A stretch of 64,000 nt of DNA from NCBI GenBank assembly GCA_963845185.1, contig CAWJRG010000005.1, forward strand, positions 740,867 through 804,866, in the 5' to 3' direction. The stretch comes from an uncultured bacterium (lineage in GTDB: Bacteria; Oederibacteriota; PGYV01; CAWJRG01). Under the pieces are notes generated by a model. That model ran no database searches and was not told the origin of the DNA. It saw only the letters and a program-made list of their open reading frames with translations. Positions 1 through 64,000 of the stretch are shown piece after piece (the first letter of the stretch is position 1; the number at the start of each line of letters is the position of its first letter). The position numbers and the translations under genes are program-made.

Positions 1-978
1 TGCTTTTTTAAACATTTTTAACGCTTGTTTATAATCGTTCTTTCCATCCATGTAAACAATGCCGAGGCTGTTGTATGCCTCTGCATAGTTGGGGTTGATT
101 TTTAATTCCGCATTATATTCTTTAATCGCATCGTCGTATTTTTTCTTGGTTTCATAAATATACCCAATATTTTCGTGCACTATCTTGTATTCAGGATCCA
201 TTGCCAGCGCTATTTTATAATAAGCCAGCGCCTTGTCATAATCCCCTTTTTTCTGGCTCACATACCCCATGTTGTATTGCGCGTACTTGTAACTGGGGTC
301 CACTTTTGCGGCCTGCTCATAGCAGTTGAAGGCCTCGTCATTATTTCCAAGTGCTTCATTGCAAAGGCCTTTTTCGTTGTACGCTTCAAGGTATTTCGGC
401 TCGATTGCTATGGCCTTGTCATACCACTCAATGGCTTCCTTGTAATTTTTTTGCAGTTCGTTTACATACCCCATGTTGTAAAATCCAAACTTGGATTTCG
501 GCTCGACTTCGGTTGCTTTTTTGTAATAGCCCGTTGCCTTTTCATAGTCTTTCCGGCCTTCATATATCAACCCCAGCCTGTCGTATACATCGGAATGATT
601 GGGGTCTATCTCCATGGATTTGTTGTAATTTTCAATTGCCAGGTCGTCTTTTTTCATAAGGTCATAAGTATAGCCCAGGTTGTAGTAACCATCGGCATAT
701 TTCGGGTTTATTTCAATTGACTTTTTAAATGCTTCGACTGCCTTATCAAACTGGTTCAACTTATCATAAACAAGGCCCATGCTCACATAAGCGTTTGCAT
801 AATCGGGTTTGGCATTCGCGGCTTTCTGGTATTCTTCCAGCGCCTCTTTGTATTGCTGCTGGTCTTCGTATTCATAACCTTTGGACAAGTGGTCTTCGGC
901 CTCGCCTGCAAATAATCCCGTCCATGCCGTTAACAATAACATGCTTAAAATCAGTACAAACCATTTTTTACCGGCCAT
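1..978 (-). CDS. Secreted tetratricopeptide-repeat protein, 3' end runs off the window
   Basis: Not in the ORF track. Manual translation from the ATG at 978 (GGAG RBS upstream) gives MAGKKWFVLILSMLLLTAWTGLFAGEAEDHLSKGYEYEDQQQYKEALEEYQKAANAKPDYANAYVSMGLVYDKLNQFDKAVEAFKKSIEINPKYA..., i.e. a signal peptide followed by TPR units. Confidence 0.9.
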   Translation of the reverse strand, partial: MAGKKWFVLILSMLLLTAWTGLFAGEAEDHLSKGYEYEDQQQYKEALEEYQKAANAKPDYANAYVSMGLVYDKLNQFDKAVEAFKKSIEINPKYADGYYNLGYTYDLMKKDDLAIENYNKSMEIDPNHSDVYDRLGLIYEGRKDYEKATGYYKKATEVEPKSKFGFYNMGYVNELQKNYKEAIEWYDKAIAIEPKYLEAYNEKGLCNEALGNNDEAFNCYEQAAKVDPSYKYAQYNMGYVSQKKGDYDKALAYYKIALAMDPEYKIVHENIGYIYETKKKYDDAIKEYNAELKINPNYAEAYNSLGIVYMDGKNDYKQALKMFKKA

Positions 979-1012
979 TTCGTATTCTCCTTTCAAATCA
1001 TTGAAACTCAAA

Positions 1013-1561
1013 CTATTTCACAAAAGTCTTCTTCACCCTTTTTGAAACTATAAAATACGGCACCCATATGAAGCAGATGACAATTGACTGTATCACAGTT
1101 CTAATGGTTTCCATATCATTTGACTGCTGTGCTTGTACTGCAGGAATTAGGTTCGAGATAAAATAATCCAAGGTCACGAATACTGCGTTGAATATAATAA
1201 ATATGATAAAGAATATCGGGACAAATTTTTTCCTCATAAAAAAAAATACGGCTAATACTATCGAAACAATGAATAAAATTATGTTAATGCTCACTTCGGA
1301 CACAATTACAGGCTGCCAGAGAGGATGGTAGGATTCAGAACCCGGGGTTGTAATAGCCGCCCAGACACCGGGCACGGTAACATTTTTAAAAATTGAAACT
1401 AAAGCAATCCCTATGCGGAACGGAGTCAAAACTATGCCTATTGCAAGCAATATAAGCCACCCGCCGATTTTCTGCCCGTCCGGATTTTCCGCCGGGACTT
1501 CAGGAGCAATTGGCTGAATTGTCGTACTTGGTATAATTGGTGTTTCTTTGTTTTCTTCCAT
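1013..1561 (-). CDS. DUF2569/YdgK-like membrane protein
   Basis: IGGWLIL N-terminal motif, about 4 TM helices, and a C-terminal WVPYFxxSKRVKxTF motif. GGAGG RBS present. Confidence 0.8.
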   Translation of the reverse strand: MEENKETPIIPSTTIQPIAPEVPAENPDGQKIGGWLILLAIGIVLTPFRIGIALVSIFKNVTVPGVWAAITTPGSESYHPLWQPVIVSEVSINIILFIVSIVLAVFFFMRKKFVPIFFIIFIIFNAVFVTLDYFISNLIPAVQAQQSNDMETIRTVIQSIVICFIWVPYFIVSKRVKKTFVK

Positions 1562-1571
1562 GAAAGCCTCC

Positions 1572-1898
1572 TATGTCAATGTTTTTGAGACAAACCCGCA
1601 GGGTGCAGTCGAAAATTACATTGACATACACCCGTTCAAGTCTGAGGCCGTAAGGCCGAAGACAAGCGGTGTCCTATTTGCCAAGCTTACCAGCGCAGAC
1701 AAAATATTACGAAATCATGTACCCGCTCAAGTATGGACCGCAGGTCCGGACAAGCGGTACTTGATATCATTTAGTTTACTTTGTCAAGCCGTCAACAGGA
1801 GTATCATGTACTCCATGCTTCGCTGTTGACACTCCCAAAATCAAACTTTGTCAAGCCGTTCAAGTCCATAGGCCTCAAGGCCAAGGACAAGTGATACC
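1572..1898 (+). repeat. Three tandem copies of a dispersed two-hairpin element
   Basis: The core CCGYTCAAGT-hairpin-GACAAG occurs at ~1629-1671, 1719-1760 and ~1856-1898, each preceded by a separate hairpin. Confidence 0.8.
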
Positions 1899-1986
1899 AT
1901 TACAAATTTTAAATCATATTGAAATCGCGGCAATTATATCCCCTTGCAAAATAAAAAGCAAGTTTGTTTTTCCTTGAAAAGACAGT

Positions 1987-3465
1987 CTAATTAATCACGA
2001 ATATCGTGCCCTTTTTTAATATATCATCGGACTTTAACTTAATTATATAATAATACACTCCCGGCGATACCGGGCCACCGTATGAGTTCCTACCTTTCCA
2101 GTACACATCAGGAGTTTGCGCTGTCAATGAAATTACCAGCTCCGCCTATACTGTATAAATACAGATGTTTGCGCCAATAGGCAAATTGATGATTTTCAGC
2201 GCTCCTTCAAATGCTTTGCCGGGACTAAAAGGATTGGGATAAACAATAATGTCGCCGGCGGTATAAGTAGCAGTGGTTGGCGTAATCGTAGCAGTCAAAG
2301 TATTGGCATAAGCAGGTGTCCAGGTCCATGCCGGCGTCTGCGTCAAGGACGGGGTCTGGGTATTTGTCGATGTATTCGTTACCGAATCAGCCGGTGTCGA
2401 TGAATATGTCCACGTATAAGTTGGCGATAGCGTATTTGTCATTGTCACCGTAAGCGCAGGCACCGCTGTTTCAGTCATAGTTTGCGTTATTGAAGGCGTC
2501 ATTGACAAAGCCGGAGTGGGGCTGAAGCACGGGCCGAACTTTTGAATCCTGTAATTGTCCATGTCTGAAATATACACGTTGCCGCTGCTGTCCACTGCCA
2601 CTCCGGTAGGATACTCAAACTGCCCGTTGCCCATTCCTGAACCGCCCCATTGCGTTATATACGTGCCTGTACTGCTGAATTCCTGGACTCTGTTGTTATA
2701 AAGGTCTGTAACATACACGTTTCCGCTGCTGTCTGCTGCTATGCCATAAGGAGCGTTAAACTGCCCGTTGCCGCTTCCGGAACTTCCCCATTGTGTAATG
2801 TATGTGCCTGTACTGCTGAATTCTTCTATCCTGTTATTGCGTTCGTCTGTAACATATACTCCGCTGCTGTCTACTGCTACTCCATAAGGCAAGTCAAATT
2901 GCCCGTTACCTGTTCCATAAGTTCCCCATTGTGTTATATATGCGCCCGTACTGCTGAATTCCTGTACTCTGTTATTTCCCGTGTCTGCAACATATACATC
3001 CCCGCTGCTGTCCAGTGTTATTCCTTCGGGATTTTCAAACTGCCCGTTGCCGGTTCCATAAGTTCCCCATTGCGTTATATATGCATCCGTATTGCTGAAT
3101 TCTTCGATCCTGTTATTATAAAAATCTAAAACATATACATCTCCATTGTTGCTTACTGCTACTCCATCAGGGCTGTTAAATTGCCCGTTGCCGGATCCCA
3201 AAGTTCCCCATTGTGTTATATATGTGCCGCCACTGCTGAATTCCTGGATGTTGTCATTAAATTCATCTGTAACATACACATTGCCGCTGCTGTCTGCTGT
3301 TATCCCCCAGGGATATTGAAACTGGCCGTTGCCGGTTCCATTATTTCCCCATTTAAGTATGAAACAAGGGGGTGAGTCAGCCGTTGCATAGGAGCCTGTT
3401 ATCAGAATAATAAACAAAACAAACAAAAAATATTTCAATGTTTTTGCCAAACTAAATTTTCTCAT
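1987..3465 (-). pseudogene. NHL-repeat beta-propeller protein with Thr-rich linker and T9SS-CTD-like domain, in-frame TAG at 2146-2148
   Basis: Signal peptide and six NHL blades (GxGNGQFxxPxGIAxDSSGNVYV). The frame continues past the TAG as AELVISL...YWKGRNSYGGPVSPGVYYYIIKLK...KGTIFVIN*, completing the C-terminal domain. Confidence 0.75.
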
Positions 3466-3471
3466 TAATAC

Positions 3472-6400
3472 TCATTTTAATATAATAATCGTATCTGTCT
3501 TTGACCTTACCTTCACTCCGCCTTTTTCAGCAATTACCATATAATAATATGTACCCGAAGCAAGGCCGTTAAGCAAGTTACTGTCGCATGTCAAAACCAC
3601 TCCGCCTTGCACTTGTTCTACGTTCTGTCCTGTCCCATCAAATGTCTCTTCCCTTATCAGCCTGTATGCCACTGTATAAATCTTCAGCGTTATGCTGTCT
3701 ATGCCCGGCGTTAAATTAACCATTATTTTCAACTGTTCAATCACCGGGTTTATTGGGTTTGGAAATGGCATTACCGGCCCCACTGTCAGCGGCCCTGCAG
3801 GTTCCGCAGTCGGAGTACTTGTATACGCCGGCGCACATGGGCAGGTCAATGTCGTCGTAACTGTCCATATAGGCACCGGCGTGTCTGACTGCGTTGCGCT
3901 CGGCGTCATAGTTGGCGTTGCAGTTATACTTGGCGATATAGCCGGCGTATCGGTCATTGTAGAAATGGGCGGCACTGTATTTGTCAGTGTGACTGTAGGC
4001 GTAACCGAGGGTGTATCTGTAAATGACAAAGTCAATGTCGGCGTCCATGTCAATGTTGCAGTTACGCTTGCAGTGGATGTCCATGTTTGTGTTACACTCG
4101 GCGTGGCCGTAATTGTCGTTGTCGCTGAAGGAGTTATTGTCAGTGTCGGTGTAACCGTTATTGTAACGGTAGCTGTCAGCGAAGCTGTGGCAGATGTTGT
4201 CAAAAGGCTAATATCGATTGTATTCGTCTGTGTAGCCGAGGGTGTATTTGTAAACGACAATGTAATTGTCTCTGTGGCAGTCGGCGGGCACATTCCATAT
4301 TTTATTATCCTGTTATGATTCGTATCCACAACGTACGCTGCCCCGGCGCCGTCCACTGCCAATCCATTGGGATTCATAAACTGCCCGGCTCCGCCGCCGC
4401 AAACCCCAAAACGCGTTGGGCCCGCAGTGAACCTGACTATGTTGCAGTCATCCATCCCGTACAGCGCTCCGCTGTCGTCAACTGCCAGCTCAATGGGAGC
4501 AACCAAGATTGTATTATTCTCGCTTTCATAAAACCCGTCCGGATAGAATTCCTGGATCCTGAAGTTCCCGGTATCCGCGACATATACATTTCCGTTGTGG
4601 TCCACTACTATCCCCTGCGGGTTATTAAACCACCCGATTCCGCCTCCGAGGACTCCCCACTGCTTTATATAATTGCCTGATGTATCAAATTCTTCCACCC
4701 TGTCGTTTCCGTTGTCCACAACGTATATTGCGCCGCTGCTGCTTACGGCTATTCCCCAGGGATGGTTAAACTGCCCGTTTCCGGTTCCGCTACTGCCCCA
4801 CTGCGTTACATACGTACCTGCTGATGTGAACTTTTCTATCCTGTTGTTTCCGGCATCCGTGATATAAATATATCCATTATTATCAACTGCAATAGCCTGC
4901 GGGCTGCTTAACTGCCCGTTTCCGTTTCCACAGGTACCCCACTGTCCCAAATAATTGCCTGAAGTATCAAATAGCTGTATCCTGCAGTTGTTGGCATCCG
5001 CCACATATACTGTCCCGCCCGAGTCTATGGCTATCCCCTGCGGAGAGTTAAACTGCCCGTTTCCGCCTCCATAGCTCCCCCACTCCATGCTGTAACACAA
5101 AGGGTTAGGGTTAACCGTAGGCGTTATGGTTGATGTTGCGGTAAAGACCGGTGTTTGTGTAAATGTCACAGTTGGCGTATTTGTCAGCATAAACGTCGGC
5201 GTGCTTGTCTGTGTCTGCGTCAAAATTTGCGTTATCGAAGGCGTCATTGATACAGTCGGGGTAGAGCCAGCGCACGGGCCGAATTTTTGAATCCTGTTAT
5301 TATTTGAGTCCACCGCATACACATCTTCGCTGCTGTCTACTGCTAATCCCAGGGGGTTGGCAAACTGTGCGTTACCTGTCCCGTTGATGCCCCACTGTGT
5401 TATATATGTGCCTGTACTGCTGAATTCTTCTATCCTGTTATTATTCGAGTCTGAGACATACACGTTTCCGCCCGAGTCTGTTGCCAGTCCTTCGGGGCCA
5501 TTAAACTGGCCGGGACTGGTTCCTGTAGTGCCCCATTGAATTATATAAACGCCTGCATTGGTGAATTTTTGGATCCTGTTATTTATGTAGTCTGCGACAT
5601 ATACGTTCCCGCTGCTGTCCAGTGCTATTCCTTCGGGACTGATAAACTGCCCGTTGCTGGTACCAAAGCTGCCCCACTGCGTTATATATGTACCTGTACT
5701 GCTGAATTCTTCTATCCTGTCATTATTCGAGTCTGTTACATATACGTTTCCGCTGTTATTGTCCACTGCTATGTTGTAAGCCCAGTTAAACTGCCCGTTG
5801 CCTGTACCTGCGCTGCCCCACTGCGTTATATATGTGCCTGTACTTGTGAATTTTTGAACCCTTTTATTGTTCGAGTCTGCGACGTACACATTTCCGATGC
5901 TGTCCAATGCTATCCCGTAAGGATAACTAAATTGCCCGTTTCCGGTTCCGGTAGTACCCCATTGTGTCATATATGCGCCCGTGCCGGTGAATTCCTGTAT
6001 CCTGTTATTGTTTGTGTCCGCGATATATACGTTCCCGTTGCTGTCTGTTGCTGCTCCGTTTGGAAAGTAAAACTGCCCGTTGCCGGACCCGCTGCTGCCC
6101 CATTTCGTGACATAGCACGGCGTTGGACCGGATACTAAGGTAGAGGTATAAGTTGGCGTTATTGTAGATGTGCCTGTTACTGTCTGTGTTATTGTAGAAG
6201 TCACGGTAAAAGTCGCCGTTGATGTCTGCGTAAGGATCCGGGTATTGGTTGGCGTTATTGTCTGCGTTGAAGAAGGGCATAATCCGAATTTTTGAATCCT
6301 GTTATTAAACATGTCCGCAACATACACATTTCCGATGCTGTCTGACGCCATCCCTGTAGGCAGGTAAAATTTTCCGTTGCCGTTCCCGAAACCGCCCCAT

Positions 6401-8229
6401 TGTGTTATATATGTGCCCGTGCTGCTGAATTCCTGTATCCTGTCATTGTTGTAATCGGAGACATACACATTTCCGCCGGCGTCTATTGCTATTCCATATG
6501 GATTTTCAAACTGCCCCGGATTGGTTCCGGCGTTGCCCCACTGGGTGATGTATGCGCCCGAACTGCTGAATTCTTCGATTCTGTTATTCTGCATGTCTGT
6601 TACATACACGTTTCCGCTACTGTCTATTGCTATTCCAACAGGCAAATAAAACTGCCCGTTGCCGGCTCCGTAACCGCCCCATTGGGTAATATACGCGCCT
6701 GAACTGCTGAATTCCTGTATCCTGTCATTATAAGTATCTGCGACATACACGTCTGTGCTGCTGCCACTGCTGCTATTATCTACTGCTGCTCCATATGGAT
6801 ATTCAAACTGCCCGTTGCCGGCTCCGTAACCGCCCCATTGGGTAATATACGTGCCTGAACTGCTGAATTCCTGTATCCTGTGGTTATCATAATCCACAGC
6901 ATACACATTCCCGCTGCTGTTGCATACCGCCACTCCATAAGCAAATGCAAACTGCCCGTTGCCTGTCCCGGAACTTCCCCACTGTGTTATATATGTGCCT
7001 GTGCTGCTGAATTCCTGTATTCTGTTATTCTGCATTTCCGCAACATACACATCCCCGCTGCTGTCTACTGCCACGCCTCTGGGTTCGTTAAACTGCCCGT
7101 TGCCGGACCCGCTGCTGCCCCATTGGGATATATAACAAGGTGTCGGCCCGGAAATTAAAGTAGCTGTGTAAGTCGGTGTCGGCGATACCACAGGCGTATT
7201 TGTCTGCGTCGGCGTGTTTGTAATTGTCGGTGTCGTAGTACTTGTCGGCGTATTGGTTGAAGTTGAGGTCTGCGTACAATCCGGAGTAGGGGACATGTAA
7301 GGGCATACTCCAAACTTTTGGACCCTGCTGTTATTCGTATCTGAAACATATACGTCCCCGCTGCTGTCTGCTGCTATTCCGGCAGGGCGGTTAAACTGCC
7401 CGTTTCCGCTTCCTGAACTGCCCCACTGGGTTATGTAAGTGCCCGTGCTGGTGAATTCCTGGATCCTGTAATTATTCCAGTCTGTAACATAAATGTTTCC
7501 GCTGCTGTCTATTGCAATATTAGCAGGTTCGTTAAACTGCCCGTTGCCGGTTCCGAAATTACCCCATTGCGTTATATACGTGCCCGTGCTGCTGAATTCT
7601 TCAATTCTGTCATTTCCCATATCTGCAACATACACGTCCCCGCTGCTGTCTATTGCTATTCCTTCAGGATAATTAAATTGCCCGTTGCCGGTTCCGCTGC
7701 TTCCTAATTGTGTTATATAAGTGCCTGCACTGCTGAATTCTTCTACCCTGCTGTTTTGATAGTCTGAAACATACACGTTTCCGCTGCTGTTTACTGCTAT
7801 GCCCGAGGGCATGTTGAACTGGCCGTTGCCGCTTCCCGAACTGCCCCATTGGGTTATGTAAGTGCCTGTACTGCTTAATTCCTCGATTCTGCTGTTGCCG
7901 TAATCTACAATATACATGTCTCCGCTGCTGTCTATTGCTATTTCTTCAGGCAAATAAAACTGCCCGTTGCCTGTCCCGTAACTTCCCCACTGCGCTATAT
8001 ATGCGCCCGTACTGCTGAATTCCTCGATTCTGTCGTTATACGCGTCTGCAACATACACGTTCCCGCTGCTGTCCAATGCCACCCCGCTGAGTTCATTAAA
8101 CTGCCCGTTTCCGCTTCCGTTGCTTCCCCATGCAAGAATAAAGCAAGGCGGTGATGCAGCCGTTGCATGGGAACTTATTATGAAAAATGTAAATAAAAGA
8201 ACCGGAAAATATTTCAGTAATTTTTTCAA
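3472..8229 (-). CDS. Secreted protein with four NHL six-bladed beta-propellers, Thr/Pro linkers and a T9SS-CTD-like domain
   Basis: TTG start with GGAGGT RBS, signal peptide, about 24 NHL repeats, and C-terminal PFPNPINP...IYTVAYRLI...SGTYYY. Confidence 0.9.
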   Translation of the reverse strand: MKKLLKYFPVLLFTFFIISSHATAASPPCFILAWGSNGSGNGQFNELSGVALDSSGNVYVADAYNDRIEEFSSTGAYIAQWGSYGTGNGQFYLPEEIAIDSSGDMYIVDYGNSRIEELSSTGTYITQWGSSGSGNGQFNMPSGIAVNSSGNVYVSDYQNSRVEEFSSAGTYITQLGSSGTGNGQFNYPEGIAIDSSGDVYVADMGNDRIEEFSSTGTYITQWGNFGTGNGQFNEPANIAIDSSGNIYVTDWNNYRIQEFTSTGTYITQWGSSGSGNGQFNRPAGIAADSSGDVYVSDTNNSRVQKFGVCPYMSPTPDCTQTSTSTNTPTSTTTPTITNTPTQTNTPVVSPTPTYTATLISGPTPCYISQWGSSGSGNGQFNEPRGVAVDSSGDVYVAEMQNNRIQEFSSTGTYITQWGSSGTGNGQFAFAYGVAVCNSSGNVYAVDYDNHRIQEFSSSGTYITQWGGYGAGNGQFEYPYGAAVDNSSSGSSTDVYVADTYNDRIQEFSSSGAYITQWGGYGAGNGQFYLPVGIAIDSSGNVYVTDMQNNRIEEFSSSGAYITQWGNAGTNPGQFENPYGIAIDAGGNVYVSDYNNDRIQEFSSTGTYITQWGGFGNGNGKFYLPTGMASDSIGNVYVADMFNNRIQKFGLCPSSTQTITPTNTRILTQTSTATFTVTSTITQTVTGTSTITPTYTSTLVSGPTPCYVTKWGSSGSGNGQFYFPNGAATDSNGNVYIADTNNNRIQEFTGTGAYMTQWGTTGTGNGQFSYPYGIALDSIGNVYVADSNNKRVQKFTSTGTYITQWGSAGTGNGQFNWAYNIAVDNNSGNVYVTDSNNDRIEEFSSTGTYITQWGSFGTSNGQFISPEGIALDSSGNVYVADYINNRIQKFTNAGVYIIQWGTTGTSPGQFNGPEGLATDSGGNVYVSDSNNNRIEEFSSTGTYITQWGINGTGNAQFANPLGLAVDSSEDVYAVDSNNNRIQKFGPCAGSTPTVSMTPSITQILTQTQTSTPTFMLTNTPTVTFTQTPVFTATSTITPTVNPNPLCYSMEWGSYGGGNGQFNSPQGIAIDSGGTVYVADANNCRIQLFDTSGNYLGQWGTCGNGNGQLSSPQAIAVDNNGYIYITDAGNNRIEKFTSAGTYVTQWGSSGTGNGQFNHPWGIAVSSSGAIYVVDNGNDRVEEFDTSGNYIKQWGVLGGGIGWFNNPQGIVVDHNGNVYVADTGNFRIQEFYPDGFYESENNTILVAPIELAVDDSGALYGMDDCNIVRFTAGPTRFGVCGGGAGQFMNPNGLAVDGAGAAYVVDTNHNRIIKYGMCPPTATETITLSFTNTPSATQTNTIDISLLTTSATASLTATVTITVTPTLTITPSATTTITATPSVTQTWTSTASVTATLTWTPTLTLSFTDTPSVTPTVTLTNTVPPISTMTDTPAISPSITATPTMTPSATQSDTPVPIWTVTTTLTCPCAPAYTSTPTAEPAGPLTVGPVMPFPNPINPVIEQLKIMVNLTPGIDSITLKIYTVAYRLIREETFDGTGQNVEQVQGGVVLTCDSNLLNGLASGTYYYMVIAEKGGVKVRSKTDTIIILK

Positions 8230-8393
8230 TTTAAATACCTCCGTTTGTATTTGTATTAAAAATCTTTGTGCTAAATCACGAATTATGCATTAGACGTATT
8301 AATTATAATTTAGTTTACCGCGCAATTGCAGCTTTCAATTTATCTTTTAAACCGCCTATATCTGTGCCAAATTAAATTTTCTCCCTTGATTTC

Positions 8394-8545
8394 GTTTATT
8401 TTGCCAAGCCGTCAACAGTCGCATCATGTACTCCATGCTTCTCATGGACATGTCAGAGTAATGATTCTGCTTCGCTGTTGACGCTCTCAAAATCAAACTC
8501 TGTCAAGCCGCTCAAGTCCAGGCCGCAGGTCCGGACAAACGGTAT
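8394..8545 (+). repeat. Two-hairpin element copy, near-duplicate of 1773-1898
   Basis: TTGCCAAGCCGTCAACAG...CGCTGTTGAC...CAAAATCAAACT...CCGCTCAAGTCC...GGACAAACGGTA. Confidence 0.85.
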
Positions 8546-8582
8546 TTTCAGTTTTCAACTCCCAATTAACTGCTTCAATACA

Positions 8583-11500
8583 TTACTTTAATATAATAAT
8601 CGTATCAGTCTTAGACTTTACCTTCACTCCGCCTTTTTCGGCTATTACCATATAATAATATGTACCTGAGCTAAAACCATTAAATAAGTTGCTGTCGCAG
8701 GTCAAAACTAATCCACCTTCTACCTGTTCTACGTTTTGCCCTGTTCCGTCAAATATTTCTTCCTTTATCAGTCTGTACGCCACTGTATATATTTTCAGAG
8801 TCATACTGTCTATATTGTTTTGCGACATATTAACCAGTATTTTTAAAGGTGTTATTACAGGATTAATCGGGTTTGGATAAGGCATTACTGTCCCTACTTT
8901 CAGCGGCCCAGTCGGCGGCAATGTAGGTGTATTTGTCATTGTAATTGTCAGCGGTATTGTAGGCGTATCGGTCATTGTTATTGTGCCCATGGCTGTGTTT
9001 GTCGCTATCAATGTACAGGCGCACGTCGCTGTATATGTAGGGGTGGGTGATGGGAAGTAAACTACAATATATGTAGCAGTAATGGTGTATGTCCACACGC
9101 ACGGCCCGCAAGTATATGTAGAAGTAATTGTAGGCGTGGCCGTCAGAGTGATCGCACCCGAAGTAATCGTCATAGTTACCGTACACGTATTCGTTATTGT
9201 CTGGATAAAGACTATTCCTGTTAGCGTCATCGTTATCGTATATGTAGGTGTGTTTGATAAAACAGGCGATATGGTGGATGTAGGTGTAGCCGTATTTGTC
9301 GGCGTATTTGATACTATAGGCGATATTGTGCATGTCGGAGTTATGGTTGGAGACAAACATATTCCGAATTTTTCTATCCTGTTGTTATAATAATCCGCTA
9401 CATATACTTCATCGCTTCCGTCTATTGCGATACCGGAAGGAGAATTAAACTGTCCGGCTCCGGTACCTCTTGTGCCCCACTGAGTTTTATATGTGCCGTC
9501 GGAGCTGAATTTTTGTATTCTGTTGTTATTTGGGTCGGCTACATAAAGCGCGCCACTGCTGTCAAATGCCATGCATAATGGGCCCTCAAATGCCCCGTTT
9601 CCCGTCCCCTGACTTCCCCACCTTGTAATATATGAGCCGGTTGACGAGAATATATCAATCCAGTTGTACATCCAATCGGCAACAAATACGTTGCCGTTGG
9701 CGTCTATTGCCAGTCCTACAGGTTCATACATTTCTCCGGGATAAACACCGTAAGTGCCGAATTGCCCCAGATATATGCCTGTTGAAGTGAATTCCTGTAT
9801 CCTGCTATTGCCTGAATCAGCCACGTATACCGTGCCGGTGAGATTATTTACCGTTACTCCTGAAGGGCGGTTGAACTGGCCGTTGCCGGTACCACTTCCG
9901 CCCCATTGTCCCAGATATGTGCCTGTTGAAGTGAATTCCTGTATCCTGTTGTTGCCTGAATCAGCCACGTATACCGTGCCGGCGGTACTTACAGCGATTA
10001 AATAAGGAGCGTTGAATTGCCCGTTCCCGCTTCCCGTGCCGCCCCACTGGGTTAAATAATTCCCCGAAGAGTCGAATTTCTCTATCCTGTTATTGCCAAT
10101 ATCGACCACATATACATTTCCGCCGGTATCAATGGCCAGTGAATACGGATTGTTAAATTGACCGTTGCCGGTCCCTGATGTCCCCCATTGAAACATATAA
10201 CACGGCGGATTCGTGCTGATAAACATTGTCGCGGTAAAAGTCGGCGTGGCTGATACAACAGGCGATATTGTAATTGTATTTGTAATCGAATATGTCGGCG
10301 TTATCGAGTATGTATTTGTTATCGTGTATGTGGGTGTGTACGTCAAGACCGGCGATATTGTGCCTGATATTGTATATGTAGGCGTATTTGTAGCGGTTAT
10401 AACAATGGCTGTATAAGACTTTGTTATGGTATAAGTCGGAGTGATAGTATTGGTAAAAACTATTCCTGTCAATGTCGGCGTAGGAGATATTATACCGGTT
10501 TGCGTCTGCGTAAAAGTGTCCTGCGGCGTGTTTGTAACAGTAGGTGAAAGATAACAGATGGTAAATGTCATCGTAATTGTGTATGTTACCGTAATTGTTG
10601 GCGTATTGGTGAATGTTGGCGAAATTGTAAATGTAGGTGTCTCTGATACTTCCGGTGAAATGGTGCTTGTCGGTGAAAATGTCAATGTAGGTGTTACCGA
10701 AGGCGTGGGCGTTGGACTGGATAAAGGCGCATCATTTCCATTAGCGTCTGTTTTGATTAAATATACGTCATACCCGCCTGCGCCAAACGAGTTTGTATAC
10801 CCTGCTATAATATACCCGCCGTCGCTCGTCTGTTGCACCGACTGTCCTTCATCATCGCCACTGCCGCCAAATGTCTGTGTCCATACACTATTCCCGCTCG
10901 CATCAGCTTTAATCAGATATACATCATTTCCTCCGGCTCCAAATGAGGCTGTATACCCTGTTGCTATGTACCCTCCATCGCCTGTCTGCTACACTGACCG
11001 TCCTTCATCATCGCCACTGCCGCCAAACGTCTGTGTCCAAACACTATTCCCGCTCGCATCAGCTTTAATTAGATATACATCATTTCCTCCGGCTCCAAAT
11101 GAGGCTGTATACCCTGTTACTATATACCCTCCATCGCCTGTCTGCTGCACTGAATAGCCGGCATCATCATTATTTCCACCAAAATGAGTATATGATTGCT
11201 GGTTCCCATTCGCGTCGGTTTTAATCAAAACGACATGATTATATTCCGGCACACCAAAGCCTAATGAATTTGTGCTGCCTGTAATAATATATCCCCCATC
11301 GTTCGTCAACTGCATCGAATAACCCCTATCGGTAGCATATCCATAGGTTTGGCTCCAAACACTATTCCCGTCTGCATCGGTCTTTATCAAAAATTCTTTA
11401 ACCCACGAATTATTATTAATAGCAGTTCCTGCTATTGCATACCCTCCATCGCTTGTTTGCCTTACTGAATAACCTGTAATATATTTGCTGTTGCTTCCGC

Positions 11501-11906
11501 CGAATTCAAAAGTCTGGGCCTGGGTCCATACACAATCCCCGCTCGCATCGGTTTTTATTAAATATACAGGGGCAATAGTGCCAAAAGAATTTGTTGCCCC
11601 TGTTATTATATACCCGCCGTCGCTCGTCTGCTGCACAGAATAGCCCCTGTCATTGCCGCTGCCGCCAAATGTCTGTGCCCATATGCAATCCCCGTTGCTG
11701 TCGGTTTTGATTAAATATACATCCATATCCCCTGCGCCATATGAGGCTGTGTACCCCGTTATTATATACCCGCCGTCTGATGTCTGCTGCACTGAATATC
11801 CCTCATCGTCCCCACTGCCGCCAAAGGTCTTTTGCCAGCAAAAGGCAGGGCTGCATATGAATAAAATTATTCCTGTTACCATTATTAAGACTATTGTTTT
11901 TTTCAT
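8583..11906 (-). pseudogene. Secreted protein with [12 protein letters not shown] propeller repeats, Thr-rich linker, NHL propeller and CTD-like domain, split by an in-frame TAG at 10989-10991
   Basis: ORFs 10989..11906 and 8583..10838 share a frame. The stop replaces Q in the repeat consensus SVQQTGDGG (CAG>TAG). Confidence 0.8.
10845..11156. repeat. Near-identical 156-bp tandem duplication (one 52-aa propeller blade)
   Basis: TCCTTCATCATCGCCACTGCCGCCAAA starts at both 10845 and 11001, and the units differ at only a few positions. Confidence 0.9.
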
Positions 11907-12149
11907 TGCCGCCGCCTTTTTATCCTTCTTAACCTAAACCTTATATATACAGTATATATGATAATTATTGTTTTTCAAGGTTTTTGTTGTGCAATAGGAT
12001 ATACAATATCAATTCAGTAAAGCAAACCTCCTCAATCCTGTTGAGAAATACTTATTATAAATTCTTTGAACTCTCATCGTTGAATATTCCACTGGAATAT
12101 TCAACCCCCCTTTGTTAAAGGAGGATTTAATGTCCGGGGGCAAAAAACC

Positions 12150-12178
12150 TTGACATGCATCGAGTTTTACCTTATAAT
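12150..12178 (+). promoter_or_regulatory. Sigma70-type promoter of the rpmH operon
   Basis: Perfect TTGACA (12150-12155), 17-bp spacer, TATAAT (12173-12178). Confidence 0.85.
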
Positions 12179-12236
12179 TCCCTCATAATTTAAAACCTTT
12201 TTTAAACTTTACTTATTAAAAAAACCGGAGAAAAAA

Positions 12237-12377
12237 ATGCCAAAAAGGACTTTTCAGCCCCACAGGAAAAGGGCAAAGAGAAAACACGGATTCTTACGCA
12301 GGATGTCTTCGCACGGAGGCCGCAGGGTCATTAACGCGAGGCGGAGAAAAGGCAGAAAAAAACTTACCAGGGTATAG
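12237..12377 (+). CDS. rpmH: 50S ribosomal protein L34
   Basis: Below the ORF-track cutoff. Translates to [46 protein letters not shown]. Confidence 0.97.
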
Positions 12378-12395
12378 GATTTCAGGAGTTTTTCA

Positions 12396-12740
12396 ATTAT
12401 CAATAAATTATCCACCAGGCAGCAAATACGTTTGTTAATGAAAACCGGGGTAAAAGTCCAGAATGAATTTTTTTCTGTTTTTGCGAATGCCAAAAACCCC
12501 GAAGCAAAAAAAAACGCGTTTTTTGTCGCTAATATAGCAAAAAAATCAATAGCCAAAAGCGTGGACAGGAACCTTTACAAGCGCCGGATAAAATCAGTTT
12601 TTATCAACCACAGGGGTGAGTTTAAAAACCTGGATGTTTTGATTATGCCCGGCAAAAAACTGAACACGCTGAAAAGCTTTGCTGAAATCGAGGAAAAATT
12701 GAATATTCTATTTAAGCAGCTTACAGGGAGGCAGGTATGA
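12396..12740 (+). CDS. rnpA: Ribonuclease P protein component, start uncertain (probable ATT at 12396)
   Basis: RNR-like motif [11 protein letters not shown] and position between rpmH and yidD. Confidence 0.85.
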
Positions 12741-12946
12741 AAACAGTATTAATAGCCCTGCTTTCTTTTTATAAAAAATTCATATCCCCTTTCATGCCGC
12801 GCTCATGCAGGTTTTATCCCACATGCGCCGATTATTCAAAGGAAGCTATAATTAAATACGGCGCGGCGCGCGGCGCAGTGAAGTCGATAAAAAGGATTTG
12901 CAAGTGTCACCCTTTTCATCCCGGCGGATATGATCCCGTGGAATAG
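12737..12946 (+). CDS. yidD: Membrane protein insertion efficiency factor
   Basis: CRFYPTCxxY and [16 protein letters not shown] motifs. Confidence 0.97.
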
Positions 12947-13040
12947 ACAGGAAAGAACAATTAAAATTGTCAATTAAGGTTTGTTTTTCATTGATAATTG
13001 AAACCTGATAATTGAAAATTATTTTAACCCGGAGGTTTTA

Positions 13041-14678
13041 ATGGACGATAATACAAAAAGGCTTTTGATATTCATAGCGCTGGCAGCAGGCATACTTTTC
13101 TTTTATAACAAGGTTTTCACGCCGCCCAACGCGGCAAGAAATTCCCAGCAGCCCGTCACGGCAGCGGTAAATTCATCCGGCGCTTCTTCCGGAGCCGCAT
13201 CGCCTGCTATTGTAATGGAAACCAAACCGGCCTCAAAGCCCAAGTCTGAAAAAACATACACGCTTGAAAACGACCTTGTTAAAATTACCTTTTCAAATAT
13301 AGGCGGGGGCATAATAAAAAGCTGCCTTTTAAAAAAATATTCGGATTCAGACAAGGGCAAAGAGCCGCTTGAGCTTGTTGCCGACAGTTCCTCGTATGAT
13401 TACATGTCGCTTTCTTCCCCTTCACTTAAACTCAATGAACTTGCGTGGAAAACTCCCGGTATAGGCATACGCGGCCAGGATACTGTAATATCCTTCTCAA
13501 CCCAGTTGCCCGGCATGGAAATAGTACGGCAGTTCGTGCTTAAAAATTCCTCCTACGAGCTTGAATCCACGATAAAATTCATAAACAAGTCCCTTACCCC
13601 TGCAGCCATCCAGGATTTAAAACTCGAGTGGGGCCCGAACGTGCATTTAATGCCGCAGGAAGCCAAAAAAACAAACGTCGGCATGGGCCAATATAATTAC
13701 AACAAAGTTATGTACATGGCAGCCAATAATTTAAAAACAATTAACTTAAAGCCGGTATCAGCCGAGACAATAAACGTGATTTCCGAAAAGCCCTCCTGGA
13801 TTGTGCTCCGCGACCTTTATTTCATGAGTTCTTTTATTTTACAGGACACCGCGGCCGTAAAAAACGCCTATGTAAGACAAAATATTGACGGTTCAGGCAC
13901 CATAGGCCTGAACTTTGAAAATATAATAGTGGACAAATCCTCGGAAAAATCAATTACACTGGATTCCTTTATCGGCCCGCAGGAATACAAAAGGCTCCAC
14001 ACCGTGGGCCTGGAAAAAGTGATCGGCATGGGCTGGGTGAGGCTCCTCGGCGTAGGCATGCTGTATGCCCTCGAATTCCTTTATAGCATTACGCGCAACT
14101 ACGGCGTGGCCATAATACTGCTGACGCTCATAATAAGACTGCTGCTGTGGGCTCCGTCGCAGAACACTTACAAGCACATGAAGGACATGCAGAAAAAAAT
14201 GAGCGTTATCAAACCCCGGCTGGATACCCTGCAGAAAATATACAAAAACGACGCGGCAAAACTGAACGAAGAAACAATGAAGCTTTACAAGGAATACAAG
14301 ATAAACCCTCTCGGCGGCTGCCTGCCGTCATTGCTGCAGCTGCCCATATTCATAGCGCTTTACGCGACCCTCGTCAATATGGTCGAGCTGAAAGGCGCTG
14401 GTTTTGCCGGCTGGCTGACCGACCTGTCAAGCTATGACAAATTTTATGTTTTGCCCGTGCTCATGGGTGTTACCATGTTTATCCAGCAGAAAATGACGAC
14501 CACGGTTTCCACCACGCCCGAGCAGGTGGCGCAGCAAAAAATATTCATGTACGGCATGCCCGTGTTTTTTGCCTTCATGTCCCTGCACTGGCCGTCCGGC
14601 CTCTTGCTTTACTGGGCGGTCTCAAATGTACTTTCGATAATCCAGCAGGTTTTTGTCAATAAAACAAATATAGCTTAA
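13041..14678 (+). CDS. yidC: Membrane protein insertase YidC
   Basis: Large periplasmic domain, NYGVAIILLT, INPLGGCLP, QLPIF and GLLLYW motifs. Confidence 0.97.
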   Translation: MDDNTKRLLIFIALAAGILFFYNKVFTPPNAARNSQQPVTAAVNSSGASSGAASPAIVMETKPASKPKSEKTYTLENDLVKITFSNIGGGIIKSCLLKKYSDSDKGKEPLELVADSSSYDYMSLSSPSLKLNELAWKTPGIGIRGQDTVISFSTQLPGMEIVRQFVLKNSSYELESTIKFINKSLTPAAIQDLKLEWGPNVHLMPQEAKKTNVGMGQYNYNKVMYMAANNLKTINLKPVSAETINVISEKPSWIVLRDLYFMSSFILQDTAAVKNAYVRQNIDGSGTIGLNFENIIVDKSSEKSITLDSFIGPQEYKRLHTVGLEKVIGMGWVRLLGVGMLYALEFLYSITRNYGVAIILLTLIIRLLLWAPSQNTYKHMKDMQKKMSVIKPRLDTLQKIYKNDAAKLNEETMKLYKEYKINPLGGCLPSLLQLPIFIALYATLVNMVELKGAGFAGWLTDLSSYDKFYVLPVLMGVTMFIQQKMTTTVSTTPEQVAQQKIFMYGMPVFFAFMSLHWPSGLLLYWAVSNVLSIIQQVFVNKTNIA

Positions 14679-14690
14679 AAAGGATAAAAA

Positions 14691-15335
14691 ATGACCCAGT
14701 CAAGGAAGACATGCGGGACAATCTCAGGTGCGGTAAAAGAATTCTTGACCGAGAACAACCTCGGCCTTGACTGCGTAACCGCAAACCTTGTGTGCGAAAA
14801 GATATTCACCGACAAAAAGGAATACACGCTTGAATTGTGCAGGAGAATAAAACAGGAACGCAAATACCCGGAAATACAGGAATGCGACATCACCTTCATA
14901 GAATCAACAATAAACCATTTGCTCAGCCTTATGAAATTCATCGATTTTACCGTCACTCATTGTATTGAAAACGACATGGCCATAATAAAAATATCCGCGC
15001 CGAACAAGGACGGCCTTCTCATAGGGAAAAACGGCCAGAACCTGCTTGCCTTGCAGTACCTGCTCTCGATAATACTCGACAAAAAACTGAAAAAGCACGT
15101 CCCTTTTGCCGTAAACGTCGATTCATACATGGAAAAAAGATGCGCATACCTCAAGGGCCTGGCCAGGACGCTCGCCGAACGGGTCATTCAGGAAAACTCC
15201 GAAGCCGTAACTGATTACCTGCCTGCTTACGAGCGCAAGATAATCCACGAGGAAATTTCGTCAATGCAGCCCCTGAAAACATTCAGCGTAGGCAGGGGGC
15301 CTTATAAAAAGGTTGTAATAACGGCTTTATTATGA
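14691..15335 (+). CDS. jag: Jag/EloR KH-R3H RNA-binding protein
   Basis: KH motif LIGKNGQNLLALQYL, R3H motif ERKIIH, and synteny after yidC. Confidence 0.9.
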   Translation: MTQSRKTCGTISGAVKEFLTENNLGLDCVTANLVCEKIFTDKKEYTLELCRRIKQERKYPEIQECDITFIESTINHLLSLMKFIDFTVTHCIENDMAIIKISAPNKDGLLIGKNGQNLLALQYLLSIILDKKLKKHVPFAVNVDSYMEKRCAYLKGLARTLAERVIQENSEAVTDYLPAYERKIIHEEISSMQPLKTFSVGRGPYKKVVITALL

Positions 15336-15359
15336 GCAATCTTGGGTAACGGTGCGTTC

Positions 15360-16748
15360 ATGGACCATCCTATAGCCGCCATAGCTACATTCCCGGCCGA
15401 AAGTGCCATAGGCATTATCCGCGTTTCAGGCAGGGATATTTTCCCCGCGCTCGAAAAAATCTGCGAGTTTAAAAACAAATCAAAAAATTTTAAAACCGTC
15501 CCGGGGCAGACAGTGTCTTTGTGCCTTATAAAAAACAAATATAAGATTGTTGATGAGGCGCTCGTGTCAATTTTTAAAGCTCCCGACTCCTATACCGGCG
15601 AAGACATGGCGGAAATCTCCGTTCATGGCAACCCTTTCATACTTTATAAAATCATAAATCTCCTCATGGAGTCGGGCTTTAAGATAGCCGAGCCTGGCGA
15701 GTTCACTAAGCGGGCTTTTTTAAACGGCAAAATGGACCTGTCCCAGGCAGAAGCCGTGCTTGATGTAATATCCGCCAAAAACGACCAGGCGCTTTCATTG
15801 TCCATAAACCAGCTTCAGGGGAAAGAAAAAAACATAATAAAGGATTTAAGGGACAAAATAATAGACATTCTTTCGAAAACAGAGGCTGAAATTGACTTTG
15901 CCTATGAAGACCTGGAAAAAACCCCGGTTCAGGAAATTAAAAAGTCCATAGAAGGCATATCCGTCGAAATCGAAAAACTGATACAGAACGCGGACAAAGG
16001 CATGCTTTTGAAAAACGGCATAAAACTCGTGATAACCGGCAAGCCAAATACCGGAAAGTCAAGCCTTCTTAACTGCCTTGTAAAAAAGGACAAGGCAATA
16101 GTCACGCACATACCCGGCACCACAAGGGATATTATAGAAGACACGCTCATCATGGAAGGGCTGCCTTTCAGGGTATTTGACACGGCCGGCATAAGAAAAA
16201 CAAAAAACAAAATAGAGGCTGAGGGCGTAAAACGCGCAAGACAGGCAATAAAAAATGCGGACATTGTTATTTTCCTCGCCGACGGCTCAAGAAAACTCTC
16301 GCTCGAGGACTTCTTGCTTTACAGGGAAATAAAAGGCAAAAAATATATTATAGCCATTAACAAATCCGACTTAAAACAGGCTTTTAGCCCTGAGGCTTTA
16401 AAAAAGCACCTTAAACTTGCAACTTTAAACCCTGCTCCTGTTTGCATCTCAGCCCTTAAGAAAAAAGGCATAAATGACTTAACAAAAGCGGTAAAAAATA
16501 TTATAATTGACATATCTGGGTCAGGCGCCGAAGAAGTGACCGTGACAAACCTTAGGCACAAAAACGCGCTTATCTCCGCAAAAAAAAGCCTGCAAAATGC
16601 CTTAAAAGCCCTGCGGGATAATCTGTCCCACGAGTTTATAGCAGCGGATGTGAAGGAAGCTGCCAGCGCGATGGGCTCCATTATAGGCGAGGTTACAGCC
16701 GGGGACATACTCGAAAATATATTTAAAAAATTTTGCATAGGAAAATAA
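15360..16748 (+). CDS. mnmE: tRNA modification GTPase MnmE
   Basis: IAAIAT, SYTGED, GKPNTGKSS, PGTTRD, DTAG, NKSD and C-terminal FCIGK. Confidence 0.98.
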   Translation: MDHPIAAIATFPAESAIGIIRVSGRDIFPALEKICEFKNKSKNFKTVPGQTVSLCLIKNKYKIVDEALVSIFKAPDSYTGEDMAEISVHGNPFILYKIINLLMESGFKIAEPGEFTKRAFLNGKMDLSQAEAVLDVISAKNDQALSLSINQLQGKEKNIIKDLRDKIIDILSKTEAEIDFAYEDLEKTPVQEIKKSIEGISVEIEKLIQNADKGMLLKNGIKLVITGKPNTGKSSLLNCLVKKDKAIVTHIPGTTRDIIEDTLIMEGLPFRVFDTAGIRKTKNKIEAEGVKRARQAIKNADIVIFLADGSRKLSLEDFLLYREIKGKKYIIAINKSDLKQAFSPEALKKHLKLATLNPAPVCISALKKKGINDLTKAVKNIIIDISGSGAEEVTVTNLRHKNALISAKKSLQNALKALRDNLSHEFIAADVKEAASAMGSIIGEVTAGDILENIFKKFCIGK

Positions 16749-16753
16749 AAGTA

Positions 16754-16846
16754 CGTTGATTTTGTCGAGCGTCAACAGCGACGACAAAATCTTACGGACC
16801 CTTATACCCGCTCAAGTCCCGAGCGCAGTGAGGGACAAGAGGTATA
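16754..16846 (+). repeat. Two-hairpin element copy
   Basis: CGTTGATTTTGTCG...CGACAAAATCTTACG followed by TACCCGCTCAAGTCCC...GGGACAAGAGGTA. Confidence 0.85.
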
Positions 16847-16849
16847 AAA

Positions 16850-17371
16850 ATGCTTACAAGAAAAATTTTACTGGCAATTGCCTGCATAGCTGCTTTGGCC
16901 GTGATAGTCCATTTCACCATTGTACGGCCTCAGGCCGGGATTGCTTATTTAAGGCCCGGCGACCGGGTGCAGGATTTTATTATCGGCATGAAAAACAGCA
17001 CGTTGTACAGGCTAAGTGACTTCATAGGAAAATATATCCTTGTAATTACATTCTCCAGCGACAATGAAAACTCAATTAAGTTCCGCGAAAAGACAGAAAG
17101 CGCGATAAAAAAACTTGTTTTGCCTAAAAACAATATTGCATGGTTCAGTGTCGAAAAAGACGGCATTCATGCCGTGATAAACGAAATAGCCGGCGACAGC
17201 GCCGGCGCGTACAGGACCCTATATTCGAATATACCGAAATTTTATTATTTCTCATCCTATCCTTCGCTGATTGTCGTTGATAAAAAAGGCATGGTCGACA
17301 TGGTCTATACGGGCTACTCCCCCACCATGGTCGCTGATGTCAAAAAGGCTATAGAAGAAATGCTTCAATGA
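16850..17371 (+). CDS. Membrane-anchored thioredoxin-fold (redoxin/AhpC-TSA-like) protein lacking CxxC
   Basis: N-terminal TM helix, PGDRVQDF...LSDFIGK and YPSLIVVDKKG patterns typical of redoxins, with no catalytic cysteines. Confidence 0.6.
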   Translation: MLTRKILLAIACIAALAVIVHFTIVRPQAGIAYLRPGDRVQDFIIGMKNSTLYRLSDFIGKYILVITFSSDNENSIKFREKTESAIKKLVLPKNNIAWFSVEKDGIHAVINEIAGDSAGAYRTLYSNIPKFYYFSSYPSLIVVDKKGMVDMVYTGYSPTMVADVKKAIEEMLQ

Positions 17372-17721
17372 GAAAAAGAAACCGTAGCGCTTATGTACTT
17401 TTATTTTTTTCTTTTGTGCTGGCCATAATCGGCTTATTCCTTGCCAGTGACGCTTATTATAAAAACCTCAGCATAACAGTCGCAATAAACCAGATTGAAT
17501 TTTTCAGGGACCTGCCTTCAGTGGTAAAAGCCCAAATCCTCCCCCTGCCCCTGTATCAGGAAAATCCGGTTCTTGAGCACAATAAAAATTTAAAAGCAGT
17601 ATTTACTGGCGGATATTACAACGGCTCGCTGTCAATCAGGCAGGTAAAAATCAAAGTTTGCAGGGATTACAATCAAAAAGTTGAACTATTTTCCCTCGTA
17701 GACGCGAGATTGCGCCAATGA
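17368..17721 (+). CDS. Hypothetical protein with N-terminal TM helix, possibly pilin-like
   Basis: ATGA-coupled to the upstream gene. Basic leader followed by a hydrophobic helix. Confidence 0.6.
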   Translation: MRKRNRSAYVLLFFSFVLAIIGLFLASDAYYKNLSITVAINQIEFFRDLPSVVKAQILPLPLYQENPVLEHNKNLKAVFTGGYYNGSLSIRQVKIKVCRDYNQKVELFSLVDARLRQ

Positions 17722-18212
17722 GAAGGCCAAGACTTATTTTTTTAACTGCAATAATACTGCTGGCCGCGTGGTTTCAGTTTTTACTGACCGGTATTCAGAT
17801 AAAAATCTCCTCTTTTGACAAATTTATGAATATCAAAACCAAGCTTGAACGCGTCGCGTCTTTTTCATGCGGCACGGCGCCTGTTTTAAACAATTTGTCC
17901 GAAGCCGAAGATACTATAATACTGCAGTTGCCCGCTACAAATTCGAAGTATGAGGTTATCCCGGATTCTTTCGATTACGTGGCCGTAATTTATAAAAATA
18001 ACACTCTTTCAATATCGCTTTTCCCAGGTTTTTTGAGCGCGCGACAGCACGAAAGCATTTATTTCAGGAGCCTGGAACATTTCCGCCTGGGTTTCATGGA
18101 TAACCTTTTCTCCTGCGCCTGCAGTATTAACGGGAATTACTTTTATTATAATTTTTTTATTAATAAAAATTTGTATCTTATATCGCACGGCCAGAGGGGC
18201 GAAGTGCTGTGA
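17718..18212 (+). CDS. Hypothetical protein with N-terminal TM helix
   Basis: ATGA overlap with the preceding gene. Basic leader plus hydrophobic helix. Confidence 0.6.
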   Translation: MRRPRLIFLTAIILLAAWFQFLLTGIQIKISSFDKFMNIKTKLERVASFSCGTAPVLNNLSEAEDTIILQLPATNSKYEVIPDSFDYVAVIYKNNTLSISLFPGFLSARQHESIYFRSLEHFRLGFMDNLFSCACSINGNYFYYNFFINKNLYLISHGQRGEVL

Positions 18213-18529
18213 GAAGGTTCACATACGCCGTGGTAATTATGCTGGTAATAGTATATAACTTCTACGTTTTTATTTACGGCGTATTCCAGCAGTACAGGTC
18301 TCATGTTTATTACGTCGAGGCGCAAAAAAAATGCATGCTTGACTCGGGCCTTGTTGTCGCGCTTCATTATTACGAGGACTCGGATAAAAAAATCCCGATT
18401 GAAAAAAATACCGAGATAAATGAAACCCCTGTGAGCTATAATATAAAGGAAATCGACGCAAATCACATTTCTATTAAAATATGGCTGCCCGGAACTAAAG
18501 ACTACTTTGAATACGGGATGAAAAAATAA
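18209..18529 (+). CDS. Hypothetical protein with N-terminal TM helix
   Basis: GTGA overlap with a GAGGGG RBS. Last gene before the terminator. Confidence 0.6.
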   Translation: MRRFTYAVVIMLVIVYNFYVFIYGVFQQYRSHVYYVEAQKKCMLDSGLVVALHYYEDSDKKIPIEKNTEINETPVSYNIKEIDANHISIKIWLPGTKDYFEYGMKK

Positions 18530-18619
18530 GGTATAAAACAAACCTCCCTGGCCCCTCCTTGTTAAGGAGGGCAAGCAATTTCCCCTTTTAATAAAGGGGT
18601 ATTAAGTGGGTCATAGCTG

Positions 18620-18661
18620 CAAACAAAAAACCGCCGGATAAAACCGGCGGTTTTTTGTTGC
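18620..18661. terminator. Bidirectional intrinsic terminator
   Basis: AAAAAACCGCCGG-ATAAAA-CCGGCGGTTTTTT between convergent genes. Confidence 0.9.
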
Positions 18662-18676
18662 TGACCAAATAATAAA

Positions 18677-19348
18677 TTAATTTAACTCAATATCTGTAAT
18701 CCGAATATCTACTGTATCTCCGTCAGGGCTTGTGAAATTCCAGTTGATATTGTGCGTGTTTTTCAATACGTCCTCAATTGATACTGTCTTTTTCGCCCAT
18801 TTTGGCTGTTTAAAATCCTTCCTTAAATCAATCTTAACAGTGGTCCAATCTTTTGCTAACTTCTTGTTTATTACTGTTTCAAAATCCGCCCAGTCAGTCA
18901 GGGTTTTCATGTCGTAAGAATCTTTCTGGCACTTGCTTTCCATGTAAGGGATCACTACGGTAAGCCTACCGCCCGAAATTTCGCCCTTGATTTTAAAAGA
19001 AAGCGTCGAGTACTGGCTTAAATCAACAGGTACTGCGGCAGGGCAGCCTGATTTTTCATTGATGGTCACTCCCATACCGATGAAATCCCATCCAAGTTTA
19101 TTTCCGGTCTGGCCTTTCATCCTCGCAGCGTAGCCCTTGCCGTTCTTCGCCATTTCAAATTTATTCGGTTCTGGCGCCACTGTCGAATCTCCGCCCAGGT
19201 TTGCGTCATTAAAAGTATACCACCATCCACCGCCAGAGGCCTGTGTTTGGCTGCCCGTTCCGTTGTCTATCACGAGCTTTTCCGCGGCATTCAAATTCAT
19301 TGCCGCAAACAGCATTGCTGCCATTGCAATTATCCAAAATTTTCTCAT
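18677..19348 (-). CDS. Secreted CBM11/CIA30-like (galactose-binding-like fold) protein
   Basis: Signal peptide, GGWWYTFND, DLSQYSTLSFKIKG, W...IDLRKDFKQPKW and DIRITDIEL. Clear paralog of the next gene. Confidence 0.7.
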   Translation of the reverse strand: MRKFWIIAMAAMLFAAMNLNAAEKLVIDNGTGSQTQASGGGWWYTFNDANLGGDSTVAPEPNKFEMAKNGKGYAARMKGQTGNKLGWDFIGMGVTINEKSGCPAAVPVDLSQYSTLSFKIKGEISGGRLTVVIPYMESKCQKDSYDMKTLTDWADFETVINKKLAKDWTTVKIDLRKDFKQPKWAKKTVSIEDVLKNTHNINWNFTSPDGDTVDIRITDIELN

Positions 19349-19422
19349 GTTTGTTTACCTCCTTTCCTTAGTATTTTTAAATCTTTTGTTTATCTTTGTT
19401 TCCGGCCGGGAAACTGATAACC

Positions 19423-20244
19423 TCAGTAGAACTCCAGCTTATCTATCCAAATATCAACCTTATGCCCGTCGCCGTTTTCATATTCCCACTTTATCAGATT
19501 TGCGTCTGAAAGGACTTTCTCTATATCAAACCTTTCGTCCGGCTTTACCCAGTCAGGCTGTTTTAAATCTTTCCTGAAATTTATTTTTACTTCTTTCCAG
19601 TCCGGGGTTATATTTTTTGTAATGTCTGCCTCATAATCGGCGTAACTTGTCAGGCTCTTGCAAATCCCCCTGCTCTTGTCTATTACTCGCGCTTCATGAG
19701 GCAGTATAAAAACAACTCTCCCACCCTCAACTTTGCCTTTTATCTTGAATTTTATTCCTGTAAACCTGCTCAGGTCGATTCCAATACACTCGGGACATGT
19801 GGCGTGCGGGCTTAAAAATGTGTTCACACCGATAAAATCATATTTAAGTTTTGTGCCGGCTGTGCCTGTTATCCTTATGGCGTATCCCTTGCCGCTTGAG
19901 CCGGGCGAACTTTTTACGAAATTATTTTCTCCCTTTGTGGAAGCAGGCGGCCATACTGTCGAATCCCCTCCATAATAATGGTCGTCATAAGTGCACCAGA
20001 TTCCGCCCAGTTCATTGAATTTGGTGTCAGTATTGTTATAATCTATTATCATATACGAGCTTACAGCGGCTATCGCAAGCACTACGGCAAAGGCAGGAAT
20101 GAGCTTTATCGCCAAAACCGTCTTTTTTGCCTGTTTTTTTGACTTTAAAACAAGGGCTTTCTTTATATATGCCTTATTCTTCGGCATTGTTATGTCATCC
20201 AGCGCCGCGTCTTCAATCTTTTTTATAAAATCCTTGCCTTCCAT
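19423..20244 (-). CDS. Putative anti-sigma factor with an extracytoplasmic CBM11/CIA30-like domain
   Basis: Short cytoplasmic N-terminus, one TM helix, then GGIWCTYDD...DLSRFTGIKFKIKG...DIWIDKLEFY. Lies directly downstream of the ECF sigma. Confidence 0.7.
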   Translation of the reverse strand: MEGKDFIKKIEDAALDDITMPKNKAYIKKALVLKSKKQAKKTVLAIKLIPAFAVVLAIAAVSSYMIIDYNNTDTKFNELGGIWCTYDDHYYGGDSTVWPPASTKGENNFVKSSPGSSGKGYAIRITGTAGTKLKYDFIGVNTFLSPHATCPECIGIDLSRFTGIKFKIKGKVEGGRVVFILPHEARVIDKSRGICKSLTSYADYEADITKNITPDWKEVKINFRKDLKQPDWVKPDERFDIEKVLSDANLIKWEYENGDGHKVDIWIDKLEFY

Positions 20245-20263
20245 TTTAATTCGCCTCCTTAGA

Positions 20264-20426
20264 GACCGTTAGTTTTGACGAACGTCAACAGTAGTCAAAT
20301 AGTCCTGTGGACTATTTGACGGGTAGTTTCCATACGTCATCTAATATCAATATAAAGACTACCCGTCAAAACCTTACGGGCTCTTGTACCCGCTCAAGTT
20401 CCAAACTTATTTGGAACAAGTGGTAG
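20264..20426 (+). repeat. Two-hairpin element copy with internal insertion, overlapping the sigma stop codon
   Basis: CCGTTAGTTTTGACG...CGTCAAAACCTTACGG followed by TACCCGCTCAAGTTCC-AAACTTATTT-GGAACAAGTGGTA. Confidence 0.8.
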
Positions 20427-21042
20427 TTCTATCTTTTATAATGCATGTGCCCTCAGAAGGTTGCACGCAGCCTGCTTCCACCTTTTTCCTGAGCATTTCA
20501 ACGCCCCTTGAGATAAGCGATTTTACAGTCCCTTCTTTTTTACCCAGTATTTCGCATATTTCAGTGATTTTCTTTTGTTCAAGGAACCTTAGCGCGAGCG
20601 TTTCCTGGTATTTTTGCGGCAGTTCAAACAGCGCATCCTTGATTGCTATATAATTCCGGTTGTTGTCGATCGCCGCCTGCGCCTCGGCTATTTCTTTTTC
20701 CAGATCGGCCTGCGATGCCGGTTCAGGCATATTGTTTTCTTCTATGGCCTGCTCAAGCGAAACCGGCTCGTATTTTTTCTTCCTGAAGTACTGGTTTACC
20801 TCGTTTGACGCTATTTTATAGAGCCATGCTGAAAAAGGCGCGCCGGTCCAGCGGAACTGCCAGAGATTTTTCAGCGCCCTGAAAAACACCTCGGAAGTGA
20901 TATCCCTGGCAGCCTCCGCGTTTCCCGTGCGGTGAAAATTATATCTGAGTATTTTCGGGTAGTATTCCTCAAATAATTTCGCGAATGCTTCCGGGTCTTT
21001 TTTTGATTTCTCTACGAGCTGCTTTTCAGCCGCCCTGTCCAT
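20407..21042 (-). CDS. ECF (group 4) RNA polymerase sigma factor
   Basis: Region 2 AFAKLFEEY...ARDITSEVF...FSAWLYKIASN and region 4 ELPQKYQETLALRF...EILGKKEGTVKSLISRG. ATG at 21042 follows a GGAGG RBS. Confidence 0.93.
   Translation of the reverse strand: MDRAAEKQLVEKSKKDPEAFAKLFEEYYPKILRYNFHRTGNAEAARDITSEVFFRALKNLWQFRWTGAPFSAWLYKIASNEVNQYFRKKKYEPVSLEQAIEENNMPEPASQADLEKEIAEAQAAIDNNRNYIAIKDALFELPQKYQETLALRFLEQKKITEICEILGKKEGTVKSLISRGVEMLRKKVEAGCVQPSEGTCIIKDRTTTCSK
20437..20465 (-). promoter_or_regulatory. Putative ECF promoter inside the 3' end of the sigma gene
   Basis: TGCAACCTT-N11-TGCATTATA, with the same boxes and spacing as the copy at 21100-21128. Confidence 0.6.
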
Positions 21043-21099
21043 GCGTGCCTCCGAGGTTTGGCGCTTCAAAAGGTTTGTTATTTATATGCCTTCAAATAG

Positions 21100-21128
21100 T
21101 ATAATACAAAAGGTGAAAAAAGGTTGCA
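21100..21128 (-). promoter_or_regulatory. Putative autoregulatory ECF promoter
   Basis: TGCAACCTT-N11-TGTATTATA upstream of the sigma gene. An AAC-containing -35 is typical of ECF promoters. Confidence 0.65.
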
Positions 21129-21263
21129 TTTTAAACCGTAGAAAATTAACTTTATTGAAAATATGAGGTGCCGGCAAGATAAAAATCTTGGGTAAAAAGG
21201 TTCTGATATTTTTACTTTTTAACAAAATTTATCTAAATATTACTTGATGCCTTTAAGACTCCG

Positions 21264-23690
21264 TTATTTGCCCCGAATCTCCCTGATTTTGTCATATGCC
21301 TGCTTGATTCCCAATTCTTCTGCCTTGTTTAAATCTTCAATCGCTCCTTGCCTGTCGCCTAATTTATCTTTAACAACCCCGCAGTTATAATAGGCCTCGG
21401 CGTAATCAGGGTTGATTTTTATCGCTTCATCGTAATCTTTGACAGCGCCTGAATAGTCGTTTAAACTGTATTCAGCATTTGCCCGGTTGTTATAAGCCGA
21501 CGCATACTCCGGGTTAAGTTCTATTGCCTTGGTGTAATCATTAATCGCTTCTTTATAATTTCCCAGTTTCTTTTTTGCAACCCCGCGGTCCAGATACGCC
21601 TCCGCGTACTCCGGGTCAAGCTCAATTGCCCTGGTAAAATCCTGGATTGCCCCTGTGTTGTCGCCTGTTTTAAATTTGATATCTCCTGTTGAAAGGTATT
21701 TTTTCGCTTCATTATTATCCGGGCTGGCCTGCCCGGCAACCTGCGTATCATGGCCGCCGTATTTTTTTGTATTTTCAAACATTTCCTTTGCCATTGCTGA
21801 ATTTCCGTCCTTTGAATAAACCTCGCCAAGCTCCTGATAAGCTTCCCAAAAATTTTCTTTTAACCCAATAGCTTTTTTCAAATACTTTATCTGGTAATCC
21901 TTGTCATTTAAATCCTTATAAATATAAGACAACTTATAGTAAAATATCGGTTCATTTGCTTTCATTTCATCCTTAAAAGGGAAACACATGGCCTTTTTGT
22001 AAATCTGCAGTGCTCCTGACAGATCTTTATCGTACAAAAGCTCAATACCTTGCTGCAGCATACAGGAAAGATAGGCTATAACAAGTTCTGAAGTTAATCT
22101 GCTATGTTCAATATATTTATCATATAATCCCCGGTTATAAGAATAAAGTTCATATATTGCCGGTGACATTGGTTTATTGATTTTTAAGTATTCCTGCAGC
22201 AACCCTGTTTGTTTTAAATTATATCCCTTTAACATCGAATATGTACTTTTGAATATGTCTATATTATTTCCGGCATAATAAGAAATAATATTATTTAAAT
22301 TGTACCCCGGGTCATTTTCTTTCAGGGCAATATTCCCGTATTTTTTGGCAAAATTATCTATTCCCCATTTAAAAGCCAAAGGCTCTACAGGCATAAATTT
22401 TATATCCTGCCTTTGTTTTTCAATTATTTGAATGTAATAAAGCGGCATAATATAATTATCGCCCTCGCAAAGATATAAGCTGTTTTTGCTCATGGTTTTT
22501 AAAATATTATTGCCGAAATCATACGCCTGATAATTGTACCTGTTGTTGTTGTTTTCGAAATTTTTATATCCAATAAATACTATCAGCAGGGATATTAAGG
22601 CTAAAAAAATATATCTGAAGGCCCTCCGGGTGAAAAATCCCAAAATAAAATAAATGGCGGAAATAATAAATAACATCAAAATATACTGGGACGGCATGAG
22701 AAAAATATCGGTACTCCACATCGTGACTTCTTCGCCGCGGTTGATAATAACAACCACAAAACTGATTATCAGAAAAGCACTTGTATAAAAGTAAAAAAGA
22801 TTTTTGCTTTTCCTGTGCATAAAATAGCCGCCTGCAAATATTAAAACCCAGAAAATGGAATAATTATTTAACAAAAGCGTGAAAAACTCTTTTATTTGAT
22901 ATTCATATAAATGCAGACTTGGAGGCGGGACAAGGCCGTTGTACCCGGCCCTGAATATTGTCCACCAGAAATTTTCCCAGGTGTTTGGCCTTGCCATAAA
23001 AATAAAAATATTGTCTGTGCCGGATCTTAAAGGCAGGTAAAGATAGGGGCTTAGCCCTGCAAGCAGGAGTAATGCTGCTGTTATAATATTTTTCAGATTT
23101 ACTTCCGCCCTGTATTTAAAACCCAAATATCCGAATACTGGCAAAAGTATTATCATGCTAGGCCAGTGGTTTGCAAGCGAAAGCCCGTAAATAAACGATA
23201 TAAAATATGGATATTTTACAGTAAATCCGCTAAACAGTTCTGCGCTAAAATATAGCAATATTGCGAAAAATAAAAGGTTCAATATATATATCCCGCCCTT
23301 TGCCTCTGTTGCCTGGTTCCAGAAAATATAGGAAAAAGCGAGTATAAAAACTCCAAGGAAATTTACTGTTTTATTCTCATAACTCAAAATATGTAAACTA
23401 ATTTTTTTAATAATAAAATACGATAATAACAGGACTATCATTGCCAGAAATATTGCAAACGAGTTTACCCTGAAGGCCGGCGAGCCAACAGGCAATAAAG
23501 AAAACACCTTGCCAGCCATTGTAAAAAGCGGGTATCCTGGCGGGTGGCTTATTCCAAGGGTATATGCGGATGTTATTGTTTCGGGTGAATCGTCGTTTTT
23601 AAACACGGGAAACATTGTGTAAAGGTACAATTGCGATATTACAATTAAGCATCCTGATAATATTATAACTTCCCTGTATTTTTTAATCAT
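21264..23690 (-). CDS. DUF2723/TMEM260-like GT-C glycosyltransferase with C-terminal TPRs
   Basis: DDSPETI...LGISHPPGYPLF, FWNQATEAK, GLSLANHW, YLYLPLRS and EGDN motifs, multiple TM helices, and C-terminal TPRs. Confidence 0.85.
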   Translation of the reverse strand: MIKKYREVIILSGCLIVISQLYLYTMFPVFKNDDSPETITSAYTLGISHPPGYPLFTMAGKVFSLLPVGSPAFRVNSFAIFLAMIVLLLSYFIIKKISLHILSYENKTVNFLGVFILAFSYIFWNQATEAKGGIYILNLLFFAILLYFSAELFSGFTVKYPYFISFIYGLSLANHWPSMIILLPVFGYLGFKYRAEVNLKNIITAALLLLAGLSPYLYLPLRSGTDNIFIFMARPNTWENFWWTIFRAGYNGLVPPPSLHLYEYQIKEFFTLLLNNYSIFWVLIFAGGYFMHRKSKNLFYFYTSAFLIISFVVVIINRGEEVTMWSTDIFLMPSQYILMLFIISAIYFILGFFTRRAFRYIFLALISLLIVFIGYKNFENNNNRYNYQAYDFGNNILKTMSKNSLYLCEGDNYIMPLYYIQIIEKQRQDIKFMPVEPLAFKWGIDNFAKKYGNIALKENDPGYNLNNIISYYAGNNIDIFKSTYSMLKGYNLKQTGLLQEYLKINKPMSPAIYELYSYNRGLYDKYIEHSRLTSELVIAYLSCMLQQGIELLYDKDLSGALQIYKKAMCFPFKDEMKANEPIFYYKLSYIYKDLNDKDYQIKYLKKAIGLKENFWEAYQELGEVYSKDGNSAMAKEMFENTKKYGGHDTQVAGQASPDNNEAKKYLSTGDIKFKTGDNTGAIQDFTRAIELDPEYAEAYLDRGVAKKKLGNYKEAINDYTKAIELNPEYASAYNNRANAEYSLNDYSGAVKDYDEAIKINPDYAEAYYNCGVVKDKLGDRQGAIEDLNKAEELGIKQAYDKIREIRGK

Positions 23691-23765
23691 TTTTGCCCTT
23701 TTATGTTTTACATTAATATTTATTAATGTACTTCCAAACCCCGCGTTCTTTTCTTTGCAGCCAGC

Positions 23766-25157
23766 CTATATTTTAATGACTACCGTCGTCCCCTGGTTTT
23801 CCTTGCTTTCTATTGAAATTTCGCCTTTGTGTATTTCTTTGATTATTTTATAAGATATGGCAAGGCCAAGGCCGGTGCCTTCGCGCTTTGCTGTAAAAAA
23901 CGGCTGGAATATTTTTTCCTTTAAATTCGCCGGGATTCCTTTGCCGTTGTCCTTTATTGTAATCTCTGCTTTTCCGTCCGCACTTTTTATTGTAATCTCT
24001 ATTTGTTTTTCCTTTTTTTCTATTGCCTGAAAAGCATTCATTATCACGTTATACAATGCCCTTTTAATCAAATACGGGTCTGCATTTGCCTCGACAGCAC
24101 CTTCCATGCCTGTTATTTTGACAACAGCTTTAACTTCAACCGGTAATTCAGCCATTGTTTCGTTTACCAGCTTTACAGGGTCAATTTTTTGCATGTCAGG
24201 CGTGAATTCCTTTGTGTAGGTAAGAAAATTATTCAGGAACCCGCTCATTTTCATTGCGTTCCTTATTATGTCGTCGGCGTTCTTCTTGATTTTTTCATCC
24301 TTTGCTTTTTCCTTTATGAGCTCCGCATAGCCGGAAAGCACGCTCAGGGAATTCCTCATCTCGTGGGCAACTCCGGCGGAGAATTCGCCGACCGTCGCCA
24401 TTTTTTCCTTGTTTTCTATATAAGTTTTTAATTCATTTTTCATGCCGTCAAGGGTACCTGCCAGGATTTGTATTTCTTCCTCACCTTTCACCTCTATGTT
24501 TTCATCAAAATTCCTTTTTGCTATTTCCTCGGCTTTTTTCTTAAGCCTTATAATCGACCTTGTCATGCCGGACGATATTACAAATGCCAGGCCTAGAGCA
24601 ACAAGAAAGCTTATGAACCCCAGGGTAATGAGGAAATTTTTATACTGGTTTATATATTTTATATACTCGACGCTTGCCTCGACGCCTATTATACCCAGGG
24701 TTTTCCCTGCAAAATCAAGCGGTACATAACCCGTCTTGTAAAATTCTCCTTTTGCCCCCCTGTATAACGGAGTCGAAACAGCCTCGCCCTTTAATGCCCT
24801 GTTTATTTCATAAGTGTCAAGCTGTACGAAAAACTTGTCGCTTTCATCAAGGGTTGAAAGTAATATTTTTTTATTTGCGTCTATTAAAAATATATCCCTG
24901 ACTAAAGTTATATCCCTTAATTTTTTCAGTTTTTCCAGGTAACCTGCGTATATTTTGCCTTTTAACTGCAGGTATTGCAGGTCATCCGGGTTTACTGTTT
25001 CTTTTATTATCCTGCCTGCTGTCAGCAGGCGGTTTTCCATCTCGGTTTCAAGGTTGTTCTTTATCATGTTGTATGTAATAAACCCGTAAAACCCGATTAT
25101 TATAATGAAGGACGCAAGGAAATATATTATGACCTTCCCGCGAATTGTCTTGAACAT
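23766..25157 (-). CDS. Sensor histidine kinase (2 TM, HAMP, HisKA, HATPase)
   Basis: H-box AHEMRNSL, N-box NVIMNAFQA, DNGKGI, FQPFFT and GTGLGL. Confidence 0.93.
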   Translation of the reverse strand: MFKTIRGKVIIYFLASFIIIIGFYGFITYNMIKNNLETEMENRLLTAGRIIKETVNPDDLQYLQLKGKIYAGYLEKLKKLRDITLVRDIFLIDANKKILLSTLDESDKFFVQLDTYEINRALKGEAVSTPLYRGAKGEFYKTGYVPLDFAGKTLGIIGVEASVEYIKYINQYKNFLITLGFISFLVALGLAFVISSGMTRSIIRLKKKAEEIAKRNFDENIEVKGEEEIQILAGTLDGMKNELKTYIENKEKMATVGEFSAGVAHEMRNSLSVLSGYAELIKEKAKDEKIKKNADDIIRNAMKMSGFLNNFLTYTKEFTPDMQKIDPVKLVNETMAELPVEVKAVVKITGMEGAVEANADPYLIKRALYNVIMNAFQAIEKKEKQIEITIKSADGKAEITIKDNGKGIPANLKEKIFQPFFTAKREGTGLGLAISYKIIKEIHKGEISIESKENQGTTVVIKI

Positions 25158-25159
25158 TT

Positions 25160-26941
25160 TCAGACACCCCTGAATTTTTTTATTATTTCTTCTTTCTGCT
25201 TTTTACTTAAAAACGATGCTCTCTTATCGCCTTCGTCGATTGCCTTAATCAAATCATCCTTGTCCCTGAATTCGTTATAAAGCCGGTATTTTATTTTCTC
25301 GCCGATATACGGTATATCATCAAAAATCGATTTTTTCAATTTCTTATTGGCAAGCAGCGTCTGGTACGAAAGAGCAAACCTATGCGCCTCGTCCCTGACC
25401 CTCTGCAGCAAAAACCGCGCCTTTTCCGTTATTGGCACCGGCTTATTTTCGCCCGGCTTATAAACAAGTTCCTCTTTTTTCGCAAGGCCTATTATTTCCA
25501 CGTCCTCTATGCCCGTGAGCGACAGCGCTTCTTTTGCAGCGTTTACCTGGCCTATGCCGCCATCTATGAGTATCAGGTCCGGGAATTTCGCGTCCTCTTT
25601 CAGCATTCTGCTGTAGCGCCTCATCACAACCTCGCTTATTGACCTGTAATCATCCACGCCTGTTACGGTCTTTACCTTATAACGCCTGTATAAATTCTTG
25701 TCCGGCACGCCGTTTTTAAACACTACGCATGACGCCACGAGGTTTTCGCCCTGAAGGTGCGATACGTCAATGCCTTCTATTGTAAGCGGCGTCTTTTTCA
25801 TGTAGAGGTTTTCGCCGAGTTCTTTTATTGCCTCTGCTGTTTTTTCCTTTGATTTTTCCTTCTGCTCCGTGATTTTCTCGTGCTGTTTTATTCTCTCCTC
25901 GATATTTTCCCGCGCCATTTTTAAAAGGTTGTCGCGCTTTTTAAAAATCGGCTTTATGCCTTTGTTCTTGAATATCTCGCCTGCTATATCCGGCTTTACG
26001 CTGCCATCAGCCAGTATAACTTCCTCGGGATATGAGATGCGCCTGCTGTAATACTGGTAAAGATAAAGCTCAAAAGCGCCTTCTTCCCCGCCTGTTTCTG
26101 AAAAAACGTCTATTTTCTTTCCTATCAGCCTGCCGGAGCGTATGCTCAGGACACAGAAATAATGAACATTGTCCCTATATAAGTAATCAATGACGTCAAT
26201 ATTTTTGTCCTCTGTGTCCACTACCTTCTGTTCGCTCATTATTGCCTCAACAGCCTTTATGGCATCGCGGGCCTCCGCGGCTTTCTCGTATTCCTGCTTT
26301 TCGGAATAATCGTCCATTTGTTTTTGAAGGTTATCGCGCACTGCCCTGTAACTGCCGTTTAAAAAACTCCTTACTTCCTTTATTGACTGTTTATACGCCT
26401 CATCTGATATGAACCTTACGCAGGGCGCTGAGCAGACTCCTGTGTCGTAATATATACACGGACGTGAAAGCTGCTTTTTCTCAAACTCGTATGTGCACTG
26501 CCTGATTTTAAATGCCCTGTAAATGAGCTGGACAACTTTTTTCGCGTCTTCCGGGATAAACGGCCCGTAATAGATGGCATCCTTGTCTTTTGTCACTCGC
26601 GTTATGTAAACGCCAGGGTATTTCTCACCTGTTGTTATTTTGATGAATGGGTATGATTTATCGTCCTTTAAGAGTATGTTGTAATGCGGTTTGTGCTGTT
26701 TGATGAGGGAGTTTTCGAGCAAAAACGCCTCAATTTCGTTTTTAGTTACTATATAGTCCATATCTTTTACCTGTCCGGACAGTATTTCTGTCTTTATGTC
26801 CTTTTTGCCATGCTGAAAATATGACCGAACCCTGTTTTTAAGCACATTTGCCTTGCCTACATATATGACTTCCCCGGCTGTATTTTTAAAAATATAAACA
26901 CCTGGCTTTTGGGGGAGTGTATCTATTTTTTCTTTTTCCAT
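25160..26941 (-). CDS. uvrC: Excinuclease ABC subunit C
   Basis: GIY-YIG motif PGVYIF...IYVGKA, DDKSYP, DVSH, DGGIGQ and RDEAHRFA. Confidence 0.97.
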   Translation of the reverse strand: MEKEKIDTLPQKPGVYIFKNTAGEVIYVGKANVLKNRVRSYFQHGKKDIKTEILSGQVKDMDYIVTKNEIEAFLLENSLIKQHKPHYNILLKDDKSYPFIKITTGEKYPGVYITRVTKDKDAIYYGPFIPEDAKKVVQLIYRAFKIRQCTYEFEKKQLSRPCIYYDTGVCSAPCVRFISDEAYKQSIKEVRSFLNGSYRAVRDNLQKQMDDYSEKQEYEKAAEARDAIKAVEAIMSEQKVVDTEDKNIDVIDYLYRDNVHYFCVLSIRSGRLIGKKIDVFSETGGEEGAFELYLYQYYSRRISYPEEVILADGSVKPDIAGEIFKNKGIKPIFKKRDNLLKMARENIEERIKQHEKITEQKEKSKEKTAEAIKELGENLYMKKTPLTIEGIDVSHLQGENLVASCVVFKNGVPDKNLYRRYKVKTVTGVDDYRSISEVVMRRYSRMLKEDAKFPDLILIDGGIGQVNAAKEALSLTGIEDVEIIGLAKKEELVYKPGENKPVPITEKARFLLQRVRDEAHRFALSYQTLLANKKLKKSIFDDIPYIGEKIKYRLYNEFRDKDDLIKAIDEGDKRASFLSKKQKEEIIKKFRGV

Positions 26942-26963
26942 TATTTTTGCTCCGCATCCCGTT

Positions 26964-27644
26964 TCATTTAATGCACATATAATTCGCAAAGCAGTCTTCT
27001 TTATTCAGTACTTTAATTTTAAACCCCGCTTCTTTCAGCATCCTTTCTATTGCCCAGTCAAAAGTTTCATATTCATCCCTGATGGACTCATATATTGCTT
27101 TCTTTGAAATGCCTTTTTCCATCTTTTTTATCCATTTTTTTAATTTTTCCCTATATTTTCCGGCCGGAAATGTGTAAATGACATCTCCCAGCCAGAACCT
27201 GCCACCTTTCTTCAGTATGGAATAAATATTGAGGATAGCGACCTGCTTCCAGAAATCCGGCAGATGGTGCATAGCCGCGTTTGTGTAAATAATATCATAT
27301 TTAATTTTAGGCCTGTAACTCAGGAAGCTCCCCTTGATAAATTTAATATTCCTTATTTTCAGCTCTTTTGCATTTTTTACGGCATATTTCAGCATGGTTT
27401 GTGATATATCAACCCCGTGTATTTCCCTGCAAAAAGGCGCAAGACCAAGCGCCAGCCTGCCCGTGCCTGTCCCGAGTTCTAAAACAATATGGCTTTTTTT
27501 TATTTTGAGTTTTTCTCTTAAATTATTAACTTCAGACTTAATATCCCTGATTTTAATCATGCCTGCATCATAACCGGCGACTATTCTTTCATTTTCATAG
27601 TTTGTCCCTGTTTGCTTTAAGTCGTTGTAAAACCATTCTTCCAT
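26964..27644 (-). CDS. Class I SAM-dependent methyltransferase
   Basis: VLELGTGTG, GVDISQTML, AMHHLPD and LKKGG motifs. Confidence 0.9.
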   Translation of the reverse strand: MEEWFYNDLKQTGTNYENERIVAGYDAGMIKIRDIKSEVNNLREKLKIKKSHIVLELGTGTGRLALGLAPFCREIHGVDISQTMLKYAVKNAKELKIRNIKFIKGSFLSYRPKIKYDIIYTNAAMHHLPDFWKQVAILNIYSILKKGGRFWLGDVIYTFPAGKYREKLKKWIKKMEKGISKKAIYESIRDEYETFDWAIERMLKEAGFKIKVLNKEDCFANYMCIK

Positions 27645-27701
27645 AAAGTTTCTCCTTTTAAAACCATTATACTTGATTTTAAAAACATATTAAAGTTATT
27701 T

Positions 27702-27729
27702 GTAGAGACACGCCATGGCGTGTCTCTAC
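27702..27729. repeat. Perfect 28-bp GTAG-type REP-like palindrome
   Basis: GTAGAGACACGCCATGGCGTGTCTCTAC. Confidence 0.75.
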
Positions 27730-27837
27730 CTTAAAAAATGCATTATCAACCACCGTCTTATTTGTTGATAATTTCTATTTATTCCTTTGATTTTTTATGT
27801 ATAATATTGTTGAACATTTATGAAAGGCGGTGAATTT

Positions 27838-28044
27838 ATGGCAGAAGAAGAAAAGAAACCTGAAGAAAATCCAGTACCGGCAGCAGATGCCCCAAAGCAG
27901 CCGGAAGGCCACGAGCCGGAAGTTTTCAAGAAAAAGCATGAACATCCATGGCAGAAGTTCCAGAAAACTAACGCCACTTTCAAAAAAAACATGTCAAATA
28001 AAGCGGCAAGGTTTATGCAGCGCAAATCCGGAAAAGGCGGATGA
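27838..28044 (+). CDS. Small hypothetical protein with acidic N-terminus and basic C-terminus
   Basis: GGCGGTG RBS before the ATG at 27838. Translates to MAEEEKK...FMQRKSGKGG. Confidence 0.65.
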   Translation: MAEEEKKPEENPVPAADAPKQPEGHEPEVFKKKHEHPWQKFQKTNATFKKNMSNKAARFMQRKSGKGG

Positions 28045-28123
28045 TAAATACCTGACTATTCAGGGTTTCAATAAATTATATGTTTTGGAGTTAAACTGCG
28101 GGTGCCGTCAAGGAGGAAAATAG

Positions 28124-28555
28124 ATGAAAAAATTAATTGTACTATTAGGAGTATCAATTTCAGTATTGTTTTCAGGATGTTCAAGCATAGAAGTTTTACC
28201 AAGTATGCCTGGTATAGTAGAAATTATTAAATATTCTGGAGGAAAAATTGTTTTAAAGGATACAGTGAGTACGGACAAATTAATATATAGTTCATCTACA
28301 AACGTTTCAAATGGTCTTACAGCTTATTCTGGTGGCGATTTTTCAGCTAATGCTTCAGCTACTTCAAGTACATCAAACGTAATAGTTGGATATTATAATT
28401 CACAGAATATGTATGTCGGTCTATCTGGGGATTTTGTTGTTAAACAAATAGTAGCGGCTGTACCGGTTCGTTATAGGTATAAAGGTAAAATATATAATTC
28501 AGAGGAAGAAGTAAATGAGGTGATAAATTCGGAGTTGGGGCAGGGTTGGCATTAG
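28124..28555 (+). CDS. Putative lipoprotein
   Basis: AGGAGG RBS and lipobox LFSGC. Visibly more AT-rich than its neighbours. Confidence 0.7.
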   Translation: MKKLIVLLGVSISVLFSGCSSIEVLPSMPGIVEIIKYSGGKIVLKDTVSTDKLIYSSSTNVSNGLTAYSGGDFSANASATSSTSNVIVGYYNSQNMYVGLSGDFVVKQIVAAVPVRYRYKGKIYNSEEEVNEVINSELGQGWH

Positions 28556-28703
28556 AAAGACAAGGCGAAAGCCATGGCACAGTATTGATTGTATATTCAT
28601 TTTTAATACCTAACATTAACTCAATCATATAGGTATTTATAGATGTTGCATTGGCACTGTAAACAGTAGTATAGTCATTTTATTTTATTTAAAATATAAA
28701 TTT

Positions 28704-30707
28704 CTAAAACCTATACCTTTTTTTCTTTTTTTTCTTAACGCCTATTGCCCTTATGTCCTCAATTTTATCCCTTAAAACTGCTGCTTTTTCGAAATTCAGC
28801 GATTTGGCTTCCTTATGCATTTCCTTTTCCATTTGGCGTATTAAATCTTCCACGTTCTTGTATTTAAACTCGCGCTCTTCCTCAAGCAGAGGCACGGTAT
28901 AATAATCCATTTCGTAAATGCTTGTCATTATGTTTTTTATTTCTTTTTCTATGCTCTTTGGCGTTATGTTATTCTTTTTGTTGTATGCAATCTGCTTATC
29001 CCTTCTTCTGTCAGTCTCGCTTATCGCCTTTTTCATAGAGTCTGTCATTTTGTCCGCGTACATTATGACTTTCCCGTTTATGTTCCTTGCAGCCCTGCCT
29101 GTAGTCTGTATCAGCGAAGTACCTGAGCGTAAAAAGCCTTCCTTATCCGCGTCAAGTATGGCTACAAGAGACACCTCGGGAATATCGAGCCCCTCCCTTA
29201 ACAAATTTATCCCTATCAACGCATCGAATTTTTTTTCACGCAACTCTCTTATTATTTGTATTCTTTCGAGTGTCTCTATTTCCGAGTGCAGGTATCTGCA
29301 TTTTATGCCTTTTTCCTTTAGATAAGAAGTCAGGCTCTCTGCCATTTTTTTTGTAAGTGTGGTGACAAGCACCCTTTCGCTTTTCTCTGCACGTTTTTTT
29401 ATTTCATCCATCAAATCATCTACCTGTCCTTTTGTCGGTTTAACTATTATTTCCGGATCCACAAGGCCGGTCGGCCTCACTATCTGCTCTGCCACGTTCT
29501 GCTTTCCGCTTTTATCAAACTCGTATTCGTCGGGTGTGGCAGACACAAAAACCACCTGGTTAATTTTTTTCTCAAATTCGTCAAAAGTCAGCGGCCTGTT
29601 GTCAAAAGCAGCCGGCAGGCGAAAGCCGTAATCAACGAGATTTTTCTTCCGTGAAAAATCTCCTGCCTGCATGCCGTGCACCTGCGGCACAGTTACGTGC
29701 GACTCGTCTATGAACATCAAGTAATCATCGGGGTAATAATCCAGCAAAGTGTAAGGCGGCGAGCCCGGCTTCCTGACTTCTATTATTCGTGAATAATTTT
29801 CTATTCCCTTGCAGTACCCCATTTCAAGCAGCATTTCCATATCGTAATTTGTACGGGTTTTTAGCCTTTCGTACTCGACGGGCTTGCTTTTAAAAAATAC
29901 GAGCCTTTCCTCAAGCTCTTTTTTGATATTTTCCACAACTATTTTTATGTTATCCTCCGGCATTATATAATGCGTCGCCGGGTATACGAGCAGGCGCCTG
30001 AGTTTTGATGTAGCGTTTTTGCTGACAGGGTCAATCTCCGAAATCCTTTCCACAGTATCACCGAAAAATTCTATCCTTACGGCGTTTTCAGAATATGACG
30101 GGTATATCTCGACAATGTCGCCCTTTACCCTGAATATGCCCTGCGTGAATTCAAACTCGCTCCTTTTGTACTGCATCACCGTGAGCTTTTCGGCTATCTC
30201 GCGCGTGGATATTTTCATACCCTCCTCTAAAAACATATCCATCCTTTTGTAATTTTCCGGCGAGCCTATGCCGTAAATGCACGATACGCTCGCGACTATT
30301 ATGACGTCCCGCCTTGTTATCAGCTTATGAGTCGCCGCAAGCCGCATCCTGTCAAGCTCGTCGTTTATGGCAGAATCCTTTTCTATGTAAAGGTCCCTGT
30401 GAGGCAGGTATGCTTCAGGCTGGTAATAGTCGTAATATGAAACAAAATATTCCACGGCGTTATCCGGAAAAAATTCCTTGAATTCCATGTATAGCTGTGC
30501 GGCGAGTGTCTTGTTGTGGGAAATGACTATTGCAGGCCTATTGACCTGCTCTATCACCTTTGCCATGGTAAAAGTCTTGCCTGAACCCGTGACGCCGAGC
30601 AAAGTCTGGAATTTCTTGCCTGATAGAATCCCTTTGCTTAACTTTTCTATGGCTTCAGGCTGGTCGCCGCTCGGCTTGAAATCTGTCTTTATTACAAACT
30701 TGTCCAT
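28704..30707 (-). CDS. uvrB: Excinuclease ABC subunit B
   Basis: [35 protein letters not shown] and a C-terminal UVR domain. Confidence 0.98.
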
Positions 30708-30855
30708 TTATTTTGCCTTCCTGTCTAAATTCGGTTGTGATGTGATTGAAGCCTGCTGTTTTTTATTTCAGACAGGTTTACTTGTATCAATAAATTATTA
30801 TATAGTTTCTTTTAATAATTGGATTTTTTTGCCCGTCAACCTAATTGTCGGAATA

Positions 30856-32313
30856 TTACGAGTTTTTTCTTTTGGCTATTTCCTGCAAAAGTTGTTTTAC
30901 TTCGGCATGGTCCGGATATTTTTCCGAAACCTTGTTAAATATATGCATCGCTTCTTTAAGCATGTTCTGGCTTATATATATATGAGCCGTTGTTATCAGG
31001 GAATCAAGGTTCTTTTCGCTCACTATTATATCGTCTTCTTTTTTTCCTGCCGGTTCTTTTTCCCCAATATCATCCACTATAGTATCTTCCCTGGGTTGCT
31101 CTTTACGTACCGCATCCTTGGTTTCTGTTTCGCCAACCCTGGGTACCTCGTAAGCTTGTTTAAGGTAATCCATTACCGATCTCTGTTTTTCCACTTGATT
31201 GTCTGGAATAACCCTGGAAAACTCGGCTTTAGGCTGGCTGGGTTCCGGCGCTGGCATTTCCTGCTGCATCATTTCCTTTTGCTTTTTCCATTTTTCTATG
31301 GCTTCCCTTTTCGCGCTTTCCAGCAGTTCCTGTTTCTTTTTTTCCTGTTCCTCCATTATTCTTTTTATTTCTTCTGCTTTCAGCTTTTCAGTCCGCTCGG
31401 CTTCGTCCAATTTTACCTTTAATTCGTCTGCTGCTTTTTTTATTATATATGTTTCCTTTTGCTCAAGTTCGCTTTGTATTTTTTTCTCCTCTTCCAGTAA
31501 TTTCCTTGCCTTTTCTTCTTCTTCCTGCAATATTTTGGCTTGACGGTCCTCCATGGCCCTCTTTTTCACATCCTCAAGCCTGTTTGAACCGCCTCGTTCG
31601 ATTTTTTCCCAGATGCGTTCACCTGCCACGCTCTGCGCCACCAGCATATAAACACTGTGCAGTTTTTCCTTAAGTTCTTCGTTATTTGGGGCAAGTTTAA
31701 GGGCTGTTATATAGGTTTCCACCGCTCCGTCAAAGTCGCCGTTATTCAGGTAATTCTGTGCCATATTGTCAAATTTATCTATCAGATCCTTTTGAGGGTC
31801 CTCTTTCACGGAGGCTTTCTGCTGTTCCTGAATCTTCCTTGCCCTTTCAAGGTATTTCTGCTCCTCGTCGTTCAACTCCTTTAATTTGATATTTATAGGG
31901 AATTCCTCGCTGCTAAACTCAGTTATTTTTTCGTAAATTTCCCTGGCCGCGGCATATTCATGCTGAAGCGTTTTTTTCTCAGCCTCTCTTACAAGAAACC
32001 GCACCGAGGATTTTATTTTATTATTTATCCTTTCATCGTCCGGGTAAAATTTTTGGATTTTTTTGCAGAGTTTAATTGCTTTTTCGTAATGTTCTTTTTT
32101 TTCTAGCAGCATTATGGTGTCTATATATGATTCAAGGGCCTTGGCTTTATCCCCGTTTTTAAAATGAGTATCCCCAAGCATGTTTAATACGTTAAAATCC
32201 TCAGGGTCTGCTTCATAGAGCTTTTTATACAGGTCTATCGCCTTGTTATACTCCGCGTTCTGGTAATACCCGTAAGCCAATTTTATGGATAATTTTTTCT
32301 CCTCTAAATCCAC
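30856..32313 (-). CDS. TPR and coiled-coil protein
   Basis: N-terminal TPRs, E/K-rich coiled coil, C-terminal TPR. GTG start with GGGAG RBS. Confidence 0.8.
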   Translation of the reverse strand: MDLEEKKLSIKLAYGYYQNAEYNKAIDLYKKLYEADPEDFNVLNMLGDTHFKNGDKAKALESYIDTIMLLEKKEHYEKAIKLCKKIQKFYPDDERINNKIKSSVRFLVREAEKKTLQHEYAAAREIYEKITEFSSEEFPINIKLKELNDEEQKYLERARKIQEQQKASVKEDPQKDLIDKFDNMAQNYLNNGDFDGAVETYITALKLAPNNEELKEKLHSVYMLVAQSVAGERIWEKIERGGSNRLEDVKKRAMEDRQAKILQEEEEKARKLLEEEKKIQSELEQKETYIIKKAADELKVKLDEAERTEKLKAEEIKRIMEEQEKKKQELLESAKREAIEKWKKQKEMMQQEMPAPEPSQPKAEFSRVIPDNQVEKQRSVMDYLKQAYEVPRVGETETKDAVRKEQPREDTIVDDIGEKEPAGKKEDDIIVSEKNLDSLITTAHIYISQNMLKEAMHIFNKVSEKYPDHAEVKQLLQEIAKRKNS

Positions 32314-32469
32314 GTTATTCTCCCTGTTTTCAGCTTTTTTACCATTCTTTATAAAATTATAATATTTATATTATTGAAAAGCAATCTGAAAATTTCACCG
32401 AAAAACGCGTTTTTAAATACAGGTGCCCTCCGGCTGAACATAGCTGATGTCGCAGTACGAGTTTTAATA

Positions 32470-34791
32470 TTATTTTGTCAATAGTTCGACTTCGACCCTC
32501 GCGCCTTTTGCCTTTGCCTCTTCTTTTGAAGTTGTATCAATATATTCCCCGTCGCCGGCGCCCATGACATAAATATTTTTCTCAGGTATCTTTTGCCCTG
32601 TAACGAAATAATCCCTTACCGCGAGTACACGGTCAATCGAAAGCATAATGTTTTTTTCGGGATCGTCATAATCATTTGCATAACCTCTGATAAATACATA
32701 ATAATTTTTAGCGTATTTTTTTATTGCGTCCGCTGCCTGGTTCAGCGAAGCATAATCATCAAGCGGAATATTTTTATCCTGCTTGGGAAATAATACCGCC
32801 GCAAGCATAAGTTTCATTCCTACGGCATTAAATTCGGGCAGCATTGTTTCGCAATATCCGTCTTTCTGCAAAATAATGCCGTTTTTTTGCGTCACGTTTA
32901 TCCTGTATTTGTATATGGAGCCCTCGCGCGTGTAAGCATTATTATGCATGTCTTTTCCGTTCCATGTGATACTTTGCGCTGTTACGGTCTTAGCGTCAAT
33001 TTTGCTTATGAGATTGTCGTCCAAGTCAAATATTCTCAGATCCCACTTTAGCACTTTATTTATGCCCTTGAAATTTACGCCTATGCTCAGACTTTCCTTG
33101 CCTATTTTAAACAGCCTGTTTTCGGCTGTGCCTGCAAAAGTTACAATGGTTGTATCAACATCAAATTCTGATTTTGTGTCAAATTTATTCCCCGCATAAT
33201 CCTCAATTGAAAGCATGGCCCTGTAGTGCCCATTTTTAATAATACTGCCTGCCGCAATTTTTCCGTCCCATGTCACTTTTCCTGCAGCTCCCTCTCCAGA
33301 AAATTTCTTTATTATATTGTTGTTTTTATCTGTTATAGAAATATCCCAGGATTGTATATCCTTGTCTTGCGAGTCTATGTTTATTTGAAGTTTATCAGCT
33401 ATGCTTTTCGTTGCCGGCGCAAACACTTGTGGGTAAATCATAAGTTGCGCTGTGGGAGCGACGGTATTGACGGAAACTATCCTGAGTTTCTGAAGCAATA
33501 TTTTCCCTGAATAAGAAACCGTGAATTTTGCCGTATAGTCACCGTCAGAAACTATATGCCGGTTATTGTCGTACCCGTCCCAGAAAAGTTTGCCGGGCGG
33601 AGTGCCGGCTCCGCTGAAATCAATAACTTTATGGCTTGCAGAATCCAGTATTTCTGTTTCCCATTGTAGCTCTTTCATTCCGGCCGGTATATTAGATATA
33701 TTAAATTCCGCTTTGTCGCGCGTTGACCCTTCTTTTGGAGAAAAATATTTCTGCGCTATATTAAACTCCACATCCTTTATTTTTTCCATAAAGACTTTCA
33801 GTTCATCCGTTTTTATTTCCTCGCGTATCCCCGGCTTTGCTTTTTGCTTTGGGCCGATGAAATACGAAACCGCCAGTTTATGCGTTTCTCCCATTTCCTC
33901 AAAATCCGGGACATAAGCATAATCAATGTTAAAATCTTCTTTTTCGTAAGAAAATCCGAATGTAAATTTAAAAGGCTGCGATCCGTTTTCCATCCAGTAA
34001 TATCCCCACCTGAACCCAAAATTCCCCATAATTTCATTTAAAAACCATTTTTCCATTCCCAGGTTTATTGCCCTTTTGTCATATCCCGTGTTTTCTCCGT
34101 AATGGGTCACGTCAAAATCCCCGGCTACAAGAAGGCTTCTGTCCAAGTAATAACTCGTTCCCAGCTTGAAGAGTACAGGGACTTTTTCCTGCAAATTATT
34201 GCTCCAGTTGATATATGAATCAATATCCTGTATAAAAAAACTAAACCTGGCTTTTTTTTCCCATATATCCGGAAAAGCCAGGAGTCCTATATCAACACTG
34301 CTCATACCGCCCGAAACGGATGAATCATTTATACCGATTCCGAGCATCTTTATATTTATTCCCATCGCTATTGACTTGTTTTCGTCAATATAAGTGGCGC
34401 AAGAAAGATAAAGCAAATCGTCCGTCTCTTTGGATTGAAAAAAAAGGGTTTTCCTGTAGGTTGCGGCTGCTGTGCCAAGGTCTGACATTGGATAAGTATA
34501 GTTAAAGCCTAAATCCGTCTGGGTGTTCTTGAAAACAGAATCATAAAATATATTCGCACTCTGCCTGGAAACAAGTACAAGCCCAGCCGGGTTCCAATAA
34601 AACGCGGAAAAATCGTCAGCTACAGCCGAAAACGCGCCTCCCATTCCAGCGGCTCTCGGCCCGATAGCCCGCATTAGATCGTCTTTTGCAGCATCGGCAT
34701 ATAGGTCTGCAGCAATAAGGACGACCAGCGTTATTGATAAAATCTTCAATAAAACTTTTCCGGATTTATAAATCGGCATCATCCCTCTCAA
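32470..34791 (-). CDS. PorV/UPF0164-like beta-barrel fused to FlgD-like Ig domains and an OmpA-like C-terminal domain (exact start uncertain)
   Basis: GPRAAGMGGAFSAVADDFSAFYWNPAGL plug motif, three W(D/N)G-containing Ig units, and RGYAND...LSIDRVLAVRDYF...RVEV. Confidence 0.75.
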   Translation of the reverse strand: MRGMMPIYKSGKVLLKILSITLVVLIAADLYADAAKDDLMRAIGPRAAGMGGAFSAVADDFSAFYWNPAGLVLVSRQSANIFYDSVFKNTQTDLGFNYTYPMSDLGTAAATYRKTLFFQSKETDDLLYLSCATYIDENKSIAMGINIKMLGIGINDSSVSGGMSSVDIGLLAFPDIWEKKARFSFFIQDIDSYINWSNNLQEKVPVLFKLGTSYYLDRSLLVAGDFDVTHYGENTGYDKRAINLGMEKWFLNEIMGNFGFRWGYYWMENGSQPFKFTFGFSYEKEDFNIDYAYVPDFEEMGETHKLAVSYFIGPKQKAKPGIREEIKTDELKVFMEKIKDVEFNIAQKYFSPKEGSTRDKAEFNISNIPAGMKELQWETEILDSASHKVIDFSGAGTPPGKLFWDGYDNNRHIVSDGDYTAKFTVSYSGKILLQKLRIVSVNTVAPTAQLMIYPQVFAPATKSIADKLQINIDSQDKDIQSWDISITDKNNNIIKKFSGEGAAGKVTWDGKIAAGSIIKNGHYRAMLSIEDYAGNKFDTKSEFDVDTTIVTFAGTAENRLFKIGKESLSIGVNFKGINKVLKWDLRIFDLDDNLISKIDAKTVTAQSITWNGKDMHNNAYTREGSIYKYRINVTQKNGIILQKDGYCETMLPEFNAVGMKLMLAAVLFPKQDKNIPLDDYASLNQAADAIKKYAKNYYVFIRGYANDYDDPEKNIMLSIDRVLAVRDYFVTGQKIPEKNIYVMGAGDGEYIDTTSKEEAKAKGARVEVELLTK

Positions 34792-34802
34792 AATTCGGTT
34801 CT

Positions 34803-34849
34803 AAAAAAAATGACCCAGTTTTAACATATTATATTAAAACCGGGTCATT
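34803..34849 (-). terminator. Intrinsic terminator after hup
   Basis: AATGACCC...GGGTCATT stem followed by a U-tract on the minus strand. Confidence 0.65.
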
Positions 34850-34888
34850 GTTAAAGCCCAATTATATTTGTGCTTTTATCTTTATTAA

Positions 34889-35164
34889 TTATTTTAAAAC
34901 TGCGTTTTTTACGTCTTTTGCAACTCTGAATTTTACTACCCTTTTCGCAGGAATCTGGATTTGTTCTCCGGTCATAGGATTTCTTCCTATTCTTGCCTTT
35001 CTGTCTCTTACGGCAAAAATTCCCAGTCCCTGGATTTTTACCTTTTTATCCTTCTTCAAAGTTTTAATAACTACTGCATTTAAAGCTTCAAGCACAGTCT
35101 TTACTTCTTTCTTGCTTACTTTAGCTTCGTCAGCAAGAACCCTGATCATTTCGCTTTTCGTCAT
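34889..35164 (-). CDS. hup: DNA-binding protein HU
   Basis: MTKSEMI...GLGIF...ARIGRNPMTGEQIQIPAKRVVKF. Confidence 0.96.
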   Translation of the reverse strand: MTKSEMIRVLADEAKVSKKEVKTVLEALNAVVIKTLKKDKKVKIQGLGIFAVRDRKARIGRNPMTGEQIQIPAKRVVKFRVAKDVKNAVLK

Positions 35165-35190
35165 TTTCTGGCCTCCCTTTCTTGGATTTT

Positions 35191-35943
35191 TTATTTAGAT
35201 TTAGTATCTTCAGTGATTGAGAATCTCCAGTGAAAATCAATGAACGGAAAATAGATTGGATTCTGTTCATTTATTCCAAATGAATAAATACCAATCTTAA
35301 TCCTGGTTACATCGCCTACGGCAAATTCACAGCCCATGCCGGCATTAAAACTTACTTTACTGTTCATCATATCGGCAGTAGTTTCCATCGAGAATCTCAT
35401 TATTTTCGAAGGCTCGCTGATAATGGATAATCCCACTTCTGAGTTGTCTGCTCCTCCCGACACCATCTCTATAAACGTATTGTCGGAAAGTTCACTTAAA
35501 CCATTATATTTATATAATGCGTTAATATAAAATTTGGGGGTTATCTGCTTGGTAATATATGCCGCAAAATCATAACACCCGATAGAACTGTTAGTATCAA
35601 GAATCCAGGAGGAAAACCGGAAGTATGACCCTCCCACACTTATTGCAGGAAATATTTCAGATTCCGGCAGAATATTAATCTTTGCATTAACATTTTCGAC
35701 TTGTAAAATCCAAATCCAAAACTCTGTCCCTATTTGCAAATTATCAATTATTCCATAATTAATTGGCCCATATATATCCATATCAAATTCGCCGCCATGT
35801 AAATTATAAGCTATATCTTCCCACATGCCCCAAAGCGGTTTTTCATTTTCGTTAAATTCCGCGAATATAGGCAAAACAGCAATAAAAATCGTCACTATGA
35901 CGAGCAAAGCTGTCTTTTTTTTCACTAATTTCCTCCATTTCAT
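35191..35943 (-). CDS. Hypothetical exported protein, possible beta-barrel
   Basis: Signal peptide and amphipathic strands ending PFIDFHWRF. Confidence 0.6.
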   Translation of the reverse strand: MKWRKLVKKKTALLVIVTIFIAVLPIFAEFNENEKPLWGMWEDIAYNLHGGEFDMDIYGPINYGIIDNLQIGTEFWIWILQVENVNAKINILPESEIFPAISVGGSYFRFSSWILDTNSSIGCYDFAAYITKQITPKFYINALYKYNGLSELSDNTFIEMVSGGADNSEVGLSIISEPSKIMRFSMETTADMMNSKVSFNAGMGCEFAVGDVTRIKIGIYSFGINEQNPIYFPFIDFHWRFSITEDTKSK

Positions 35944-36159
35944 TTGATAAAAACGCTATTTATTATACAACTTTATATCATATAGAACCATTAAGGTCAA
36001 TAAAAAAATTACTTTTTTAAGGGGTTTTATGCGTTTTTCTTATTCTATCGATAACCTCCACTGTAAATTCTAACGTAATTTATACGCATTTTTTTAATTT
36101 CTCCCCCAACTTTTTCCATTTCACAGCGAAATTACTGCTTAAAAAGCCGCAAAAAAAAT

Positions 36160-36831
36160 TTACTTTTTAATTTCCTTTCCGTTTGCGATGTTAATTTCTT
36201 TTATTGCAATTTTTTCGGTAGTGTGTCTTTGAATTAAAAATATTGCTTCTTCCGCGAATAAATTTTCTAGGCCCGGGTTAAATTTCAACCTGACGCCCTT
36301 ATTTATAAGGTAAATTTGCTTTAATATATCTATGCCGCGGGCTTTGCAAAAATCTTTAAAATCATTTATTGTCAGCAGGTGTATGTTCGGTGTGTTATAC
36401 CATTCAAAAGGCAAAATCGACGATTTGGGCATCCTCCCTGAAAACAAAAATTTAAGGCTTAACTTCCAGCAGGCGAAATTTGGAAAAGATACGATTGCTT
36501 TTTTGCCTATCCGTACTATCTGGTCTAATACGTAATCCGGCCTTTTGACGGCCTGCAGCGTTTCAGAAAGTATGACATAGTCATAGGCCTGGTCTTTATA
36601 CTGGTCAAGTCCTTCGTCTATATCTTCCTGGATAACCGAAACGCCTCTTTTTATGCATTTTAAAACTTCATCCGTACTTATATCAATGCCGAGTCCGTAA
36701 GTCTTTTTTTTCATGTGCAATAGTTGCAGCAGTTCTCCATCCCCGCAACCAAGGTCTAAAACGCGCGAGTTTTCCTCTATGATGCTGACTATCTCTTCGT
36801 AAGTATTTTTTAAATAAATTTCGTTGTACAT
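36160..36831 (-). CDS. metW: Methionine biosynthesis protein MetW
   Basis: VLDLGCGDGELL, ILSETLQ, SFPNF, GRMP and WYNTPNIHL. Follows metX. Confidence 0.95.
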   Translation of the reverse strand: MYNEIYLKNTYEEIVSIIEENSRVLDLGCGDGELLQLLHMKKKTYGLGIDISTDEVLKCIKRGVSVIQEDIDEGLDQYKDQAYDYVILSETLQAVKRPDYVLDQIVRIGKKAIVSFPNFACWKLSLKFLFSGRMPKSSILPFEWYNTPNIHLLTINDFKDFCKARGIDILKQIYLINKGVRLKFNPGLENLFAEEAIFLIQRHTTEKIAIKEINIANGKEIKK

Positions 36832-36839
36832 CTGTTCAC

Positions 36840-38063
36840 CTAAATATTAATATGGGAAATAAAATTTTTAATCGCTTGTGAAAGTATTTTATTTTCCGCA
36901 ACAGTTTTTTTCTCGAGCAAAAACGCATCATGACCGTGCTTTGATTTGATTTCAAGATAAGAAACATCTTTGTTATTTATCCTTAACGCCTCGACTATTT
37001 TCTTTGACTGATCCGACGAGTAAAGCCAGTCGGAAGTAAATGAAATAAGGAGTGTTTCCGCCTTTGTCCTTTTTAAAGCCTTTGTGAGCGACCCTCCGCC
37101 GTATTTATCTTCCACCTCAAAATAATCCATGGCCTTTGTAAGGTAAAGGTAAGAATTCGCGTCAAACCTGTTTACAAATTTTTTGCCCTGGTGGGCGAGG
37201 TAGCTTTCTACTTCAAACTCCCTGTCAAACTTTTTTTCAAGGTCAGCGTCCGGCTGCCCCAGGATATCCTTTATTTTATAGGAATAATTTTTTACATCGC
37301 CCTGCAGGCGCCTGCCGAACTTCTGGTCCATACCCTCTTCGCTCAGGTACGTTATGTGACCTACCATCCTTGCTATAGCAAGTCCGGTAAGCTCCTTGTT
37401 TTTACCGTAGTAATCTCCGTTTTCCCAGTCCGGGTCGGTAGTTATGCTGTTTCTTCCAACTGCGTCAAAGGCGATTTCCTGCGCTGACTGCGAAGTGCAT
37501 GATGCTATTACGATCGCGCTCTTTGGTATGTCTGGAAACTGGAGAGTCCATTCAATTGCCTGCATTCCACCCATGGATCCCCCAATGACTGTCACGAGTT
37601 TTTCAATACCAAGCTGGTCAAGCAGGCATTTCTGCGCTTTAACCATGTCTGATATTGTGACCACCGGGAATTCAAGGCCGTATGGTTTGTTTGTTTTTGG
37701 GTTGATTGACGCCGGGCCCGTGGACCCGTAACAGCCACCCAGTACATTGGAACATATCACGAAGTATTTGTTTGTGTCCATTGCCTTGCCCGGGCCTATC
37801 ATGATATCCCACCAGCCGAATTTCTTTTTTTCACCCTTTATGTCTTCGTCCGAATAGTAGCCGGCGGCGTGCGCCCCGCCTGACAGCGCGTGTAACACGA
37901 GTATGGCATTGCTTTTGGTTTTATTAAGCTCCCCATAGGTTTCATAGGCAATTGTTACAGGCCCGAGTTTTTTCCCGCTTTCGAGAACAAACTCGTTCGG
38001 TGTATCTGCAAATGTAAAAGTTTGCTTTTTAACTATGCCTATTGAATCATTCGGCTTTTCCAT
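36840..38063 (-). CDS. metX: Homoserine O-acetyltransferase
   Basis: HALSG, NVLGGCYGSTGP, GGSMGG, RFDANSY and HGHDAFL. Confidence 0.96.
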   Translation of the reverse strand: MEKPNDSIGIVKKQTFTFADTPNEFVLESGKKLGPVTIAYETYGELNKTKSNAILVLHALSGGAHAAGYYSDEDIKGEKKKFGWWDIMIGPGKAMDTNKYFVICSNVLGGCYGSTGPASINPKTNKPYGLEFPVVTISDMVKAQKCLLDQLGIEKLVTVIGGSMGGMQAIEWTLQFPDIPKSAIVIASCTSQSAQEIAFDAVGRNSITTDPDWENGDYYGKNKELTGLAIARMVGHITYLSEEGMDQKFGRRLQGDVKNYSYKIKDILGQPDADLEKKFDREFEVESYLAHQGKKFVNRFDANSYLYLTKAMDYFEVEDKYGGGSLTKALKRTKAETLLISFTSDWLYSSDQSKKIVEALRINNKDVSYLEIKSKHGHDAFLLEKKTVAENKILSQAIKNFISHINI

Positions 38064-38184
38064 ATCTGCTCCTGTAAAATATTTTTATCTGTAATTTTTC
38101 TTTTGCGTAATTATTCATTAGTAATCGATTTCAAATATACCATTAACCAATTTCTAACGCAATAATATTTTAAAATCCGTCTGG

Positions 38185-39480
38185 CTATTTCTGCGAAATC
38201 GCCAACGCCTCATCTAGCGCTTCCTTTATGTCGTCAATGTGCTCTATGCCTATGGACAGCCTTATAAGGTCCGGTGTAATACCGGATTCTTTTTGCTGTT
38301 GCTCTGTCAGCTGCGAATGTGTCGTGCTGGCACTGTGAATAATAAGGCTCTTTGCGTCCCCGACATTGGCAAGGTTAGAAAATAATTTAATGTTGTCAAT
38401 CAGTTTCACGGCAGGCTTGTATCCGCCCTTTAAACCGAATACGATCATACCGCCAAAACCGTTCATAAAAATTTTTTTAGCTATCGCATGGTCAGGATGG
38501 CTTTCAAGTCCCGGATACTTTACCCAGCTGACTGCAGGGTGCTTTTCCAGGAATTTTGCGGCCTCCAGTGCGTTGTCAGAATGCCTCTGCATTCTCAAAG
38601 GCAGGGTTTCTAAACCCTGTATTATCTGCCATGCATTGTCCGGTGATAAACAGGCACCCAGGTTGCGCAACGGCACAAGTCTTAAACGCAGAGCATATGC
38701 AAGAGAAGACAGGGGCCCAAGATCATAAGCGAACCTCAGGTCATGGTAACTCGGTTCGGGTGCGTTAAAATTCGGGAATCTTTTGTCTTTCCATTCAAAT
38801 TTTCCGCCATCAACTACAATTCCGCCGATTATCGTGCCGTGGCCGCTGTACCATTTCGTCAGGGAAATGACTACAATGTCTGCCCCGTGTTCTATAGTTT
38901 TAATTATATATGGAGTAGTAAAGGTGGCGTCGACAACCAAAGGTATTTTATGTTTCTTCGCCACTTTTGATACAGCCTCAATATCTGTAACACCCAGCAG
39001 TGGATTGCCTATCGTTTCAATAAAAATCACTTTTGTTTTTTCTGTTATAGCCTTTTCATAAGCAGCTATGTCGTCATACTGGACAAATTTAGTTTTTACT
39101 CCGTAATTCGGCAGGATATTGTTGAACATCGTATATGTCCCTCCATACAGGTTATTTGCAGACACGATTTCATCGCCTTCTCTTGTGATGTTCAGGATTG
39201 CGTAATGTATCGCAGATGTGCCTGAAGATGTGGCTACTGCACCAACCCCGCCCTCAATAGTAGCCACCCTGTTCTCCAGTATTTCAGTCGTAGGATTTCC
39301 GAGCCTGGTATATATATTGCCCATCTCCTTCAGTGCAAAAAGGTTTGCTCCGTGTTCCGTACTCTTGAAATTATACGCAGCGGTCCTGTAAAGCGGTACT
39401 GCCCTTGACTGTGTGGTAGGATCGTTTGCATACGCCGCATGTAAAACCTGTGTCTCCAGCCTGTAATTTTTTTCACTCAT
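38185..39480 (-). CDS. metY: O-acetylhomoserine aminocarboxypropyltransferase
   Basis: YTRLGNPT, SLTKW (PLP lysine), ANVGDAKSL, STTHSQL and RLSIGIE. Confidence 0.95.
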   Translation of the reverse strand: MSEKNYRLETQVLHAAYANDPTTQSRAVPLYRTAAYNFKSTEHGANLFALKEMGNIYTRLGNPTTEILENRVATIEGGVGAVATSSGTSAIHYAILNITREGDEIVSANNLYGGTYTMFNNILPNYGVKTKFVQYDDIAAYEKAITEKTKVIFIETIGNPLLGVTDIEAVSKVAKKHKIPLVVDATFTTPYIIKTIEHGADIVVISLTKWYSGHGTIIGGIVVDGGKFEWKDKRFPNFNAPEPSYHDLRFAYDLGPLSSLAYALRLRLVPLRNLGACLSPDNAWQIIQGLETLPLRMQRHSDNALEAAKFLEKHPAVSWVKYPGLESHPDHAIAKKIFMNGFGGMIVFGLKGGYKPAVKLIDNIKLFSNLANVGDAKSLIIHSASTTHSQLTEQQQKESGITPDLIRLSIGIEHIDDIKEALDEALAISQK

Positions 39481-39497
39481 GTTTTTTCTCCTTTAAG

Positions 39498-39588
39498 TCC
39501 GTTGATTTTGCCAAGCGTCTAGCGCAGGCAAAATCTTACGGAATTTTATACCCGTTCAAGTCCCCAGCTTGTGAGGGACAAGAGGTAT
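39498..39588 (+). repeat. Two-hairpin element copy filling the cysK-metY spacer
   Basis: TCCGTTGATTTTGCC...GGCAAAATCTTACGGA followed by TACCCGTTCAAGTCCC...GGGACAAGAGGTA. Confidence 0.85.
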
Positions 39589-39590
39589 TT

Positions 39591-40520
39591 TTATGCCTGT
39601 TCTTCAAACAGCCAGGTGCTTAAATATCTCTCGCCTGTATCCGGTATTATAACCACAATAAGTTTGCCTGCGTTTTCAGTCCTTTTGGCAACCTGCAACG
39701 CGCCCCAAAGCGCCGCTCCCGAAGATATACCGATGAGCAGCCCTTCTTCTTTGGCAGCGGCCCGCGCAGTCGCTCCTGCATCCTCATCTTTTGCTTTTAT
39801 AACCTCGTCAATAATTTTCCTGTCCAGTATTTCCGGTATAAAATTAGCGCCAATGCCCTGAATCTTGTGCGGCGCTGCTTGACCGCCTGAAAGAAGCGGC
39901 GACTTTTCAGGCTCAACTGCTATGACCTTAAAATCTTTTTTTCTAGATTTCAGGACTTCGCCTATGCCTGTAATTGTCCCACCTGTGCCTACTCCTGCCA
40001 CAAGAATATCTGCCCTGCCTTCAGTATCTTTCCATATTTCTTCGGCTGTTGTCTTCCTGTGTATTTCCGGGTTTGCCGGATTTTTAAACTGCTGTGGTAT
40101 AAAGGCACCGGGCGTCCTTGCTGCCAGCTCATCTGCTGCCTCGACAGCGCCTTTCATCCCTTTTTGGCCCTCGGTAAGCACAAGTTCTGCACCGAATATT
40201 TTCAAAAGCTTCCTTCTTTCCACACTCATTGTTTCAGGCATAGTTAAAATCAGCCTGTAACCTTTTACTGCAGCGACATATGCCAGCGCAATACCTGTGT
40301 TCCCTGAAGTCGGCTCTATTATCACTGAACCCTTTTTAAGCTGGCCTTTTTTCTCCGCGTCTTCTATCATGGCAAGACCTATCCTGTCTTTAACGCTTGC
40401 AAGAGGGTTAAAAAACTCTAGCTTTGCTGCGACAGTTGCCTTGCTGTTGCCAGCCATTTTATTGATCCTTACCAGTGGTGTGTTTCCAATAAGCTTTGTA
40501 ATGTCTTCTGCAATCTTCAT
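39591..40520 (-). CDS. cysK: Cysteine synthase A
   Basis: IGNTPLV, SVKDRI, PTSGNTG, GVGTGGT, HKIQGIG and [10 protein letters not shown]. Confidence 0.97.
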
Positions 40521-40539
40521 TTTTTCACCTCGGATATTT

Positions 40540-41007
40540 TTATATATAGTACATTGCAAGTTCTTTATCTTTTACCCTTAACTTTTCATCCCTTTGCGCA
40601 AGTTCCTTGAAAGTAATGTTGTCTATAATCCCGTTAATTGAGTCCCTGACATCTTTCCATATAGGCTTTAAAACGCACCTGCTCTCAAAATCGCAGTATT
40701 TATTTTGCGATGCGCTCACGCAAGCAATCGGCGATGTCGGCCCGTCCATCAGCCTTATTATTTCGCCAAGAGTTATTTTTTCAGGGTCTTTTGCTATTTC
40801 GTATCCGCCTTTTATGCCTCTGTGGCTTTTTACGTAGCCGGCATTTTTCAAAGTCAATAGTATGTGTTCAAGAAATTTTAGCGGTATGTCCTGGGACTTT
40901 GAAATCTCTCCTATCTGGCTCCTGCCCTCTTTGGCTTTATTATTATATTGAGAGGCCAGGTATACAAGCGCTTTTATGGCATAATCGCCTTTATAAGAAA
41001 TGCGCAT
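40540..41007 (-). CDS. Rrf2-family transcriptional regulator (CymR/IscR-like)
   Basis: DYAIKAL, FLEHIL...LKNAG...SHRGIKGGY, and three C-terminal cysteines. Heads the Cys/Met operon. Confidence 0.92.
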
Positions 41008-41038
41008 TTTGTCTCCTTCTCTTTCTTTTATACTCTAT

Positions 41039-41093
41039 AATCTCTATCGGATTAGTCGTGTATAAGTATATAAAAAAATCCCTTTTTTGTCAA
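41039..41093 (-). promoter_or_regulatory. Sigma70 promoter with an adjacent Rrf2-type operator
   Basis: TTGACA (41093-41088), 17-bp spacer, TATACT (41070-41065), then ATACACGACTAATCCGATAGAGATT. Confidence 0.7.
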
Positions 41094-41121
41094 GGGAATT
41101 TTTAAAATTATTTTAACAGTA

Positions 41122-41196
41122 ATAAAAAATAATGGGAGAGCTAATTTAGTGGCAATTCACGCCGCTCTCCCATTAGCCTTGTGTTTCTAAGGCTGT
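41122..41196 (-). ncRNA. Candidate ~75-nt small RNA
   Basis: Own TTGACT-17-TATACA promoter (41231-41203), a 6-bp hairpin, then a 12-bp stem plus U-tract. No ORF on this strand. Confidence 0.5.
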
Positions 41197-41354
41197 AATG
41201 TATGTATACCATATGTTCATCAAAAAGTCAAGTTCGATTGCCAATTTCAGTAATTTTTTAGTCCTTATTTTCAGGTTTATAAATAATTGAATGTATGTTA
41301 TTGTTTTTTAAATTACAAAACACAATAAAAAAATGATCTCAAAAAGAGGCGCTA

Positions 41355-42200
41355 ATGGACGGAATAATCCTAATAAATAAACAAAAAGGAATTACTTCTT
41401 TTAAGACGGTTGATTATTTAAAAAAGAAATTCAAGCTGGAAAAAATCGGCCATTCAGGCACGCTTGACCCCATGGCAACCGGTCTGCTGATTGCCATGAT
41501 AAATAAAGCAACAAAAATAAATGAATACCTTGATTATGACAAGGAATACGAAATCGAAATAACCTTTGGTAAAGAGACAGATACCTGCGATACAGACGGT
41601 AAGGTTATAAGGCAAGCTCCTGTGCCTGATAATCTTGAGGAAAAAATAAAAAGCATCATTCCGTCTTTCACCGGAGAAATCATGCAAAAGCCGCCTGTAT
41701 TTTCCGCTTTAAAAAAAGACGGTGAAAAATCTTATAACCTCGCTAGAAAAGGCATAGCCGTGGAAATAACTCCCCGCAGAGTCAGAATAAATAAAATTAC
41801 GCTGGCAGCTTGCAACATGGATAAAGTAAATCTGACAGTATCCTGCGCCGGCGGGACTTATATGCGAAGCTTGGCACGCGATATGGGTGAAGTCCTTGGT
41901 TCAGCTGCCGTTTTATCTTCAATTTACCGTACAAAAATCGGCAAGTTTTTGGTAAATGACAGTTATAAAACAGAAATGCTCGATACTCTTGACAATAAAA
42001 TAATTTCAATAAACAACGCTTTATATGAAATGACTGCAATTGATTTAAAAGCACAGGAATATAAAAAGGTATCAAATGGGGCTGCCATAGAAAACAGCAC
42101 TTCTTTAAAATCAGGCAATGTAAAAATTGTTTATAATAACAATGTTGTCGCGATAGGTGAAATAGACGGAAATAAAATAAAAATCAAAAGAGGCTTATAA
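41355..42200 (+). CDS. truB: tRNA pseudouridine(55) synthase
   Basis: KIGHSGTLDPMATG, PPVFSALK, GTYMRSLARDMG. Confidence 0.96.
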   Translation: MDGIILINKQKGITSFKTVDYLKKKFKLEKIGHSGTLDPMATGLLIAMINKATKINEYLDYDKEYEIEITFGKETDTCDTDGKVIRQAPVPDNLEEKIKSIIPSFTGEIMQKPPVFSALKKDGEKSYNLARKGIAVEITPRRVRINKITLAACNMDKVNLTVSCAGGTYMRSLARDMGEVLGSAAVLSSIYRTKIGKFLVNDSYKTEMLDTLDNKIISINNALYEMTAIDLKAQEYKKVSNGAAIENSTSLKSGNVKIVYNNNVVAIGEIDGNKIKIKRGL

Positions 42201-42250
42201 ATCATTTTTAATTTTTTATTCCGGTTTTAAAACATTTCCAATTCAAAATA

Positions 42251-43279
42251 TCATGGCGTTACCCAGACATCGTTCCTGTTGCCGTTTATATCTGTTCCGC
42301 CTAGCATCCAGAGTTTATTATTATAAATCAAGATTTGATGATTATACCTTGGCCTGAATGCGGCTGCACTTGTCGTCATGTACCAGTCGGTCCCATTCAT
42401 TGAATTCCACAAATCGTTTTTCATCGTGGTTCCTTTTTCGTCGAGTGCCCCGCCCATCACAAATATCCTGCCGTTAAATACATATGTGGCGTCCCCCTGC
42501 CTTGCCTCAAAAGCCGCTGTGGTTACTGCCTGGTACCAGTCTTTGCCACTGTCCGACCACCATATGTCGTTTAAAAGTTTTCCATTCGCAATGCCGCCTA
42601 TTACCCAAAGTTTGCTGTTGAATGAAGCTGCGGTAAATTTTTCCCTTGGCCCGAAAGCGGCTGTATCTGTTATTTTCTGCCATGTACCGCCGTTATCTGA
42701 CGACCATACATCACTCATTACTCCTTTTGATGTCCTGCCGCCTATTAAAAATATTTTGCCGTTATATACGATCCCGCAGCTTCCTTCCCTGGGCGCAAAT
42801 TCTGCGGAAGCAGCGGCCTTTTTCCACGAGCCGCCGTCTGAAGATGACCATATGTCGTTTTTTAAATTTCCATCATTCCCCGAAATAACCCATAATTTAT
42901 TGTCATAAACAAGTGTTGCAAAACCCGACCTTGGGGAAAAATCTGCGTTTGGGGTAACCTTCTGCCACGTCGTTCCGTCGGTCGTCGACAAAACATCGTT
43001 TATTTTTGCTGTGTTTGTCAGACCTCCAATTATCCAAATTTTATCTAAAAACACTGCCGCACCAAACTGCGTCCTGGCTGAAAAAGTATTTGTGATGCCC
43101 GCAGGTAACCATACGGTGCCTGGCACAGGCGTAATTGACGCAGTTTGCGGACTTCCGCTTCCGCCCTGCGAGCTGCCGTACGGGGTAGTAGGAGCCCCGC
43201 CTGTTTGCGAACAGTTTGAAATAAAACACAATATAACAATAACTGCAGCTGCTATAAACATCCATTTTTTTTCAGTCAT
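42251..43279 (-). CDS. Kelch-like beta-propeller protein, probable lipoprotein
   Basis: Six F.pR....(F/Y)..KIWxIGG...NDxWxSxDG repeats. Hydrophobic leader ending ISNC. Confidence 0.8.
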   Translation of the reverse strand: MTEKKWMFIAAAVIVILCFISNCSQTGGAPTTPYGSSQGGSGSPQTASITPVPGTVWLPAGITNTFSARTQFGAAVFLDKIWIIGGLTNTAKINDVLSTTDGTTWQKVTPNADFSPRSGFATLVYDNKLWVISGNDGNLKNDIWSSSDGGSWKKAAASAEFAPREGSCGIVYNGKIFLIGGRTSKGVMSDVWSSDNGGTWQKITDTAAFGPREKFTAASFNSKLWVIGGIANGKLLNDIWWSDSGKDWYQAVTTAAFEARQGDATYVFNGRIFVMGGALDEKGTTMKNDLWNSMNGTDWYMTTSAAAFRPRYNHQILIYNNKLWMLGGTDINGNRNDVWVTP

Positions 43280-43296
43280 TTATGTCTCCGATACAA

Positions 43297-43389
43297 GAGT
43301 TTATTTTGTCAACCTATAGGCACAATAAAATATTGCCCCTGCTTGCATCCATTCAAGTCTGAGGCTTATTGGCCTAGGATAAGCGGTGC
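43297..43389 (+). repeat. Degenerate two-hairpin element copy
   Basis: TATTTTGTCAAC...AAAATA followed by CCATTCAAGTCTGAGGC...GGCCTAGGATAAGCGGTG, most similar to the copy at 1629. Confidence 0.7.
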
Positions 43390-43436
43390 TATTTTCAAAA
43401 GTTTTTTAAATCTTTCAATTTAAAATTCAAAATGCA

Positions 43437-43574
43437 CTATTCTGGCATCATTTTTTTTAATAATTGTCTTGCCCTTTTCCTGCCCTTTCTTTTAAAAAAT
43501 CTTTTTGACTTTGTATGCGCATCATCAGGATGGGCCGGCCGTTTTATTGAATAAATCTTCCTGCCAATCTGCAT
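43437..43574 (-). CDS. Unannotated 45-aa basic small protein
   Basis: AGGAAGGA RBS. Translates to MQIGRKIYSIKRPAHPDDAHTKSKRFFKRKGRKRARQLLKKMMPE. Confidence 0.5.
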   Translation of the reverse strand: MQIGRKIYSIKRPAHPDDAHTKSKRFFKRKGRKRARQLLKKMMPE

Positions 43575-43625
43575 TAAATTAAATCCTTCCTGATTTTTAC
43601 GCGGTTAATTTCTTTTCTATCCTGG

Positions 43626-44306
43626 TTAGAATCTTCCAAATTCAAAACCAATATTTCCTGTTACGCCTTTTATGTCAGTATCGTTAAAATTCATTTCATT
43701 CAGGCCGTATGAATATAAATACCCTACTCCCAAAGTCAACCTGAAATTTTCAAGTACATTCACAACCATGCTTATCTGCGGTTCAAGTATCAAAAATGTA
43801 TCCGAAGGCGCTTCTTCCGTCTTTCCGTTTTCTACAATTACCGAGTGACTTGCCCCGCCCGCACCTATAAGCACATTTGCTGTAAAATGAACAAGTTTCT
43901 CAGGCATTATCATCATGCCTATTTCACCGCCGCCATAACCCAGGTAAATACTGTATGTGTTATCGTCTGCCGTGGTGTTAACATTCGTAGCAAGTCCATA
44001 ACCGGCTCCGCCTATCCACATATAATGGTTTAATATCCAGCCGCCTTCGCCCCCTACCCAGACGCCGAAATTTTTTCCAACCTGGCTGAATTTTATTACA
44101 GGCGCACCGAATGCGCCATATTCCATATTCCCGCTTAATAAAGTCTCAGACTGATATTTTGGCTGCTGCTGATTCATATCCTGCGCAGTGCTGCTGACTC
44201 CTTGTGTCCCTTCCTGTTTCTGGTTAACCCCTGCAGGCGTTGTGTCAGCGAAAACAACCGATGCAAAAAGCAATACAACTACCATCAAAAAAAACTTCTT
44301 TTTCAT
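43626..44306 (-). CDS. Small outer-membrane beta-barrel protein
   Basis: Signal peptide, Gly/aromatic strands (GGAGYG, GYGG, LIGAGG, LEP), and terminal FEFGRF. Confidence 0.75.
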   Translation of the reverse strand: MKKKFFLMVVVLLFASVVFADTTPAGVNQKQEGTQGVSSTAQDMNQQQPKYQSETLLSGNMEYGAFGAPVIKFSQVGKNFGVWVGGEGGWILNHYMWIGGAGYGLATNVNTTADDNTYSIYLGYGGGEIGMMIMPEKLVHFTANVLIGAGGASHSVIVENGKTEEAPSDTFLILEPQISMVVNVLENFRLTLGVGYLYSYGLNEMNFNDTDIKGVTGNIGFEFGRF

Positions 44307-44368
44307 TTTCGATTCCTCCTTTTATTAGTTTTAAACCTGTATTTTATAGCCTTCTGCTTATTATCATA

Positions 44369-45148
44369 TTACTTGTTGTTCAATTTGTAAATCAAATTAA
44401 AACCTTTCAGGGTAAAATTCTTGTCCGCATGCACGTCATCTTCCTTTATCTTATTTGCCGGAATCAGGTCGCAGTCCCCGCCTGTCAAAATAACTTTTAC
44501 TTTCTTTGTATTCAATTCTGATTTTATGCCTTTGATCAGATGGTTTATTGCCCCGGTAAAACCGTTTAATATGCCGCTCTGTATGCTTTTTTCCGTCGTA
44601 TCGCCTATCATTTTTGATGGAAATTTAAGTGCTACCTGCGGCAATTTGGCGGTCCTTGAAAATAGGCTGAATAGCGACAGGTTCATGCCTGGCAATATCA
44701 CGCCGCCGAGATATTCCCCTTTTTTGTTTACAACGTCAAAAGAAACTGCCGTGCCGAAATCTATGATTATCGTGTCTGATTTTTTATAATAGTGCCTTGC
44801 CGCAACCGCGTTTGCCAGCCTGTCGTCGCCAACCTCGGCTTTATTCCTGTATCTATTTTTTATGTTTAACTTGACGCCAGTCTCCAGCAAAACCGGATTA
44901 ATTTTCAGGTATTTTTTTATCATATGCTCCAGTATATGGGTTATTGCCGGTACAACGCTTCCTATTATCGCGCCGTCAACTTCCGATATTTCCAGTCCTT
45001 CCTTTTTAAGCAAAGTATAAATGACTGAAAAATACTGGTCCTCGGTATAATTGATGTTTGTCCTTATGCGCAACTGGAAGAGCAGTATGTCACCCTTAAA
45101 TACGCCTGTTGTTATGTTTGTATTTCCCGCGTTGAATACAAGCGTCAT
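44369..45148 (-). CDS. coaX: Type III pantothenate kinase
   Basis: GNTN, SVVP, VGDDR, DFGTA, GGVILPG, TAKLP and LTGG. Likely ATG at 45148. Confidence 0.93.
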   Translation of the reverse strand: MTLVFNAGNTNITTGVFKGDILLFQLRIRTNINYTEDQYFSVIYTLLKKEGLEISEVDGAIIGSVVPAITHILEHMIKKYLKINPVLLETGVKLNIKNRYRNKAEVGDDRLANAVAARHYYKKSDTIIIDFGTAVSFDVVNKKGEYLGGVILPGMNLSLFSLFSRTAKLPQVALKFPSKMIGDTTEKSIQSGILNGFTGAINHLIKGIKSELNTKKVKVILTGGDCDLIPANKIKEDDVHADKNFTLKGFNLIYKLNNK

Positions 45149-45152
45149 TTTT

Positions 45153-45434
45153 TCACCCGAATTTAAAGGTAACGCCGTAACCGCCCTGGGGGTATTCCCA
45201 TTCGACGTCATCCGGCGCAGCCACCCTGCATGTCCCGCATTCAAGGCAGTTTTCAAACGACACTATTGCCTCGCCCTTGTCGTTCATCTCGTAAACCTTT
45301 GCAGGGCATACAAAAAGTATTTCCTCCACGACATGTTTTACGTCGGCGCCCTGCCTTATTTTTAAATGTGTTTTTTCAAAAGGCTTGAATTTATTCAGGC
45401 CGAGCTTGTCTTCCATTGTTGTAAACTGCTTCAT
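45153..45434 (-). CDS. fixX: FixX-like ferredoxin
   Basis: CPAKVY...CLECGTC...WEYPQGGYGV. Confidence 0.92.
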   Translation of the reverse strand: MKQFTTMEDKLGLNKFKPFEKTHLKIRQGADVKHVVEEILFVCPAKVYEMNDKGEAIVSFENCLECGTCRVAAPDDVEWEYPQGGYGVTFKFG

Positions 45435-46735
45435 ATTATGACCCTCCTCATTGCAAGAGCCGTCTTGATAAGTCCGAACACCGATTCCTGCTTTAAGAGC
45501 ATGCCGATTAGTTTTTTCTCCTTGTCGCCTTTTGGCACTCCGTCGATTCCGAACAGTTCGCTTACCAGCTCCTCTATCATTTTCGGGTATTTCTCAAATA
45601 TCTGCGGGTTGTGCTCTAGCGTTTTCGGCAATTTTTTAAACTGCTTTAAATCGCGCAGCGCAAAACTTTTCTGCAGTTTCGCCCCGTACGCCGAAAGCGC
45701 GGCTGTTGAAAAATCGTTTTTCTGTTTTGCCTCAATTGCAGTTTCAGCCGCCAGCCTGCCTGTTTCCATTGCGAGGTTTGTGCCCTCATGGAAAAGCGTG
45801 GCGTTCACAAACCCGGCCGCGTCGCCCGCGACCAGCACATTGTCCCTGTAAAGTTTTGACAGCGCGTTAAACCCGCCGTCCGGAATCAGGTGCGCGGAAT
45901 ATTCTTTTTGTTCGCCGTCCCTTATTAAAGGCTGTATCACCGGGTGGTTTTTGAAAAATTCCAGTATGTCATTCGGGTTCAGCTTATGCTCTATTAGGGA
46001 TTTTATCGAGGCTCCGATTCCTACTGAAACCGTGTCCTTGTTTGTGTATATGAACCCGGAACCTATGGCGCCTTTTGCCGCGTAGCCGAAATATTCGTAT
46101 GCCGAGCCTTCATTGCCTGAAAGGCCAAACCTGTCCTTTATTTTCTCCTCGGGCAGGGCAATGATTTCCTTCACGCCTATTATGGTATTCTCAGCAGCAA
46201 GTTCCTTGTGCATGCCGATTTTTTTTGCGAGTATTGAATTAACGCCGTCCGCAAGTATTATTACGTCGCCGTATATATCCCCGTCTTCCATCCTTGCCTT
46301 TACGCCGGCTATTTTGCCGTCCTTCATGATAAAATCATCAACCACTGCTCCGGTAATAAGCATGGCGCCCGCTGCCTCGACTTTTTCCGAAAACCACTTG
46401 TCGAATTTAGCCCGCAGTACTGTAAAACTGTCGTTATACGGCTCCTTATTGTATTTGTTGAATTTAAACTCTCCTGCCATCTCGCCATCCGGAGTAAGCA
46501 ACGAAAACCTTCTTTTAGTAACGTTGCGTTCCACAGGCGCGTCTTTTATAAAATCAGGCATCAGCTGCCTTAAAACATTCGTGAAAAATATCCCGCCGAA
46601 CACGTTTTTTGAGCCGCAGTAATCGCCGCGTTCCAGTATTATCACCTGCAAACCTGCTTTGGCCATGGCATACGCCGCAGTAAGCCCTGCCGGCCCGCCG
46701 CCTACTACTATGGCGTCAAATTTTTCCTCAGCCAT
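45431..46735 (-). CDS. fixC: FixC-like FAD-dependent oxidoreductase (ETF-QO family)
   Basis: VGGGPAG, ERGDYCGSKN, LRAKFDKW, EYSAHLIP and AGDAAG. Confidence 0.92.
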   Translation of the reverse strand: MAEEKFDAIVVGGGPAGLTAAYAMAKAGLQVIILERGDYCGSKNVFGGIFFTNVLRQLMPDFIKDAPVERNVTKRRFSLLTPDGEMAGEFKFNKYNKEPYNDSFTVLRAKFDKWFSEKVEAAGAMLITGAVVDDFIMKDGKIAGVKARMEDGDIYGDVIILADGVNSILAKKIGMHKELAAENTIIGVKEIIALPEEKIKDRFGLSGNEGSAYEYFGYAAKGAIGSGFIYTNKDTVSVGIGASIKSLIEHKLNPNDILEFFKNHPVIQPLIRDGEQKEYSAHLIPDGGFNALSKLYRDNVLVAGDAAGFVNATLFHEGTNLAMETGRLAAETAIEAKQKNDFSTAALSAYGAKLQKSFALRDLKQFKKLPKTLEHNPQIFEKYPKMIEELVSELFGIDGVPKGDKEKKLIGMLLKQESVFGLIKTALAMRRVII

Positions 46736-47888
46736 TTTTTTTCTCTCCTTTGCCTGTATTATTTATATTTTCAACTTTTTTCATGAATTCTTTTACTTCC
46801 CTGTAATCCTCGGGCTTTTCAGCCATTTTAACATCTTTAAAAATTTCCTTCAATCTGGAATTAGGATTCTTGGGGGTAATTATCTTTATAACCACATGCA
46901 TGTCGCCCTTTCCGTAAGATTCAAAATGCGGGAACCCCTGGTTTCTAAGCGTTATTACGTCCTCGTGTTGGGAGCCCGATGGTATTTTTATTTTCTGCGT
47001 GTCGTACAGACCCGGTATTTCTATTTCATCGCCCAATACTGCCTGCCCCATTGTTATCGGCAGGTCCACTATAAGGTCGTCTTCGTTGCGTTTGAATATC
47101 GCATGCTCGTTTAAATTTATGACTACATAAAGGTCCCCGTTATTTCCGCCGCGCAGGCCCGTGTTCCCCTCGCCCCTTATTGTCAGATACGAGTTGTCCC
47201 TCACGCCCGCCGGTATTTTTACTTCTATCTTTTTCCTGTTTGTTTCAATGCCTGTGCCCCTGCAGTCCGTGCATAAATTTTCCGCGATTTCTCCCTCGCC
47301 GTGGCACGCCGGGCACTCCGTTACCATTGTAAAAAATCCCTGTGCCCGCCTCACCTTTCCCTGGCCGCCGCAGGTCGTACATGTTTTTTTCCGCGAACCC
47401 GGTTTTATGCCCTCGCCCTTGCATGTGGCGCAGAGCTCTTTTCTCTCAATATCGACAACGACCGTTTTCCCGAAAGCCGCGTCTTTATAATCTATATAAA
47501 CATCGGTCCTTACGTCTTCTCCCCTGCGCCTGCCGCTTTTCTTTCTGCCGCCGCCCCCCAGGTCAAACCCGAAAAACCCTCCGAACATGTCTGATATGTC
47601 TGAAAACAGATCGCTTACGTCGAATTCCATGTCAAAGCCCGAAAAGCCGCCAGCGCCGCGCTTCATGCCCTCGTATCCGTATGTGTCGTATATTTTCCTT
47701 GTTTCCGGGTTGCTTAAAATTTTATAAGCTTCGCCTATTTCCTTGAATTTTTCCTCGGCCTGCTTTTTATCGCCTTTGAATACGTCAGGGTGGTACTGTT
47801 TGGCAAGGTTTCTGAATGCTGTTTTAATTTCCGCTGTATCGGCATCCCTGCTGATGCCTAATGTTTTATAAAAATCTTTTTCCGGCAT
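46728..47888 (-). CDS. dnaJ: Chaperone DnaJ
   Basis: J-domain with HPD, G/F region, four CxxCxGxG motifs, and GDLYV. Confidence 0.96.
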   Translation of the reverse strand: MPEKDFYKTLGISRDADTAEIKTAFRNLAKQYHPDVFKGDKKQAEEKFKEIGEAYKILSNPETRKIYDTYGYEGMKRGAGGFSGFDMEFDVSDLFSDISDMFGGFFGFDLGGGGRKKSGRRRGEDVRTDVYIDYKDAAFGKTVVVDIERKELCATCKGEGIKPGSRKKTCTTCGGQGKVRRAQGFFTMVTECPACHGEGEIAENLCTDCRGTGIETNRKKIEVKIPAGVRDNSYLTIRGEGNTGLRGGNNGDLYVVINLNEHAIFKRNEDDLIVDLPITMGQAVLGDEIEIPGLYDTQKIKIPSGSQHEDVITLRNQGFPHFESYGKGDMHVVIKIITPKNPNSRLKEIFKDVKMAEKPEDYREVKEFMKKVENINNTGKGEKKNG

Positions 47889-47891
47889 TTT

Positions 47892-48515
47892 TTATTGTTT
47901 TTCCTCGGCTTTTTTTGTCTCATCTGGCTTTTTTTCTCCACCGGCTTCCATATTCTCTTTTACCGCCACTTTTACCATTGCCGGTCTTATTATCTTGTCT
48001 TCCATGAGATACCCTTTCTGGTAAACCTCGAGTATTTCCCCCTCTTCCTTGTCATCCCTGTGTTCCTTGAACATTACATGGTGGAACTCCGGATTAAACT
48101 TTATCTTTGTATCTATTTCCTTTATTCCAATCTTTGCCAGTGTATCATTAAATTGCTTGATGATTATCTCAATTCCTTTTTTAAAAGTTTCTGTATCCTT
48201 TGTCGCCCCGGCTGTGCTCACGGCGCGCTCAAGGTTGTCGAGTACCGGCAGGATTTCGCCCGCAATATCTCCGCGCGTAAATTTGACAAAATCCTCCTTG
48301 TCTTTTTGTACGCGCTTCCTGTAATTATCAAGCTCAGCCAAAGCCCTTAAATATTTGTCATGAAACTCGTGGATTTTATCGTCTTTTTCCTTTAATATCT
48401 CCTCATGCGTTTTTTCTTTTTTATGCTCTTTTTTATCATGATGCTCATGGTGTTCCTTATTTTCAGTGCCGTCATGATTTTTCTGGTCTTTATGCTGGTC
48501 TTTATGTTCTTCCAT
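47892..48515 (-). CDS. grpE: Nucleotide exchange factor GrpE
   Basis: LRALAELDNYRKR, LPVLDNLERA, FNPEFH and QKGY...IRPAMVKV. Confidence 0.96.
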   Translation of the reverse strand: MEEHKDQHKDQKNHDGTENKEHHEHHDKKEHKKEKTHEEILKEKDDKIHEFHDKYLRALAELDNYRKRVQKDKEDFVKFTRGDIAGEILPVLDNLERAVSTAGATKDTETFKKGIEIIIKQFNDTLAKIGIKEIDTKIKFNPEFHHVMFKEHRDDKEEGEILEVYQKGYLMEDKIIRPAMVKVAVKENMEAGGEKKPDETKKAEEKQ

Positions 48516-48576
48516 AAAATATTCACCGCCTGATTATGTTGCTTTCTTTTTGCCCTGTACAGGGCAAGTGATGATT

Positions 48577-48604
48577 ATTATAATTGAAGATTTTTTATTG
48601 TCAA
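48577..48604 (-). promoter_or_regulatory. Sigma70 promoter of the grpE operon
   Basis: TTGACA (48604-48599), 16-bp spacer, TATAAT (48582-48577). Confidence 0.65.
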
Positions 48605-48769
48605 TAGCCCGAACCCGCTATTGAAAAAGGCTATTTTTCCTTGTATTTTTAAAATTCAGCGCTCGTTGGAATTAAAGCAGGTTTAATTAACATAGGATTC
48701 TGATTTGCCAAAAAGTCACTTGCTAAACGCAGAAAAACCTTGCTATATTAGCTATCGAGTAGGCGCAGG

Positions 48770-49192
48770 CTATGGCCTTTTCTTTCGTTTTTTAATCAGC
48801 ACCACCTGATTTTTGCCTTTGAGCCGCTTATAATATATTTTGTCGCATATGGTCTTTACGGTCCTTATTCCAAGCTTGCCTTTAATTCCTTCTTTGACCA
48901 GGGTTGTAGTGTCGATTGGCTCGTATTCCAGTAGATTAAACGGCTTTCCCTTGTCAATAATGGTTATCTTTACTGAGCTTTCGTCAAAACGTATTTTGAT
49001 ATTTATAGTTTCATTCTCCCCCTCTTCATAACCGTGCCTTATTACATTCTCGCATATTTCATTTAGGCACACTTCCATGTAATTAATATCTTCCTGCGCC
49101 AGGTTGTCCCTGGCTGCTTCCTCAAAAAAAGTCCTTATAGCCTTAAGGTTCTGCGGGTTCGCCACCGCCTCAATGCTGAATTGTTTCGGCAT
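48770..49192 (-). CDS. RsbW/SpoIIAB-like anti-sigma serine kinase (HATPase_c_2)
   Basis: NEICENVIRHGY, DKGKPFN and GKLGI. Confidence 0.88.
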   Translation of the reverse strand: MPKQFSIEAVANPQNLKAIRTFFEEAARDNLAQEDINYMEVCLNEICENVIRHGYEEGENETINIKIRFDESSVKITIIDKGKPFNLLEYEPIDTTTLVKEGIKGKLGIRTVKTICDKIYYKRLKGKNQVVLIKKRKKRP

Positions 49193-49196
49193 GTTA

Positions 49197-49544
49197 TTAA
49201 CTTTTAAAAGATTTTACGGCTTCTTCCGCCGTAGCAAACGAGTCAATCAGGCTGTCAAATTCCATCAGTTTGAAAACTTTTTCCACTTTTTCCTGCATCG
49301 ACGAAAGCCTTATATCGCCCCCGTTTGTGCGGACCTTCCTCAAATACGCGACCATAGCGCCCCATCCCGCGGAGCTCACGAACTCGGTGCCTGCCAGGTC
49401 CAAAATTATCTTTGTTTTGTTATCTGTATAAAGTTTTTTCATCGCGTCTTCCAGCACAATTGACGTGGATGTATCAATAAACCCTTTCATTTCAAGTATA
49501 TAAACATCTCCGCCGGCCTGCTTTTCAGTCACTGTCAAATTCAT
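49197..49544 (-). CDS. STAS anti-anti-sigma factor (RsbV/SpoIIAA-like)
   Basis: GFID, ILDLAGTEFVSSAGWG and GGDIRL. GGAGG RBS before the ATG at 49544. Confidence 0.92.
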   Translation of the reverse strand: MNLTVTEKQAGGDVYILEMKGFIDTSTSIVLEDAMKKLYTDNKTKIILDLAGTEFVSSAGWGAMVAYLRKVRTNGGDIRLSSMQEKVEKVFKLMEFDSLIDSFATAEEAVKSFKS

Positions 49545-49645
49545 ATTAATGCCTCCTGTGTTAATAATTTTCAATTAACTTCCCTGATTGCTAATTTATT
49601 TCATATCTTTTCATTGGAAATTGACAATTTTTAATTGATAATTTT

Positions 49646-51142
49646 TTACGTCCGCGTCAGGACTAACAGCGCGATATCGTCGCTCTGTTCTGCTTCTTTT
49701 ACAAACCCTGCGACATTATTAATTATGGCGTCCAGTATTTCTTTACCGCTTTTTTTGCCTGTGTCCGCAATTGTTTCCAGAAGTCTTGCGTCCCCGAATT
49801 CCTCATTTGCCCCGTTCATCGCTTCGGTTATGCCGTCTGTAAATATCACGAGCTTGTCGTCGTGGTCCAGCAGAATATCCTCGTCCTGTATTTTTTTGTC
49901 AAAACTCGCGCCCTGCATAATACCGAGCGGGAAGCCTTTCGGGTTGTATAGCTGGATTTCTTTGGTTTTTCCCCTGTAAACAAGCGTGTTGTTATGCCCT
50001 GCAGAAGCAATGTTAATCTTGTCCTTTTTGATATCCAGTATGCCGTAAAAAACCGTGACAAACATGCCTTCCTTTATGTCGGCCGATATTATCGTGTTTA
50101 ATTTCTTCAGTGTTTCGCTTGAAGGCTGGTCATAACTGCCCCGAGCTTCAGAGTGCAGGATGCTGCGCGCCATGGTCATTATCATGGCTGCAGGCACGCC
50201 TTTCCCCGACACATCACCCATAACAATCCCGTATTTTTCCTTGTTTAATGGTATAATATCATAATAATCGCCGCTGACTTCCCTGGCTGCCTTGTAATAC
50301 GCGTCTATCTTGTATCCTTCTATCTTCGCAATATCTTTTGGAATCAACGAAAGCTGTATTTCGCGCGCCACTTCCAGCTCTTTTTCCATCCTCTGCTGTG
50401 TGACTACGGCCTCCTGCGCGTGTTTTAAGTCAATGGTCATCATGTTAAATATCGAGGCCAGTTCGCCCAGCTCGTTTTTGCTTTTCACTTTTATCTTGAA
50501 ATCCAAATTGCCCGTGCCGATTGTTTTCGCGCCTTTTGCAAGCACGCCTATGGATTTGGTTATCGCAGCGCCCAGCAAAAAAGCGCCTATTATGCCGAGC
50601 ACTATCGCAGCTATTGATATAATGCTTGCCCTGATATACGCTTCGTTAAGCACGTCCTCGATTATATTGTATGATATTCCGAGCCTCACTGTTCCGAGTT
50701 TTATTTTCCCCTTCTCCATCACAGGAGCCGAGAAATCAATTGTCTTTCCGCCCTTGCCCGTGAAAATTATTATCCTGTTCGGCGCAGGCTGCAGTTCCTC
50801 GGCCATGGCAGGTTCGGCAAATGCCGTGCCTAAAAGCTCCAGGTTGTTCGACGCCTTTATCTTACCCTTTTCATCTATCACAATTGAGTACTCAACGTCC
50901 TTGTTGTTCATTATGTCAGCCATTATTTTCGCGATTGAAAGCTCGTCTTCGGTCAAAAAGAAATCCGATATGCTGCTGGCCAGGTTCTTCGCTATTGACT
51001 GCCCCCTTAACTCGACCTCATTGGTCAGGCTTTCCTTTTGCGCGCGAAGCATAAAAAAACTCAAAGCCCCGATTACGGCTATCATGAGCGCTACTATAAA
51101 AAACGTTATCTCGGTCTTGATGCTTGTTCTTTTTATTGCCAT
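49646..51142 (-). CDS. Membrane-bound SpoIIE/RsbU-type PP2C phosphatase with HAMP domain
   Basis: 2 TM helices, HAMP, AREIQ, VSGDYYD, DVSGKG, TDG and QSDDI. Confidence 0.93.
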   Translation of the reverse strand: MAIKRTSIKTEITFFIVALMIAVIGALSFFMLRAQKESLTNEVELRGQSIAKNLASSISDFFLTEDELSIAKIMADIMNNKDVEYSIVIDEKGKIKASNNLELLGTAFAEPAMAEELQPAPNRIIIFTGKGGKTIDFSAPVMEKGKIKLGTVRLGISYNIIEDVLNEAYIRASIISIAAIVLGIIGAFLLGAAITKSIGVLAKGAKTIGTGNLDFKIKVKSKNELGELASIFNMMTIDLKHAQEAVVTQQRMEKELEVAREIQLSLIPKDIAKIEGYKIDAYYKAAREVSGDYYDIIPLNKEKYGIVMGDVSGKGVPAAMIMTMARSILHSEARGSYDQPSSETLKKLNTIISADIKEGMFVTVFYGILDIKKDKINIASAGHNNTLVYRGKTKEIQLYNPKGFPLGIMQGASFDKKIQDEDILLDHDDKLVIFTDGITEAMNGANEEFGDARLLETIADTGKKSGKEILDAIINNVAGFVKEAEQSDDIALLVLTRT

Positions 51143-51144
51143 GT

Positions 51145-51582
51145 CTATTTACCCCTGAATTTTGTTATTTTAACCTGGTGCCCCTTGCGCTTGGATGAGG
51201 AAAAACTTACTTCGTCCGCGCTCTTTTCTATCAGATAGTCGCCTATCCTATTTTTCACTGAATCCATCAACAGGCTGTCTTCGTCTTGTTTTTTCAAATA
51301 CCATGAAAGCTGGGTCACTCCCTTATGGTGCAGGTTGATGATTATTTTCTTCGGGTTTATTTTTATTTTTATATCCACCTTTAGGTTCTTGCCCGTGTCA
51401 GGCTCCATCCTGAAAAGCTTGTCGCAAGACTCGTTGACCGCAATTGTTATCTCATCCTGGTCTTTATCCGGAATGTTCTCCAGGGACAGGATGTTGTCGA
51501 GAAACTTCCTTATCAGGAAAAAATACTTCTCATTCTTCGGTATTTCTATTGAATATTCCGTAGCTTTCTTTTTCTTTTCCAT
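51145..51582 (-). CDS. Degenerate RsbW-like HATPase_c_2 protein
   Basis: IRKFL...EITIAVNE...ADEVSF...VKITK pattern, with the N-box Asn and glycine boxes eroded. Confidence 0.65.
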   Translation of the reverse strand: MEKKKKATEYSIEIPKNEKYFFLIRKFLDNILSLENIPDKDQDEITIAVNESCDKLFRMEPDTGKNLKVDIKIKINPKKIIINLHHKGVTQLSWYLKKQDEDSLLMDSVKNRIGDYLIEKSADEVSFSSSKRKGHQVKITKFRGK

Positions 51583-51674
51583 GCAAATCCCTCCTTTTAA
51601 ATGTGGAGCCTCTCGCCTTCATGGGCGGGACACCTTTAAAAAATTCTCTGCTCGGGTGGTTCAGGGCTCCCGGC

Positions 51675-53471
51675 TCATTTAATTCCTCTTTTGGCAAGCT
51701 CAGCCTGTTCCGCCTGCGCTTTTTCTATGCTTTTTAAAATCTTTATGTCCTCCGGGTTTATCTCCAGCGCTGCTTTCCACGAGTCAACCGCGGCATTCAG
51801 ATCCCCGGCTGTATAGCTCTTCAAGCCCGAGTAATAAAGCTTTTTAACCTTATCCGACTGCTCAGGGCTGAGTTTTTTTCCGCCCGAAACCACGGACGCC
51901 TGCGCCCTTGCCTTGTTTAAATAAGCTTTTATCATCGTATTACCGGGCTCCACATTAATGGCCTTGCCGAACATCTCAATCGCGTCATCATACCTTTTAT
52001 TCACGTAATATTCAACACCCTTGGAAAAAAACGTCTTGGCGTCGCTCTTCATTTTCATCTTTTCATCCAGCCTGCCCATGTATACAGCGGTGTCCTTGAA
52101 CTCCGGGTCTATTGACGCCACATTCTTGAAATTTTCAAGCGCGCTTATATAATTTTTTTCATTGTAAGACGCCACGGCCTCATCGTAATATTTTCCGACC
52201 AGTTTTTTGGTTATAAGCCCTTTTAGCATCTTCGCGTCCTTATAATCCTCGTTCCATTCAAATGCCTTTGCGAGGGCATCCAGGGATTCCTCGTATTTTT
52301 CCTGCTTATAAAGCGCGAACGCCCTGTCAAAATGCTCTTTTGCCCTGGCGTCTTCCTTCTTTTTGAATTCCTCCGCGATCATTTTCTTGACCTGCTCTTT
52401 CAGCGCGTTCTGCCTTTCAACCTTTTGTTCATCGAGCGACAGGCCGAAGTCGTATGAAAGCGTAAAGCGCGACAGCGGGCCCAGGTATGTGTCTATTCCG
52501 TACGCGTAATCAAACGAAATATTCGCAAACCTTATGCCTCCGCCGAAATTTATCCGGGAATCGTCATACCCTGCCCTTGCGCTTAAAATCCCGAACAATG
52601 CGGTTTCAAAACCTGCCCTGTATTTTATTGCGCCGCCGTCAATGGAAAATGCGTCGAATGTAAGGTTGAACTTTACTTTATCGGAATAAAGCTTTATCAG
52701 CGCGCCGCCCGTGTATGTCCTTGGCAGTTCTTCCTGTGCTGTCTTCATGCTAAGCGTGGGGTTCATGATATTGTGTATTACGGCTCCAAACCTTAAAAAC
52801 GACACAGGTTCATACAGTACGCCCAAATCCCCGCCAAACCCGACTGCGTTCACATTTATTAGGCTCATGTCAAAAAGATTAAGGTTAAAGCCCATGGTAA
52901 AGCCCGCGTTCAGTTTAGCCGCGTATGAGGCAGTAGCTTTGTATTCCTGGTATTGCGACGTGCCTGTAGCAAAATCGTTTGCGTCGTAGGTATCAATGCC
53001 TCCTGTGTATACCCTGTATAATCCGAGGCCCAGCGCGCCAAAATCAAGTATAGGCTGGCCGTAAGTAGCCGAATCATAAAGCGATCCCGCATATAGCGGG
53101 TAATGCAGCAGCGACATCTCCTGCCGCTCCATATTTATTAGCCCTGCCGGGTTCCAGAAAACTGCCGACGAATCATCCGCGAGCGCCGTAAAAGCGCCTC
53201 CCATGGAAAGGGCACGAGACCCGCTGCCTATCTCAAATATGCTGTCTGTCCCGTATGTGCCGGTTGTGGCGCAAAGCGATGCAGGCAGAAGAAGTGTCAT
53301 TACGAGGAGCGAAGCGACGAAGCAATCCCGTATTTTAAGATAAAAACGAGATTGCCGCGCTCCCTTCGGTCGCTCGCAATGACAATTATAACGGTTTTTC
53401 AGTATTCTGCTATTCAGTTTCTTTCCGAATCCCAAATCCCGAATCCCAAATTCCAAATTCATTATCCTCAT
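51675..53471 (-). CDS. PorV-like beta-barrel fused to TPR repeats
   Basis: [30 protein letters not shown], barrel strands, coiled coil and TPRs. The ATG at 53471 overlaps the upstream stop (ATGA). Confidence 0.8.
53295..53384. repeat. 90-bp palindromic element (GTCATTRCGAG...GCAATC family) inside the coding region
   Basis: TGTCATTACGAGGAGCGAAGCGACGAAGCAATC...GATTGCCGCGCTCCCTTCGGTCGCTCGCAATGACA. Confidence 0.8.
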
Positions 53472-56400
53472 CTCAGCACCACAACTTTTTTTATCAGTTT
53501 CGTCGTCGCGCCTGTTGTTCCGTCTTTCACCTCCAGCACGCACAAATAAACTCCTGACTTTACCTTGCCTTTGACGTCGTTTAACCCGTCCCATGTGTCC
53601 TCGTTGTGCAGCCCCGGGGCTTTGTTATTCTCATTAAGCAACAACCTGACCGGCATTCCGTCAAGCGTGAATATCCTGATTGATACCTTTGAATTGCCCT
53701 GCAGATAATATTCAAAATGCGTTGTTTCCGCATCAGGATTGAAAGGGTTCGGGAAGTTATGATATGTCTGGCCGTTTAAAACCGGCTGCTGTATGGACAC
53801 GATTGACGATTTCATGTTGCCGAAATAATCGCCCTGGCCCGCCTGCATTGATGAAGGCTGGTCAGTGCCGATGTCGGTCCCGTCGTCCAGCTCAATATAA
53901 AAAGGCGTACTTGCGGATGATGCTATGTCGATCACGACCCTGAAGCTGTTTTGCGACACTGTATTCACTTCAAAGGCCATGGGCATTGCCGTAAGGTTTA
54001 TAAAAATATTCCCTGATGAGCCCGGTACTGCGCTTCCGTAAATTGTGTTTCCCGAGGAGTCCATTATTCTTATTCCGGACAGCACTGAATTTGCGCTGAT
54101 TATGTCCCCTGCCTTATCCTTGACTGTAAGCGTGACCCCGGTTACCTGCATGTTTACGCTGCTGGTGTTTGTAAAATTGAATTGAAGCGCGTTCACCGCG
54201 GTCTGCCCGTCTACAGCCGAGACAGGCATCATGTTCTGGTGCCCAACTTTTACAATGTTCGTGCTTGCTATTATTGTCGCCAGGTTTGTCGCCATCGGGA
54301 AACTGTCGCTGTTTGAGGCAGTTATTGTTATGTATCCTGCCGGATTGTTGTTGGCGTTTACAAATGAATTGTTGTCTATTGACACTTTGAAGCTTGTCAG
54401 CGAAGCGTTTGACGCTATATCAGCCATAAAATAAACGGTCGTTGTATTGGAATCGGCAATTAGTATGGGCGTCGAAGCGCTCAGGTAAAAAGAAACAGCT
54501 GCGTTCATAGCCGAAAGCGTGACACCGCCGTAAAAATATGTGTCTGTCATGTCTGTTATCTGCGCGAAGCTGAATATTGAATCCGGTGCCAGCGTGTTTC
54601 CGTTGTTGTCATAAACCGTCATGGACACTCCGTTAAAAGCTACGCTTGATGTTCCTGCTGTGCCGGGATTGTACATGGACAGCGCCATCATCATGACTCT
54701 TATCTGGGACCTGCCTGCCTGCGTGGGAAGCATGCTGTCGTGCCATACGTAAAGAGCCGTTGCCGGCGCAGCGTATATCGTGAAAACTCCGCTGTACCAC
54801 GGCATTGCCGGCGTGGCTGTTTTGGTCATTGCCAGGTGCGAATTGCCGTCTGTAACAGATACCATTGATGCGGACTGTACGGATGCCGAAAAGTTCACTG
54901 CCGACGCAGTCCCGGGTATGTCCGCATACAGTGTGACGTATACGTAAGCACCCGGGGCAAGGCTGACAGTTGTCGTGAGCCCCATAGGCACCAGGTTATT
55001 TACTGTAGCCGCCGCTGTTGCAAGCGTGTTTCCGTTTACTTCCAGGTACAGGTTATTTATGGCTGTGTTAGCCGCAATGTCGTTGTTTGTGCCGTCTTTG
55101 ACATTTATTGTAAGCGCGCTGAAATCCGCGTTTGCAGTGCCTGCAACAGCCGGGTTAAATATCCTGAAAGTAAACAGCGGCACGCCTGTCTCGCCCATTG
55201 TCACTGTACCGGGCGCAAGCTGGCTGAAATTGTCCAGGCTCACTCCCGTTGCCTTATTTTCTGTGTTTGTAAGGCCTGACTGCATCGGGAATGTGTTTCC
55301 GCTTGATGCGGCTGTTGCCACCACCTGGAAGCTGTTCGCGTCCACAGCGTACATATCCGAGGCCGCATTCAGCGCCACCTTGAAAATCCCTCCGGTAAAA
55401 GACGATGCTATGTCAACCTTCACTGTCGCGGTTACCGGGCTTGCCGTTGATATTACTATGGGCGACGTCAGGTTCAATGTTATCCTGCCTGAAGTGAAAT
55501 TCGACGTCTGGCCGTAGATGACCGAGCCGTCCGGACTGGTTATGCTTACGCCTTTAATGACGTTCTCCGGGTTAATCTGCGCGCCCGAGCTGTCCTCTAT
55601 ATATAAATAAAGCCTCGTCAGCATCACGCTCGCGGTCCTGGTGTCTCCCGAATCTGTCAGCAACAGGTTCATTGCCGCTACGCCCGCCTGGTCGGTTGAT
55701 ACCTGCGCGGGCATCAGGCTTGAGCTTGCCGCGCTTAAAAGGGTCGCTTCCCTCTGTATTATCGTGGCCGAGGAGTCCATCGGGAAAGAATATGTTGCGG
55801 CAGGCATGAAAGTAATGGAAGAACTCGGATTATTATAATCGCTGCCTGTAAGGCCTGTCTGGGGCAGTTCCAGCTTGAAGCTCTGCGCAGGGTTTACTGT
55901 GTTCCCTGTTATTTCCGCTATGCAGTACAGGTTTATCGAGGCCCCGGCCGCCAGAGTTACATTCTGGCTGAATGTGTAGCTTAAAAATTGCGATGACGCG
56001 ATGTTTGTAGTAGAAAGGTATGTGTTTACTCCGTCGGTTATAGTGAGCCCCGACAGCGCGGAAGAGGCAGTTTCAGTGTTTGAATTCGCGTCCTTGATAG
56101 TTAAGTTAATTCCTGTCACAAGCGACGGCGCATAGCCCGTCGGGTTTGCGTTTGAAAGCGTAAGCGTCATCACATACACGTTCTGCTGGCCCGTTGAAAC
56201 GGCCGGCGGTATCATATCTTTGTACGACACCTGCACCGGTCCGCTTGCCATCTGCATGTTAATGTTTTTCGTGTTCATCGGGAAAGAATCGCCTGTGTCG
56301 GCCGAAACCGGCGCCGTGGCCGCAACATTACCCGGAGCTATAGAGAGATAAAAAACAGCGTTGAATGTGGCGGACGCGGCGTCAAAATAAATATAGCCGC

Positions 56401-59400
56401 CCGTGGATGTCTGTGGTGATACGCCGACAGGCGCAGATGAAAGGTTGATATATGTGTTTGCCCCCGCTGAAGGTATGACCGAGGCCTTGATATTGCCCGA
56501 CGCGTCCACGTAATATAATGTCGCCAAAAGCGCGGCCGTGTTCGCGTCCGAGCCGTCCTTGTTTTTCGCGCTTATTGTGATTCCCGTGACATTTGCGCTA
56601 AGCGAGCCTATATTTGAGAATTTTAAATACATTGCAGGGATTATGGCCTGGCCCGTAGATATATTGGCCGGCGCAATGTCGTTGTGAAGGACTTTGATAC
56701 CCGGGGCCAAATAAATAGTCGTGTAATTTGACCTCGCGGGGAATGTTCCTGTTATCGACGTTATAGGGCTTGCGCTGTTTATGTCTAGTGCGTATATATC
56801 GGCAGCCTGCTTCGCGTCAAGCTGGAAATAAAGCCCGCTCGTCGAAGCCGCCACGTTTGCGTACACAGTGACCGCGGATGAAGTTCCTGCGGCGAGGTTT
56901 AGCGGTGTCGTGAAAGGCACATATACCTGTGTCCCCGCAGCAGGCGCCGACAGGTTGGAGCCGTATGTCGTCGACCCGCCGTTTGTGATTGTTATTCCCG
57001 AGATGACGTTTGATGGAACAATGCCTGTGCCTGTGTTGTCCTCGACTGTTATTGTAATACCGTTTATCTCTGCTGTCGAGCTGCCTGCAGGGTTCGGGTT
57101 TGAAAAATTAAGGTATAAAACAGGCACGTTCGTCTGTGCCTGGTTTACCGTAGCCGGCATGAGGCTTGCGCCGGACAGGCTCAGCGACGTTGTCTCGTTC
57201 TGTATGGCGGTGTAAGACGACCTCATGTCCGGGAAACTGTCGCCTGCAAAAGCCTGCACGTTCAGGATATTGTAGCTGTTCGCGTCCCTTGCTATTACGT
57301 CCGTGCTTTTGCTCAGGTCAATTTTAAACCCCGGCACAGAAGCTGCTGGATTTATATCTCCTGTCACAAAAATCTGTTTTGTCGCGCCCGGCTGTACCTC
57401 AATCGGCGTAGTAAGCGCAATCGAGATGAATGCGCTGTTATTCGGCACGTTTGAGATTGTGCCGTAAACTATACCCAAGCTGTCCTTGATGTAGATTGCC
57501 GAAAGCGCGTTTGCCGCGATAAGCGCGTTGTTTGAACTGTCCTGTGTATAAAGCCCTATTCTTGTTATTGCCATGTTCGCGCCCGAGGCGCCGCCGGGAT
57601 TGTTGAAATTTAACTGCAGCAGGCTGGCTCCCTGCTGTCCCCTGTTTACTGATGCTGGTATTATGTCGTTATGCGACACGTTGCAGTACGCTACTGCCTG
57701 CTGGATAATCACGGTTGAGGTCGTCATCGGGAAAGAATCGCCGTTCATGGCCGCCGCCGGTATTACAGCCCCCGAGTTCGCGTCGCAGAACCTTACGTCG
57801 CTGTTCACCTTGATATTGATGCTCATTGTGCCTGTCTGGAGCGTATTAACTATGCTTACGTACATGTCCGCGTTCACGGTCTGGGACACGCCTATGTGTA
57901 TCGGAGTGGAAAACGGCACATAAAAAGGCGCCGCAACCGCAGGCAGGGCAGTGTAAAGGGTGTAAACCGTTGAGTTGTCCCTTATCATAATGCTGGCAAG
58001 TGCCTTGGTCGGGTCAATCACGGTATTCGTGTTATCTTCTACTGTTATCGTCAGGCCAATAAGCTCTATGTCGGCTGTCTTTGTTATGTTTGGATTGTAC
58101 AGGTTAAGTACCTCGGCGAATATGTTTGACTGCCCTGTTGAAACCGTGCTCGGCATCACGTCGTTGTGCGAGATGTCGCCCTGCAGCGGCACAAACTGCA
58201 CGTTTGTGACTCCTGACTTCATCGGAAAAGAATCAAGCGGGTTAGCCTGCACGGTTGCTGTGCTGGGCAGATAGCCAACGTCTGCGGTCTGGGATAATTC
58301 AAGCGCGAAAGCCGATGTAGTTGCGGTGCTCGTGATGTTCACAAGTATCGATATTGTATCGGCTGACGATGCTCCTACCGTCAAACCCATCGCAAAAGGC
58401 ATGTAAATCTTGCTTGTTCCGGATACTGATGTTGTCGAATAGTCGGTATTGCCCCTGTCGTCCACAAGGTAGATTCCCTGCAAAATTGACGACGCCGGTA
58501 TGCCTGCCCCTGCCTGGTCTATCACCGTAATTGTGAGCCCTGTTATTGAAATCGTGCCTGACGTGGTGTTCGCAAACTGCAGCGTCATGGGAATTACGCT
58601 GTTCTGCCCGTCCGACACTGTAGCAGGCATTGTGTTTGTGTGCAGCACCTGTATGTTTGTGCCTGCCTGTATGGTTATGTAGTCTGCGAACATCGGGAAT
58701 GAATCAGGCGTCTGTGCTGTCACCGTGACATATAATCCCTGGTTCGCGTCGACTGCCGCCACATACTGCGCCGCGCCCAGGCCGAGCTGGAATTGCGTCT
58801 GCGAAGCAAACGATGAAATGTTTGCGGCTGCGGTTATTGTAACATTGCCTCCTGACGCGGACGGGCTTACCACGACAGGATTTGTGAAATTGCAGTATAA
58901 GTACTGTGACGAGCCGATGCTCGATATTGTACCGAATATATTAGCCGGGTTTCCGGTCTGGAAAAATGTAAGGCCTGAAAACACGGTGTTTGCGCTTATG
59001 TATCCTCCCGAATTCTGCGCCGTGAGCGTAATTCCTGTTATGACCCCGTTAGAGGCTGACAGGGCTCCCGGGTTGTTGAATATTATGTCCATAATCTGTA
59101 TGCCAGGCTGTCCCTTTGTCACCGGTCCTGCGGCGTCTGCCGAATGTGAGACATTCATGGCGGATGCCCGTGTCTGTATCGTAGCTACTCCGCTTTGCAT
59201 TGCAAAAGAGTCGTTTGCGGCTGTTACGCTTATTGGCGCGCCGAGATTAAAGTCTGTCGCGTTGATTGCTGATGCCACCAGCACTCCTGCCTTGAAATTC
59301 AGCGCAGTGGCAGGGTTTGCTATGGAAAACCGTGCAGTAACCGTGGTGCCGCTCCCTGAAGAAAGCACAATGGGCGTGGCAAGCGGCATATTCAGCGCGC

Positions 59401-62199
59401 TTGCCGTGGTCGCAATTGCCGCATCAATGTAAACTGCGCCCGTGTTTCCGTAAGCGTCAATGCGCAGGTCGTTTATTGCGCTGTTTGCCGGCAATGTATT
59501 GCCGGTGCTGTCCTCCAGCGTAAATTGTATGGCGTTTATTGCCGCTACTCCGCCTGCTGTATTCGCGAAGTAAAGCAGCATCGCGCCCGTGTACTGCTGC
59601 CCCATGTTTACAAAAGAAGGCATTATGTTCGTGTGCGTAACAGACACGCTTGTTGCCTGGCTTACAATCTGCGCGGCAGACGTCCTCATTGCGAAAGAAT
59701 CGCCTGATGTTGCCTGCGCGTTTACAGCCGCAAAAGTGCTGTAATCTACTGCGTTGACCGACGAAGGCGCGTTCAGGTTGAGTACCGCATAACTTCCTGC
59801 CGGGGCAGCTGGTATGTTTATAAAAACTCTTAAGGTGGCTGACGACGATAAGGCGAGCACGACAGGTGACGGGAAATTCAGATAAACCTGGCTGCCCGCC
59901 GCGGGTATGGATGAATATGAAATTATGGTGTTGTTTGAGGCGTCAAGTATTGTTATCTGTGCGATCACCGAAGACGGGATAATCGGGTTTGTTAGGTTGT
60001 CTTCCACGTTCAGGGTTATTCCCTGCACGGCTATCTGGTCATAATTGCCTGTATCCGGGTCCGTCAAGGTAAAATCGCAGGCATGCACCCAGGACTGGCC
60101 TTTTGCCACAAAAGCAGGCATCGCGTTTGTATGCGATACGCCAAGATAAGACGGCGGGTTCGGCGTTGCCGTGCTTGTCACGGTCGCTGTAAATGTGGGC
60201 GATACTGTCTGCGTGACAGTGGAAGTCGGCGACCAGGTCGGCGTCCATGTAGCAGTATTTGTCTGTGTCCCTGTCGGCGTCGCAGTGTATGTCGGCGAAT
60301 TTGTCGTTGTGGCTGTAGGCGTCCATGTGGCTGTCCATGTGGGTGTTGCCGTGCACGTGGGTGTCCATGTGGCCGTGGCTGTAGGTGTCGAAGTCCCTGT
60401 GCCTGTCGCTGTGATTGTGTATGTGGGTGTCCATGTGGGTGTAGGCGTGATTGTGGGTGAAATGGTATAAGTGGGCGTGATTGTCCATGTAAACACTATG
60501 TTTGTCGATGTCGGAGTTATTGAAACTATAGGTGTGTCCGTGGCCGTATATGTAGGCGTAATAGTCGGCGTATTGGTTGACGTGCTGGTTGGTGTATAAG
60601 TCAATGTCCATGTTGGCGTATATGTCGGCGTCTGTGAAGGAGTCGCCGTAGGCGTTTTTGTAGTCGTTGCCGAAGGAGTCCATGTGGGTGATGGGGTGTA
60701 TGTCTGCGTCCACGTGGACGTATTTGTCTGCGTCCCTGAAAGTGTTGCAGTCGGTGTAATTGTCGGCGACAATACAGGCGTATTTGTCTGTGTAATTGTG
60801 GCAAGGCAATTATTTGCCGGAATTATTTCCATAGAGATTATATCGGATTTTTTCGCGACGGAAAAATTGTATGACATCGTATAAGCCCCCGGGTACCCGT
60901 AAAAAAATCGTCACCTTCTGCCCATATATGGTCAGAAATGTTGTTTGCTATCCACCTCTGTGCCTGGCCCGGGCCATTGGTAATCGTGCCGGTTTTACCG
61001 TAATAGACAAGCATATTTACAATAGCGCTGGATTGGCGTAAGGTCGTAATCGGATTGCTCGGGTTTGTGGCCAGGGCAGTGTTAAAAGCAGTGGCTGTCG
61101 CGCCTATCGGATTTAATTGGTTCACTCCGAAATAGCTGATTGCTCCAATCTGCATTTGTATGGCCGCGCTTGCGTTGATAACCACATTGTTCGTTCCGCC
61201 TGGCGGGTTCAGCATATACCATATTTCTTCGTCATCGGTGTTCGGGTTGCTCGCTGACGTCACTATCAACGCGGGTGTCATCGCAATGCCTGCGTAAGTA
61301 GCGGATGTGACGCTTGGCGTTCCATAAATATTTACCTGCACCAGCAACAAAGAATTGGTACCGCTGGCTATGGTATGCGAAAAAGTGGCGCTGCTGACTT
61401 GTGCGTTGTCGCTGTCATATGAACTTACGGAATCAAAGCTTATGTTGCAGGAAACAAAGGATACTGTCTGTGTGATTGTCGGAGTTGGTGTCCTGCTTAA
61501 AACCGGCGAAATTGTCGGGGTATTGGTAGGTGACACTACAGGTGAAACTGTAAACGTAGGGGTGGTAGTAGGAGTAGTATTTCCGATTATTGTCTGGGAA
61601 CTTGTGTTTGCCAGGGTACTCGCTGGAAAAGCGCCGCCTTTGATAAAAACAACGCTGGAGCTTGTAAGCTCAAATTGTAATGTCCTTGAATTTGTTGCGG
61701 TAGCCGGTATGTCAACCGAAACATATAAAGAGTTTCCATTGCTCACCTGCTGGCTCAAGCCTGTAACTGACCATGTACCTCCTGAATAAGTGAGCGCAGA
61801 AATAAGTGTAGCAGTTCCTGCGTTAAATGTTCCTCCGGTTGTTTGCAGCCATAACTTCACATTTTGAAAATCAGTCTGGTCAGTCGCAGTTCCAATGTTT
61901 TGCGTTGTAAACGAGGTAAGTGTATCGTTGCCGGTGACGCTTAAAGCTATCTGAAGGACAAGATTATTTGTACTCCCCGCATTATAGTTCGCAGCAGGTA
62001 CGTTTGTGAGTGTTATTGCTGTTACACCGCTGGCAGCGCATAATATTGCAGGGCTAAAAATTATGATTGCAAAAACCAGTGCAAATTTTATCCACCTCCG
62101 CATAGTAAAATATCCTTGTTTGAATGAGGAGTGGATACCCGCCGTAGCCTCTTGGCAGTTGAAGCCTTGGCGAAAGCTGCTGGCGAAGGTGGGTTTCAT
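53468..62199 (-). CDS. Giant (~2,900 aa) secreted repeat protein with Thr-rich linkers and FlgD/CTD-like C-terminus, split by a frameshift at ~60886-60907
   Basis: ORF 60838..62199 carries the signal peptide. ORF 53468..60877 carries 13 repeats and the C-terminal NFPNPFNP...WDGLN...SGVYL...KKVVVLR. Confidence 0.8.
62137..62194. repeat. Palindromic CCGCCGTAGCC...GGCGAAGGYGGG-type element
   Basis: ACCCGCCGTAGCCTCTTGGCAGTTGAAGCCTTGGCGAAAGCTGCTGGCGAAGGTGGGT. Confidence 0.65.
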
Positions 62200-62502
62200 T
62201 TATCCCCTGTTTTCACGCAGATTATTCCCGCCGTGCGTTTCATGGGTTTTTTTTATTTCTTTCAGGATTGTCCTGGTCTTCGATTCCCCGCCTGTATATG
62301 GAGAAGCAAGTTTGAACACAAGCTCGATCTTGTCCATTTCGGTGTTATATACCAGCCCGGCAATGTCGCCCCTGAGTGCATAGACCGGGAATTCTTTGCC
62401 TTTATGTTCTCCCATGCTGATTTTATATGCCCTGCCTGTAAACTCATATCCGCTTGCCAGGAGCTCGCTTAATTTGTCCTTTTTTGTGTCATTTTCAGCC
62501 AT
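62200..62502 (-). CDS. Hypothetical protein, first gene of the giant-protein operon
   Basis: AGGAGG RBS. Its TAA stop directly abuts the next ATG. Confidence 0.75.
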   Translation of the reverse strand: MAENDTKKDKLSELLASGYEFTGRAYKISMGEHKGKEFPVYALRGDIAGLVYNTEMDKIELVFKLASPYTGGESKTRTILKEIKKTHETHGGNNLRENRG

Positions 62503-62719
62503 AATAAGCCTCCTGAAATGTCAAATAGTCAAAAAACGCAAAAATCGTATTTTTGCGTTTTTTGCATTTTTACGCTTTTATGAAATTTACCATATTAACC
62601 GTAAAAATTCAAATTATTTCGGGATTTAATTGAGGTTGGATTAATATTATATTAGATTATACTCGATTATTTTTCAATTGTGGATAACTCACTGGAAATA
62701 CAAAGGAACAACATTCGGG

Positions 62720-63061
62720 TCACGAAAAAAATTTGATTGCGTCTTCAATAGTATCGCAGGATTTTATAAGTTCATCAAATTGCGCAGTTTCATATACATG
62801 CCTCACTCCCCCGCTCATTCCCGTAACAACTATGTCGCCGCCTCCTTTTCTCACCTCTTTTAAATTGCCTATAATCGTTCCCCATCCAGAGCTGCTGACA
62901 AAAGTTGTGTCGGACAAATCAATTATTATCTTAAAAGACTTTTTTTCTATTGTTTTTTTTATCGCGTCTTTTAGCTCGTAGTATGTGTTTGAATCTATCT
63001 GCCCTTCGCACTTGATTATATTAATATCGCCTTTGGTTTCCACACTGACTTTATCGTCCAT
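62720..63061 (-). CDS. STAS anti-anti-sigma factor
   Basis: GQIDS, IIDLSDTTFVSSSGWG and GGDIVV. GGGAG RBS before the ATG at 63061. Confidence 0.9.
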   Translation of the reverse strand: MDDKVSVETKGDINIIKCEGQIDSNTYYELKDAIKKTIEKKSFKIIIDLSDTTFVSSSGWGTIIGNLKEVRKGGGDIVVTGMSGGVRHVYETAQFDELIKSCDTIEDAIKFFS

Positions 63062-63206
63062 ATTCGCTCCCTTTTGCATTTCTTATATATAATTATACTA
63101 TTATATCCTTCACTGTCAACTGTTGAAGTTCGATGTATTGGAAAAATGTGTTCTGCTCTCCATTAACGAGAAAAAGACAGGTGTCTCCATTTATCAAAAA
63201 AAAGGG

Positions 63207-63395
63207 TTATATCCATGCCAGAATATCTTTGATATTCTCCATCTTGCTGTTAATACTGCCCAGCAAGCCGTCTATTTTTTTTATTTCCTCCGGTTTTTCT
63301 GTTTTCATCCGGTTTAAAATATACTGCTCTGTTTCCAAGACAACTTCCAAAGCTTCTCCTAATTTGGTTATTGAACGCGTTGTGTCTTCGTCCAT
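63207..63395 (-). CDS. Small helical hypothetical protein
   Basis: AAGGAGG RBS and an amphipathic helical pattern. Confidence 0.6.
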   Translation of the reverse strand: MDEDTTRSITKLGEALEVVLETEQYILNRMKTEKPEEIKKIDGLLGSINSKMENIKDILAWI

Positions 63396-63435
63396 TTTGC
63401 GCCTCCTTAAAATATCTAGAATTACCTCCGACTTT

Positions 63436-64000
63436 CAGACTGTGTCATAAGTCTCCGTCCACAGCTGATTGCCGTAGGTAAATTAAAAAATCTACAAAAT
63501 ATCCTGTTTTATACAAAAAACCTGCGTGGCCCGATGTTTCTTGCTATCCAAGCTGCGCAATCAACTCCCTGACACCTACAATGCTTATCATTCGAGCCAT
63601 ATTGAAACAACTTGTGAACAACGCCATCTCAGCTCTTGCTCCTTCAAGCCCTCGCAGCAGAAACCCGCTTACTCCAAGATTTCTTTTAATATGTCCGAAC
63701 GGCAACTCTGCTTTCTCTTTTCTCAACTTGAAAATATCCTGCGATTCTTTTGTTTTATATTTTTCTTCAAGCAATATTTTTAGTTCTTCGTTTTTTAGCC
63801 TCTTTATCATTCTGCCCTTCGGAGACCGGGTGCATACTCCAAAGTTTTTACATTCTATACAAGCCTTTTCTTCAGTAGACCTATATACTTCAAGATTCTT
63901 TTTTTTATCAAAACTATGCCATGTCAATATCTGTCCTTCGGGACAAGTGTAGGTATCTTTCTCTGAATCGTATTGGAATTTATCTTTCCCAAACGGCCCC
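63436..64000 (-). mobile_element. IS1182-family insertion sequence, 3' part (transposase CDS 63544..>64000)
   Basis: Open frame from the window edge: FQYDSEKDTYTCPEGQ...CIECKNFGVCT...RKEKAELPFGHIKRNLG...LRGL...E...CFNMAR. Candidate terminal IR TTATGACACAGTCTG at 63450-63436. Confidence 0.88.

Follow-up and report, generated by a model that had tools for sequence, protein, structure and literature searches.

Copies of a two-hairpin repeat in the window

The window (the whole 64-kb stretch of DNA analysed here) contains a family of small repeats, each a unit of ~85–165 nt made of two unlike hairpins arranged head-to-tail, module A (~44–114 nt) and module B (~41–47 nt). When the window was scanned with a pattern for the hairpin-B motif (TCAAGTN{6,30}AYAARNGRT), 8 matches were found, every one on the + strand, distributed over six loci from 1572 to 43390 (match starts 1636, 1727, 1860, 8512, 16812, 20394, 39556 and 43353). 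By chance 0.13 matches would be expected, and 0/100 shuffles reached 8. A covariance model of hairpin B recovered exactly these 8 copies in the 64 kb and none besides (42.0–55.3 bits; Table 1). The eight copies, six loci and single strand of the original prediction were therefore confirmed. Hairpin A was found upstream of B in 8/8 copies, as had also been predicted, but the ATTTTG...CAAAAT arms given as typical of it are exact in only 2/8 (16759 and 39505).

Hairpin A of copy 1 has a variable long outer stem (ATGTCAATG/CATTGACAT) and a core, TTTTTGAGAC...GTCGAAAATTA, resembling the type found in the MAGs described below; additional hairpins lie inside the loop of A in the copies at 1774, 8393 and 20266. 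Copies 3 (1774) and 4 (8393) form one common subfamily. They are alignable over the element and have different flanks, as is also true of the copies at 16754 and 39498. Three distinct subtypes stand side by side at 1572–1898. Decay is seen in the truncated copy at 1676 and the degenerate copy at 43297.

Copies in the window occupy stop-to-RBS spacers and are antisense to genes at 5/6 loci. At four loci CTCC(T), the complement of an RBS, lies 5–12 nt from the left end of the element, in agreement with the predicted proximity of that end to the RBSs of four minus-strand genes: DUF2569 (1013–1561), the ORF after the ECF sigma gene (19423–20244), metY (38185–39480) and kelch (42251–43279). Hairpin A of copy 7 ends 5 nt from the metY RBS complement and 2 nt separate its hairpin B from the cysK stop codon; copy 7 therefore spans the entire cysK-metY spacer. 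The GGGAG adjoining copy 4 (8393) does not serve as RBS for the 1585-aa gene, whose start is at 8229. Copy 5, which begins 3 nt past the mnmE stop codon, is the only window copy sense to its neighbours. The 3' arm of its hairpin B contains GAGG (16839–16842), 7 nt upstream of the ATG at 16850, in agreement with the RBS predicted at its right end. In copy 6, the reverse complement of hairpin B encodes the final codons and stop codon of the ECF sigma ORF (20407–21069), as seen from the translation.

Table 1. Modules of the eight window copies and their covariance-model scores.
Feature	Position	Strand	Remarks
Copy 1, hairpin A	1572..1628	+	A model 21.4 bits; whole-copy fold z −6.75
Copy 1, hairpin B	1627..1673	+	B model 55.3 bits; pattern match
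Copy 2, hairpin A	1676..1711	+	5'-truncated
Copy 2, hairpin B	1718..1761	+	B model 52.6 bits
Copy 3, hairpin A	1774..1846	+	Long; nested hairpin GTCAACAG/CTGTTGAC
Copy 3, hairpin B	1851..1898	+	Outer stem degraded; B model 42.0 bits
Copy 4, hairpin A	8393..8498	+	Long; copy-3 form with ~32 additional loop bases
Copy 4, hairpin B	8503..8546	+	B model 44.3 bits
Copy 5, hairpin A	16751..16799	+	A model 32.4 bits
Copy 5, hairpin B	16803..16846	+	B model 53.0 bits
Copy 6, hairpin A	20266..20379	+	Two more hairpins nested in loop
Copy 6, hairpin B	20385..20427	+	B model 49.5 bits
Copy 7, hairpin A	39496..39545	+	A model 30.7 bits
Copy 7, hairpin B	39547..39589	+	B model 52.7 bits
Copy 8, hairpin A	43297..43338	+	Degenerate; A model 21.3 bits; whole-copy fold z −0.38
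Copy 8, hairpin B	43344..43390	+	B model 50.0 bits

Covarying stems and fixed non-canonical features

Module B has a fixed base, (A/G)TACC-C-GCT-CAA-GTC ... GAC-A-AGC-GGTA(T/C), at the foot of which (A/G)TACC pairs with GGTA(T/C); the apex of B is unconstrained. The long hairpin of module A varies in outer stem and apex around a fixed core, GTTA...TTAC with a T·T mismatch, often accompanied by TTTGAG...CGAAAA with tandem G·A pairs. Pairing in B was observed in 87.7% of 391 cells, compared with 31–39% when the partner was slid, and changes on both sides were present in 9/17 pairs. Similarly, 87.6% of 267 cells were paired in A (37–51% slid). The covariation score of neither module was reached by any of 500 shuffles. 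The predicted covariation of the inner stem of B is thus real, and the outer stems covary too. Compensatory changes in DNA palindromes can also come from hairpin-templated correction. The predicted loops were likewise found, C-GCA-G closing B in 3/8 window copies and C-GTAA-G in 1/8; C-GCA-G loops are very stable in DNA.

The T·T mismatch is present in 15/16 A copies, and G·A or A·G occurs in 7–10/16 at four positions. Mismatched cells in B are purine-purine in 35 cases and pyrimidine-pyrimidine in 5; B has more G·U than A·C cells (13 vs 8), with the tandem G·A fixed on the sense strand, and A has more A·C than G·T cells (10 vs 4). With both the A and B covariance models the sense strand scores far above the antisense strand, and its fold z-scores range from −2.1 to −9.6 in 9/10 units. 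Folding energy was considered as a further indicator of strand preference and set aside as weak, the sense strand being more stable in 7/10 units (4/4 MAG, 3/6 window). Conservation of features outside Watson-Crick pairing, namely T·T, tandem G·A and the CAA/A loop, suggests that one folded strand is recognised.

Relatives, insertion sites and signs of mobility

Related copies were sought by one pattern scan of 185,579 species genomes, and four MAGs proved to carry the same family; two of these bear the label candidate division FCPU426. The members comprise 19 matches scoring 51 bits or more and a degenerate one (34.6 bits) at 13 loci, and the covariance model separates them from noise (15 chance pattern matches, ≤32.4 bits), so that the further copies expected from the original prediction do exist. 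Exact pattern matches number at most 10 per MAG, an apparently low copy number. At one locus (L021) the MetW protein is 66.5% identical to window MetW.

The MAG elements are sense at 13/13 loci, in 12/13 relative to both flanking genes and in the remaining one relative to the downstream gene. A hairpin followed by a run of at least four T lies just upstream at 10/13 MAG loci compared with 0/6 window loci; the elements lie directly behind an intrinsic terminator at these 10/13 loci, their units starting 0–6 nt past the T-run. The sequence downstream of B is AT-rich and has no T-run. At L013 the element sits between fabG and acpP with no terminator. L008 carries three tandem identical 98-nt units, and at L011 an inverted A-type hairpin is nested in A (34.1 bits, opposite strand) and an ORF-less group II intron lies between the terminator and the repeat. 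Copy number and variable stems differ among the orthologous loci L001/L026/L027 and between L009 and L024. The fixed motifs at orthologous loci, compared by eye, are letter-perfect though the neighbouring protein ends visibly differ, which could reflect host function rather than selfish spread. Genes beside the copies, in the window and in the MAGs, are housekeeping genes with no common function.

Orientation was also compared with gene direction and strand composition. Elements are antisense at 5/6 window loci and sense at 13/13 MAG loci. In the window they lie on the strand richer in C, in the MAGs on the one richer in G. Since the window copies are antisense in RBS-proximal spacers whereas the MAG copies are sense and (10/13 loci) behind terminators, neither RBS docking nor one orientation, both suggested by the original prediction, is a property of the family; the uniform orientation holds within the window. 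Docking against RBSs in the window arose because insertion went into very short stop-to-RBS spacers. A pyrimidine-rich left flank is present at 5/6 window loci and at most MAG loci; as a unifying target this was only a post-hoc idea, and it was dropped.

These observations showed that units spread to unrelated intergenic sites, made head-to-tail arrays, nested in each other and decayed, and that the occupied sites are insertion-tolerant, being positions directly behind intrinsic terminators for the MAG copies and intra-operon stop-to-RBS spacers for the window copies. Of the proposal that the repeat is a mobile element, dispersal was thus borne out (similar copies in unrelated flanks, the nested inverted A), but the HUH or tyrosine recombinase sought near copies was not found: no match to either family was obtained among 50 ORFs from the window or 43 beside MAG copies. 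The sole transposase match was a DDE_Tnp_1_6 fragment (63544–63927), 20 kb from the closest copy. No target-site duplication was detected, the longest shared flank word averaging 4.11 for 18 elements compared with 4.00 for 306 mismatched flank pairs; 6-nt flank matches at 1572 and 16754 lie inside the control range. Terminal inverted repeats were absent by eye, the left end (variable stem plus GTTAG) not being complementary to the right end, AAGCGGTAT. A blastn search with the copy at 16752–16846 gave no match in 72,556 plasmids or 50,697 phage records.

The proposal that the family is undescribed also held. In the window no Rfam 15 family reached gathering score, and nothing was obtained over a copy at E ≤ 1 across the whole window, or overlapping a copy at E ≤ 10 within 1400–2100; at the 13 MAG loci, E ≤ 1 returned just sub-threshold noise and the L011 intron. 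Full-text literature searches with the motif strings returned only unrelated papers among the matches listed, and the titles and abstract openings of the FCPU426 papers among the matches listed mention nothing on repeats.

Several known identities were tried. A MITE derived from a DDE element is disfavoured, as neither terminal inverted repeats nor target duplication above control was found. Integron attC sites have the R''/R' core consensus RYYYAAC...GTTRRRY; the GTTAG...CTTAC arms lack it, and the window has no integrase. The intron models match only the separate L011 intron, and a group II intron remnant was rejected on that ground. A tRNA or T-arm origin of GTTCAAGTC was discarded, as ARAGORN found no tRNA and the flanking bases have no T-stem pairing by eye. 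Identity with intrinsic terminators was rejected since a terminator scan of 1–40000 lists neither hairpin A nor B, and a promoter role since a consensus scan stayed at background and the TATAAT-like run after B in the MAGs lacks, by eye, a −35 element at 16–18 nt. Miniatures of IS200/IS605 have similar subterminal hairpins at both ends and insert 3' of a fixed tetra- or pentanucleotide. In the repeat, A is unlike B, and a left-flank T-run is present at 10/13 MAG loci and at none in the window.

Interpretation and comparison with known systems

We favour, with middling confidence, the explanation that the repeats are a lineage-specific REP/BOX-like family of small non-coding structured repeats, present in the window organism and the related MAGs. 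The repeat would then work like REP/BIME or pneumococcal BOX elements, with one folded strand, bearing the G·A and T·T mismatches, recognised during copying by a putative protein of the host or of the element. Intra-operon repeats would be transcribed passively, and their hairpins, acting as RNA structure in the manner of REP and BOX, may alter mRNA stability or the context of a neighbouring RBS. Against this explanation stand the contrary orientations of window and MAG copies, the lack of a mobilising enzyme among the ORFs examined, the absence of terminal inverted repeats and of target duplication above control, the apparently low copy number in the MAGs and the letter-perfect motifs at orthologous loci.

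The uniform sense orientation in the MAGs might instead be taken as a hint of a host-selected cis-acting RNA, in which the sense transcript folds, is bound by a protein (e.g. an RNase or a processing or termination factor) and marks operon ends or intercistronic sites. Retention at orthologous loci across MAGs with invariant motifs and covarying stems, the excess of G·U over A·C in B together with the sense-strand tandem G·A, and the fabG-acpP copy with no terminator would all fit such a role. However, at 5/6 window loci the element runs antisense to its surrounding operon, and known genes would therefore not yield sense RNA there, and little transcript is expected at the 10/13 MAG loci behind a terminator. 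Combined with the excess of A·C over G·T in A, the truncated and degenerate copies and the lack of a common function among neighbouring genes, this makes a cis-acting RNA unlikely. Far less probable still, indeed scarcely credible, is that the units are small-RNA genes in their own right, together forming a multi-copy family. The conserved covarying structure and the several paralogous copies per genome would be expected of such genes, but there is no room for a promoter in units starting 0–6 nt past a T-run or 3 nt past a stop codon, the promoter scan was no higher than background, B of the MAG copies has no terminator of its own downstream, and the window copies lie within operons on the opposite strand.

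Recognition of a folded strand could also take place on DNA. The unit might be the single-stranded substrate of a strand-specific DNA enzyme, for instance an HUH Y1 transposase (REP/RAYT- or IS200/IS605-like, including miniatures), that copies or moves it into single-stranded DNA beside hairpins. Consistent with this are the absence of both inverted terminal repeats and target duplication, the imperfect hairpins with mismatches and bulges fixed on one strand only, the C-GCA-G loops closing B in 3/8 window copies, the uniform strand within each genome (8/8 window copies, 13/13 MAG loci) and the sites beside other hairpins (terminators) or within hairpin loops. We nevertheless give it a low probability. 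No HUH gene was found in the window or in the MAG flanks examined, and with the element's strand being C-rich in one case (window) and G-rich in the other (MAGs), its orientation follows no common rule with respect to replication. The two ends of IS608 are similar to each other, and the two hairpins here are dissimilar. Nor does the repeat have the conserved tetranucleotide tag that appears in passages of Di Nocera 2013 (PMC3733652). A bolder version, to which we likewise attach little weight, is that the two hairpins form the composite single-strand recognition site of a putative strand-specific FCPU426 enzyme, which would define a new hairpin-based mobile system homing 3' of intrinsic terminators and into hairpin loops. 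If true, such a system would share the niche of class C group II introns by means of a ~95-nt unit in which T·T, tandem G·A and CAA/A are fixed.

Were the family merely another REP-like passenger, it would be ordinary. It adds a well-defined structured repeat family, with covariation support and working covariance models for both modules, to a phylum that NCBI taxonomy ranks only as a candidate division. The non-canonical features and the site behind terminators offer handles for finding the recognising protein, for testing spread as single-stranded DNA against action as RNA, and for intergenic annotation in MAGs, including ORF ends rewritten by a repeat, as in the ECF sigma ORF (20407–21069).

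The repeat resembles small structured repeats of other bacteria and fits no described family. In attC sites and at IS200/IS605 ends, the form recognised is a folded single strand whose apex varies and in which extrahelical or mismatched bases are fixed. Fixed mismatches and a variable apex are shared by the new repeat; its two hairpins are unlike each other, and no integrase or TnpA gene lies near it. REP/BIME elements, in the passages of Di Nocera 2013 (PMC3733652) on which this comparison is based, are small extragenic imperfect palindromes with neither inverted terminal repeats nor target duplication, located between co-directional genes and 3' of coding regions, singly or clustered, and their stems show complementary changes and G·T pairs. 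All of these features are common to the new repeat. In contrast to REP, described in those passages as one 20–40 bp stem-loop or an inverted dimer, the new unit joins two unlike hairpins head-to-tail over ~85–165 nt and is not a single palindrome of 20–40 bp. Its internal loops (CAA/A, T·T, tandem G·A) are fixed, and an unpaired terminal GTAG/CGTC tag is missing: the foot of B is paired, and CGTC occurs only in the loop region of window-type A, within paired GTCAAC. REP of Proteobacteria further differ in that the new repeat comes from another phylum and no RAYT was found among ORFs near copies.

The comparison with BOX is one with its published description. Passages of Croucher 2011 (PMC3049150) present BOX and SPRITE as intergenic, co-transcribed and judged parasitic, with SPRITE near 3' gene ends. 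Modular sub-elements, copy number variable between genomes and predicted stable RNA hairpins are common to BOX, as described there, and the new repeat. BOX has inverted terminal repeats and target duplications, neither of which was seen here, and ~61% of its insertions are on the leading strand, whereas the new repeat is uniform within a genome (PMC3049150, same passages). Class C group II introns, in passages of Zimmerly and Semper 2015 (PMC4424553), insert at intrinsic terminator motifs in one orientation. They occupy the same niche as the new repeat, but are not its kin, as the repeat is ~95 nt long and has no ribozyme domains.

A structured two-hairpin family in the window

The window was scanned with a relaxed hairpin-B pattern, TCAAGTN{6,30}AYAARNGRT, and the six loci were also inspected directly. 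Eight matches were found, all on the + strand, against 0.13 expected by chance (eight reached in 0 of 100 shuffles), which upholds the eight + strand copies of the original prediction. The 10-mer alone with two mismatches allowed was uninformative (68 matches, 82 expected). Hairpin A precedes B in all eight copies, as had been claimed, but the A form described as typical is exact in only two of them. The copies also vary: hairpin A is truncated in the copy at 1676, additional hairpins are nested within the loop of A in those at 1774, 8393 and 20266, and the copy at 43297 is degenerate (fold z −0.38).

Alignment of 23 non-identical copies of B (A2) gave a 17-pair structure, essentially that obtained with RNAalifold. 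The base of B is nearly invariant, with (A/G)TACC, a bulged C, GCT, then an internal loop of CAA opposite a single A, and GTC...GAC; the apex is free to vary. Paired cells made up 87.7% of 391, compared with 30.7–38.6% when the partner was slid by 1–3 columns. Two-sided changes occur in 9 of 17 pairs and the covariation score was reached by none of 500 shuffles, in agreement with the covarying stem predicted for B. Hairpin A (alignment A3, 16 copies) is long, with the outer 6–9 bp and apex variable and GTTA...TTAC fixed; 87.6% of 267 cells are paired versus 37.5–51.0% after sliding. Its covariation score, 0.373 against 0.118 in shuffles, was reached in 0 of 500, and its double-change pairs (9 of 18) did not go beyond shuffles, 102 of 500 reaching that count. 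A T·T mismatch is present in 15 of 16 A copies, and four positions of A carry G·A or A·G in 7–10 of the 16. Mismatch cells in B are purine-purine in 35 cases and pyrimidine-pyrimidine in 5, and the ratio of G·T to A·C cells is 13:8 in B and 4:10 in A.

No Rfam 15 family reached its gathering score in the window, and no copy was overlapped by a match when the full 64 kb was searched at E ≤ 1 or 1400–2100 at E ≤ 10. ARAGORN found no tRNA, and blastn of one copy against plasmid and phage collections returned no match. In a full-text literature search with four motif strings, the matches listed concerned unrelated topics, pointing to chance. The claim that the element belongs to no known family is thus sustained by Rfam and by the literature matches listed. 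The two-hairpin family is real and new, though its general kind is known; both its two-module architecture and its niche are unusual.

Dispersal among related genomes

A scan of genome contigs with ACCCGYTCAAGTN{6,30}RACAAGNGGT, a pattern that matches five of the eight window copies, returned 28 loci (L numbers below), none from the window's own genome. The covariance model of B (R1) separated them cleanly into real and chance loci. Nineteen matches of 51.2–69.9 bits lie in 13 loci, with one degenerate second copy in L001 (34.6 bits); the window's eight copies score 42.0–55.3 bits. The remaining 15 loci reached only 13.3–32.4 bits, are mostly GC-rich and have no flanking hairpin A, and were rejected as chance. 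Further copies elsewhere, as predicted, are therefore found at 13 loci in four MAGs: PMTB01... (5 loci) and CAWIXE01... (1), both titled candidate division FCPU426, CALAOR01... (6) and JBAXIL01... (1). In NCBI taxonomy, FCPU426 is a candidate phylum only. Because MetW of L021 shares 66.5% identity with the window's MetW over 218 aa, and its OmpA-family protein 46.7% with the window's, the window's organism is evidently a relative of the element-bearing MAGs. In L021, two repeat copies occupy the interval that separates the OmpA-like gene from the metW neighbourhood; the matching window interval, where a 19-bp hairpin lies (34809–34849), has none. Hairpin A reads GTTAG-TTTTGA... in the window and GTTAGCTTTGAGG... 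in the MAGs, and both forms end ...AAAA-CTTAC; judged by sequence, they are homologous.

Window copies 16754 and 39498 are alignable along the element and their flanks are unrelated; the same holds for 1774 and 8393 except for a loop insertion of ~32 nt. At 1572–1898 three different subtypes follow one another head to tail, and L008 has three identical 98-nt units. In L011 the A loop itself contains an inverted window-type A hairpin, which scores 34.1 bits on the opposite strand and is enclosed by a 43.7-bit match, and L015 and L026 have solitary A-like hairpins after B. At orthologous loci, copy number and variable stems differ and fixed motifs are intact. Classical transposition is disfavoured: terminal inverted repeats are missing, and matches between the two flanks, a test for target duplication, do not rise above control (4.11 versus 4.00).

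Another repeat, ~150 nt long and unrelated to the two-hairpin element, has inverted ends, ...TATGATAAGTCGTGCC...GGCACGATAAAGAAT..., and recurs 100–400 nt downstream, as the element is read, at five or more MAG loci (L004, L009, L011, L021 and L024 among them). A conserved stretch, TAT(c)TTATAATAAAGCGCCAAGGA-AGGATACAAGCAAA, directly 3' of B in L009, L012 and L024 (twice in L024), could represent an additional element module.

An intergenic niche without a common orientation

Each window copy lies between two co-directional genes, which are − strand genes at five loci and + strand genes at one. The elements span from at most 2–3 nt off the upstream stop codon to 5–12 nt off the downstream RBS. 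The predicted docking against RBSs thus stands as a distance, but is explained by very short spacers that the element fills. The reverse complement of B at 20385–20427 supplies the final codons and stop of the ECF sigma ORF, whose end the repeat has rewritten.

Copies in the MAGs are on the G-rich strand at 13 of 13 loci and sense to both flanking genes at 12; in L004 the element is sense to the downstream gene. GC skew of the window + strand is negative in every 4-kb window over 1–54 kb, the + strand gene block included, so that window copies are on the C-rich strand, opposite to MAG copies. The single orientation originally noted therefore fails family-wide both as 'antisense to genes' and as 'one replication strand', window copies being on the C-rich strand and mostly antisense and MAG copies on the G-rich strand and sense.

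A hairpin with a run of at least four T is directly upstream of the element at 10 of 13 MAG loci, or at 7 of 10 independent ones once L001/L026/L027 and L009/L024 are each counted as one orthologous locus, and at none of the 6 window loci. At L015 the hairpin lacks a T-run, and L013, between fabG and acpP, has neither. The L011 element is directly preceded by an ORF-less group II intron (RF02001, RF01998, RF00029), which in turn follows the terminator; two different elements share one post-terminator site there.

The rnpA-yidC-jag/KhpB-mnmE cluster is usually near the replication origin; over 12150–16748 there is no GC skew sign change and no dnaA was seen.

Features of the window and of two MAG loci
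Feature	Position	Strand	Observation
Relaxed hairpin-B matches	1636, 1727, 1860, 8512, 16812, 20394, 39556, 43353	+	
Element between NHL gene and DUF2569			antisense
Element between two NHL genes			antisense
Element between ECF sigma gene and following ORF			antisense
Element between cysK and metY			antisense
Element between unnamed gene and kelch gene			antisense
Element between mnmE and small ORF			sense, + strand genes
Three adjacent NHL-repeat beta-propeller genes	2146–10838	−	439, 1585, 751 aa; repeats of 141-nt period, 19–27 copies (repeat finder); 3' ends of two 84% identical over 227 nt
Promoter match	12150		perfect TTGACA-17-TATAAT
rnpA, yidC, jag/KhpB, mnmE	12150–16748	+	follow the promoter match
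ECF sigma ORF	20407–21069		about six to eight last codons (...RTTTCSK, by eye) and stop from B reverse complement (20404–20430)
19-bp perfect hairpin with T8 tail	34809–34849	−	just upstream of OmpA-family gene
ORFs of 2469 and 453 aa	53468–62199		neither with Pfam match; the one block where GC skew turns positive
6/12-nt periodic GTNNNNGT-type repeat	60.1–60.8 kb		recurs inside NHL genes (3850–4290, 8910–9340)
DDE_Tnp_1_6 gene fragment	63544–63999		runs off window end, 20 kb from nearest repeat copy
Group II intron, L011	2148–2830	−	RF02001 at 132 bits, directly after T-run of terminator downstream of rplS
Unrelated ~150-nt repeat, L004	1677–1740		

Interpretation and comparison with known systems

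We give about an even chance to the element being a lineage-specific structured intergenic repeat, REP/BIME- or BOX-like, with spread or copying at the DNA level. It would enter tolerated sites in this way and be carried passively in transcripts; a protein may recognise one folded strand, and the hairpins might affect neighbouring mRNAs. Covariance models of both A and B give the sense strand much higher scores than its complement, and folding energy favours it in 7 of 10 units (4/4 MAG, 3/6 window), so the structured strand, as RNA or single-stranded DNA, is the one originally chosen. Read as RNA, a host-selected cis-element is unlikely. That the units, which fill very short spacers in the window, are independent sRNA genes is highly improbable.

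Read as single-stranded DNA, the element could be what an HUH-type enzyme specifically acts on; this sharpens the repeat reading and is likewise unlikely. The HUH/RAYT or tyrosine recombinase sought near copies did not appear: neither enzyme type, nor a transposase of any other sort, is encoded by the 43 MAG flank ORFs, and the 50 window ORFs differ only in including the DDE_Tnp_1_6 fragment (63544–63927). The boldest reading, a new hairpin-recognising mobile system targeting terminators, is improbable to about the same degree.

Integron attC sites and the ends of IS200/IS605 elements are functional analogies to this repeat, not memberships. REPs, as Di Nocera 2013 (PMC3733652) describes them, are single palindromes of 20–40 bp that carry a GTAG or CGTC tag left unpaired and are mostly arranged as inverted dimers, and by that description the element fails size, tag and arrangement. 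According to Croucher 2011 (PMC3049150), BOX is modular with length varying among genomes, and both it and RUP show inverted terminal repeats and duplicate their targets, neither of which is seen in the element. Class C group II introns occupy the post-terminator niche too (Zimmerly and Semper 2015, PMC4424553), but they differ from the repeat in having a ribozyme.
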